This document shows, in pieces, positions 1 through 64,000 of a stretch of DNA of 64,000 bases. The stretch is from Ruditapes philippinarum (lineage: Eukaryota). The translations under genes and the position numbers were made by a program. Where the stretch lies: the NCBI RefSeq assembly GCF_026571515.1, contig NW_026863691.1, positions 434,001-498,000 of the forward strand. The letters run 5' to 3'. A model generated the notes under the pieces. It was not told the origin of the DNA and did not search any database. It was given only the letters and a program-made list of their open reading frames with translations. Every line of letters begins with the position of its first letter. Position 1 is the first letter of the stretch.

Positions 1-1549
1 ATTTCGCATGATGATTTTGTCAACTTGTTTTATTTCATATTAAGGGGTCAGTAATAATAGATTTACACATTAAATTAAACCCGACTAAACCTTTTAATAC
101 AAATTCTATTTCATTTGATTCATTTTACAATCAAGAGGCCTGTTGCTTTAAAAGTAGTTGGAGAAGTGTCCAATAAGTACAAACAAATCTATAATAAACA
201 GATATCAGCAATCAGCAGTGCTTCCCTTTTTTTGAACCTACATAAATCAATAATAATTTATGCATGTTGTATGGTAGAATATAAGTCAATACTTACTTGC
301 CATTACCAATTCTATAAAACACCAATGAAGACACAACAATAATATTTTTGTTTCCATCTCTCCAGACTGCTTCCAAAACTGTAGCTTTTAGTTATACCTA
401 TGGTAGAAAGAAATAAGAAAACAATGGTAAATTTACAAAATCTCAGAGGCAATAGGGTACTGACTTAAGGGCGAGTAACATTTTACAGGCACTTACAGGC
501 TTATAATAAATTAATCGAGGGTTGACCGCAAAACTGTGGTTAGTGTTGTATCTCCTTTATTTAATATAAGTTACCACTCAATTACTGTCTAGTCCTACAG
601 GGACAATGGAGTCTAGGAATATTTTAGCCCATGCAATTTAATCCTTGGCATATAAAAACTTAAGATGTTACACCATTTATGCTGTTTTAAAATAAATTCA
701 TATTTCAACATCTATAATTCATTATTGATATATATTTGAGAAATACAAAAAAATGTAATATGTGCTTGAATAGTCACATATAAAAATTATTTAGAATTTG
801 GATTTAAAGATCCTGTATGTGGTAATTCAGGTTGTATATCATCAATTAAGTTTATTTTAGCTCGGCGCCGGAAATTCCATATGTCCGAGATCTCAGCGTC
901 CATGCCTGTCCTCTCTAGAAGTCTCATCGGGGACATCTTTTTCATGCCGATCTTCCTAAGTCCTGTACTTCATTCGATGGAGGAAAGACAATACTGGAAA
1001 AGCATCAAGTTCCGTGATGGCTGCAAACAGGCGGTTGACATAAAACGGCCACCCTCCAGAGTTAGTCACGACAGGTCAACCAATCACCTCTGGTACTTGA
1101 GATGACTTGACCTTGACCTGCCGTGTGCCTTCTCCGCGACATGCACGCCTCTGGAGGGTTTTGGAGAAATTAAGTGAAATTATATATATGTATATGATTA
1201 TGCTTATAAAACAATTTTCAAACATCTAAGAATATGTAAAATATGAACTGCAAATATTTGTACACATTTTATGTAATTATTAAATATATGCATTAATTTC
1301 TTATTGAAAAATTTGACTTAAATTTTATAGAAAATAAATTTCTAATTACCTCCCTTTATTTACATGAAATGTTAAATTCAGTAATGTCTTTGAGTACCAT
1401 ATTTATGATATAAAACCATCAAAAAATGTGTTACAGGATCTTTAGGACGATTTGAGCTCCACACCAAATGGCTATGGCTTAACTTGGTCCTTGACGATTG
1501 TTTAAGATTGTAATGTTGAGACATTATTGTTGTGTTAAACATTTTACAT

Positions 1550-2760
1550 GAAAATGGTTAATTGAATTTAGAAGCATCTGCAAATGGGTGCATACGGCGG
1601 TCATCATGTAACTGTCAACAGTTCAATGTCACATGTTTGTGCCATTGAATGATTCCATAAAATGAAGCAAATGATCCCCAAATGATAAAATGCATTTGAC
1701 TGAACAAGAAAACAATGGATAAAACAAAATAAAATGAAATTTTGAAATGGGATCAGAGGTTGTGAAGCTTGTATATCACAGATACTAGCTGTCAAAAGAC
1801 AAATTTAAAAGCAGGCAACATATTCTAAGGGTGATTATACAGTATTTAAGTGAGGAATATGGAATCACCAAGCTAGTAAAAAGTCAAACAGAAAGAACTA
1901 ATAGCACCACAAATGTTAAATTCTGCGCAAGACGGTGCTAGGGGGCGTGGACGATAGTTTGCACTTTCCAGTACCATCCATGAACAGGCTCAATCAAACT
2001 GAGCCTTCAAGTTCACTTTCTATTTTGACGTTCTTTACCTTTAGGATACCTGTAGGATGATTCTGGGCTCTGATGGAAGGGCTAAGACCTTTTTTAAGCC
2101 CCTCTTATTTTAACAAACTTTCGCCACTACTTCATATTGGTCTCACTTATACTACTTTCAGTTCACACTGTTGTATAATTTTGACAGCATAATGTTATAA
2201 TAACATTTTAAACTTTATATCCGATCCAGTGTTGATCTAGTTTGATTTTAAATTCACGCACATGCCATTTTTGGCAAATTATTTCATATTTTAATTACAC
2301 GTCATGAAAACCGATACAAGCAATGAGTTGTTCTACTACGAGTCTACGAGGCATTTCTAGTTTTAAATCATGATCTCTTGTTGATGACGGGTAAATAAAA
2401 TTTTTTTTTTTAAAAATACATCTTAAACCTTTCAATTTGCAAAAATTTAAAAATGCGGGCGAATAAAAGCCGTATACAAATTTAAAAAAAGGTTTCATTA
2501 TGACATTTAAAGTATATTCATTTTGCGATTAGTATAGGGGTTCTTCATTTCTGTTTCCTTAAAGTTTAAAAATTTATTTAAAAAAATTTACAAAATTTTA
2601 TCAGTAAAAAGGGATCTAAATATTAAATCAAAAAAGATTAAAAAGTTTTATATAAATATTCAACAAGAGGGAAATTTCATTTTTTCATTATTTTGAAAAA
2701 TTTCCCAAAAAGCAATTTTGAAATGGCGTTTTCTTAACAAAGGGACGTAACTTTTGATCT
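1550..2760. repeat. Degenerate interspersed repeat, homologous to 22120-22450
   Basis: 1921-2010 is a reverse-complement homolog of ~22220-22310. 1553-1610 is a same-strand homolog of ~22328-22390. ~2737-2750 (acaaagggacgt) matches the reverse complement of ~22128-22140. Boundaries are approximate. Confidence 0.6.
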
Positions 2761-2779
2761 ACTAAGCTGGTCGGTATAC

Positions 2780-3945
2780 TTTGCAGACCGACTTTGCATA
2801 GTGTTAATACAATAGATTAAATCTCTTGTCATAAGGTGTGGATAGGAAAGATACTGATTTAATAAGATCCTATTTTGCAGACAGAATCTACATTGATTTT
2901 TTCTAAAAGGTTGCACAAGAAACAAAATATGAAACTGTAAGGGTGTTTGAAAATAATTCTATTTGAACGACCCTGGTGGAAGTAAGAAAATCTGTGTTTT
3001 GCAGATAAAATATTGATTGAATTTTGCAGACAGAATGTCGAATGAAATTTGCAGACACTGGTTACATAAAAAACAAAATATGAAATTATATCTGAATATA
3101 AGGAAAACCTGTATATCGCATACATGTAATATAGATTGAATTTTGTAGGCAAATTAATAAAGAGCCAAATTAAAAATGATGACCTGTAATATTGAAAATC
3201 TGCTGACCGAATGATGATTGAGTTTTGCAGACATATTAAAAAGAGAGGAAAATATTAACTGATAGGTGAATTGAGGAAATCTGTATTTGGCATTCAGCTT
3301 TGCAGACAAGTTAAATAAAGAACAAACTTTGAAATGATAGGTGGAAATGAGAAAATCTGTATTTTGCAGACAGAATAAAAATTGATATAGATTTTTGTCT
3401 GCAAAATACGGATTTTCATTGACCAATTATTTCATATTTTGTTCTTTATGTATCTTGTCTGTAAAATTCAATCAAACTTCTTTCTGCGAAATTCAGAGTA
3501 ACATATCGATCGTTCCGCATTGTGTTCTTTAAATTAATATTTAAGATTTTGTACAATACTACTACTGTCTGGTATCAATTAAATCAGTATCTTTCACATC
3601 TGAGCCGTGTCATGACAAAACCAACATAGTGGGTTTGCGATCAGCATGGATCCAGACCAGCCTGCGCATCCGCGCAGTCTGATCAGGATCCATGCTGTTC
3701 GCTATCAGTTTATCTACTTGTTATAGGGTTTGTCAGCGAACAGCATGGATCCTGATCAGACTGCGCGGATGCGCAGGCTGGTCTGGATCCATGCTGGTCG
3801 CAAACGCATTATGTTGGTTTTGTCATGACACGGCTCAGATGATTTAACTCCCCCAATATAATCTATATTGTATGCAAAATCTAAAACCCTTATTTGTTTA
3901 ACTTGTCTGCAAAATCCCTCTATGTTTAACTTGTCTGCAAAATAT
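2780..3945. repeat. AT-rich degenerate repeat or foldback-like element built on the TTTGCAGACA motif
   Basis: About 8 tttgcaga(c/t)a-type copies lie between 2780 and 3375, and inverted copies (tgtctgcaaaa) at ~3396, ~3904 and ~3932. A palindromic MITE is inserted at 3601-3837. Confidence 0.5.
3601..3837. mobile_element. Palindromic MITE, copy 1 (TGAGCC...GGCTCA, ~100-bp inverted arms)
   Basis: Left arm tgagccgtgtcatgacaaaacc...ccatgctgttcgct is mirrored by agcgaacagcatgg...ttttgtcatgacacggctca. Two more copies occur in the window. Confidence 0.9.
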
Positions 3946-4997
3946 ACCCACCCCTATACTAACTAACCGGTGTGTATATTTATGATTTATGCCACCATGC
4001 ATGTCCTAATAATATTTTTATTTTATTTCATTTTTTTTTTTTTTGGGGGGGGGGGGCAGTTTACAGGGGCAGATCAAGTCATGAACAGGATCTAATCACC
4101 AAGAGTCTTTGTTTTTATCTATACTAACGGCATTTACCAATAATAATCATCATAATCATCTTGGAAATAATACGGATTGAAAACAGTATTTTTAAATTAT
4201 ACAACGCCTACCAATTTTAATAATGTTGCAATCAAATGAAAGATCACGTCTTAAACTTTCTAGGGATACTTAAAAAGAATCAATTGAAAGTTGCTTCATT
4301 TTTTTTTCAAAGTTTATTCGTTTTAGTTTTTTCTGATGAATAACTCTGAAAATCGGTCAGAAAAAATTACAGTCAGAAAAACACATCCCCATTTTAAGTT
4401 TTATTTAAATGGATTAATCAATTCTCAACATTTTGGTATAAAATGGAAGTTTAGATCCTAACCTACGTGTATATATGCGGAAAAAAAGATTGATACACTA
4501 TTTAGATGTTAAGTTGTGTATTAAGTTTTATTTCAGCATGAACAAAAACAGATTTTTTGTTTTGTTTGTTTTCAAAATTATTGACGAAATTTAAGTGCTG
4601 AATAATATACGGCTTGTTTATTGAAATCAGCAAAGATAAGTTCGATAACGGATTATAGATATATACTGTAATGATTGAAAAAATACGGACAACTTGTCGA
4701 AGCATATTTTTTATGAATACATCAGCGGATGTTCCCTATTTCAAAATTTTACCACTTCAGTCTTAGGGATTCTTTTTTTTTTTCTTTACTTTAATTTTAA
4801 ATAACGAAATATCGAAATAACCATACTATATACTGCCCCGGTTGAGGAATTGCGACCCGATATTTAACACGAAGAATGAATTTAAAAAAACACATTTTCA
4901 AATTAAAGCAATGAATGTATTTAAGCAATTACAATACAACACAGTACAATTCTATTTATTGAAATAACATAAACATAATACACCATTATATACGCTT

Positions 4998-5200
4998 AAA
5001 AATAATTTTTGTCCCAGATTATATAAAATACATATGTGGAGTAATTGGAAAAAAATAGTTTTCTGTAAATTTTAATATCAGATTATATCTGGGACAAAAA
5101 AAATAATTTTTGTCCCAGATTATATAAAATACATAATTTTATGTGGAGTAATTTGAAAAAAAAAGTTTTCTGTAAATTTGAATACCAGATTATATAAAAA
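4998..5200. repeat. Local ~95-bp direct duplication with a short inverted linker
   Basis: aataatttttgtcccagattatataaaatacata...ttttctgtaaattt occurs twice. The copies are separated by atctgggacaaaaa, the reverse complement of the unit start. Confidence 0.75.
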
Positions 5201-5705
5201 TAAAATTACTCATCAACCAGTAAATCTATAATGTTATTCAAATATGTCTACATTAATATAGTCAATACTTTCCTAGCTCAAAATTCCACAAGTCACAAAT
5301 ACATTTCACTGATATCACGAATTCATTGTCTGATGTGGCAAACAGTTCGCCAAAATTTCTGATGGATACTTATGAAAAGTGAATTAAGAATAAGATTTTA
5401 ATATAAACACATATTAGTATTGTATATTGTGTGTGGTACGGCTTGTTTAGAAATTTTGTCTTTAAAAAAACTTATAAAAATCTCTGTCTTGATTGTGCAA
5501 TAAAATGGAATTATTGTTTAGCAGATATCCGTTAAAAAGTCATTTTTCCTTATTTTCATAAATAGCCAAAATGAATAAGCATAATGCAAATTTTTACCAA
5601 GTTCATTATAACCAATACGTTAAATAAAAACACAGTTTAATTAATAACATAAATTTGAGGCACCGATCATATATTACTGATACAAAAATGTCCAGCAAAT
5701 TGCAT

Positions 5706-8700
5706 TTACTTGAAGTACTGCCTAATCTTTATTGTAGTTCTTAAGACTTTTCTTTGTACCACCTTGCCCAAGCGTCTTGCTTATGCTTTGACCTTGAGCT
5801 CCGTGCCACCGAAACTCAATCGCCACCTCAACTGCTCTTTCTACTTCTAAACCGAATTATCTCCTCCTTCAAAAATGTCTAGCCTCAGGAAAATTTCAAC
5901 CTCCAAGACTTTTCCGATACATTTACATCCAGACTCTGTAGTGTGAACGGGATCTTTTTTATCGGATGAAAAGATCAAAACCGTTGCAGACTTCTGTTTT
6001 TCATCAACGGGATAGTATTCTTTGTCAGAGACCCATTGACAAAGTCTGACTTCTTGACCTTTTGAAACATGCTTCCGAAATACGTTATTTGCCCACATCT
6101 TTCCATCCGATTCAAACGTCTCCTCTCTCTTGTGCAGTTTAGCGTCATATTCCATAACCATAGCGACGCCATATGTGAACCTCATTATTCTTGAAGTTAG
6201 AATCTCCTCATTCTGTCCAAATAGAACAGCCCCGTTTTAATTTCGCAAGTTTTGGTAAACCTGTTGGCGAACGACAGGAAAAAACCCCCGGTTTTTTCAA
6301 TCCCCTTTCGCAAAACTCTGAAACCCACATAGGGTTGGGGTTCGGGAAATCCGCCCCACAAAAATAAGCGAATCAATAGTATACCTTCATGGGTTTGGGA
6401 TTTCCCCTTACCTCACCCATATAGCTCAAAATACCGGGCAAAAGTCTTTTTGGAAAAAAAGCCCCCGGGAAAATTTTATTGATGGAAGAGGGGACTCCAT
6501 TCATGAAAATTGACATTCCCTTTCCCCCCCTTGTTTGCTTTTTAAGATGTCAACAACTTTCTTGCCCTCCTTTTTCTCCCATAGTTCTTTCAGTGTTTGT
6601 GGTAGCTTGATTCTAAAACGTTCGTTTGAATTCGGTTCCGACTGATGTTTTACCTGTAGAAGAACATAGGAAAAAAATTTAGACCATCTTTTCATTATTG
6701 TTGCATTTGTCATGTCATATATGAACAAAATTATTATTTTACATGATCAATACACTCAGATATGTTCTAAACAGAAAATTTACCTCTCTTTTCCTACTCT
6801 CGAAATCCATTTTGAGGTCATACTCGTCCATTGGATTATTTTCAACAAAGTCTTGCATTACGGCCTGTCCAATAATAGTATGTAACAACATCATGAATTT
6901 CTCATCCACCTTCATTCCACCCCATGGACCTCCGCCTGACATATGAACCTGTTTCATTGTCGAATCCTTATTGATTTGTACTGTTGTTATATCAACTGTT
7001 CCACCTATCAAAATAAGAAACAAAACAAGTCTTTTTACTTACATACAAACTAACTAAAATTATGTAGTTATTAACATGTAAACACATTCTAAAAAAGCAC
7101 ATTTATATACCATTTCTAGAAAGAAGAAATCCCTTGAGATCAATGGAAATAATCATAAAAAGGTATGAATTGCGAATTTTGGTTGATAAAGTCGGTTCAT
7201 GAGATAATATCTAATTTTCCTTAGCATCTAACTATTCTACATTTTAGTATTTACTGTAATGTTTTCAAAGGCCAATACTGGAATGCAGTACAGAGTAACA
7301 CCTTTAACAGCTGTCACACGGTACTTAAAACACTATTAATTGATAAATGGTGACCTTAAAAAGTAACCTGCAGTACAATAAGTCTTACCTCCTAAGTCCA
7401 CTACCATGATTGTAGAATCTGGTGCCGCAACATATTTCAGCTTGCCACTATCTCCTTGTATCTCTAATTGATTCACTGGAAGTTGACTGCAATAGATAGC
7501 TGCACATTCTGGTTCCAGAGCTATTGACAGGTTTGTGCCAATAATACCAGCCTGAAATGCGTTAATTGCAAGCACATGATTTATCTTAAAACAATTTTGG
7601 TTTTTATATTGTCATTCTGTTGAAATATAAACAACAATTTTGATGTCACGAATGTCATTGCAATGTTATAGAAATATCAAGCAATTACATAAGATGTGGT
7701 TACCTTTTCTGCCGCCCGTCTCATCACATGTTTAGCCTGGTCATTCCAGATGGCAGGTACTGTTATGACCCATTTTGTTTCGGCTTCCGGGTAGGTGATG
7801 CCACTTTGGTTTAAATGTTCAATCACGTGATCTTTCATGTACTTTATAGATTTCGAGAAAACGTCAATAACAGGTAAATGTTTTCCGTGTGCGGCTTCTA
7901 CAGGTGTTTGGTCATTCACAGTCTAAATAAATAATGTGAAAAAATATTGTGCATTTGATCTGCAATACTCTTTATAGCAAAAGTTCAAAATCATTGTTTT
8001 CTTTGTTAGTTTCCATCAGAACGATAGGACCAAAATCGGTCGAATGTATGGTAGTCATTAATCTTCTTGAATTTTAGTTGGATAATTGGATGTGATACCA
8101 ACAATTTATCAAAGTATTACATTTCCTGCATCAGTAACTTAATTTTACAAGTTATTAATAAAGTGCACGAAAACACACAAGATAAAAACGTGTTGCTTTT
8201 TGTTTCGGGAGTGGTGCTGATCAATTGAAAAAAGTAATTAAGATAATAAAAAGAAAACAATAAAAAACAAACAAAAAAAAAACGAAAATTTTTTACACTA
8301 TTTAATTCGTTATAAATATGTGTTTAATGTCGAATGCTAATATTATAATGTACTACTAATGATATTCCGCGCAAAAACTAAAGGGTTTATTTAGAACTTT
8401 GATTCAGTATGAGTCTACTTATATGTTTCTTTAAAACAGAGAAAGGGGCCTATAGAAAAAGATTAAATATATATTGTCTAAAATAAGCATAAACAATGAT
8501 ATGTGATATAAAATATTTTTGGTTTCGAAATTGAAAAAAAAACTACAAACAAAAAGAAAAAATAACAAGCAGACTTTGTAATATAGGACTTGTACCTCTC
8601 TATGATAAAGCATCATCTTGAAATGCCGAAAGAAGAACCAGTCCTCGGGTTTTTCATTTTCATCATCAGCACCAAGCATGCTGAACTTTAGTTCGGCCTG

Positions 8701-9577
8701 GTACCCAAACTCTGCAATACTTTTGTCCGGCTTCAACAACAAGCATGTTGGTGTCTTGTATGTACAAAATCCGCCAGCAGTCCATTTGGTATTACAATGT
8801 ATTTTCAATCGATCGTCAGTGAAGTCAGAGCGCCATTGTAAAGCATATCCACTTGCATACGTGCCGAAATCAATAGCTATGACAAGACGTGGAACTGCCT
8901 GACCCTTCATGAGAAAAATATGCATTAAGCTTATATGAATACGTTTGCATTCCTAGATCTAAACATTTTATTCCTTTTAGATAATGCATACATATTTATT
9001 ATGTACTGTAATGTATATATAGTATGCCATGGATGGACGGAAGGATGCACCTACAGGATAATAATTATATGGCTTCTGGAACAAAATGTAAATGTGTTTC
9101 TGTTTGTCTGAGAAAAAGAAATGGGATCTTTTTAAATATAATTTAGTTTTCAAGAAATCAACAAATATCATTTCAAGTAATTTATGTATGTAGTGCAACA
9201 ACAGCAACAATGATCTTTTGTCATAGCATAGAAGTCTAACCACCTACGTAACAATAAAAATCGATTATAAACACATTTCTAAGGAGAACCTCTAAATCTA
9301 AGTAAAAAGTATTCTAGACTAATTGTAATTGTAACCACGGATTTATATTACATAAATCCGTGTTGTAACGAGTTACTGCTAAAATGACAAAAAGAAAATC
9401 AAACTAAAGTTAACATCTGTGTAATTATAATGTTTAGTTATATTGTCAGACAAATTATCTAATTTGGATACTTACATGAAAAGCAAAAGCCGGCCCATCA
9501 TCCACAGTATCAACAGTTTCTTCTCGGAATCGTAGATTTATCCTTTGGAGACCAGCAGCAATGCCATCGTCAGCCAT
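5706..9577 (-). CDS. HSPA12: Heat shock 70 kDa protein 12-like (HSPA12 subfamily atypical Hsp70); terminal exon frameshifted (assembly error or pseudogene)
   Basis: Minus-strand exons with GT-AG ends and compatible phases: 9577-9476 (MADDG..AFH), putative microexon 9075-9055 (KPYNYYP), 8904-8596, 7922-7704, 7551-7389, 7004-6784, and 6653 to ~5706-5722. HSPA12 motifs are present: VIAIDFGTYASGYA, KTPTCLLL, FFRHFKMML, WVITVPAIW, IALEPECAAIYC, VVDLGGGTVDIT, SGGGPWGG.KVD, R..RFTYGV, FGGTELKV. The last exon has several indels, so the exact stop is uncertain. Confidence 0.9.
9336..9362. mobile_element. 27-bp palindromic micro-element with 7-bp target-site duplication (copy 1)
   Basis: cacggatttatattacataaatccgtg is flanked on both sides by ttgtaac. 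It is the exact reverse complement of 38347-38373. Confidence 0.75.
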
Positions 9578-9940
9578 ATCAGCTAATTTCTATCAACTTA
9601 AACTGAAAAAAGTTCAGTTGTTAATGTAAAAACCTAGCTTGAAAATCATCATATGACTTGGTTTTCCCGTGATGAAATCATTATCATAAAACGTATTGTA
9701 CAATACGATAAAATATATTTATGGAAAACCCGTTTTATTTTTTGTTTGAATCAGAAACTGAAAGTACAAATGATTAGACTGGTTGGATATTGGTCACGTG
9801 TTTTCCAGTTTGTTTTTTCTTCGATTGTGAAACTACAAACTACATGATTGGGTGAAATTTATCACGTGAGTTCTGTTATTTTTGAATGATCATTCTCTGC
9901 TCCATCTGTGTTTATTTTGGATCATAAAATTATACTTAAT
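9578..9940. promoter_or_regulatory. Putative bidirectional promoter between HSPA12 (-) and Mieap-domain gene 1 (+)
   Basis: There are 363 bp between the divergent ATGs. Motifs: kB-like CGGGAAAACCA (9659-9669, -) and CGGGTTTTCCA (9722-9732, -); ISRE/IRF-E GAAACTGAAAGT (9754-9765); E-boxes GTCACGTG (9793-9800) and TCACGTGA (9862-9869); two inverted CCAAT boxes. Confidence 0.55.
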
Positions 9941-12900
9941 ATGCCGATCGATGCAGGTATGTAATACACGTTCAGTTAAATTAGGTTTAATTAGTATTAT
10001 TGCACTTGTATATTGTTGAATGGCATCATTTTTTAACCCCAAAAAGTACTTTCGATTTCAAAATCGAAAGAAGATATAAGAAGTTGTAGATCTACTATCA
10101 TATTAGATGCTTCCATGCGATAAGTTGTGAAATAAAATATATGATAATAATTTTATTTACTCTATAGATATAAATAGAGATATTACCCAGGTTTGATATC
10201 TAATAAGCAAACTAATGTTGTTGTTTTTGTTTTTTTTCTAAATTATATTTTTTTAGAACTTTTCAACAATATTGACGAGATGATTATATAAACGTTATTA
10301 GGTTTTCCATATATGCTTTATATCTGCATTTTATTACAGAATTTTAATTCATTTCATATAAATTAAATTATTCACATTAAGTGTAATTAGATATATCAGG
10401 GGAGACAAATTCTATCTCAAATGTAAATGTATTTAAGTATACTATTTGAGGACATTTAAATAAGGTAACTTTATTTACAATAGATTTGTCGCGTAAATTA
10501 GTCTGAAATAGATATAGAAAATGGTGTTTGAAATACTCAAACTGTAGGATCTCAAAATATTATTATCATAATTATGATGTTATATTTAGAGACAGGACTG
10601 GTGACCTATATTGTCAACTATTATATATGCAATAAATACTTAAGCAGACGGACAAATACATGTATATAAAATGGTTTTGTTTGCTTAATAAATGTAAGGT
10701 TACTTTTAAGAAAAAAGTTTAACACTTTTTATTAAAATGCTGGCATTAAATTGTTATTATAAAAGAATACGTATACATATATATGATGTGTCCCAAACTT
10801 ATATTTCAAGAACAATCCTTCTTTTTTATAATTTTCTTAGCTTGATATAATGACTGTGCGTACGTGCGCCTCAAATTAAATTTTCAATGTTATTTTTGTC
10901 ATAGATGTTTGTTTATGTTTTCATTTTAAATTGAAAATCATTAAATAAATACAATGTAATAGATGTATTTTTATTCAGACAGTTTTCTGTACTTTTTAGC
11001 ACATGCGATTGTAGCTTCTAGGAATCCTGACATAAGCAGCAGTCCAGATGGATCAGATTCTTCCGAGTAAGTTTTGTTACCTGTCCATTGTACAAAACAA
11101 TAAAGCTAGACTTACTGTTGTTTTATTATTTTTTTTCTTGACGTATTGTCAGATGTAGAACATTTCCAAAACAAAAAAATTGAAAGGAATGTTTGTTGTT
11201 CATTTCTTTCGTTTTGGTTTTACGTTGGTATATCAAACATACCAACCAACCATCATTGCATGTTGCGTTTTTTTGGAACATCTTTCAAAACTGTAAATAA
11301 AGCCCTTGGTGGCGTACCTTATAGACAGGCTATATACATACATAATAAATAAACACGTATATGTGTATCAAGTTTTAATTGGAATGTAATGCATGTAGTC
11401 TACCTTATCCAATCAAACGTGCACCAAATAAATCTGTGTAAAGAGAAATGTTTTAAATATACCCCTTCCCTATGTTTGTTCGTATTTGTCTTTGTGCTAT
11501 TTTCCTCTTGTTAATGTTGATGTTGGTGTTTTTATTGTTTTAAAGAACAATAATGTAAGATTAAAATATTCAAAGAAAATATTACACCTGGATTAGCGGT
11601 ATGAATTCGGCTAATAAACAATATTTTCTTTGTGAATTACTGTCATAGATACATAGGTGCGGCAGAGTAGTGTTGTTGTCAAGGTAAATACTAAATGGAT
11701 AATACGAAAGTGGTACTTAAAATTAAGAAAGTATTTTTTAATGTCTGTTATTCAACTTACACTCAATTATTACTTGGCATTATTTAGAGGTTAATACTTG
11801 GTTGCTGCTCGCCATTATGCGATATTGGCCCGGAGATGTACATAATGGCCTGAGGATTCCTAACATATTGCCTTATATTAAGAAAACTTAAGAATACTCG
11901 TATTATATTGGCAAAAACTTTAGAAAGATGCAACACTTACACAACTTATGTAATGCAAGTCTAATTGAATATTAAAAGGTTATACAGTTGTTAATCTGAA
12001 TTGTTTGTTTTTTATAATGGCCAAAACTTAGCGTCTGTTTTATCTAGTTTCAGTTTATTGCTGTAAACTGATATTCAACCTTGGAAGAAGCTTAATATAT
12101 GTAACAAAGAGATTTGTCATAAGTCTATTGGTTTCGTTGTCTTCACCAATCATGTCATGCTGCAAGAGGTTAGACCATAAATATTTTTTGTTTGATGCAA
12201 AGAGTAAAGCGACTATTTTTACTGAATTCAAAATACATTTGATAAATATCATTGAAAATACTTTCTGTAATTTCATGCTAACATGTACCATCGGGAAAAG
12301 TTATACAATGGCATATGTCTATGAGAAGAAAACACACATTTCGTATATTGATGATATGATAGTTAGACATTTAAACAACAAAAATATGTCAACCCCTTCA
12401 GCATGTAAAAATCACACGTTAAATCGACACGCCGTTGCCATGGACTCCAATTATGTGTCTCTTGATTACCGGTCCAGTATGCTAACTACTACACCACAGC
12501 AGTCATTCCGTTTTCTTCTTAATGTAATTTTCCTATGTATAATTCATGACTTTCTTTCTTTAATTTATATATATACACCTCATATGATTTACTTTTATTT
12601 GTATGTTTCTATATAATGTCAACTCTAATATTACACTTTTGAAATATAGTGCGCCTAAGTGTAAGGCTGCGAAAATTTGTGCTCCTTAAATTTAATTTAT
12701 TGTGCTTTAACGAATAAGTAGATTTTGCTGGAAAATTGCATAGTGTCTTGTTAGTATATTAGAAATATTGTGTGTGAATAATCCTTGGATATTTCATTTC
12801 CTAATTGGATTCTGATATCAAACAATTGGATATATATATAGTTAGAAGACAATATTTTGTAAATATACATGTATGGTGATATAAATTTTAAACCTGGATA

Positions 12901-15900
12901 TAAAATAGACAACAATGTGCTTTATACGATACAATAGAGATCAATTGTTAAAACTAGCAAAACCACCCCGAAGGCAACATGGATTAAGTAATGATACCAT
13001 TCAAACTTTATAGGATTATAATCTTTTTCAATATAGAAATTCTAAAGGTGGACAAAATAATAAAAGAAGAGAATGGGATACAAATCAAGGCATTCACCTG
13101 AATAATCTGAAAACACTTAATCAAATTATACCTACAGTTGAATCAAACAGTAAATTACAGGGGGTCGAACATAAAACCAGGAGAAAGTTGATTAAGGAAA
13201 ATTTGATTCAAGTTAAACCAATTTCTAACACTACAGTCAGTGGTTCAAAATATATGTCAATATGTTTGATAAACTGCAGATCAGTTAAAAATAAAACGTT
13301 AGCCATCTATGACTTTATTATTTCCAATGACCTTGACATGTTGGTTATAACAGAGACCTGGCTTGGGAGTAAAGTAGACAAAGTGTGTCTTAGTGAACTT
13401 GTGCCTGACGGTTATAAAATCTCTCATGTTCCTAGATTAAAGAGAGAAGGTGGTGGTGTTGCCATTCTTCACAAGACCTCAATAAAAATCAAAATTGACT
13501 CGTCAAGTAAAGATGGAGACTTTGAACAATTCGAATTCATGGACTGTATCATTAGTGTTCGTGACTTTTCAACCCGCCTTGTTGTAATATATAGACCTCC
13601 TCCATCCAAAACGAATGGCCTAAGTACTTCAAAATTCTTGAACAATGAGTTTCCTGATTTTCTGTCGAAATATGCTGAAACTGACAAAACCACAGTGTTT
13701 CTAGGAGATACAAACTTTCACATTGATAAACTTGATAATCGTGATGCGCAGAATTTCTTATCCATCCTGAACACATTTGGATTAAAACAGTTAGTCAATG
13801 AACCGACACATGTAGCTGGACACATTTTAGATGTAGTCATAACAAGAGAAAATGAAAATGTAGTATCTGATATTAAAATAACTGATCCTGGATTTAAAAC
13901 TTCAAACGGAAAAGTAACACGTGACCATTTTGCTATCCTAATGAAAGTTAATGTTTCGAAACCACCACCTATTCGTAAAACAGTCACATACAGAAAATCT
14001 CGTGATATAAACATTGAAGATTTCAAAGCAGATATTAGATCATCTGAACTTTTTGGTCCTAAACCAGACAGCATGGCAGAAGCATCAGAGAAATATCACA
14101 CTGTCCTTTCATCTTTGTTAGACAAACATGCACCTGAGAAAACAAAAACAATTGTTCTCAGACCCCAATGCCCGTGGTTCAATCAAGAAATACATGACGA
14201 GAAACACATTAAACGTAAACTTGAAAGAAAATGGCAGGAATCAAAATTAACTGTAGATCATGAAATATACAGAAGTCAGTGCTTAGTTGTAAATGATGTA
14301 ATTGAAAGATCTCGTGAAACATATTACAAAGACAAAATAAAATCGTGTGGTAATGATCAAAAACAAATTTTCAAAGTAACAAATCATCTCCTCGGAAACA
14401 AACCTGAAGTTAAGCTCCCATCACACACTTCTGCTAAAGAACTAGCTCAAGATTTTAGTGATTTCTTTGAAAACAAAATTGAAAAAATCAGATCTGACAT
14501 AGCATCTAAAAATGAATGTAATATAACAAATGAATCTAATTCAACTCAAATACAAAAGCCTAAAGAAACATTCAGTGAATTTGAAGTTATTACAGAAGAG
14601 CAAGTTCTTAAGCTCATATCAAAGTCATCTACTAAATCATGTGAACTAGATCCGATACCGACTTGGCTCCTAAAAGAATGCAAACTTGAAGTATCACCAT
14701 ATCTAACGCACATGTTCAACTTATCATTTTACACCGTCGACGTACCTCCACGCAATAAGACTTTGATAATCAGACCACTATTAAAGAAAGACAATTTGGA
14801 TCAAGAAATTATGAAAAACTTTAGACCAGTTGCTAATGAAACATATGACTCAAAACTTCTAGAATCTGCGGCTGACTGTCAGTTTGATATGTTTCTCAAC
14901 ACTAACAATCTACATGAACCAAATCAATCTGCATACAGGAAATTTCATTCCACAGAAACTGCACTTATCAAAGTGCAAAATGACATTCTCCAATCTCTTG
15001 ACAAAGGCGAAGTTACAATATTAGTAATGCTCGATTTATCTGCTGCCTTTGACACGATTGACCACAACACTCTTCTTAATCGACTCGAATGTGACTTTGG
15101 TTTTACTGGAAAAGTGCTCGCTTGGTGTAGATCTTATCTCAGTGGTCGCTATCAGACTGTTTGTATTGATGGAGAACTATCTGACCCTGTGCATATGACA
15201 TACAGTGTCCCTCAGGGCTCTGTATTAGGACCAAAATTTTACATACTTTTCACAAAACCTGTTGGCGAAATTTGTCGAAAACATGGTCTGCAATGTCACT
15301 TCTATGCTGACGATTCTCAAATATACATTTCTTTCAAACCGTTGGACAACACCAAAACTGAACTTGTACTTGATTCTGTCTCAAACTGCTTAAAAGAAAT
15401 AACATTCTGGATGAACAGCAACATTCTCAAACTGAATTCAGACAAAACAGAACTTATAGTCTTTTCGTCGGGTAGCAATACAGACTCAGTGAAAAATATA
15501 ACTGTCAATGTGGACCAAGTTGAAATCAAACAGTCATCAAGTGTAAGGAATTTGGGTGCATTCCTTGATTCAAGGGTTAATATGGAACATCATGTTAGCT
15601 CCGTGTGCAGATCTTCGTATGCCCAAATAAGTAAGATAGGACGTATTCGAAAATATATCAACGAAGAAGCTACAAAAACACTCGTTAACTCTCTCGTGAC
15701 ATCAAGACTGGATTATTGCAATGCTCTTCTATATGGTATACCTCAACAAACCATGAAAAAACTTCAACTTGTTCAAAATACTTCAGCCCGTGTGATTAAA
15801 CGTACATCTAGGAAAGATCATATTACACCAGTGATGAAAGATCTTCATTGGCTGCCAATCGAATATAGAGTGAATTACAAGATCTTATTACATACTTTCA

Positions 15901-18900
15901 AGTCACTGAAACAACAATCTCCATCATATATGCAGGAAATGATTCAAGTTTATTCCACTTCCCGAAATCTGCGCTCTTCAAATGCACCTGTACGATTAGT
16001 GCAACCAAAACCTAAACTGAAATTTGGTGAAAGGAGTTTTTCGGCATCAGCTCCTAAGCTATGGAATTCACTACCAAGTCATCTAAAAAACTGTAACACA
16101 GTAGAAAGTTTCAAAAAACATCTTAAAACACACTACTTCAATTTAGCTTATGAAAAATAATCAGTGACTGTTATGAATGAATTTTATAAACAGTGAATAC
16201 GAAGTATCTGTTATTTGAATATTAGTTTTATTAAAAAGTTTTATTTTTTTTTTTTTAAACAAACAATTTTTTAAATCAATTTAGTATTTCTATTGTTTTA
16301 TAATGATGATTTAGCAAGATCTTATCTATTATTATATATTGAAGACAATTTTAATGTATGACAATAATATTGTAAAGTGAGTTTTAAGGATCTTTAAGTT
16401 ATATTGTATTAATATGTAAAAATAATTCCATAATTTATACTTTTAATTAGTTAATGCAAAATATTTTTAATGTTCATAATCCTGTTCATTTATATTGTTT
16501 TAGACATATATGATTGATGTAAAGCGCCTTTGAACATTTTAATGAAAAGGGCGCTATATAAATGTGGTATTTATTATTTATTATTATATTATTATTGAAA
16601 ATGAATAAAAAGAAAAACGGTATTCTTTGGTAACATGCATCTATCACCTTGCACGTTCATGTTAGCTTTCTGTTTCTGTTTTATTAAATTGAACTTTGTA
16701 ATGCATTTGAAATATTTGGAAAATGCAATTTGTAAACTAGAAGAACCTGAAAAATATATAATGACTGAAAGCATTTTTAATGTAACATTCTGTAACACCT
16801 ATAACATTGTTAAATTAAAGATATTTTAACACAAGCCCTTCCCTTGCACCAAGTAATAAGTTAATACTTTACGTTTATATTATAACATCCTTCAAATTCG
16901 TCATCAACTATGCAAAATTATTTGTAGTTCATGAAACGTATATTGCATAGTTTATTAAATATACTGGGAACACATTTATATCACGTTGATTTTTTAAAAA
17001 AAAATATAAAGTCTTACTTTTACAAATTATGATATCGATCCAGGAAATGCTCATAACATTGAATAGTATTAAATTAAGATGAAGTCATTCAGCCTTTCAA
17101 ACGTACTCTAATTCTATTTTTTTTAGAGAAAATCATGAGCCAAAAGCCGAGGCATTATGTGGATCTTGCTATAAATACAAGGTGAGTTAATAGCTTCATG
17201 TTTTGTTATCGTTGTTGTTTATTTTTTCTTTTCTTTTTTAAAGTGTTCTATCATAATGAGGCGTTAGATCCGTTTTTTTACATCATTGATTTTTGTGAAG
17301 GTTGTTTTCATATTTTGTGAAAAAGGTAATACGTACTTGTTTGTGTTTCAGAAAACTATTGAAAGTTTGCAGTTGGAAAATGACAACATCCTGAAAGAAA
17401 ATGAAAGACTTAAAAAGCAAAACCGTGATTTGAGAAACCAAAATGCTGAAATAATGGAAAGGTAACCTTATTTTGTGGATACGTCTTAATCTTAAAATTA
17501 AGAATTCATTTCTTTGTTTAGAGTTTCAATTAAAGATTTGATAGAACGTTCAATATGACACTTTCATAAAGAAGTTTCCCAAGTAAATATTCAATAGTTC
17601 AACAGTTTTAAAACATTTTAATTGTAAGCCTATTTTTTCTGATGCAAACAAAGATCTGAGGAACTAACGTGCTCAATGGCAAGTGTTTTGGAGACCTCGG
17701 GAGCTCTTGAAAACGTCAACGATGAATACTCTAATACCAAATTAGCAAAGTTGTTTGAAAAGCTTTATGACAATCAATGGGTAAAACTATCTGAATGGTT
17801 GGAAGAGAACAATTCCGATCTATCAGAATTAGAGAGAGTAAAAGCTCTTTCGACTCTGATGAAGGTATTTCATACAACTTTTAATACAATAAGTATATAA
17901 TTGTTCTTGCTTTTAAAATCAAATGTTAGAAAAAAAAGGTTTTCTTAGAAAAAAAATTACCAACAATGGATATTTATGTAAAATAAAACTCTTTGAAGAT
18001 TTTTTTTATACTGCTAAATTTTCATTCATTTTATGCAAAACAATCATCAGTTCATCTCATAATTTCGCTATTTGAGCATTTTAAATAGTTCACACCTGAA
18101 TGTTAGTTAATTTTTCGGTTGCACAAAAATGAATTATCTGGGACTGCCCAACATTATATATCGTAAGAAAAGGAACTTGCACATGCTGCCATTTTGTTTT
18201 GCTAATCATTGTGAATGGGGGGTATATTTTGTCTGTAATAAATAATGTAAATAAGTCTCAGATTTATGTTATTTTCTGGATTAGCACATACCTGATCATA
18301 TTTAATTCTGCAGGATGCCTATGAAGAATGTTTGAAACTAGCGGACGATCAAATACGAAGGTTTCTTTTTCTGGAAAGTGGTGAAGAGCTTCCATCGCCA
18401 AACGATGTAGGTTGTCTTTTTCCTCACTCACTCCTGGACTTCAGATTGTCTCTGTATTACAAGAAAACACCATATACTTCGTTATCAATATCGTTTCCAT
18501 TTCAACTTTGTTTAAAATAAAATTATCTACACCTTGTCCTTGTTAAAATCCTTTACAAAACTCTTCTTCTTTCCTGTCAGTGACCCAGTTTCTATGGCCA
18601 ATAAGTTCAAGTAACTTTTATGTCCATGATGTCGCAAATGTGTGTGGTTTTGTCTTCAAAAAATGAGATTATGTTCCGTCCAAATTCAATTCTGTTTTCA
18701 AAATCAGCTGGAATACCTGGTGTTTTTTTTATCTCCTATTGAATTTCATTTTTTAGTAAGATCAATTAACTAGAACATCTTTTTTGAATATAGATATTCA
18801 GGGTTATTATTATGGAAGGTAGGGTTTCTGGCGCATTTCAGAGAACACGTAAATTTAGCCCGCAGTCGTTGCTCTAGTTCCAATTGATTTATGACAATAG

Positions 18901-19879
18901 GTTACCTTTATGTCACATATTTGATTAAGTTATTTCGTGTTTCATTATTCTTATTTCAGTAACTATTTGGCATAGGAGACGATTACTTTTTAAAATTATT
19001 ATCTGATGTTTAGCATTTCAAAAATATTTAACAGATTGCAACTTAAGCAAATTATATTGATAAGTTGAGACACTAAGTAACGATCAATACATTGTTTTAA
19101 TCCTTTTCTTTTTCTTCTCGCCAGGAGGTTACATTATTTAAAATTAGAAGAGCCAATGGCCGGATGGACAACATTAGAAAATCAGTTATTAAGGTAAATC
19201 CAATATTACCAATGTGTTAATCTTTATAATAGTCTGTACAATCTCATCTTGCATTGCAACATTTTCACTTTACTTTCCTGAATTACAGTTAATGAGAATT
19301 TTAGATTAAATATGACTGCTAAATATATGACTGCCAAAATATTTTCTTACATAACATTATTCTGATGTTAAATGTTAAACTACTTAAACTATTTTTAAAT
19401 GAACAAAATAGGAGATGTTCATGCATGTTGAATTCGATTATGTTAATAGTGATATAAAAATTCAATAAGTTTATGTCGAAAACTTTGATTATTTTATTTT
19501 CATTCCGTTTCAGAAAATATTATGTAGTGTGCTTAATGAGGAGAAAACTCACTTGTTGTTGCCAGTAGAAAACAAGAAAGAAGCAGAACAGTTATTAAAG
19601 GAATTCTTTCATGAATATATAGATATTTGTTGGTTAATGCTGATATCTAATCCTAGATTACTGCTTGAGTTTAAAGTAATTGGCAAGGCATATAACGGTG
19701 TCATAAAAGAACATTTTAAACAGTATTCTACACAAGAAAGTGTGGAAAGTTCTAACATTGAAAAGGACTGTATATACGAAGTGGTTTGGCCATGCGTTAT
19801 TCTAGAGGATAGATCTGGAGTTTTTACCAAAGGTGATGTAATAACTGTTGATGTTTGCACAATGTCGGACGGAGACTAA
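9941..19879 (+). CDS. Mieap (SPATA18-type) domain protein, tandem paralog 1, 328 aa: CxxC - coiled coil - Mieap-like C-terminal domain
   Basis: Exons 9941-9956, 11000-11066 (in-frame alternative acceptor at 11015), 17127-17181, 17352-17461, 17654-17864, 18314-18406, 19125-19193 and 19514-19879 total 987 nt in one open frame. Motifs NTKLAKLFEKLYDNQW, ICWLMLISNP and EVVWP..KGDV match invertebrate Mieap-domain proteins. Exons 1-2 were inferred from phase and size matches with the paralogs. AATAAA at ~20263. Confidence 0.8.
11790..16596 (+). mobile_element. Non-LTR retrotransposon (LINE, CR1/L2 group such as CR1-Zenon-like), near full length, in intron 2 of paralog 1
   Basis: Contains an APE-RT ORF. 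The 3' end has a stem-loop (gcgcctttgaacattttaatgaaaagggcgc), then tatataaat and a (TAT/TTA)n tail to ~16596. The 5' boundary is uncertain and no TSD was found. Confidence 0.85.
13188..16160 (+). CDS. LINE ORF: apurinic endonuclease + reverse transcriptase
   Basis: APE motifs INCRSV, ITETWL, GGGVAI, IYRPP, LGDTNFH, HILDVVIT, DHFAI. RT motifs NFRPVAN, QSAYRKFHSTETAL, LDLSAAFDTIDH, VPQGSVLGP, YADD, NLGAFLD, plus the C-terminal SRLDYCN..HITP..LHWLP. The frame extends upstream to ATG 12915 through one TAG (13011-13013). The first ATG after that stop is at 13254. Confidence 0.95.
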   Translation: MIKENLIQVKPISNTTVSGSKYMSICLINCRSVKNKTLAIYDFIISNDLDMLVITETWLGSKVDKVCLSELVPDGYKISHVPRLKREGGGVAILHKTSIKIKIDSSSKDGDFEQFEFMDCIISVRDFSTRLVVIYRPPPSKTNGLSTSKFLNNEFPDFLSKYAETDKTTVFLGDTNFHIDKLDNRDAQNFLSILNTFGLKQLVNEPTHVAGHILDVVITRENENVVSDIKITDPGFKTSNGKVTRDHFAILMKVNVSKPPPIRKTVTYRKSRDINIEDFKADIRSSELFGPKPDSMAEASEKYHTVLSSLLDKHAPEKTKTIVLRPQCPWFNQEIHDEKHIKRKLERKWQESKLTVDHEIYRSQCLVVNDVIERSRETYYKDKIKSCGNDQKQIFKVTNHLLGNKPEVKLPSHTSAKELAQDFSDFFENKIEKIRSDIASKNECNITNESNSTQIQKPKETFSEFEVITEEQVLKLISKSSTKSCELDPIPTWLLKECKLEVSPYLTHMFNLSFYTVDVPPRNKTLIIRPLLKKDNLDQEIMKNFRPVANETYDSKLLESAADCQFDMFLNTNNLHEPNQSAYRKFHSTETALIKVQNDILQSLDKGEVTILVMLDLSAAFDTIDHNTLLNRLECDFGFTGKVLAWCRSYLSGRYQTVCIDGELSDPVHMTYSVPQGSVLGPKFYILFTKPVGEICRKHGLQCHFYADDSQIYISFKPLDNTKTELVLDSVSNCLKEITFWMNSNILKLNSDKTELIVFSSGSNTDSVKNITVNVDQVEIKQSSSVRNLGAFLDSRVNMEHHVSSVCRSSYAQISKIGRIRKYINEEATKTLVNSLVTSRLDYCNALLYGIPQQTMKKLQLVQNTSARVIKRTSRKDHITPVMKDLHWLPIEYRVNYKILLHTFKSLKQQSPSYMQEMIQVYSTSRNLRSSNAPVRLVQPKPKLKFGERSFSASAPKLWNSLPSHLKNCNTVESFKKHLKTHYFNLAYEK

Positions 19880-20460
19880 CATTTGAAAATAAATAGATTG
19901 ACAGGGTTGCGTTGTAAAAAAGTCAGACAGTAAATTGCTCATTGGCGGATTTGATTAATTTGTTTGATCTGTTAGTTTACCGATAACATTTTGGCTCTTG
20001 TTGTCATTTTTAGTCTTATTGACTTCAATCCTCAATAATGTTGCTATGTCATGTCAATTAAAACTAAAGGTTTTATAGTAAAATACTAGTAGATATTTGA
20101 TAATTACATACTTAAAAAAGGCATATACTACAGTATGCGTATAGTATGACATCGTTACACAATTCCGATTATAATTCGATCGAAATGAAAAAAAAAACAA
20201 AGCAAATTGTATTAAGATGTTTTCTATATTAATTTGCATAACGCTGTATTATGTAAGTCTGAAATAAAATGTATGTTGTAGATTTGTTATCTGGTTTTGC
20301 TAAATAATTGATCAACGCGATAATAACCGATTAAATGAGCAAGGTAGCACATATCAATACAAAATAATAGTTGTTAATTTCATTTCATATCAGCGAGCAC
20401 TAATGAATTAAAGGTACAAATGTATCACAATTATTGTTGTCTTTTCAATGTATCCATATT

Positions 20461-20715
20461 TAGGGGCATCCATGACAGGATGGTTAAGGTCATTGACTTC
20501 AAATCACTTGCTTTTCACCGCTGTAGGCTCGAATATCACAAGGAATTGGATGTTTTCACATGAGGAAGCTATTCAGCTAGCTAAGGAAATGTCGGTGGTT
20601 CTACTCAAGTGCCTGTTCGTGCCGGAAATAATAATTCAACGACAAGCACATAAGTGTTCCTCCTATAAAGTCGCCATGTGACATTTACTTTGTTAATGAG
20701 ACGTTAACCCTAACC
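20461..20715 (+). mobile_element. tRNA-derived SINE (probably V-domain type)
   Basis: Has a tRNA-like head (A box ggatggttaagg, B-box-like gctcgaat), the core gaggaagctattcagctag...ggtggttctactcaagtgcc, and a LINE-like tail. Related copies occur elsewhere in the window. Confidence 0.7.
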
Positions 20716-22119
20716 TAAAATACAGTGTGCATGTATCAATATATAAATCAGAACAAACAGAAGTCGAAAAAAAATTTAAAACTGACAGGCAATACAGGTG
20801 ATACAGACAATTGAAGAAACACAGGGAGGCACCGCCATTGTCTAGCAGAATTTATGTAGTTTAAGGATGTCAGCTACATGGCGTTAACGATTAGTAAATA
20901 CAGTACAAGTGATGTAAAGTACTTGAATATGATGGGTTTGAGTTTAGAAATCGTTAAACAGAAAAAAGCGTTTTGTTACTTCTAAGTCGAAAATTATTTA
21001 ATTCAACCCAGGGGTCGTAAGCTTGACTCCTTCAAACCGCACGGCGATCTTACTTCTCATGACACAGGAGGAGCTTTTTTAGCATTGTATCACTTTCTGA
21101 TTGTATCACCATCAGATCAAAATAGGTTAACAGAACGCAACGCAAGTACATTTAAAATTCTATGCATAGCTCATAATGTTTGCATATATGTTTTACATTA
21201 AATATCAAGAATCAAAATAACTTAAAATAATTGGATATTGTGAGCACACTATGGCATTGTAGGAGCTGCAATAATCATAAGCAATTAAGTTAGTTCATCT
21301 GCATTTTGTGTGTGAGTAAGCAACTACTGTAAAATCTGCATATCTATCTTTACTATTATAATTTATATCAACTTATAAAATTAGTCGTGTTTTGTGGTAG
21401 AAAATAAGCAACAATATATCATAATTATATCATGAGTAGAAATATATTGGAAGACTTCTGCTCTTAAAAAATATCACGAGTTTTGACCAGAAAAAAAACT
21501 AGTACAACAGTGTAAATTTAGTACATGTTTATTGAAAAACGTTGAAGACTAATGAATATAAACAAATTTTATCAACATGTATATTTCATATTCCCAGAAA
21601 ACACAAATGTGAGTTCGACTTATTCCATCATGGTCCAGGAACGCATACTGGTATTGACTGATTCTACTAAGTCTTACAGAAACATTGGCAAATTATGTAA
21701 ACAATAAACGTTTTAATCATAACAGTAAGATGTTGTTACAAATTAAGTAAATGATACATTTATTGGTGCCTTTACCTTGAACTGTTTCATGTTGGCCGAA
21801 TCTTTATTTTTTTGTGGAAGTTTATTCAACATAGCACAACCATTGAAAATCATTTCACTTTGGATGTTCTGAAAGCCAAGATTTGACAATTCATTCGTGT
21901 AAAAAGGGGCATAACCTAAATGTATTTTAAAAACAGGAGTAAGAGTTATTTGTTCAATCTTAATCGGTAATCAATTTAATAAACTATTAATTAATGTGAT
22001 GTCTTTGATCAAGTTTGAGAAAAAAAAACGACAAACTTGTCAGCGCTTTATGGTGAACTTGGTCGTTATTCGTTACATATTACTAGAAACTTAGCATGAT
22101 AAGGTATTGGTCACAAATA

Positions 22120-22450
22120 CTTAAACGATGCGTCCCTTGTAAATCAAACGTATCTGATTCTTTAAATAGAGAAAACAAGAATTCCTTAAGAAAGTCCATA
22201 ACGACAAAATTGAAAATTTTGCAGGCTCGGTTTGATTGGGCCTGTTCATGGACGGTACTGGAAAGTGCAAGATACCGTCTACGCCACCAGGCACCGACTT
22301 AAGCAGAATTCAACATTTAAACATGGTGATGGTGAAATTTTGAATTTAGAAACATTCGCAAGTTTGTTCATACGGCGCTTATCATGGAACCCTTTAATTG
22401 GACTCATGAGTGCCATTCCATGAAAAGCGGCGCATGGCCCTTTTCATACA
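22120..22450. repeat. Interspersed repeat homologous to 1550-2760
   Basis: Shares direct and inverted matches with the 1550-2760 region, as listed for that feature. Confidence 0.6.
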
Positions 22451-23616
22451 TTTGGGACAATCGATATAAATATACCATATTATACATGTACTATTAAACA
22501 AAGATTAGTTGACACTTTTCTACTAAGCTGATATGCATATATTACTAATTTACCAATATAACAAACATACTGCATATTTAAACATTCTTTTGAAATTGAA
22601 ACGTATTTAGACTATGTCCAAGCTGCTTTTACTAGATTTCGGACTTCCTCCCATAATTTATTTATAGAAACTGATAGGCCTAGAGAACAGCGAAATAACA
22701 GAGTGAAAAGCACTTTCTCCTTGTGTGTACCCACTATCGAAATCTTTAAACCATACTACTTCCATTGGCCGCCGACTATAAATAAACTAGATAGTCTTTT
22801 GTTGAAAACTGTATGTGCCAAACAATCAATACAATACAATCTCAATACAAAAAGTAAATAACTTAATAATAAGTTATTTCCTATCAAAAATTCTATTAAA
22901 TAAACTTATAGAATCAATGCAAGCACATTGTGTATCTAAACTCGTAAGAGGAGAGGATGAAGTCGAAGTGAGCTGGAGAAGGAAAGTGCGCGGGAATTGG
23001 AAGAAAACCAATGTAAAACTCTCTCAAATCTCTTTCATACAATTATGTTGTACACACGATTGGACATACAAAAACAGTTCACAAAATTGCACGACATACA
23101 TAGTGAAATTGTTGCGGCCGTTTCCGTGAATTTCCGCTAATAAGCGTACGTTACAGAACCATCCGAAACAATACAATAGCAGACGATAACAGACGCCACG
23201 GAGACAAACGACAATCGACCTATGCGCGGACATTAAGGATATTTTTCCCACGACTAAATGACGAACAGTGCACGGCAAAATGAACAATTAACATAATGAA
23301 TAAATCGACCTAAGATTGATGAACAATTATGACCTGTGAGCTCTTCTTTATCATAATGACCCACTAACTTTGTTAATATACTGACAATGTTTGCAATATT
23401 AAACTTATCTGAACAATCTTTTTATTATATTTTTATGCTAACATAAGCGTTTTCAGATCATCGGTAATCCAAACCGATTTCGAAAGTACATTCAAAACGA
23501 AAGTAGAATTCCTGTATTAATGAAGATCATGTGACCGTATTGAGATGCATCATAGGGATAATAACGATACTTTAAATAATTTCATCGAAACCAACTTTTC
23601 ACTATATCCTTTACAT

Positions 23617-26600
23617 ATGGCTGACAAAGGTAATGCATTTATTAATTGATTTAGGTAAACTACATTAAATAGTGTCATCGGGCGTTTAATCATGTCGTTT
23701 AAGCTTATTCCTAAAAATAATGTTAAAATGTAGGTGTAAATGTATACATATCAATGTCGATTGTAATAGCAAGTGTTACATATTACCAATTTAACTGTTG
23801 AAATACGTGTTCGTCTGTAGATGCACGCATGACAGAATTCTGTGAATAGTCGTTCATTTTGTTAAGAATAGAGTTTAGTGGTAATGTATTTTATCTTTGA
23901 TCTAAAGTCAATGTCAAGCTGCTTTCACTGAGTCCAACAGTAAATGAAATGGATCTAGTTTCGATTTTAAAATGGTTGGGGTTGAGTTACGTCTCTTAGT
24001 ATGTCCAATAACAAGGAAACGATGGTTGCTTATGATATTTTGAGAGTCATTTCCAGTCCACCAAGATTAAGAATATTGAAGTGTAACTTTTGTAGGTCTT
24101 GTTTTGGTAAATTGTCCATACACGACCAGGCTGTTCTTTTGAAAATCAGTTTATGTTCCAATTCAGTTGAAATTCAAATTAAGTGAACGATAGCAATGAT
24201 AACTTGGCAGTGCTTAAATTCCAAAATGCAAAAAAGTGTGGTAAAATGTTGTTGCCATTTATTTCTACATTATAACGGTTAAGCGTAATTTTGCTGTTAA
24301 CTGTTATAATTTATTACATATACTACTTGTTTTTTGTTGTTGTTTTGTTTGTTTGTTTGTTTGTTTGTTGTTGTTGTTTTTTTTTATCTTTTGATCTGTC
24401 TTTTTTTCATCTTAATTGAATGAAGTTGTTATTATTCTATATCAAACTAAATATTATAACCTTTAAAGTCATAAAATTATTTAGTGGTGTGGAACATCCA
24501 TCTTTTATTATACTTAAGTTAAGAAATAATATATCTAGCTGTTATGAATGTCAAGATGTCATTAAATTGCATACTTTCCTCTCTTCCTCTCTTTTTCTTC
24601 AATTCTTCATCATTGTCATGTACTTAGTAGGCTAATTTCTTAAAACCAATTAACTGTTATATTATATTTAACTCTGCTCTTTGTAGTCAACGTATGAAAC
24701 ATAATCTCTGCATTTCAACATTTTCGGAATCTGAAAGATATTTCAAAATTATGCATTATTCTGTTGAATATTTCTTTTAATGCTGAATTCAGTCACAGTT
24801 CCATGGAAAAAGGTGATAGTATCCAATGTCACTTATTAATGGTTCAATCCAAATGAACGTGTACCATTGTAATTTTTCAGTGTTATAATGTTGTTTTTTT
24901 TAACATTTAATTGGATATATTTTCATTTAAGAGCATAAAGGTATGGAAGAATCTACAGACAAAGTTGAAGGTAAGGATGAAGATAAAGCTGAAGTGACCG
25001 TTGATGTAACGAACAATGAGGTAAAATTCAAGAACGCTCCTATGGGAACTGATGTGTAAGTTAATGGTACAGTTATTTTGAACTTATTTATATCTAATAG
25101 TAAATGCTATACGAATTTCAGGTCTCAAATACATGAATTGTACAATATTTCGTGTATATGAATTGCAGTTTTCTTACGTCAATTAAGATTCTGATCAAAC
25201 TGATTATAATATACTTATTAAAGTACGTTTGTGAGCCAGAACAGAACTTTTTGCCTTGTTGCCTAGGCTCTTTGATGTTTTTCCTTGTAGGTTTTCATTT
25301 TAATCTTTATAATACTAATTTGACTTTTTTTCAATAAATTAGAATTAATGTACCTTGGAAATTAACATAATTATCACAAAAACATATTCATAGACTTCTG
25401 TTTTTATTTGGGGTGATAATCATTAGTTTGATTTTGCTTACTGTTACTGACACTTACTTTTTAGTGATACAGGGAAAGAAGTGTGTCACAACTGTGCTAG
25501 GTCACAGGTTAGTTAAAAGTTACATTGTCTAAAGACATTATGTCTTAATAGAAATAATTGTGTCATTCTGTATATTACTAGTATTATTTATCTTCTATAA
25601 TAATGAGTTCCATGGCAAAAATTGCAAATCTGAAAGAATAGGTGAAGATAAAATAAAATGCTCTTTATAAATTGACCTGCCATTCATATCGTTTTCAATA
25701 TTCAATACAACTATTTCCAGCTGTTCACAATTTCACATGTACTATATTGGTTATAATAAAATCAGTATTCATGAAATGATGAATATAGTCTATGATTCAA
25801 CTCATTTTAGGCTGTTGAGAAAAATAATTATAATCAACATGAATATACATTACCTATTTACTTCAGGAAAGCATGGCAAGAGTTATGAACGAGACCTTAG
25901 ATGAATCGCGCAAGCTTGAAAGCAAAATAAAAGAATTAACTGCTCAGAAGAAACTTGCAGAAGAAAAATATATTCAGATACAGCAAATGTTAGTACAATA
26001 CCCGTAATGTTTGAAGTAAATAACATTATAACAGGCATTTAAAAAAAAAAAAGATTAAGATTTCGTTTTTCTAGACTGTCAAGAAATAAGTAAAACAAGT
26101 TCATGTGTCTAAAAGTCTTTATCTTAAATGCATTTTTGATTAATTAAATTTGTTTAATATTATCCATGTTCAATATGACTCCACTACCTTAACTACATGT
26201 GCATGTTAATACCAGCTTGTTAACAATCCACACATTATATATAAATGGAATAAATGACATATGCTATCATGACATATTTCATATCAAATGACTTCTTCCA
26301 GCATGGAATTTAATTAGTAATTACTTTGTCTTCGAAAACACCATGAATTTGATTGACCACATTATGTAACATAAGTATATCTGATTATTTTTAACCGTTG
26401 ATACAGTTCGCTACTGTAAAGGTAGTCCTATTGAAACTTTTTAGCAAATCCGTATGCAACACGGATTATACAGTACTGTACTTTCCTGAAGGTTACCTCG
26501 GAAACAAGAAACGGATAACTATATTACTGTTAAAATACGGTTTTAGCCATGGTCAGGCGATAAACCGCTAGCCCAAAAACGAAAACAACTTTTTGTATGG

Positions 26601-29600
26601 ATTTAGTAGCATATCGACTTATAAATTCGCCTAAATAGTTAGTTGTTGAGTCTCAAGAACTAATTAATGTTCAATGTAATTCATCAAGTTAAAAGTATAA
26701 CTTGAATCATACTTGTAATTTATAGTTTATATTGTTGGTTCCATGCGTTCCAAGATTAATGCAAACAAATGTTTTGAGAGTATGTTATATTCGATCTCAA
26801 AATTGAGTATTAATGCATGCAAAGATTGAGATATCCTTTTATTTGTTTCGTTACACATGTAAGAACTTAATATGAGTATCCTATTTCTTTCCAAAGGTCT
26901 GATGAAATTACAGCAAGTATGGCGGATGTGTTCAACAATAAATTAGAGCTAGAAAATCTTAATGATAAATTTTCTAACACTAAAGTGGCAAAGCGTTTTG
27001 AAAGTTTGTACAACAGCGACAATAAATGGCCGTCACTAACAGAATGGTTATTGGAAACTATCGAGGGAATCGATGAACTAAGCATGATCAAACACTTGTC
27101 ATCACTTATGAAAGTAAAATATAAATTTATTCCCAATTTTTTATATTCAGTATGAAAATCAAGTTCTTCTCCTTAATTCAAAATTAAAATGATTCATTCG
27201 TTTAATATACACATTTCTGAGTTTGACCCGTTATAAATGTAATTGTATATTGTTAAAAGATTTTGAGGGTCCCATCCATGTTCTATGAAACAAAATTGAC
27301 ATGATCTACAATTAAAAAAATATATTATACGTATTTTTTGGTCATGGGTCACATCTCAGTAATGATCATTTTAAGTTTTTAAATTTGTTTTTAGTTTGAA
27401 AAAGAGTAGAACAAATTAATCTTTGGAATGTCTTGACGTTAAAACATGGTCTTGCTACTGAATATATGAGTGAACATTTATAGGCCCCAAACACTGTACA
27501 TTCATACAGACTATAAGTACTATAATACAAGGTCAAGTGTACGTGAGTGCTATAATTTACTCACAGTCAATGGTTGTGGTGAAAAATCATTTGCGTAATT
27601 ATAATGGATGTGTCCTGTGGAGCAAACAACCATCTTCTATTATGAATGAAACTAAGTTATATAATATCTAACAATTTAAAGGTCGTTTTGGACTGTGATA
27701 TTTATTCCCTGCATCTGTGTCAAAACCATCAGTAATTGTTAAAGGGCCAAAATGGAAATAAGAGATTTAGTGCTATCCTTAGCATGGGTTTAATTTCTAC
27801 ATGGTTATTGTTTAAACGTATATTAGACGTGTTTTACCATGTTATTGCATTATTATGCTGGAATAATTTTATCTATATTTTCTTTTGTTTGATATTACTA
27901 TGAAGTAAAAACAACTTTATTGTTCTAATGTGTGTCATTTTGCAGAAAGCCTATGAAACATGTATCAAAATTTCTGACAATGAAATAAGAGTTTTTCTTG
28001 CTCTTGAAGATGACGAACCACTTCCGTCATCGCGAGAGGTATGTATCACCTACTTTCCTAAATTTGCAATGTTAACTTGCCTATTGTCATTTCTTTTATC
28101 ATTTCTTTTTTTATTTAATTTTAATGTTTAGTTAATTGCAAACATAGGACAAAGTCCGTAGAGCATTTGTGAATTAGACAGTATGCCTTGATTTCTTAGT
28201 TTTATCATCCATGTTTAACAGGGAGGTAGGATGTTTCATTTCCAATTTCTAGTTCTATATTATTATAGTTCGAACTATGTCACAATTGGTAAGAGTGAAT
28301 CATGTTGATGAACCTTTTCCAAAGAAACAAATTATGTTTGTAAGATATATTGCTATAATAAGATTTTTGTTACATGAATGAAGTTTTTAAAACTTATTAT
28401 TTGCAAAACAATAAGTGGCTAAACACAGAGATGGTGAAAAATGAATCTATTTATTTTCATTAGAATCATTTACTTTAAGCATTGTTTATGGTTTCCAAAA
28501 ATATCTTATTCCTAACATGACCTGAATATATTTGTCATTACATATATTTATGTTTTAGAACCCTCTTCTGTATAAAGTTAAAAGAAACCATGGACGTACA
28601 GAAAAACGAAGAAATGCTATCAAAAAGGTAGTGCATTTTTTTTTGTAACATTACTACATGTATTTATAATTATTAGTATTATTTATCCTGTGTTAGATAA
28701 AAAGCATATGCCATAGACCGTGGAGCATTTATGGCAAAAAATCGAAAGTGAAGTAATTTAATAGTTACGTTTTAATTTTCCATATTCGTATTGTTTCCTT
28801 CTTTTCAGAGTGTTTGGGAAATTGTATCAAAAGAAGACAGCATGTGTGTATTACTCCACGAAAAACAGAGTGAAACAATGGAGGAGGGCGAAGCCAAACT
28901 TAAAGATTTCTTTAACGAATTCATAGATATCTGCTGGCTATCAGCAATTTCTCAACCGAAACTCATCCTGAATTTTAATGTCATCGACGAACTGTACGAA
29001 GGAAGTATACGTGACCGATTTACGCAATACGCTTGCCAAGATACCGTAAAAGACATGTCAAGGGTCAAAAACACTATAATCGAGGTTGTGTGGCCAAGCG
29101 TTGAGCTAGAAGATGGGTCAGGAATTCATACTAAAGGCGATGTTATTGTAGTCGAAGAGGGGACAGATGAGATGAATACGAAAGGGAAAGAAACAAATCA
29201 GAATGAGCAAGCAAAGGAAATGAGTCAGAAAAATATAGATAAGAAGGGAACAAGTGAAAAACGAGCAATTCGAGATAAGACAAATGAGAAAGGAGCTAGT
29301 GGGGCAAAAGTGGAGGGAACATGTCAGAAACAAGCTAATGAACTCGGTACAAATGGGGAGGAAACTTGTGAGCAGGTAACTAATGAAGGTGAGGCAATTG
29401 GGGAAGAAACATGCAAGAAGGAAACTAGTGAGGAGGTTACAGATGAGGAGGGAACGTCTGTGAAAGGACCTAACGAAGATGGGGAAAATGGTGAAAATAT
29501 ATGCGAGAAAGGAACTATTGAAGATGGGGCAAATAGGGAAATAACATGCGGGAATGGAATTTGTGAGAAGGGTACAAAAAAAGATGGAACTTGTGAGAAA

Positions 29601-29651
29601 GAAACTAATGACGAAGGGACAAATGGGAAGGCAACTTGTGAAAGGAACTAG
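23617..29651 (+). CDS. Mieap-domain protein, tandem paralog 2, 507 aa, with an acidic repetitive C-terminal tail
   Basis: Exons 23617-23629, 24932-25055, 25465-25507, 25867-25988, 26897-27113, 27946-28038, 28559-28627 and 28809-29651 total 1524 nt in one open frame. Intron phases (1,2,0,2,0,0,0) match the paralogs. Motifs CHNC, NTKVAKRFESLY, ICWLSAISQP, EVVWPSVEL..KGDV. Confidence 0.85.
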
Positions 29652-29752
29652 TGATGAGGTGAACGTACAAGAAAGGAGTTAATAAAGAGGGTTAAGATTG
29701 GGGACATATATTGTCGAACTGTTATGTATGATTTAAAGATTTGGTTTTTTAT

Positions 29753-29823
29753 GTTCGTTCGTTTGTTTGTTTGTTTGTTTGTTCGTTCGTTCGTTCGTTC
29801 GTTCGTTCGTTCGTTCGTTTGTT
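29753..29823. repeat. Compound (TTTG)n/(TTCG)n microsatellite
   Basis: Directly visible in the 3' UTR region of paralog 2. Confidence 0.95.
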
Positions 29824-32007
29824 ATATCCAATTTATAAATAAGGCTGAAAGATGATATTAAAGTGTTGTCATTGTTGTTGCTGGTGTTGTGGTTGATGTG
29901 GTTTTGATATTAATAATAACTTTCAACTTATATTTCAAGCTAATTAACTAATTATTTTTCGAATCTTTAAAAACATAAATATCTGCATGATAATTAAAAA
30001 TTGATCAACGCGTTGCTTTTTTAAAATATTGATAAACGATTTGCCCTTTTTGAACACTGAATTAACTCAAATTGATAAACACTATTTTCATATTTTCAAT
30101 ATCAGTAAATAATTACTGTAACCCAGTTTTGTGCACATGAAAACGAGAGCTAATGCAATAAAATAAAATGATGTTTGAAAATGAGTTATGCAGGTTATTT
30201 TGTTTTTACATTGTAAAAAATTAATTGTTTGCCATTAACTAGATTAAATTCATGTGTTAAACTATATATAATAAAACAAACAAAGAAAACCATGTAGTTA
30301 GTTTATTAGTTTATTTACCTTTTAAACATACATTAAACTAATACATATAAGTGTTTTCAACAGTGCAAGTTATCATAATACCTTCAATTATTTAATACTG
30401 ATACTATACATGTATTTATGTCTATTGCACGCGGCATTTCCAGATTCTTTATAAAACAAAATTCCCAAAGAAGTAGTGAATTATCGATGGGTTCAGTTGT
30501 TACTTGGGTTGGATTAGCGCTCCTTTTCACTGTACGCATACATATCGGTACCATCTTTGCGAGTTCTACTGAAAAGGTTACCTCTTTGCACATGTACAGG
30601 TCATTCTCTGCTTAAGACATTTTCTTATTCATTTAAAACAACATTTGATTATACTCAATATGATCATGATAAATCATTGTTTCATGAAATTCAGTCACAA
30701 CTGCTGATTGCTATGGCATGAATTATCATGTATTATATAGCAATCATTCGATAAATGTTAAAAGTTATGAAATTAAACATTTTAAAACTTATGTTAGCTT
30801 GTGCAGCTTTAGATATTATATGCTCATCTTTGGGTATTTTTTTTCATTGCAGAAATTTATTGAACTCTATAATTCCTACTGAATATGTCTATTTTGAATA
30901 AGAGAATGCATTAACTATGTTTGAAAAGTTTATTTCCTGGTAAAGTTAATTAAGACTTCCTTAGAAACAGCCAGGTATTCAAACTGTGCTTAACTATTGG
31001 GTGCAGTGACGAAAAGCGGTAAAATATCTTCTCTGTGTACTCACGGGGGTGGAACTGCCACACGAGGGATGGAGATCTTTTAGAGTATTAATCATTTAAG
31101 CTGGAGAATTTGTTAAAGAATCATATTGCCTTTACATTTAGTTTAAACATATTCTATTGCATCAAAAATATGTCAAATATTATACTTTACATTCTTAGGG
31201 AAATTAAAAATTCAAAAACTATTCATCTGAAAATCAGATATTATTTGCTGACAATTTTCGACAAAAAAACGAGACTTTATTTTGTAATGTGGAAATCGTT
31301 AAACTAGACGTTAATTGTTCATGAAATATAAAAATGCAAGAATGACAATGGTGGAATTGTTGGAAATTTTACATTACTACATTATATAATGTAAAGTTTT
31401 CAGCAATACGGATAAAACAGTGGGTAAAAAAGAATGAATATATTTATATATTTCTTTTTCACTTGTTTGTTTGTATCTTTTGAAAAAGATCTGTTTAAGA
31501 ATAAGACTGTTAAGAGACAGTTAAGAGAATTATATCATTTACATCGATCTGTAACACACACAATAGCGATATCGTGTGTATGTTATTTAGTTATTTTAAG
31601 TTTATCATTTAATCAATATACAAATGAGTTTATGATAGGTTTAAACTGCATATACCTTGATTAATATATAACAAAACGAAAATAAAACTAGAAAACATAT
31701 ACATACTGTAAATAAGCGTATAGATATCTGCACTTATACTTAATAATTGATCACGTGCCAGTTCTAATGACTCAGTAACTGCACGTTTCTGATTAAGTTA
31801 TAATGTGTGGCTTTTAAGAGTATACTAATAAAGTAATGGTTTTTGCCATTTAGTGTTTCGTGTTTTATTTATTACTTTCTGTCATATGATAGAGGCATAA
31901 TACTTAATCTCTGGTATACATGTGTAAAATGTTTATATCTTTTCGAATGCGAATATTTATGTCAGAACATGGATTAAAGTAACATCTTAATTAACAAGAA
32001 ACTAGTT

Positions 32008-35000
32008 ATGTTATGCGCAGCAGGTAAGCTGTTAATCTATAAAACCTTCTTTTAAAGACATATTAGTATTACAGTTTTGCTTACAAATAAACGAAAGAGG
32101 AAAAAACGTAAAGGGAAAAAATTTATACAATACACTGTTATTCGCTCTGTTTATCTTTCAAAGGATCGTTCAGAAAATTATTATATAAATGTTTTAGAAA
32201 CTATAGATAGTTTTTAAACTGATTAACCAAAGAAATACTAACGGGATACCTTTTAAAGAAAGAAATACCGGTATATACCTATGCATATGTATGCAAATTA
32301 ATAAACGACAATTACATGCTTAAATAATTTTTACAATTGACTATGTCTTGACTATAATGTACATTGTATTTGTTACACTAAAATGTTGATATCTTTTGTG
32401 ATTCCATATCAAGCGTTGGACAAGCAAATACATTCCGGTCAGCCATATGCAGTTAAACCCATGAAGGAATTGTAAGTGATTTTATACATGTATATATATT
32501 TAGAACGTTATTTACACATGTACATTTTTCTGCAATCACTGAAAGTAAAGTCAAGCTTAATATGTTAAAATGTTAGTTAAAACTTAGCACATAATTATTT
32601 TCATGAAGCAAATCTAATAATTGAGTTTACAAAATGAAATTTATGGAAATGGATATGAGTTGATCTAAGCGACAGAAGTATGTTACATGGTCTAATTCTT
32701 GAACGAAACAATAGAATACATAGAATTAACCATCATCAATGTTATGTTAACCACACACTTGATAGAGATCTTAAATGTAGACAATGGCTATATAACATGT
32801 ACTCGTAGGTAGTTTTGGTTTGATCTTCCTCGTTCATATTTCTCGTGTTACTCAGGAGGACAATAATTTTGAAACGTGTCCTTAATATTGTTAGACGAAA
32901 CTATTAATTTCTTAAAGTGGATAATTCTTTATCAAGTAACAACGGTTATTAGACGAAACTATTAATTTCTTAAAGTGGATAATTCTTTATCAAGTAACAA
33001 CGGGTTAAACATTTTTGTCTAGTGATCTTCCTCTATACTTATGGATAAAAACAAAAATGCGTTTGTTTTCACTTTAAGAGACAAGCAAAATAAAGAGCGA
33101 GAATGCAAAGGCTGTGCCAACCTAAAGGTAATATATCTTATTTCTTTTTCTTTTTTTTTAAATATTTTTTTTACTTAAATCTAAATTCTGAATGTCAATT
33201 GGATAACAAATATTTCCGGGGTTTTGTTCTTTTTAATCTGTCGTTTATTTCCCTTACTTCCTTAACTATTCTTTTTGTTCTTTTTCTTGATATTTCGCAA
33301 TAATTATCTTCCTACCATGATTAAAATCTTTGCTCTTCTCTGATATATACAAAAAAATTCTTAATATATTTACAAAAACATTATCAACTGTTGTCAAAAT
33401 TATCATAATTTACGTACAATACTTCTCATTACAAAACTTGTATTTAATATATAATTATCAGAAATCACTGGAGTCGATGGATATAGATCAGAATGCGCTG
33501 GTACAAACCACCAAAAAATTGGGAGAGGAAATTAGACAATGGGAAAGAAAGTATACCACCCTGGAGAAACGGTAATCATCAGTATATAAGACCTGAATTG
33601 ACTATATATTTCAAAAGTTTGGCTGTTGTTTGATTGACCAACAGTTGATATTAAAATGCCTAAAATATGAAAAGACTTCCCACTCTTTTTATTAATGGAA
33701 CGTTACGTGTGATGGATATTTACAGAAATTTCCTTGGGCCACGTGAGGCTTTTAGCGTTCATGCGAAATAAATTATAAAAATTTAAAGTACTTCTTGCAA
33801 CATGTAAACTTATTTTGATTGTAAGCTATTCACTGGATTGGCATAACTTCACTTTAATAAATCCAGTCAATAAAAACAGAAACATAAAAATGTAGATTAT
33901 ATCGACTTCTATGAGCTGAGATGGCTCATTATAAATATCTTTTGCATTTTGAAATATTTGTTCGTCGATACATTTTTGACAAATAACAAAGATATTATTT
34001 CTTAAGTATTGATCATTTCGTTGACTTATATAACACTATAACACTGCATTATGCTCAAATGAAATATCCTGGATGATTAGAAAAATTGAAATCCATTAAT
34101 GAGAAGTAACGTCGTTTAGGTGATCCGATTTTGAAAACCGCGTGTTGGTATAGGCCCAGCTGGAAATACCCATACTTTACGTTCTTGTCAAAAATTACCT
34201 CCAATTCCGTTACACCACAGGTCCAATGACATTACAGCAAAAATGGCAGGTGTGTTAGAAGTGAGTGGTAATTTAGAGAATATAAACGACCAGTACTCAA
34301 ATACTAAACTAGCCAAGAGATTTGAGGACTTGTATGGCAACCAATGGGCGGATCTTTCAGAATGGCTTCAAGAAAACATAGAACATGTCACTGAACTTGA
34401 CAGGATTAAAACACTCACCTGTCTAATGAAGGTAAATAGATAGATAAATTCTAGCATTGACTTAATAATTATGTTGCAGTATAAAATTGAAACAGAAAAA
34501 GAATGTTATTTAATTTTTATTGTTTTTGTGGGTTACAGAAAAAAATCACCATATTTTAAATCCGAAGTCCGTAAGCCTTACTGTAATAATTAACTTATCT
34601 TATATTGCTATCCTTGGTGCATACTGTTTTGCCACTTCAGTTTGTCAGTCCGTCGCATTATAGTCATGGCTTTTTCTCAAAAGCTACGTATCCTTAAAAA
34701 AGAGCATCACTGCCAAGATGGGTTACATGGAAGGGGTTTCTATTCTTTCACTTTTGACATTAAATAATAACCTTTCCCATGATCATTTCTATTTAGTTCC
34801 AAATGTTATTTTATTGTAAGAAAAATATAATATAAATTTATTTTGTGTCAAGTGAAGTGAACATTGTATAATTTCAGCTTTCATATTATGAATGTGTTAG
34901 TACTGCAGACTCTCAGATGCGAAAGTTTTTATTTTTAGACAAAAATGATATGATCCCATTACCAGTAGAGGTAAAGATTTTCTAACAAAATTCATGTTAT

Positions 35001-36368
35001 CAAATGGTTGCAAATAAGTAAACTTCACTAAAATGTATTAAGTAACAAAAACAATGCCAAATTGATTTTTCACTTTGTTCTGGACGTAATGTTTCTGAAT
35101 ATTGACTCTTTGAGGTATCCTGTCTTAGTTTTACTTGAAATATCACAGTTCGAAGAGACTTCAAACACGTTCTTTCAATGCAAATATTTCTTTCAAAATA
35201 ATGCATTTGAATAAAACATTCCATGTTTTCTCAGGACCCAGAGTTATTTAGGTTACGAAGAAGGAATGGTCAAGGTGTATATACAAGGACGAGAGTCAAA
35301 CAGGTATGCACTATGAGGACTTTATTCATGTTATTACATACATGTATGGTTTCGAATGGTAGACATATTATGGTATCTTTCAGATTTATGCAATATTCTA
35401 TGCTATGTTCTACAGAAAACTACGCCGCACCACGCTAAACAATACTGCATTGCGCTGCTTTACTACACTCTAAAATACTCAGTCTGTACATTGACTTTAA
35501 TTGACACGGACTTTAAGTGTCAAATTAAGTCCGTTGTCTTACAAGACTATAGTATTTACTTTATTATATAACATACATGTATATGAATGCATACTATAGA
35601 AATTTTTACAAAACAAGGAAAAAAACGTCAAAGCAACGTAAAATGTTTGAATTCCCATTCGATTAAATATCAATATATTTGTAACATAAGAAAAATGTTG
35701 TCAGTTTTTTGTCGTTTATTTCCCTTACAATAACATAACAAGTACATCTAAAACTGTCTATATTTCAGACAATTGCTAAGAAAACACTTAATACCGCACA
35801 TGCAAATATATTTATGGAGACCGATGATAAGGATGAGGTCGAAAAGAAACTTGTAGAGTTCTTTGAAGAGTTTATTGACATATGCTGGCTAATGACAATA
35901 TCTCACCCAAGACTGCTGCTCAATTTTGATGTTGTAGGCAAGCCATATAGTGGTACAATAAAAGAACGATTCAAGCAGTATTCGTGTCAGGATATTGTAA
36001 CAGACAGAAGTCTTTCATGCGGGGATATACTTGAGGTTGTGTGGCCAAGTGTGGAGCTAGAAAACGAAGAAGGTGTATGTGCTAAAGGCGACGTGATAAC
36101 TGTTCAAAAAGGAAGAGACAACACTAAAGCTCACAGTGACAAAAGACGAAAATCAACTAGAAAAATAAAGGATTGTGAAAGTTTTAAGGAAGATACAATA
36201 ACTGTACAAAAAGAAAAGACTATTATTGAAGGTTTTAACGCCAAAAAAAATATTACATCTGTTGGCCATGAAGGGGGAGAAAATTGTGAAACTGTCCACG
36301 GCGAAAGAAATATTATAGCTGTTCAAGAAGGGGATGTAGACGAATTTGAAGAAATTTCACTAACATAA
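32008..36368 (+). CDS. Mieap-domain protein, tandem paralog 3, 401 aa
   Basis: Exons 32008-32023, 32414-32471, 33079-33127, 33462-33571, 34221-34431, 34878-34970, 35235-35303 and 35769-36368 total 1206 nt in one open frame. Exons 4-7 have the same sizes as in paralog 1 (110/211/93/69). Motifs CKGC, NTKLAKRFEDLYGNQW, ICWLMTISHP, EVVWPSVEL..KGDV. AATAAA at ~36710. Confidence 0.85.
32891..33003. repeat. Tandem duplication, 58-bp period, in intron 2 of paralog 3
   Basis: ttagacgaaactattaatttcttaaagtggataattctttatcaagtaacaacgg starts at both 32891 and 32949. Confidence 0.95.
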
Positions 36369-37819
36369 AAAAAACCTTAAAAGATACTAATAATAATTTT
36401 ATTTATTGAATGTCAAACGGGATGTTATACTTATGTTTTGATCTAAAATGTTTGTATTAGCAATACATTGTTGCAAAATCATTTGAAAACTTTTTCAGAC
36501 AATGAAATAATTAACGTAAGAATTAATTTTACGCTGCTGAATTTGTAAACTGCTGACGAAGATAACCATTTTCTATTTGCAATATTGTACATATTTAGCA
36601 GCTATATCTCTAATTCCATCTGTTATACGTTGCATGTGTTCAAAAAATTGTTTGCGTGACCAAGCTTAATGTTAAACTAATCCGTGTTCTTGAATGTAAA
36701 GCTGCCATGAATAAAGATAAAACGACCCATTTATAGACTTTGCATGTCTCTTTTGTAACTGAATGTTATTTTGATATGATACAATGCAGGTAGATTATTT
36801 TCAGCGTTTGTGCAAAAACTGGAATAACATGAATATATATTATCAAACCAAATGTTGAACCCTTTGTACAGGTTTTCAACGCATGTTTGTCTAGATGTTT
36901 AAGTTGCGATAAGGTTATCAAAACGTTTTACTTTTAAATTTCAAATAAACTCTTCACCATTATCACGTTATAAAAAATATAATGTTTTATTTAGCTAGAG
37001 CGTAGCAGATACAAATATTCTAGATTATTTCTTTAATTAGAGAGTATAACATTTCAGCCGACAAACCATTTACCTGATGAATGGTGCATTTGCTCTCTGT
37101 CAAAAATTCAACATGGGTCCTATTCTGATATAAGAACGTGCAGCTATGGTGAATGATATTATGCATTTAAACAGGCGCACAGAAGAGCTCCTTGAAGCAT
37201 ACCATCTCATAGCATTTGCCATCATGTATACTGTAGTTTTTTGTACTTTGAAATACAATTATCTGAAAGAAAAAAAAAACGTTTTAAAAATTTATTTTTT
37301 AAAACAAATATTGTTTAAGTTATATTTTAACTGGTAACTGATACCAAGGTTCCAATTGTCAAAATGGTAAAGTCTTGATCTGTGCTTTGTTCGAATCATA
37401 CTTAAGTCACGACCATATTACATTATATAACACCAGAACTGGTTACTCGTTGGCGAAGAAAGTTTTAAAAAAGTCCCAAACTTTTCAATTGAGCTTAGAT
37501 AAAAATATTTAAACCATGAACATGCAGACCATAGGCGCATCTCTTATTTATGTGTTCTTGCGTTAGACCCTACATATTGCATATATATCGTGACATGGCT
37601 CAAGAATTTCTCGGAGAGAAGAAGAATGAACGGTTGTGACAGGCGCTTAAGCCACCTCATTAAAAATTGTCAGCTAAGAAAAACATATAGGTCACTGGTC
37701 TCGTTATTTTTGAACATATGTCCCTTTCTACATGTTTCAGAAAGCAACAATCTGTGTCTTTTTAATATTCAAAAAGTAAAACAAAACGCTGCTTATCTGT
37801 TGACCTTTCTTGTTGACAG

Positions 37820-38715
37820 TTAAGGTGTTAGGTCCCAAATCAAGAATTTAAGTACTTTTTATGAAGACAAAGGTAAATTTAAACTAGCTTAGACAACTAT
37901 TTAAAACTTTGGATGATTTAAGATAATCATAGCTGAAACAGATTGATGAAAACAAATTTCGAGGTCATAATCCTACAGTCTGAGTTATCTACCCCTGAAA
38001 GTTGGTTTTTAGACTCTTTCAAAAACAGGTAACAGTGACAAGCAACACTGAAATTTATTTCAAATCTGTGTTTATTACATTATTCCCTGTCATGATTCAT
38101 AGTTTGCTAAAAAAATCTATGCAAATGATTATTATGAATTATACCAAATTTTAGACATTTTCTACCAGTTATGCCCCTTTTTGAAGATTAGTTCAGTATG
38201 TCTTTTATAGTGAAGCATTGCAAAATGTCTTTTGGCTAGAATTGTATTATTTTTTTCAAAATGCCATAATTGCTAGTAACGTTAATATTAAATAACCAAA
38301 CAGAATTTGAAATATTTTATAAGATATTGATCTGCTTGATTTTGAGCACGGATTTATGTAATATAAATCCGTGATTTTGAGTTATCTGCTCCTGAAAATT
38401 ATCTCGGTCAAAAACTCATTATCATTGGCAGAAAACTCAAAAAGAAGGATGGTGGCACCCATTTATTGTTCACCAAGATTTTCTTTTATGCAAAATGTAA
38501 TAAAAATTCTATGCGCTAGTTTTTTCCTCTTTTTTTTGCACTGTTCCTGGAAATGTGCTTTATAAAGTAACATCTGTCCAAACATTTATTTTACTGCATA
38601 TATACACGGTGACATATGTTAATCGTAGGCTTTAAATACACAATTAAAGCCGTGGTGAATCTTACTTAAGCTCCGCTTGACAGATTTTAATTAAGTATGG
38701 GGGCCTAACTGCCTC
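37820..38715. mobile_element. Putative non-autonomous DNA transposon (Kolobok-like, TTAA-GG terminus)
   Basis: The left end ttaaggtgttaggtcccaaat..aatt is imperfectly mirrored by aattaagtatggggcctaactgcct. The right TSD is not intact. Confidence 0.45.
38347..38373. mobile_element. 27-bp palindromic micro-element with 8-bp target-site duplication (copy 2)
   Basis: cacggatttatgtaatataaatccgtg is flanked on both sides by attttgag. Confidence 0.75.
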
Positions 38716-38759
38716 TGATACATCGCGCCATTTGCATTTTTCTTACCTCCCTTTATGTT

Positions 38760-38853
38760 GAGAGCCACGCCCATGTCATTGCGGAAGTGAACGTCTTGCG
38801 TGACAGGTGAAAAACAGCATCACTGTTCATTTGATCGTCAAGGATAAACACAG
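38760..38853 (+). promoter_or_regulatory. Probable promoter and non-coding first exon of the gelsolin-like gene
   Basis: GC box CCACGCCC (~38765), ETS site CGGAAGTG (~38782), then donor CAG|gtaaac at 38853/38854. A second candidate UTR exon is 46570-46628 (ttttcag|...aag|gtaaga). The link to gelsolin is inferred. Confidence 0.5.
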
Positions 38854-40169
38854 GTAAACATTCTATATTTGTTAACAAATAGTGAGTTTTTTTCAGTTAA
38901 TTAATAGATGACGCAGATGACATCATGTGTTATTTGCTCTTTTACATAGATCGATTCATATAATAAATTACAGACAGCAATGTTACTTGCTGCATATCAG
39001 CTTATTTTACATATTTCTTATGTACCTAATACCTTGGAAGACGTAAAAGTCCTTCCAGGTTGTTTTTCAGCTAATGCGTAGATATTGTATAAGTTGACTT
39101 AAACTCTGGTGCAAAATATAAAAAAAAAATTGTAAAACAAATAAAAAAGACAAATGATGCTGAATCAAAGATTGATACAAAGATAATGATTTAAATGGTT
39201 AACTGAATGAAAATTTAATTTTATATGCAGTAAAATATCTTCAACATTACTCTGTGCAGTATTCATCAGTTTTTCCACCATGATTGTAATTATTTGTATT
39301 TATTCAGTTACTTAGGATGTTATGTTGCTTTAGGGCTTGAAAATCATTAAATGTCTTGTCTACAGAAATTGGGATTGTGTACACCTGTTTATTATTTTAA
39401 GAATTCACATTAATCTTATCATCAATAAATGACATAAAAACAACAGTGCATTATCTATATTACATTTCACAAGTATTCTACATGTTTTATGTTAATTAAG
39501 TCTTATAATATGTACAGCGTGATAAGCAAATGGTTTATATTTAATGAATCACTGATAATGTATCTAAATGCAGAGATAGTATTATCAGTAGATCTCTTTT
39601 TTCTTCATTTTTTTTTTTCGTTGTTGACAATTTACAAGTTTAAATTAAAATATGTGTATGATTTATTTCATTATATTTTTTGTATAAGTTTCTATATAAA
39701 TAACACAGGGAAATGATGGTTTAAGGTTAAGATCACACACTTCCATGTATGATGCAACCTAATTTTTTGTGATATTTATCAATTGAAAAATACTGAAAAT
39801 TGTAGATTTGTATAGGTACATGTATAATTTATGCATCAGGGAACTTTTTTTTATTTATTGATGTGTAAATTCAAGGGTACGAAATCAAAAAGGAGAAGAA
39901 ATTTCATCTTGTACTTCAATTGAAGGACTATTGATTTTTAAACTTGTATCAGTTTAACACTAAATGTTGTGAAGGCAGGTTATCAGAAGGTCAACTGTTA
40001 TATCAAGATTTTTTTAAGTTTATGTAAGGTAATGAAAACCTATTCCTCATATCAGTACAGATTTGAGCCAGCCTAGCAATTGCACCAGACTTAGTACTGC
40101 AGACACTGCTTATTTATCTGATATTTGTATTTTTTATTTTGTTGGGGGTGGGGATGGCTTGAGGGAGGG

Positions 40170-40305
40170 GGTTTAAGTCAACACAATACTGTTTTTTGGC
40201 TGACTTGGTGGAGGAAGACCTCAGCTGCCTATCCATGTATTATTTCTTGCACAAGCTGGCACCTGAGGAAAAAACACTGAGGTTTCTTAAGCTAGCTGGA
40301 AAGCT
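40170..40305 (-). mobile_element. SINE fragment (same family as 20461)
   Basis: Reverse-complement core ggtggaggaagacctcag...gcacctgag...ctagctgga.agct. Confidence 0.55.
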
Positions 40306-42574
40306 TTGTCATTATTATAAAAATGCCTTAAGGCTTAACATTTTCAAATTTATATGATAACAAATACATTTCACACATGCAATTGGTAAAAGTTACATAT
40401 AATCTCAACCCGAAATGATTCTGTATGTTAAATAAAGCTACATCGATTAGCATAATATTACAATGCAAAAGTGTGTGTAATGTTTCTCTCAAATTATCAT
40501 CCATAACTGCTTGAATAAACATACAGTAAAAACATAAAAAGTAACATAAAATATGTATGTTTATTGAAGCAATATTATATATTTTGTTTACTGCCATGTT
40601 TATTTATATACGATGTTATATACATGGTTGTAAACAAAATATATTGCATAAATTAAAAATCTCCCACGTAAATATTTTTTTCCATATTAAGCTCGGTTTT
40701 ACATGAATGATTCATTCTTATGATATGAACGAAGCAGACGACATCTTAAACCACTCTCGCCTACCTGTTTAATATGATATAGATTATAGATCTAAAGTGA
40801 TACCTTGACTATATCTCAAACACAAACCCTGCAGTCACATATTAAAGGGCACAGAGGACTAAAGTATAGAACGTGGACTATAGACAATAATTATGTCTTG
40901 ATCATTTTAGAACTAATTTAAATGATAAAAACTTTACCAATTGAAGCCTGGAAGGTAACAGTAAGACATTGATGAAATTAAGTATGTGTTTTTATAAACT
41001 CAGTTATTTTTATAGTTCTTCAATGCTTTTTTGTTGATCTACAACGGACGCTCAGACACTGTTAATTGAGGAAATGATAAAGGCAATGAGTATGCAACTG
41101 TCAATCATTTTTGTCTCAAGTCATTGCATGTTCTGGATATGTTAGTAGGTCTTGGGTGTGTTCCTTAGATATACTTCTTCCTTTCATGAAGTGGTTAAAA
41201 GTCCCTTCACGAATTGATTCATTTCCACACTGATAAATTTCATATGATTTACTGTCATTGTGATCTTTACCATTCAACCAAACTGGTTGACAGATCTTTA
41301 AATAATGAAATAAGACTTGTGATAATATAGGACACATTATCATCTTTCACCTATACCAGATTTTTTTATTTGACAAGTTATCCTTGTGGTTACAGGTTTA
41401 TAAGATATTTTGTAGGAGTTTGACAAGACCTGAAGGTAGATTTATTATTTTACAATCAATTTATAGTGAAATTTGGGTGTTTTTTCTACATATTTGGAGT
41501 TTGTTGCTTTCTTAATAAAAAAAGTTATTTAGTTGTGAGTGAGTATATTACATATTTTATGAGATTCATTTGTTTAGTTATCTAAAGGATACATTTATTG
41601 TTGCATAAATGAAAACTGCTTAAAAGATTTATGGTACATACATAATGTATGATATATATATACATATACTATTACATACCATTGCATGCATAAGAATGTG
41701 GTTAAATATGAATTTCGAAAGAATGTTGTACAAATATCTGGGTGGACTATATGAATATTTTAAAACATTATTAATGGCATCCTCTGCTTTGAAAATAGAA
41801 TAATAAAATAGTAAATCCGTAATTCATTATCAAAATGTGTATTTGATTTTTAAGCCAACAGTATAAAGCCTTTTTAAGGTTGGCACATTGGTGTGCCATC
41901 TAACCTTACTCTGTACTGGTGGAATAGGTTTGTTATTGTACTTGCAGTCATTGGTTAAAGCTTAATATTGAATTGGATTTAACTAATTACAGGATTGAAG
42001 CAGTACCTCTAGACGCAGAAATGATAGACAAATATCGTTTTGTTTTTTCGCTGATTTTTACATTTTTCATTTTTCGTATAGAAATCAATGTCAAAAGATG
42101 AATTAGACATTGTAAAGTTCATTCTGATGGGTGAAAAGTCGAGATTTTAGCATTTAATCATTCTTGAAAGTGTCTTGTCCAGTATATACTGGAATGCAGT
42201 ATTTAGTGTGGTGCTCCAACACTTTTTTAGTCTCACTCTTTTTAATTAGATATGACTAGCTTATAAGTCTGTTGATTGTTTTGTAAAATTATCTTTGGTA
42301 AATTATAAAAAGAATTTTAAAAAGTGAGAGCTTGCATTGTTTGAATAGATTTCAGCTTTTAATTCAGGTATACGGTATTTTCTGTGTGTCAGGATAGCAG
42401 GGGCAATAACTGTTTTCCATTTCTTTGGATTTATATATACCTGAGTTATGGCCTCTTTTATTTCAAATATAGTAACATCAAAAAAAGAGGGTTGCATGTT
42501 ATAGTAGCAAAACCAAGTTAACTGTGACCAGGTTTGTTAAAATTTTAGACAAAAGGGCCATAACTCTGTTCTAT

Positions 42575-42780
42575 GGCAAAGTGGTTACATGTAAGACTGC
42601 TGAATTTTAACCACTTGATACCACTTGAATGTGGGTTGGAATCCTGCTAAGGACTTTGGTTGCTATAATACAGCTAGCTAATGGATAGTTGATGGTTCCA
42701 CCCAGGTGCCAGTTTTTTTTCTGAAATAATAATTCTGGACTAACAGTTTTGCTGTAAATTGAAGCCCTAAACAAAAGAAA
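42575..42780 (+). mobile_element. Degenerate SINE (same family as 20461)
   Basis: Contains ccacttg...gtgggttggaatcctgctaaggactttgg and cagctagcta...ggttccacccaggtgcc. Confidence 0.5.
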
Positions 42781-45422
42781 GCAATGCAATGATAACTTTT
42801 AGTTTGTGCAATTTTTTACTTTAATTTGATTTGTTATGTACTGATGATTTTAAATTATGTGATGCTATAAAAGGAAAGTTCCATAAATTGAGTGCAGAAA
42901 GGGCAATCTCAGGGCTGTACCTACATCAGGAAATCACTATTATGACCATCATTTTAACCTGTTAAAACTTCTTTTTTTTATAAAATTGCTCATATTATAA
43001 ACAACCTTCAAGTCTTGTGATGCTTAGCTCATAAAGTTTTTTCATTCCAAGAGTTAAGAGCGAAACTGGTCTATCTTCTTCTGTTTCTACATATATATAA
43101 AGATGGACTGGTTTTGCTCTTAGCCCTCGAATTTCGTAAGAAAATCATTGACAATAATCTATTTAGAATTATACATAATGAGGCATAATGTATTGCATTG
43201 AAAAACAAAACTGTATTGTTGTATTGTATAAAACATGATTCATGGTTGTTCACCACACAGTTTAGTGGTATTACATTAGATGTTTGATACAAAAAAACGT
43301 CTACACTGTTACAATATACTGTTAGATTGAAATCTAACATCAGTTTACAATGTCAAATAACTTAATGGTATGTGTAACAAAGTGGTAAGTGAATTCGGAA
43401 ATTCCATTTCAAGCTTCAGAGGTTTTTAGCTACTGTTGATTTATAAATGAAGTATGAATTACACTTTTAATGTTAATTGTGTCTACTTGTTTAACAATAC
43501 TGCTTAATTGTTTTGATGTCTCTAAAAGTAGTAACATATTATGAGACCAGTTACCTCCCTTGGAATAACTTGTGTTATGATTAATGAAAAAAAGTGAATA
43601 GTAAGGACGGGTAATCATGTGACCTTTGTTGCCATAATGGATCTCTCAGCAGCTTATTGCCTTACCCTTGACTTAAAAGTTGTTTGCTATTTTTTTGTTA
43701 TATCTTTAAGAAAAGTTCTTTTGTGATAATTATCTGCCTTTGTGTAAAATTATTATAACCAGTCATTAAAGGGACTCCACTGTAGTTTACAATGTCAAAG
43801 AACCCACTTCAATAAATTTAATATTGAGCCAAAACTCTTTGAATATCCTTAGTGTATTTAAATACAAATTCATGGTGTTCTAAATGCAGTGCATTAAATT
43901 TTTATATGAACTTTATCAAAAGTTAAATATTATATCCACTTCTGACAATGATAACATTTCATTCACCTAGAAGTTTTGCTATTCAGGTAAATCTTACTGG
44001 GCGAGCAAATGATAAATCTATAAAATATAGTTTTTTCTTGTCACAAGATTTGTGGTAACATCTTGGGAAATAACCTTTTCATCAAATTAGTTACCCATGT
44101 GAATCATCCTGATGAAATCTATGTAATGTGGTATTTTGTTTTCCTAGAGTTTGGGAGAAGTCCCACAATGTGTGAATATGACCACATGCTTTATCCTATG
44201 CAATGTTGTTTGTTGGACAAGCACATATTATTGATTATAATTAATTATAATAAAAATGCTCTGGAAATTGTGGGTTTTTCCAATGTAATCCTTGGGTACA
44301 AACATTTAAGTTTATACAGTAATAACTTTGTTGATAATAAAAGCTTTGCATTTATCACTCTATCTTGAACAGTGGTTCACTGTGAAGCTACAATGGTATA
44401 GGTTTATTTGTACCCCAGAATAAGATTTGAAATAAAAACAAAAGCATCTGACAATTTTGCCGGATTATCATCAATTTGAAGGGTGTTGACGAGAAATTAT
44501 GTTCACTTTGTTCAATACAAAATTCCTTGCTATCTGTAACTAATGCAGGTCAGTTATTGACCTAATTTAAAGGTCATGTGTTAAATTAAAATGCTGTTTT
44601 TATTAATGTAACTGTTGTAGATAAGGTACAAAATAATCAAATTGCTTATTTTAGAACGTTTATGGTAATTTCTTTCTAAGACCAGACTTAAACTGTTCAT
44701 GTTTGTCTATTGTCCTTTGTTTTATGGGTGATTGAACTGGTTATACCAGTTCAGTGATGGATGACTGGTTTTGTATGAAAGTTATTTAAAGATTTCTCAG
44801 TAAACTGACCACCACTTGATTTGCTTTTGATTGGATGACACATCAAAATTTATTTCTATATAAGGTTATCTTTGAACAGTAATTTCTTCATGGAATTATA
44901 CTGATATATTGCATTCTTCATTTGTTACATTGAAATCAACTTCTTAAACAAAGCCTGGTATGTATAAATAATTATTTGTGAAATTGTTTTTATTGTAATT
45001 TGAATTGTTGCCTGTGATATATTGTATTTTGTACACATGTATAATCCTGACTATACATGTATATAACACTCAAAAGATAGATAGAATCTCAGTGTTTGTC
45101 TGTTTGACCTTACCACCTACACCACATCCGCAATGATAACTTGTTTTCTATTGATTTGAAATGATTCAAGGATCATATCGGAGTTTCAACTTAATTAATG
45201 AGATATTGATGCATTCATGATATATTAAGGATATGAGTTAATTTATAAAATAGGAAATCCTTCTTCAATTGAATGAGTGCTTCAAATATGATTAAATGCT
45301 ATAGACGGATCGTTCCAGATGTGTTATTTATTATGGTAGGATTTACGATATCAATATACTTTGGATACATTATAAATAATTTTAGCTGATTAGGGGATGT
45401 ATATATATATATATGTGTACTT

Positions 45423-45639
45423 TACAGAAAAATCACATGAAAAATCAGCATGATGGGGCCTCAGGTCTCAAACCATGAATCCGATCTGGATTGGCGGTCT
45501 AGTAAGAGTAGTATGCTAACCTTTACACCAGAGTGGCCATTAGTGGTGTAGTGGTAAGCATACTGGACTGGCAAACCAGAGACCCGTTGCTTGAGTCGCA
45601 ACTGCGACATGCCGAATTTGCGTGTGATTTTTCTGTGTA
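45423..45639. repeat. Palindromic element made of two back-to-back tRNA(Gly)-like heads
   Basis: The plus arm ggtgtagtggtaagcatactggactggcaaaccaga... and the minus arm ggtgtaaaggttagcatact..gaccgccaatccaga... diverge from a central TGGCCA (45534-45539). Both end in catgc.ga.ttt....gtgatttttctgt. Confidence 0.6.
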
Positions 45640-47488
45640 TAATTTCACGCTCTTGACTCGTTCTTTCATTTATGTGGAATATATATATAAGCTTTTAATG
45701 AATGTAACATTGGTTGATGTATACATACCAGAAGTGTACGCACTCAATAAGTAATTAACTTGATGAATAATTTACTTTATGTGTGAGAAGTCTAGATGTG
45801 AATACCACAGCCATTGGGTCATTGATTGTCTATATAATTCATCAATATTTGGCAGGTACATATTTGTAGACCAATGAATATGTCAGTCAATGCATACTCA
45901 TATACCTATATCATTTATAAATTGATATTATTAATGTGATTAGAGTGTAGAAGTGTAATTGTTAAAAAATAAGTGTACATGTATATTTTTATTTGAAACA
46001 GATTAGTGACTAAAGGTATCTAAAAGTTTTTTGTTCATAAAAATTATACAGATACATAATTTAAGTATATAATATCTATAACACATTTACTGGCATGAAA
46101 TAGTTTTGAATATTCATTCAGATTAATTGTATAAATGCTATAATGTAGTCATATACTTTCAAGTTAGTAAGTTACTTGACTGTACTATTGGTTTTCTTAC
46201 TTTGTTTTTCGATAAGTTATAGTGATTTTGTATTTCAACTTACTCAGTTTTGTTTTGCATTGAAATTTGGTTGAAAATTTTGGTCAGATAAATTATTATG
46301 AAAAACAACTGTTTTATGCAAATTTTGCATTCAACATGGTGATTTTCTATTAATAATTTATGCTTTTTATATAATTTAAAAGCTTCAGTAGTGTTGATTT
46401 ATTTTGGCAGTCATTTACTTTCTTCTTCTTCCTGTTTGTTGAAAGTATTTCCCTAAGATAACATTGTGAATAATCTTAAATCATTGGTATAAAATATATT
46501 TACTCATGTTGCAGTTTCTACACATTAATCCACTAATTTATATTCTATTATCAAACGTTTCCTTTTCAGACTCAAGTTTTGACTTAATTTTCCTTCTTCC
46601 TGTATTGTGAAGCAGACCTAAATCTAAGGTAAGATCTATTTTAAACCTTTCTATATGAAACTTTTCTAGAGCTGTCATTGATTCCTTATATCAATATCAA
46701 ACAACAATAACTTACTTTAAGTTAATTACTTGTCTGTACTTCTTTTTCATATCTGTTCAAATTCTTGAATTCAATAAAATCTTAAACATGATCTTTTCAT
46801 ATATATGTCTTATTTATAAATGCCCATTGCATGATTTTTAGCCGACAGTTTTTGTCATTGTAACTGCAATGAAATATGCTTTGCATATCTTTTGGGTGAA
46901 TTTTCTTAATTTCTAGACATTAATTATCAGTCAAAATTATCAATTTTCTAAAATTTGTATCGATTATTGATCAACAGAAAAGTATTAGCAATTACATGGA
47001 TATCAAGAAATTCTATCGATGTTGATATTAAATATACATTAACTTTTCATTGCCATGTCAGCTATATCTCTTCAGCTAGCTGAATTATGGAATTTTAAGA
47101 TACATGTACAATAATTGTATATCAGTGCCAGCAGGAGTTGTGGAACCTCACCTTTTAGTATACATGTAGATGAATGAGCTAATAATATAAAAATGCTTCT
47201 ATATCTCAGGCAATATGTTATATATTCCTTGTAATTTTGACATAGCGTGACTAATGTGTGATCTACTTAAGTCATTTTTTTATGATCTTTGTCATATAAA
47301 TTCTCATGATGGTAATATACATAACTTGGTGTTATTATATTTATCATGCAATTTGTATGTTACATAAAAAATGCTATGCTTGGATAAATTCTAAGTATGT
47401 TGAGGGTATGAAATTATATTAAATAAGCGTAGCTGAAGAAGTTTGTAACATGTTTTAAAAAAAATACTCAGTTATGTCTATTTAAAAT

Positions 47489-47665
47489 AGGAGGCCTCCA
47501 TGATCAAGAGGTTATAGCTGTTTTTTAAACCACTTGCCCCTTGAGGCTGAGGGATGTTTTATTCCAACAACTTTGAATTATTTCATGTGAGGGCTAAGCT
47601 ATTCAGCTAGCTTACAGAATATTATTGGTTTTACTCATGTGCTGCTCATGCCAGAATTAATGCAA
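47489..47665 (+). mobile_element. Degenerate SINE (same family as 20461)
   Basis: Head aggaggcctccatg, followed by the core tttcatgtgagg..aagctattcagctagcttacagaa. Confidence 0.6.
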
Positions 47666-48227
47666 GATTCTAGATATTTTAATTCTGAATAATCCTTGTA
47701 ATTTCCCACATTCTTTTGTATTTAAACATTGGTAACATATGTTTTATGACTCATACAGTTAGAATAAAATAAAGGCATTCTAACCATATTACCATACTGA
47801 ATCAAAGTTGATTAGCCAGTGTAGAGCCAGTGGTCAGTCTGTGACCTGGCTCCACACTGTTGGCTGAGTAACTTTAAATTGGTTATGGACATGTCAAAAA
47901 CTGATAGTTGGACATGGCCATTTAAGAAATCTGCCAGGTTTAGAGTTAAAAATAATATTATGGAAGTTTTTTTTTAAAACTTACTTACTGTTGAAAGAAT
48001 AATGTATGCTGCCAAAGTGTAGAACCAAGTTGTATTTACTGACTGCTGCTTATTATAAGCATTTTGATATAAGAATCCTTTGATTTGACAATCATGAATG
48101 GACTATTCCAAATTCAAAGCAAGGTCATTCCATTTCATGAATTGAAAGCGGCATCTGACTTTATTTAATAAAAAAGGTTATCTTTTTACACAATTATGAA
48201 TTATGATCGACAATTTACTTTTTTGTT

Positions 48228-48560
48228 AACCTTAGGTCAATCTTTGACCTGACATTGACTGTAAGAAAATAGTAAGTAAGTAATAAAAATAAGGATTGTC
48301 TTCTTAATTATCCACAATAATGTTTGCAAAATTACAAATCATGAAAAATTAGTAATTTGTTTACCTGAGGTTAATCTTTGACCTGACATTGACTGTAATT
48401 TTATAATATCAGTAATAAAAACAAGGTTTGTCTATGTTAACCACAATAATGATTAGTAATTTGTTTACCTAAGGTTAATCTTTGACTTGACATTGACTGT
48501 AAGAATATAATATCAGTAATAAAAACAAAGTTTGTCTATGTTAACCACAATAATGTTTGT
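48228..48560. repeat. Three-copy tandem repeat, ~110-135 bp unit
   Basis: aggt(c/t)aatctttgac(c/t)tgacattgactgtaa...taataaaaa...ccacaataatg is repeated at ~48234, ~48368 and ~48472. Confidence 0.85.
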
Positions 48561-49177
48561 CATGAATTTATCACACACTGTCACATCATTTTTGATGTTC
48601 AGTCATTGCAATACTCATAGTATTTAATCTGTTTTAAGAAAAGCCAATATTACTATATGGCCACAATGTAGCTGTGAACTTGTAGAAGAAGATATGACAT
48701 GTATGTGGGAGATCATAGGTTCAATCCCCAGCTGTGTGGTGGCGTGGCCAAGTGGTTATCCTGTTGGTCCAGCAAACTTTGGATATTTTTCCTCTGTGCT
48801 AGTTTAAATTTACCTTCTCTGCCATAGTAAAAAAGCAGCACTCCCCCCACCCCCACCCAAAAAAAAAATGTAATGGTTCTCAGAGTGTACAAAAGATGTG
48901 GATGAATTTACGTGTGTATAAGTTGCTTTAATATCAAAGTGACATGCTGTAGATGGTATAATAAATGTTTTACTTATGAAGTGCTACATTCCATGTACTA
49001 GTACATACAAAACAATTACTGCAAAAAAAGCTTTGGGCAAAACAGTAATTTAACAAAACTTACATACAGGACATAAGTAAGATTTTTCATGTTCATAAAC
49101 CTTAAAGTTACGTTAAAAAATACAATAATTTTAAATATGAATATATTTTAAAAGTTGCTTTAAATTTCTTCCAGAAA

Positions 49178-52100
49178 ATGCAGAAAGCTAAGAAATATGA
49201 CTGGAAGGACTCCAACATGGCCTTATTTGGTTCTGATACAGAAAAGCAAGTTAAAAGTAAGTAACTTTGCAGAATGTAACAGTCACCTATTGAGTGATTC
49301 TGTCTTCTAACTTTACAAAGTTGCCACAAGTCATTACTTTAGTGCAATAACAAGTTAATTCCTCATATAATTTAATCAGAGTTAACATGTCACTGCACTC
49401 AGGTGACAAGTCTTGAACTTTATCCACAATGTAATGTTTAAGTACCAGGCATCGAAAATATTTTCACTTTTCTTGCAGGAACAAGTAGCTTCTAAATCCA
49501 ATGTGCAGGCAATATTTTTCTGATTTTGATTCAAAGCATATAATTCTTGATAAATTTAACTGCATTACTCCATACATTGCATTGCAATTTGAATGGATAT
49601 TTTTTGGAGTTTTTTATTTATGACTGGTTCTTGTTTTATTATAGAGGAATCAGCAGAGAGTGAGCCAGCCTGGCAGGGATGTGGCCAGGAACCAGGTCTT
49701 CAAATCTGGAGGATTGTGGTATGTCTGCTTTTATTGTATATATGAGCCACGCCATGACAAAACCAACATAGTTTGTTTGCGACCAGCATGGATCCAGACC
49801 AGCCTGCGCATCCGCGCAATATGATCTGGATCCATGCTGTTCGCTATCAGTTTCTCTAATTGTAATAGAGTTGGAAGGCGAACAGCATGGATCCTGATCA
49901 GACTGCGCGGATGCGCAGGCTGGTCTTGATCCATGCTGATTGCAAACCCATTATGTTGGTTTTGTCGTGACGCGGCTCATATAGTTACTGCTGTTGGAAT
50001 ATCTCAGTATGGAGACCATTTTCCTTCCATTCATGCATTAAATTCCTGCTCAGTAACATGACCGTGTTTCTGTTTTGATTTTGTTGATGTTAATTCATCA
50101 ACTTTGTCATTTAATCTGCCATCTCTGTTTCCAACTCAAGTTGAGAGTTACTCATGGACTTGTGCAGAATCCAGGAACAGTAGTAAAGTAAACTACAACA
50201 TATAAAGCACGTAGATAGATAGGGCTGAAATATTCTAATACTCGCCTAAAAACCAAAACCAGCCTTCAAGTGATTGTCTTCAATTCAATGTATTTATCCA
50301 TGATGAAATTATTTTTTTACTTAATTTGTTAATACTTTGTTGACTTTGTTTTTAGAATATTTAATCAGAGTGATTAAACAAAACCACTGAACCTTATCTT
50401 GCAAGTACAAGCACCTGTTAATGCCAATCACCGTACCTTATTAAGGCGCCTTAATTTATTATTTTTACTTATAATGTACCTTTCTTATGATAAACAGGAT
50501 GTAGTCCTTTATACACTTATAATGTTGATAAGTGATAAAATTATTTTGTTAATGTGTTACAAACTGATAGTTAATGAAATGATATGGGTTTTTTTTTTCG
50601 TTTTACCAGAAATTTCAGGTAACAGAATGGCCAAAGGAAGACTATAGTAAATTCTACGAAGGAGACTCATACATTGTTCTTAATGTAAGTAATCAGTAAT
50701 AAATTATTGATAGCTGTTACACTACATAAAACTAACTACACGGCATTACATACCAGGGGTGTCACGTTTATCTGTTCAAACGGGTACAGTCGGTTTTTAG
50801 CTAAGAAAAAAAATGATTAGAAAATTCAATAACTAGTAACGGAGATAAGTATTTGAAAAAGAGTACAACAAAATACAAACCAATTGGCATATCTTGTCAT
50901 AAAGAACAAAGTTAATGTTGAAAATTTAATGATTTTATTAGTACGGTCTGTTAAACATTTAACACGGTTATCTGGTCTCCATTTAAATGGTTAGGATTTT
51001 CTCTTACCGTGACACCCCTATTACATACATTGTCTGATATTTTCACAGTCCATTTCTATGTTTCTTTTTGTGTTCTGCATAAAGCAGAAAACTGATGCAA
51101 ATTATGGTCCAAGTCATATTTTCTTCAATAAATTTAAAAAAAAAAAATTTAAAAAATATTTTACGTGAAAAAAACTGTAAAGCCCACTATTTCTAGGAAG
51201 TAATCCATACATAGAATGTTTATTTGAAAATCAGTATTTTTTTATAAAGTGAAATGGCATGTTTTTCGTAATGTTGAAATATTACTGGTTGCACTTTACA
51301 AAAAGATACTGATTTATGTTCTAAGAAATCATTAGATTTATATATTTCTTACTAGAATGAGCAGGCTTTACACTCTATCCCATTAAAAAAGCAATGAAAT
51401 ATTAGAGAAAAGTTACCAAAGAAAATACTGCCTGAACTGTCATTTGTATTGACAGATAAGAAAATGCCACATGGATCACACCATGTCACATGGTATAGGC
51501 ATCGTGATTGTGATATCACAGTCCGTCTTAAATGCTTAATGGTAACAAGCTTGTATTGTATCAGAAACTGAATGTTTATTTATAAATGTGTTGCTTGTAG
51601 GTATCACAGCTTACAAGTCAGCAATATTTTAACAATTAACCTACAGCGTTTCATAAATGGACCTGCCAAGGTTCCATTTTGAAACAGTCAGCAATTTGGA
51701 AATATCAAGATAACAATTTATACAACTGTCCACAAAAAGGATTTCATGATCAGTCACAATAAAAAAGGCCTACTGTGGCCAGGAATTGAACCCAGATCAC
51801 AGTCCAACACTTCCTATTGAGCTGGACCGTTCAATTCACAGATGTTCAGACTTGGCTGTTTTTATTCACCCGTACAACAAGGTTGTAAGGGGGGTATACT
51901 GGAAACAGCTTGTCTTGTCTCCCTGTCCGGCCGTCCCTCAGTTTTTTCTTGCCCACCCAATAACTTAAGATTCCTTTCAGGCTTTCACCCACAGTCTTCA
52001 TATTTGGTATTTAGATTGGTCATGATTAGTAGATGATCCCTATTGATTTTGAGGTCACCAGGTCAAAGGTCAAGGTCACAGGGGACTTGACTAAAAAAGC

Positions 52101-55100
52101 TTGTCCACCCAATTATTTAAGATTCCTTTAACCCACAGTCTTCATATTTGGCATGGTGGTTAGTCATGATTAGTAGATGACCCCTATTGATTTTGTGGTC
52201 ACTGGGTCAAAGGGACCTTGACATCAAAAGTTTGTCCAGCCTTATAATTTTGAGGTCAAGGTCACAGGGACCTTGACTAAAAAATTAAAAAAAAGCTTGT
52301 CCACCCAATAACTTAAGATTCCTTTAATGCACAGTCTTCATATTTGGCATGGTGTTTTAGTCATGATTATTAAATGACTCCTATTGATTTTGAGGTCACT
52401 GGGTCAAAGGTCAAGATCACAGGGACCTTGACATCAAAAAGTTTGTCCGCCCAATAACTTAAGAAACCTTTGACCCATAGTCTTCATATTTGGCATGGAG
52501 GTTGATCATAACCATTAGGTGACCCCTATTAATAATGAGGGAGGTCACTGGGTCAAAGGTCACAGGGACCGTGACTAAAAAAAGCTTGTCCACTCAATTG
52601 CTTAATGCTTTGGTCAACAGTCTTCATATTTGGGTATTGAGATTGTTTATGACTAATAGATAACCTCTATTGATCTTTAGGTGACTGTGTCAAAGGTCAA
52701 GGTCACAGGGATTTTTACTATAATAAGCTTGTCTGCTCAAATGCTTAAGAATGCCTGTCCGCAGTGTGTTGATTTTGATATTTTCACATTTGAAGCATGT
52801 AGAATACATAACTTAGCATTGCACTGGCTTAGTAAACTCAGATATGACAGGGAGGTTGTTCTTGAGCTCTAAATGGCCACTGTTGACTCTGACAAAGTGG
52901 TATGCAGGGTATTCACGCCATGACAGTGGCAGTTCTAGTTTTTACTGGTGGCAAAGACTAAACACTTTTGATTCCAGCAGGTTAAGGGTTAATGTTGGGC
53001 TATACATATATCTCAGTTTGTGATCTTAATATACTTATTTTGTGTCTGAAATGAAACACTTATATCATTTGTTATTTTTTTAGACATACAAGAAGGAAGA
53101 CGGTGATGAACTGTTGTATGATGTTCACTTTTGGATAGGAAAGCACAGCACACAAGTAAGTATTTTCCTCAAATGGACCTCCTTGTTGCCAAGACGCTGC
53201 CTTTAAAGGTTAAGGCATCAGAATTGCTGCCACTGCTTATCTCTGCAGGATTGTAAGTGGAGACTAAATGGGTTCAAATTACTGGAGTCTATAGATATAA
53301 GCATCTCTTAGCTCCGGCAGGTGAGAGGGGTTTGAACCGTTGTATTGCACCCAAGTGTAGTCAAATTCTGCTTTGGAGCCATATGACCTAAATTGTTTTA
53401 GTGCACCATTAAACCAAGCAAAAATCCTCAAATATATATGAATTAAATCAACAGTAGATTAATCCATGCCATACTAAATATCTAAATTGGACTCATCCAT
53501 TTTTCAAGTTTGACAAAAATTATTTTAATTGACTGAATAGCCAACAGTGTTGACTTATAATGTTCTAGAATGTTTGATAATTTGTTTATGTTTAGATTAG
53601 TCCTTGTACAATTCTGATATATATATTTATTTATTTAAATAGAATGAATTCTGTTTAAGAATATTAGTACATGTATAGTTATTTTGTTTATTAAAAAGGG
53701 ATTCTAAAATTCTAGAAAATTGATGAATTTATTGATTTGGATAGAATGAATTCCAATCTATTAAACATTGTATTTATATATTTATATAATTTTGTTTATT
53801 TTTTAAATAAAAAGGATGAGTATGGGACTGCAGCTTATAAGACTGTAGAACTTGATACATTCTTGGATGACAAGCCTATCCAGCATAGGGAAGTTCAAGG
53901 CCATGAATCTACGCTATTCAAGTCTTACTTCGAAAGTATTTCGTAAGTACTCTTATAAGAATTTATACCCTTGTATCCGTTGTTTATCCCCTTTTGGCAG
54001 AGGGGCTGCCTTTTATGGTTGATCATATGAATTGCAGCCACTGTTAAACTCTGCATGCTTGTAAGTGGCGACTAAATTGATACTTGTAACTGGAGTCTAT
54101 GCATCCCTTAGCTCCTGAAGGTGAGATGGTTTTGACCCCTGGTGTTGCTTTGAAGTTGGTAACACAAAGGTTAGCCTGTTTCAACACCATATGACCTATA
54201 GTGTGTTGGTGTGCTGTAAAACCAAACAAACAAATCAGTTGTTTAATTAGGACAATATAGTTTTATTTTTTAGCCTTTAAGATCTTTCTAAGAATAAAAA
54301 TCCATAGAAGTTAGTCAGTTTCCTATCTTTGCTTTGCTTTCTCCCTACTCTATGTATGTAGATAGATCTCATTGGGTAGATGTGCAATGCTCTGCCTTAA
54401 CAAATTTTTGAGTTATTACCTTTCATTTATTTTTACACTTTGAACTTTGTCCAGGACATAACTCTAATACTATAACCCGAAGAGATATCAAATTTTTTAG
54501 ATGATTGATTTTATTGGAAATTGACAAGAACCCAACTCAGCCTTTTTAATTTTGGGGTTTTTGGTTTTTTTTTAAAATTAAATTTTTCGGGGACAAAATT
54601 TAAAAAACTACAAAGGTATCAGAAAGAACTAATTTGGTCGATAAAATGTCATTGAGAGAAAAGGTAAAAACAAAACTTTGCCTGCCTAATTTAATATCGC
54701 ACTTTGAATTTTGTCCGTGAAGGTATACTTTTCCGTGTCCAAAACCTATTCGGGGAGTATCACCAGGTTCAATAGTATCTTGTTCTATTTGTTGTTAAAT
54801 GATGTAAATAATTACTATTTTCTAAAATATTATTATCTTTATGTAGAAAAAAAACCGAAAAAAAACAAAACAATAAAAATATAATACATGTAGTTAAATT
54901 ATCAATAACTGTTTCTGCATTGTGTAAGACTGCAAAATTATGCAAAGGTCATTGTAAAATTATTCATAAAGGTCAAGAGTGAAGATCAAAAGTAAAATTT
55001 TAAAACAAAAGTCTATTAAAAGTTATTTTTTAATGTAAAATATGAAAAATCATTGTGAAAATTTAAAGGGCATTGTAAATTTTGCAAAAAGGGCAAAATG

Positions 55101-58100
55101 AAGATCAAAAGGTCTATATATAACCAGCCAGGTTAGATGTTAAACTTAATTGTGAAATGATATATTGCAGGTATATGAAGGGTGGAGCAGACACTGGTTT
55201 TAGGAGAGTTGTGCCTGAGGAATATGTTCCAAGATTGTTTGAGGTGAAAAAAGAAGGGAGGAAAATATTCTCAAAGGAGGTATGTAATAAACGTTATTCA
55301 TAAAAGCTGCGTCATGACAAAACCAACATAATGGGTTTGCAACCAGCATGGATCCAGACCAGCCTGCCCTTCCACGCAGTCTGATCAGGATCCATGCTGT
55401 TCGCTTACAAACTCTAATACAAGTGGAGAAACTGACAGCGAACAGCATGGATCCTGATCAGACTGTGCGGATGCGCAGGCTGGTCTGGATCCATGCTGGT
55501 CGCAAACGCATTACATTAGTTTTGTCATGACACGGCTCATATGTATTAGTCAACACCTAATTTTATACTGTTTGATTTGGTTTTATGTCACACCGACATA
55601 GTATTGGTTATATGGCCGTGTTTGGGCTATACTGGTGGAGGACCTCAGGTGCCCGTCCGTGCATTATGTCAGGCACAAACGTGCACCTGAGTAGTACCAC
55701 TGATGTTCCATAAGGGAGCTGGATAGCTTCCTCAAATGAAAGAATCTGAAGGGATTCTAACCACAGCAGTGAAGGGCAAGTGGTTTAAAAAAGTCAACAA
55801 CCTTAACCACTTGGCCATGGACGCCCTAATTTTATACTGTAAATTCACTTAATTGTTGATTGAATTAAATATAGTACAGAAATGATCTTACAAATTTAAT
55901 AACTGATCTTTTTATGAAAACCACAAAGTAAGTTCCCTATGAATAATGGTGATTTTTAGTATACTGTCAAACTGGTTTATTTACATAATTATATTAATTT
56001 CGTTTATATTCACAAACCAGTTAAAATTTTCTTTGCAGTTAAATTATCATGATTAAATATATAAACACCTAAATTGATTGTGCTTTTTCACTTTATTCAG
56101 CTGCAACAGTTTTTATTTTGGATATAATGATGTGAATTCATGAATATTCGATTATAGTAAAAACACACACACACATGTATGTGATATAGGCAGAAAACTT
56201 GTTTTTGTAACTTTTTTCACCTGTTACTTGTTGTCTTGTAGATTGCCCGTACTAGGAGTAACCTCAAAAGTGACAATGTGTATATTATTGATGCTGGACT
56301 TACATTATACCAATGGAATGGATCAAGTTGCAGTCATGATGAGAAATTCAAGGTACAGAGTTTGGTTCTAAGTTTTGCGTTTAATAAAGTATGAAAGTGT
56401 TGTGTATAATTATAATGTGTCATATTTGAAGATTTATCTACTGATATTTAATTTTTTGTTTGATAGCTTACAGCTGCATGCTGCCATTGATGAGCTGAAA
56501 TATTTCAAGAAAATAAAAAATTGAGAAAAATGAGTACAAAATTGTACAATTGTTGATAAGACGGGCCCCTGGGCGAGTCAGGTTTGATTCCCAGACTGTA
56601 CACATCCTTTTTAATGTGATTATGAAATCTTTTCTATGGTCATTTGCACTGTACAGAGGCTAACAATTTTTTTTTTTGCGAAAGTTACCTAGTACTGGTA
56701 AACTGCTTGACAGCCTGCCCAGAATCCATTTGGTAGTTGAATTGTGCTCAGGTGAAATCAAAATGGCTAACTGCTGTGATCTGGAATGTAAACTACCAAA
56801 ACTACCACCACCATTCTACAAAAGAAGTGTCAAATAAGATGTTTCTGGTTGTTTTGTTTTCTATGATAGTGATTTAAAATATTATTATATGTAATCTTTA
56901 AGGCTGCCCAAGAAATGCAAAAGATTGACAGTGAAAGAGGAGGCAAAGCTAAAACAGTATGCCTGGAGGAAGACGGTATCTCACCTGAAGTAAGTTTTCT
57001 TATATGTAATCTCCTTTTTAGTGATAATTAACAAGAAATCATTATTAAAATTCTGATTTGCTCGAGTGAAAACGCACATCAAGTTTGTCTTAAATAATTT
57101 TTTTAATCTTATTGTTCCACTTTTAATGAATGACGTCTCATCTTTTGATATAAGTCTCTAAGGGAGGCAACACTTATTACCGCAGAATAAGGAACTTTGG
57201 TGGTTCTACTCAGGTGACCATTCATGCCTGAAGTATTGCACTGAGGTACACAACAAGTTATAAGCTGGTAAAAAGTCGCCACATGTCTTTTACAGTGTTG
57301 ATGCCAAGTAAAAACAAACCTAGCACCCACAAACCCACTGCACCCTCCCCCCACCCCACCCTTCAAATAAGAAAAATAATTAGCAGAAAAACATCCTCTG
57401 AATGAAAGTATGTCTTATATAGACATTTCTTTTAAGCATTTTATAGAGATTTCACCTATATTGTTAATTCTAACAAGATCTCACTTACTTAAATGAAAAT
57501 CTGGATGTTTTGTGGGTTTTATTTGAATATAAATTCAGGACAGATTAGTCTGACACTGACATTCTAAAATTATTCAGGACAATTATTTTGGATTTAAACT
57601 GTTGTTGATGAGGAAACCAGGTTAGACCATAAAATGTAATTCCTTGCAATGATTTTATTTATTTAGCACGCAGTTTATGGTTACCTGGATGGAGAGGATG
57701 ATGATGATGATGAGCCTGATGCTGATGATGATGACGCTGTTGTTCTGAAGAAGGTGTGTGATGCTGACGGAACCTGTGACCTAGAGGACGTGAAAGAAGG
57801 GGAAGTTAGTAGAGATGACCTCACGTCGGATGTAAGTGTAGAACTTTTTGTTCTTTTATTTAACTCTCTTCTGGCAGAAATTGAAAGTCATGAAGCTTTG
57901 CCACCGATATAAAACCAGGCAAACAAGCTCTGTACTCTCTTTGCTGTACATTACCCTGTAACATTAAAATTGAAATTATGGAAAGAATATGTGAAAAAGT
58001 GCTGTTTTTTTCAAAGAAACAAACCTATTTTTTTTTTTATCAAATTGAGAATCAATCAGATCAAAATAAAGATCAAATTTAGGATCAAGATCAGTTTTTA

Positions 58101-59717
58101 ACAATCTTTCCTGTAAGTTCTGGTCAAATTCACCTCAAAATTTCTTTGTAGCATTCTTTGTGTGACTAAAATCTTTAATCTGCTAAAATCTTAATGAATT
58201 TGCCTCGCCAAGAATTTGGAATAGTCAATTTAACATTAGAAGTGATTTCAATATCAAAATACAACAACTGAGCTACCAGCAATATAATAGAACCCAAGGT
58301 CAGATTGCACTTTTGGTTTTTGAAGGTTAAAGGTTATTTTACACTTATATAAGAATACTTTGACAAGTGATGCTAGGTCATTAGAGCTTTCTTATTACGA
58401 ACAAATTTAAAGATATACTATGCTCAAATTTGATATCAAGAACTATTGGTAATTGCTACACAGTCTCTTTGTAAATATAAAATAAACATGTTTTGACTTC
58501 ACACAAAGTAGATATTTCATGTTTAAAACCCTACACACTAAAGGTGGTCACAATATAAATATATAGTGTCATTAAAAAAACTGGCAGTTTTTTTATGAAA
58601 ATACCAACTTTACTTGTACTGTAAAAGGGGACGCCACTTTCATAACATAGTTAATTCATATTTTTATTCAAATTAAACATATTCTGTAAGGATTTTATAG
58701 GTTTTAACAAATTTCTTTGATTAAGATATTTTACTCAAAGATGAGCATAGTATATCTTTAATCTAGAAATAAAGATATTTTTTGTTTTTTAGCAGCTAAT
58801 CTGTAGGTACAAACAAACTTTTACAGTTACAGCTTTGAAAATAAGTGCAACAGGTGGACTTATCTATTGTGCCGGGTAGTGAACCGTGAAAATATAATGA
58901 TAAAAATTGTTTGTACATGCGAATTAGCTGAGAAAAACCCACATTTGCTGAGTTCCGGATAACATCTTAGGATTATCTCAAAATTGTTCATAAAGTGGAT
59001 TCATACAGTTTAGATATTGTGTTAAAGTTTAAGATTGTGTAAGTATAGGAGACCTGTAATTTTTCTCTTCAGCTAGTTACTGAAACAGTGTATTAAAACA
59101 GTGTATTAATATATTAGACTTTTAAGATACAGACAGACAGAAAAGATTTCGTTTAATATGTGTTACTAGGTATTTTCTTTTTGTTGTAGGCTGCATATTT
59201 GGTACATAAAGACAAGCATTTGTTTGTTTGGATTGGTACTGAAGCATCTGTTGATGAGAGACGTAATGCATTTGGATATGCTCATGTAAGTTTTATTTTA
59301 TCTTTTTATATCATGATCATGTCAGTCAGTTACAACTTTTATAATATACCTATGCTATTTTTGCAACTCCATAAAAACGGTATAGCACGGCTGTGCAATT
59401 CATGACGAGATGTTATTTGCGTTATAGAAACAGCATTAAGTTGGCTAAATTTTAGCCTTATATTATGGGTGCTTCAGTGAAAATAACTCTTTTTTGGGGA
59501 CTGTAAACATTTCTTGTTTTGGGTATGTTATAAATAGGCTATTACATTCCTGTAGCTTTATTACTAAATTTATTGAATGTGGCCGTTTATTTATCTTTTT
59601 ATTTGTGTTCAACAGAAATACTTGCAAGGAACATCAGTCCCATGGACACCTGTAACTGTCGTAGCCGAGGGTAAGGAAAATGATTTGTTCAAAAGCTCTG
59701 TACCAGGGTGTGCCTAA
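49178..59717 (+). CDS. Gelsolin-like protein (three-domain severin/fragmin-type actin modulator), 365 aa
   Basis: Eleven exons total 1098 nt in one open frame: 49178-49256, 49645-49718, 50610-50684, 53084-53155, 53815-53942, 55171-55279, 56242-56352, 56903-56989, 57667-57831, 59190-59285, 59616-59717. Motifs [81 protein letters not shown]. Confidence 0.95.
49743..49979. mobile_element. Palindromic MITE, copy 2
   Basis: Same family as 3601-3837, inserted in a TA-rich site. Confidence 0.9.
50754..51020. mobile_element. hAT-type MITE with 8-bp TSD
   Basis: TIRs caggggtgtcacg / cgtgacaccccta, flanked on both sides by ttacatac. Confidence 0.85.
51859..52942 (+). mobile_element. Helentron-associated (HINE/DINE-1/pearl-like) non-autonomous element with internal ~120-bp satellite array
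   Basis: Starts T-rich (tttttattcacccg...ggggggtatactgg) with a short GTCC/GTCT tract. About 6-7 units follow, with cagtcttcatatttgg...gattttgaggtcac..ggtcaaaggtcaaggtcacaggg. Ends in a short hairpin and ttctagtttt. Confidence 0.75.
53170..53425 (+). mobile_element. SINE-like repeat, second family (copy A)
   Basis: Shares tgtaagtgg.gactaaat...actggagtctat...cttagctcc...ggtgaga...ccatatgaccta with 54000-54235. Confidence 0.65.
54000..54235 (+). mobile_element. SINE-like repeat, second family (copy B)
   Basis: Matches copy A and ends gtgctgtaaaacc(aaac)n. Confidence 0.65.
55303..55539. mobile_element. Palindromic MITE, copy 3
   Basis: Same family as 3601-3837; the left tip is slightly degenerate. 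Confidence 0.9.
55572..55826 (-). mobile_element. Full-length tRNA-derived SINE with TSD
   Basis: On the minus strand the head gggcgtccatggccaagtggttaagg is followed by the core and an aaaccaaatcaaa tail. It is flanked by the direct repeat taattttatactgt. Confidence 0.85.
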
Positions 59718-61554
59718 GTGTGATGTACAGTCAGCAAACATTAAAATGAACTCTATTTACACTCAATCTGCCGAGTTTCTTTAATCCAGCTATTATGTTT
59801 GGAACTGTTTATTGTCAGTTTTGGGTATATCAAGTTAAAAATTCTAATATAGCTAGCCATCGGTATATTGACAGGTCGGACGGTATGGATGTGCTTGGCT
59901 GGCTGAGGCTGTATACTGGTGGCCAAAAGGCTAATTATTTTTGGTTTTAAGCTAAGTAAGGGTTTATAGAATTCATTATTGGATGATGTAGTTTCTTTTG
60001 AATATGTAACCTTCACCTTGATATACACAAATGTCTTGTTGCCAACACTACATTATAATTATATCATCATGAAAATATTTTGAATATATACATGAATATT
60101 ATGATGATATAACTTTTCAAGTTTTGAAGCTATATAATGTAGCAATAGCATTGTCCCACACATATTATATAGTACTGATGAATTTTGTGCAGTAATTTCT
60201 ATATACCATTACACTGCTTGCAACTTTAAGATACAAGATGTATATTCAACTGTTTAGAAGAACATCTCTTTTTTTATTCTATTTTATGCAAGCAAATAGA
60301 GATTACAGTGAGATATTACGGTAACAGTCAGTGATACAACTTATATTTCACTAATATAATCAGTAGCATAAAGATTTTTTTATATCTCACTAATGAAAAC
60401 AATAGCACCGGAGATCTTCCTACACCTTTAAAGCTGGAAAGTCACCATTATAGGCATATGACCTTTACTGTGTTGGTGGGGCATTAAAAATCAAATACAG
60501 AAAATAAAAGCTTTTACAGTGATAAATATTCTGTGAGCGAATTTTTTTATATATCAATAATGAAGCAAATATGTATTTTTCCTCTAGAACACTTAATGAA
60601 TGTATATTCTGTTTTGTTGTTTTTTAGGTTTTTTTTTCTGTTTAAATCTTGTTGCTCAAGGACTGCTTTTTTGCTATTCAATGTCAAATGTTCAATATGC
60701 TGCAATTACTTAAAAAATGTTGTGTAAAGGAGAAAATCTGTGCAATCTTGATATTTCATTCATCTTAAAACTTTAAGCTTAGCTTATAATTGCCTTTTCA
60801 AACCTTTAATTATGCTATTGTATTGTTTCTTTTTAGATATATCAATTCATAAACTTCTAAGATTCATTGTAGATTTAAAGCAAGACAAATTTCATTACAT
60901 AAATTCAACATGGTGAAGGTTTAAACGGACTATGTTGCAATATGTTTTAGACTGTGCTAATTTAATGTGTTATTCTTGTTATACTGCAGTAGATCTGTAC
61001 CACACTTTGTTAAAGGGAACATTATATATATATTATTATTATATTATTTTCTTAATATATTTAACAAACATTCTAAATCTTGGCATTCCATGTCATTTTT
61101 TTTCTTTCAAAAAGCTTATTTTACATTATGTATAACTTGCCTTAAAGTAAATTTACATACAATTTTGATGCATATATTGTTAACATTTCTTTTCTTTTCA
61201 ATTAATTCATGAAAACAAATGTTTGTATATAAGAAGAAAATTGGTAAATTTCTTAGTGCAAATTACTTTACAAATTCAAGTGACCTCTTCATAATATTTT
61301 TTTAATCAAAAGGGTTTACGATTATTATTGTAAAAAAAAGAAAATTGGACAAGAATTTACATCTTTCTCTTGAAAAAAGAGCTAGCCATTTCGTTTCTAA
61401 AGTAACACGCTTTCCATATTTGCTTTTCGTGTTTATTTACTGATTTAGATAATTTCAAATAAAACATATCAAAATGGTGCTTAGAGTTTGTTTCATTTTA
61501 CCATTATACAATTTAGTCTAAACATGTTTTTGCTTGATTGCAAAATAAATTCTT

Positions 61555-61712
61555 GCAAACTTATATTGATCACTTTTGAGTCCGCTTCCTGAAACTAACC
61601 AGTAACTGGTGTCATATAAAAAAAAACATGATCGTGATCCGATTAGTGCTAAAACCTGTGATTCCTGGGTTGAACGACAGACACTTTAACCACTAGGCCA
61701 CCGCTTCTCTCG
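61555..61712 (-). mobile_element. tRNA-derived SINE fragment
   Basis: The minus strand reads gagaagcggtggcctagtggttaaagtgtctgtcgttcaacccagg (A box), then gacaccagt.actgg...caggaagcggactc. Confidence 0.6.
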
Positions 61713-62232
61713 ACAGAGAATTAGTTGTTTATTGTTGGCAGCCCTATTGTGAACATCGGTGGCAAAAGAAAAATTGTGTGTGTGTAGCCTATGCTTAATA
61801 AGGGTCCATCTGCCCGTGAAGGGTACAAAAAGCAGCTTAAGCTGTCGAGTACGGACCTGGTACAGGACACCAGTCGATCATGCCCTTAAAGGGTTAATTT
61901 TGAAGCACAAAGTGGTGATAATTTACCTTCATGCAATTTCCACGTAGTATTATGCAAAGATATGAATAATTTGAGCCAAAACTTGGTCACAAGTGTACAG
62001 TAACTTGAAACAATACGGAGAGGAGATAGCCTGAAGAAAAAATATTTTAGCAAAAAAAATTAAAATTGAGCACTTCTTTAAATACCATCATCGCTGAAGT
62101 AACAGTGATACATCTTTGGTCCATCAAAGTTTACTTAATTCATTATGTTTAGAAGTATTTCATTTCGGGACATTAACATGTCGAAGGTACCTATATCTGT
62201 TCACAGTATTCTGGTAACAATTACTTCATCAC

Positions 62233-62860
62233 AAACAAGAGCTGTCACAGGAGACAGCGAAACTCGACTAATAAAATACTGGACCCTGTAAGGAAGACAA
62301 AAGCATGAAAGAAAAATCAGTTATGTATAATTATGTTTAAAGTAGATACCTTAAAAAGTAAAGAAGTTATATTTCTTAAAGAAAATCCTAAGTTCAAAGA
62401 GAGATAAATCTGTAAATATTGATTCAAGTGTTATGAGCATTGTCACATAAAATGTAACTGATGATAAGGAATAAGTATTTTAAGTTTGAGGTAGGTACCT
62501 TTAAAACAAAAAAGTTATAGTAAAAAATAACATTTTTCTAGTAAAAAAATCTAAGTTTATGGGGAGATAATTCTTGCAATATTGGTGCTAGAGTTATGAA
62601 CCTTGTCCCATAAGATGTGAGTAAGGATAAGGTACATATATTTGAAGTATGAAGTTGATCCCTTAAGAAATAAAGAAGAAACAGTAAAAAATAGTATTTT
62701 TTCAGGAAAATTCTAAGTTCAAGGGGAGATAAATCTGAAAATATTGGTGCTAGAGTTATGATCCTTGCCACATAAGATGTGGTTGATGATAAGGAACATA
62801 TATTTGAAGTTTGAAGTTGATACCTTAAGAAATGACAAAGTTATACTTGCCTTTTTTAAA
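62233..62860 (-). mobile_element. HINE-like element with internal ~150-170-bp tandem repeats
   Basis: Terminus aaacaagagctgtcacaggagacagc (hairpin). About three units of aagttcaaggggagataaatctg..aatattggtgctagagttatg...gataagga...tttgaagttgataccttaa follow. The distal end is uncertain. Confidence 0.65.
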
Positions 62861-64000
62861 TTAACCTTGTATAATTATTTAAGCCAAGCTCATAAAAAAA
62901 CATCTGCCATCTGCCACCATGCACCAGTAGATGGTTCTCCCTGTTCTATAACTATTAAAGTTAATCTTAAAGAATTCACGCCCACGCACATTTACAGTGT
63001 ACTATATGTGTATCAAGTTGGTCTCCACGCATGGGCGAGTAGGATATCTCTCCCTATTATATAATTATTTAAGTCGAGCTTAAAGAAATCGCGCCAAAGT
63101 ACAGACTCCCTGTTATATTGTAGATAAATTTAACAGAAATAATAACAATATGACAGATTCATTTTCAAGCGAATTCAAATGTCTGTTTAACTGCAGAAGG
63201 GACTCGTATCTATTTGTTTGACTGATCTTAGATGTCATTGGGTGGCACGTACCGTTGTAAAAACTCCGTGCCTTAAGTGATAACGCTTTCATAATCATTT
63301 ATGATATATTTTATTTCACAATTTCTATATATAGCCAAAGTGTCAACAGAAAAGAAATGTGCAAATTTGAACGATTAAATAAATATCGCAGAAAATATAC
63401 AAGATAATTAACATAAATTGCCTCCCCTTTATAATTTATCACCATCTGTATTGAAAAGGGAGGCTACTATATTCAAATACTATTAACAGATCAGCAGTGA
63501 CTTTACTTAACGAGTATTCGAAATTTATCACACATAAAAAAAAACCTGAATGTATATACTAATAATCCAATATCAAAGGAACCCCAATGAAGTTTTTCTC
63601 TTTTTTTTGACATGGCGGGACTGGAATTAATTTTTCAAGATTAATATTGAACTTGATGCCGGTCTAGACCACTAACATGTGATATCGTTCAGCCACTCTT
63701 TTTTCCAGAATAATTATTTAAATTGTGAAAAAATGAAATTTAATAGTGCCAGAAATTGATAAGCGTTACAACGTAGACACAATTGATTTTCAACTTAATT
63801 CCGAGTTTATATATTTTGATATATTTCTTAATTATCTTTTGCTGTCTTTCTGTTTGAAACTGCCCCAGGTGATAAATGTAAGAAAATCAATTTTTACATT
63901 TTCAGGCTTTTGTACTTTAGTGGAATTTCCTTAACATTAAGAAAGCCTATATTCATAATGAGACTAAATGTGTTAAAGTTAAACCATATACTAGCAGCAA

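Follow-up and report, generated by a model that had tools for sequence, protein, structure and literature searches.

A recurrent head-to-head pairing of HSPA12-family and MIEAP-domain genes in Ruditapes philippinarum, and a predicted GrpE-like fold in the MIEAP head

In the clam Ruditapes philippinarum, an HSPA12-family (atypical Hsp70) gene and an array of three MIEAP-domain genes diverge from a common promoter region, and head-to-head junctions between the two families recur in the genome beyond chance expectation. The C-terminal head of the MIEAP-domain proteins is predicted to fold like that of GrpE; GrpE, Mge1 and GrpEL1-2 (PF01025) serve DnaK and mitochondrial Hsp70 as nucleotide-exchange factors. 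The idea put forward in a first-pass annotation of this DNA, that the MIEAP-domain proteins are divergent GrpE-fold partners of HSPA12, is partly supported but unproven. The analysis started from a 64,000-nucleotide stretch of contig NW_026863691.1 (the window), and all positions given below are positions in the window.

The gene pair and the MIEAP array

The HSPA12-family gene lies on the minus strand (5847..9718) and was delimited by exon HMM matches, by alignment to intronless relatives and an intact neighbouring copy, and by spliced transcripts. Its exons run from at least 9718 to 9476 (ATG at 9577), 8904-8596, 7922-7703, 7550 to ~7387, 7006-6779 and 6648-5850, followed by a stop codon. 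The same order was obtained with an HMM trained on proteins that carry the database name 'heat shock 70 kDa protein 12A/B-like', which matched at 8434-8952, 7680-7922, 7339-7611, 6742-7038 and 5850-6236. Canonical splice joints at 9475|8905, 8595|7923, 7702|7551 and 6778|6649 are present in public transcript-like contigs and RNA reads. Because spliced transcripts join 9475 to 8905, the start codon was placed in the upstream exon at 9577, and a transcript piece extends the 5'UTR to at least 9718.

Single HSPA12 exons gave no match to PDB sequences, and family identity was established via the intronless relatives. These relatives, together with P0268 (XP_060596197.1), a single-copy HSPA12A orthologue elsewhere in the genome, exceed the Pfam HSP70 cut-off and match Hsc70 nucleotide-binding domains in the PDB. 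Pfam HSP70 is also present in the relative P0065, and the relatives of the window gene bear the NCBI names HSPA12A/B-like. Judged by sequence, that is by its nucleotide-binding domain and its kinship with HSPA12-named proteins, the minus-strand gene belongs to HSPA12. Like HSPA12A/B, the gene and its relatives carry an Hsp70-type nucleotide-binding domain, but the window copy is set apart from other HSPA12A/B genes by an additional 5' coding exon of acidic character and by a last exon whose reading frame is broken in the assembly. Three-frame reading of the minus strand places three frame shifts between ~6237 and 6528. The neighbouring copy (L001), 23 kb upstream of the window, is uninterrupted across the matching region, and transcript contigs are either absent from 6237-6528 or carry indels there (an added G after 6380 and a loss of 2 at 6393). 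The frame breaks could be errors of the assembly, belong to an allele or mark a copy in decay.

On the plus strand, MIEAP-domain paralogue 1 (9941..19879) was pieced together from loose transcript ends, tblastn, HMM matches and sequence. Its mapped exons are exon 1 (9941-9956), exon 2 (11000-11066), a coiled-coil exon (17352-17463), two MIEAP exons (17649-17867 and 18305-18421) and a last exon encoding the GrpE-like head (~19499-19879). Transcripts show that donors after 9865 and 9956 both splice to exon 11000-11066. The long intron of this gene also houses a plus-strand LINE-type retrotransposon ORF (13188-16160), open over 990 aa and encoding an endonuclease and a reverse transcriptase, which is no part of the module.

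Two further paralogues follow in tandem on the plus strand, as first annotated: paralogue 2 (23545..29651), which is P0064 (LOC132723033), an eight-exon gene whose product continues past the head in a long tail rich in E, G, T and C, and paralogue 3 (32398..36368), which is P0001 (LOC132723034) with seven exons. The length originally given for paralogue 3, 401 aa, agrees with P0001, and the C-terminal motif quoted for it is present in the sequence; the 507 aa given for paralogue 2 has to be corrected to 531 aa. The last exon of P0001 (residues 218-401) is 100% identical to the window at 35814-36368.

The family HMM matched exon by exon in all three paralogues. Against Pfam PF16026, P0001 scores 35.4 bits (cut-off 27) over residues 105-313, and P0064 scores 17.6 bits, under the Pfam cut-off. 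On these matches the paralogues are true MIEAP-domain proteins. They share PF16026 behind N-terminal coiled coils with Mieap/SPATA18, the p53-induced vertebrate protein of mitochondrial quality control, but are divergent from it (35 bits, with paralogue 2 below the cut-off). The clam MIEAP-domain proteins appear to be cytosolic or membrane-associated and to form a family of at least 150 genes. The three paralogues are old, with saturated dS and 50-55% amino-acid identity, and the only pair for which dN/dS could be computed gave 0.17, indicating purifying selection.

The two start codons, at 9577 and 9941, are separated by 363 bp (9578..9940), in agreement with the divergent layout first described and now backed by transcripts. 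This gap holds the 5'UTRs of HSPA12 and paralogue 1 and their shared (bidirectional) promoter region. Transcripts cover the first exon of each gene: the 5' exon of HSPA12 extends to at least 9718 on the minus strand, and the 5' exons of paralogue 1 end at 9865 and 9956 on the plus strand. The two 5' ends are thus no more than ~150 bp apart, well placed for a bidirectional pair as commonly defined (opposite strands, 5' ends within ~1 kb). HSPA12 and paralogue 1 have a common promoter region that measures a few hundred bases. The first-pass claim of a single promoter thus stands as regards a common promoter region, but the term 'operon-like' was dropped, as the genes lie on opposite strands and give separate transcripts; the arrangement is a bidirectional gene pair. 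No DNA similarity was found between the promoter of the window pair and that of the neighbouring pair.

The predicted fold of the MIEAP head

The AlphaFold2 model of P0001 has a pLDDT of 80, exceeding 90 over residues 35-320. Residues 1-34 are disordered, residues 35-93 form a single helix (pLDDT >90) and six helices are packed into residues 105-245, ahead of a beta-rich C-terminal head. This model reproduces the layout first described, in which a coiled coil precedes a helical region and a beta segment. When the full model was searched with Foldseek, GrpE chains took the top ranks in the PDB, and VIA placed GrpE 1dkg_B at rank 1 with 151/151 residues aligned, the stalk helix of P0001 lying along the GrpE stalk. 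A head-only model (m22f963845bbd, pLDDT 93) returned GrpE or GrpEL1 in all of the top 10 Foldseek positions, with TM values of at most 0.60 and a probability of 0.99, and a gap separated the GrpE entries from the next fold. The head and its preceding helix, encoded in paralogue 3 by 35814..36131 (+), superpose on the C-terminal part of GrpE/GrpEL1 over 83-89 residues with an rmsd of 2.6-2.9. In the ESM Atlas, an independent ESMFold model led to a GrpE cluster at TM 0.53/0.69. The structural comparison that had been suggested as a check thus gave GrpE/GrpEL1 as the best PDB match by two aligners.

The N-terminal stalk after a disordered N-terminus and the beta-rich head ('wing') are both features of GrpE, and the order of domains in the clam protein agrees with a published description of GrpE-like architecture (PMC12987570). 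The likeness has clear bounds. GrpE has a short helical domain, whereas that of the clam protein is far larger (~140 residues, six helices), only its last helix (223-245) aligns to GrpE, and the clam proteins have long disordered tails. Sequence comparison gave no trace of the relationship: Pfam scans of P0001, P0064 and the 63 members of alignment A2 did not bring up GrpE (PF01025) at E values as high as 10, and profile searches of PDB sequences with alignments A1 and A4 returned no GrpE chain, just coiled coils and one chance match. The originally proposed resemblance thus holds for the predicted fold by Foldseek, VIA and the ESM Atlas, but not for the sequence or for the size of the helical domain. 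We conclude that the MIEAP head has a real resemblance to GrpE at the level of modelled structure, without sequence-level likeness. A GrpE-like fold for the MIEAP domain was not found in the literature searched.

The nearest named ESM Atlas neighbour of the whole MIEAP domain was the C-terminal domain of the plant GIL1/IRK-interacting proteins (PF24994, with DUF641), at TM 0.63. These proteins, like clam MIEAP, combine a coiled coil with a C-terminal domain, but they are plant proteins without a sequence match in the Pfam scans, and the similarity serves as a lead only.

Linkage of the two families in the genome

At least eight head-to-head HSPA12|MIEAP junctions were found in the R. philippinarum genome, against ~0.5-1 expected. 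For nine HSPA12 exon-1 matches a MIEAP exon lies no more than 30 kb away, where 1.0 was expected (P ~1e-6); counted by cluster, there are 7-8 junctions for an expectation of 0.46. The orientation is divergent in 8 of 11 junctions. In this genome, adjacency of the two families is thus enriched beyond chance and mostly divergent. The contig of the window is itself mirror-like, with five MIEAP genes (-) and an HSPA12 gene (+), then an HSPA12 gene (-) and three MIEAP genes (+). The slowly evolving orthologue P0268, on contig C6085, also has a MIEAP gene arranged head-to-head with it at a distance of under 3 kb; the last exon of P0268 is 97% identical to its Mercenaria orthologue (XP_053398765.1) and 73-77% identical to scallop, oyster, gastropod and Octopus proteins. 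The junction-linked HSPA12 copies are dispersed across the family (34-60% identity to exon 1 of the window gene).

Linkage is the minority state. Each family has at least 150 detectable copies (for HSPA12, exon-level matches), most genes of both are unlinked, and many MIEAP arrays have no HSPA12 gene. When the 10 kb upstream of each of the 20 HSPA12 copies nearest to that of the window were inspected, a MIEAP exon was present for a single copy, on the same strand. The linked loci may all derive from a single ancestral junction. No HSPA12 + MIEAP fusion protein was seen among the matches listed, a limited sample. The MIEAP family is greatly expanded in bivalves, and the two families are reported to have expanded jointly at the bivalve base (PMC8382680).

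A possible partnership and its alternatives

We know of no co-chaperone for any HSPA12. The window holds one unit of a recurrent clam arrangement in which an HSPA12 ATPase gene and a MIEAP array diverge from a common promoter region. The MIEAP proteins are ordered as GrpE is (disordered N-terminus, long stalk helix, helical domain, compact beta head, disordered tail), and the last helix and head are predicted to adopt the GrpE fold. In the working model, the head would dock on the HSPA12 nucleotide-binding domain, as co-chaperone or adaptor, with both genes co-expressed under stress. Taken whole, this reading of MIEAP proteins as GrpE-fold partners of HSPA12-type Hsp70s is the likeliest working model, though held tentatively. 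Physical binding of MIEAP proteins to HSPA12 is, on its own, a distinct possibility; true nucleotide-exchange activity is doubtful. A complex prediction for P0268 residues 55-629 with the MIEAP head of its neighbour scored 0.00, but was run without alignments or controls and counts as neither support nor counter-evidence.

The alternative that survives best is that the two genes are co-regulated stress or immune genes whose products never meet, with MIEAP acting as a coiled-coil scaffold that binds lipids or other ligands, HSPA12 acting separately and the promoter coupling only their expression. Published Mieap function, unlike the role proposed here for the clam proteins, involves condensates and cardiolipin metabolism without Hsp70: work on mammalian Mieap points to condensates and to binding of cardiolipin or phosphatidic acid by its structured C-terminal region, and leaves Hsp70 unmentioned (PMC10845071). 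The two families are both related to stress and underwent a joint expansion (PMC8382680), most copies are unlinked, and no Mieap-HSPA12 connection was found in the literature searched. What this alternative leaves to be explained is the coincidence that the best solved-structure match of the head is a fold known only as an Hsp70-binding module, in a protein whose gene neighbours an Hsp70-family gene; the recurrence of the junction with its divergent orientation kept also speaks against it. We consider it somewhat unlikely, if still a serious contender.

A purely neutral history, in which two huge tandem-duplicating families became neighbours a single time and the junction was then multiplied by duplication of blocks, without functional meaning, appears rather improbable. 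Tandem arrays dominate both families, and with at least 150 copies of each some ~0.5 chance junctions are expected, and therefore one chance junction is plausible; the near-absence of MIEAP exons upstream of the closest HSPA12 relatives (1/20) also fits. Against it, the linked HSPA12 copies are spread over the family rather than clustered and include the conserved single-copy orthologue, the orientation is kept in most junctions, and the MIEAP paralogues are old, with the one computable dN/dS pointing to purifying selection. Least probable is that the GrpE likeness is a functionally uninformative coincidence of a small simple fold, arising by convergence or as a modelling artefact, given that GrpE entries hold all the top ranks with a gap below them, that the preceding helix aligns too, that the match holds for both prediction methods and along all three search routes, and that the domain order of the whole chain equals that of GrpE.

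The partnership model could be extended to the MIEAP domain at large, as found in bivalves, in vertebrate Mieap/SPATA18 and perhaps in plant GIL1/IRKI. The domain would then be an old eukaryotic branch of GrpE that has gone unrecognised and that supplies the missing co-chaperones (exchange factors or adaptors) of HSPA12, and the joint bivalve expansion would reflect a co-evolving system held together by head-to-head pairs. We regard this broader proposal as improbable, though less so than a chance resemblance of folds.

To our knowledge, HSPA12 is among the last Hsp70 paralogues without a known mechanism or partner. Its function is reported as unknown, and its expansion in bivalves, to tens of copies, has been reported without explanation (PMC13580251). 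A GrpE-type predicted fold, together with recurrent pairing at a common promoter region that includes a conserved orthologue, provides a testable candidate partner for this orphan chaperone. The questions of what HSPA12 does and what the C-terminal domain of Mieap does thereby merge into one, namely whether the MIEAP head binds the HSPA12 nucleotide-binding domain and alters its nucleotide cycle. If it does, the MIEAP proteins would constitute a new class of animal Hsp70 co-chaperone, which would suggest a fresh reading of vertebrate Mieap and would explain why both families expanded jointly in bivalves.

Structure of the HSPA12 and MIEAP genes

The observation of the first-pass annotation, an HSPA12 gene head-to-head with a tandem array of MIEAP-domain genes, is confirmed in the window (434001-498000 of contig C12178 in the 1.41-Gb assembly of the Manila clam, Ruditapes philippinarum), a stretch of intron-containing genes with a G+C content of ∼31%. 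The exons of HSPA12, the atypical Hsp70 gene on the minus strand, were searched one by one, and single exons gave no match in Pfam or the PDB. Exon 1 was related to at least 150 exons in the genome (336 candidates), some of them within intronless ORFs. The intronless ORFs L004 and L005 score above the Pfam HSP70 cut-off across the nucleotide-binding domain, with PDB matches to Hsc70/DnaK ATPase domains, and an NCBI protein named ‘heat shock 70 kDa protein 12A-like’ shows 100% identity to L005. A hidden Markov model of 40 proteins carrying the name heat shock 70 kDa protein 12A/B-like was matched in order by the exons of the window gene.

The HSPA12 splice joints are canonical in public transcript-type contigs and RNA-seq reads, which also define an upstream coding exon (ATG 9577, GTAAGT donor after 9476, acceptor before 8904) and a 5′UTR extending to at least 9718. 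This acidic first exon has a similar counterpart in the neighbouring paralogue. In the first intron, all four runs have reads and contigs that continue from ∼30 bp at 9332-9362 into unrelated sequence on both sides; this stretch is probably a short dispersed repeat. The last exon contains three frame changes in the assembly (∼6237-6528), whereas the same stretch is uninterrupted in L001, an HSPA12 paralogue 23 kb upstream. Transcript contigs either carry indels or do not align on this stretch, and the breaks may reflect an assembly error or a decaying allele. In two runs, the transcript contigs are shorter than the assembly by nine bases altogether near the 3′ end of the coding region (5874-5910), and the window copy ends ∼25 residues before the end of its neighbour.

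On the plus strand, the last exon of MIEAP paralogue 3, used as a phmmer query, retrieved P0001 (LOC132723034, 401 aa), 100% identical across that exon. The neighbouring LOC132723033 encodes P0064 (paralogue 2, 531 aa), and both proteins were placed on the window exon by exon. P0001 matches Pfam MIEAP over residues 105-313 with 35.4 bits (cut-off 27), and the MIEAP exons recur in paralogue 1. The C-terminal beta domains (heads) of the three paralogues are 50-55% identical, with dS saturated and a dN/dS of 0.17 for the sole computable pair; the paralogues are old, and purifying selection is indicated for that one pair. The head of paralogue 2 is followed by a tail of ∼160 residues (29180-29651), rich in E, G, T and N and with regularly spaced C; the tail of paralogue 1 is short and that of paralogue 3 is different. 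The long intron of paralogue 1 contains an open LINE-type retrotransposon ORF of 990 aa (13188-16160), in the orientation of the gene itself, with endonuclease and reverse transcriptase domains (PF03372 and PF00078).

The first exon of paralogue 1 starts at ATG 9941, and since this exon and the ATG 9577 exon of HSPA12 are both supported by transcripts, the 363 bp reported between the two ATGs is exact. The 5′ ends of the two genes are ∼150 bp apart or less. The pairing, which had been called operon-like, is a bidirectional gene pair rather than an operon. Loose transcript ends and a pattern search gave donors after 9865 and after 9956, each spliced to exon 11000-11066 of paralogue 1. The 9865/9866 donor would drop ATG 9941 from the transcript, 9956/9957 being the alternative, which may give isoforms with different coding starts.

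Predicted fold of the MIEAP proteins

The GrpE-like character proposed for the MIEAP proteins was borne out in predicted structure, a comparison that might have refuted it, but not in sequence, where no signal for GrpE was found. An AlphaFold2 model of P0001, built with 32 homologues, had a mean pLDDT of 80 (>90 across residues 35-320) and comprised a disordered N-terminus, a helix (35-93), six helices (105-245), a beta domain (251-318) and a disordered tail. The order of parts is identical to that described for GrpE-like proteins in a 2025 review (PMC12987570), although the helical domain of the clam protein is much larger. In a Foldseek search of the PDB with the whole chain, GrpE chains took ranks 1-4, 6 and 8, with weak E-values (≥0.05). 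When the last exon of paralogue 3 (35814-36131) was modelled alone from a 63-row alignment (pLDDT 93), the top 10 Foldseek matches were all GrpE or GrpEL1 (TM ≤0.60, rmsd 3.4, probability 0.99), the first family other than GrpE appearing at probability 0.35. A structure search with the ESM Atlas ESMFold model of P0001 led to MIEAP, plant GIL1_IRKI_C/DUF641 and GrpE clusters, the GrpE cluster matching the head with TM 0.53/0.69.

Since AlphaFold2 and ESMFold models and separate fold searches agree, the predicted resemblance to GrpE is reproducible with two predictors and three search routes. In these models it is modest in score, and covers the last helix and the head, together with the common order of parts along the chain. 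For the whole MIEAP domain (P0001 residues 100-320, exons at 34.2-36.1 kb), the closest named ESM Atlas structures were plant GIL1/IRK-interacting-protein C-terminal domains (PF24994, with DUF641), and unnamed ciliate clusters were also among the nearest neighbours; the modelled similarity hints at a wider eukaryotic superfamily.

Function does not follow from fold alone. The function of HSPA12 is unknown according to a 2026 review (PMC13580251), and phosphatidic acid or cardiolipin has been proposed as ligand of the C-terminal structured region of mammalian Mieap (PMC10845071). We infer that the MIEAP proteins may be partners of HSPA12, possibly its exchange factor; their binding to HSPA12 is a tentative possibility, and nucleotide-exchange activity on it is rather unlikely. 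Our literature search found no paper treating Mieap and HSPA12 together, and Mieap/SPATA18 and GrpE co-occurred only in papers that, by title and abstract, are apparently unrelated. Mieap and HSPA12 are both absent from the 2025 review of GrpE-like factors.

Linkage of HSPA12 and MIEAP genes across the genome

Matches to a MIEAP exon number at least 149 in the genome and those to HSPA12 exon 1 at least 150, most of them in tandem arrays. Pairs of an HSPA12 exon 1 and a MIEAP exon no more than 30 kb apart occur on C12178 (twice), C2299, C6085, C14781, C14196, C9370 and C4942. Nine HSPA12 hits are linked where uniform placement predicts 1.0 (P ∼1e-6), array-level junctions number 7-8 against 0.46 expected, and 8 of 11 junctions are divergent (P ∼1e-3); the junctions are non-independent if descended from one block. 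The adjacency is real and enriched beyond chance, but partial: among the 20 nearest relatives of the window's HSPA12, only one has a MIEAP exon in the 10 kb upstream, on the same strand, and many MIEAP arrays have no HSPA12. On C2299 (L003, 18-28 kb), two plus-strand HSPA12 genes flank a minus-strand MIEAP gene, one with its 3′ end and the other with its 5′ end.

The window together with 80 kb upstream of it (C12178, ∼353-470 kb) has a mirror-like layout, with five MIEAP genes (−), HSPA12 (+) at 410.5 kb, a gap of ∼30 kb, HSPA12 (−) at 442.9 kb and three MIEAP genes (+). This has the appearance of an old inverted duplication of the complete HSPA12-MIEAP unit. Exon 1 is 60% identical between the two HSPA12 genes. 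Regan et al. (2021; PMC8382680) counted 53 genes per bivalve in a Mieap orthogroup, versus 0.6 in other molluscs, and 68 versus 4.4 in an Hsp70 orthogroup, and placed the expansion of both at the base of the bivalves; the linkage and fold of these families are not mentioned there.

The most telling locus is on C6085 (L002 and L026, 124-144 kb), where an HSPA12A orthologue and a MIEAP gene stand head-to-head on opposite strands. The HSPA12A protein, P0268 (XP_060596197.1, 629 aa), maps onto C6085 with 100% identity over four of five aligned exon segments and occurs as a single copy genome-wide, the next match being 56% identical with stops and the remaining ones ≤36%. Its last exon is 97% identical in Mercenaria, 87% in Dreissena and 73-77% in scallop, oyster, gastropod and Octopus. 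Because it is single-copy and highly identical across molluscs in this exon, P0268 is the conserved HSPA12A orthologue and not a product of the expansion. The MIEAP gene, which is close to the Pfam consensus, begins <3 kb from the P0268 ATG. At 71.9 bits, its last exon ranks second among the genome's matches to Pfam MIEAP. That the conserved single-copy HSPA12A itself adjoins a MIEAP gene suggests that the HSPA12-MIEAP pairing is ancestral and that the arrays have grown from it; the C6085 genes may be the ancestral pair.
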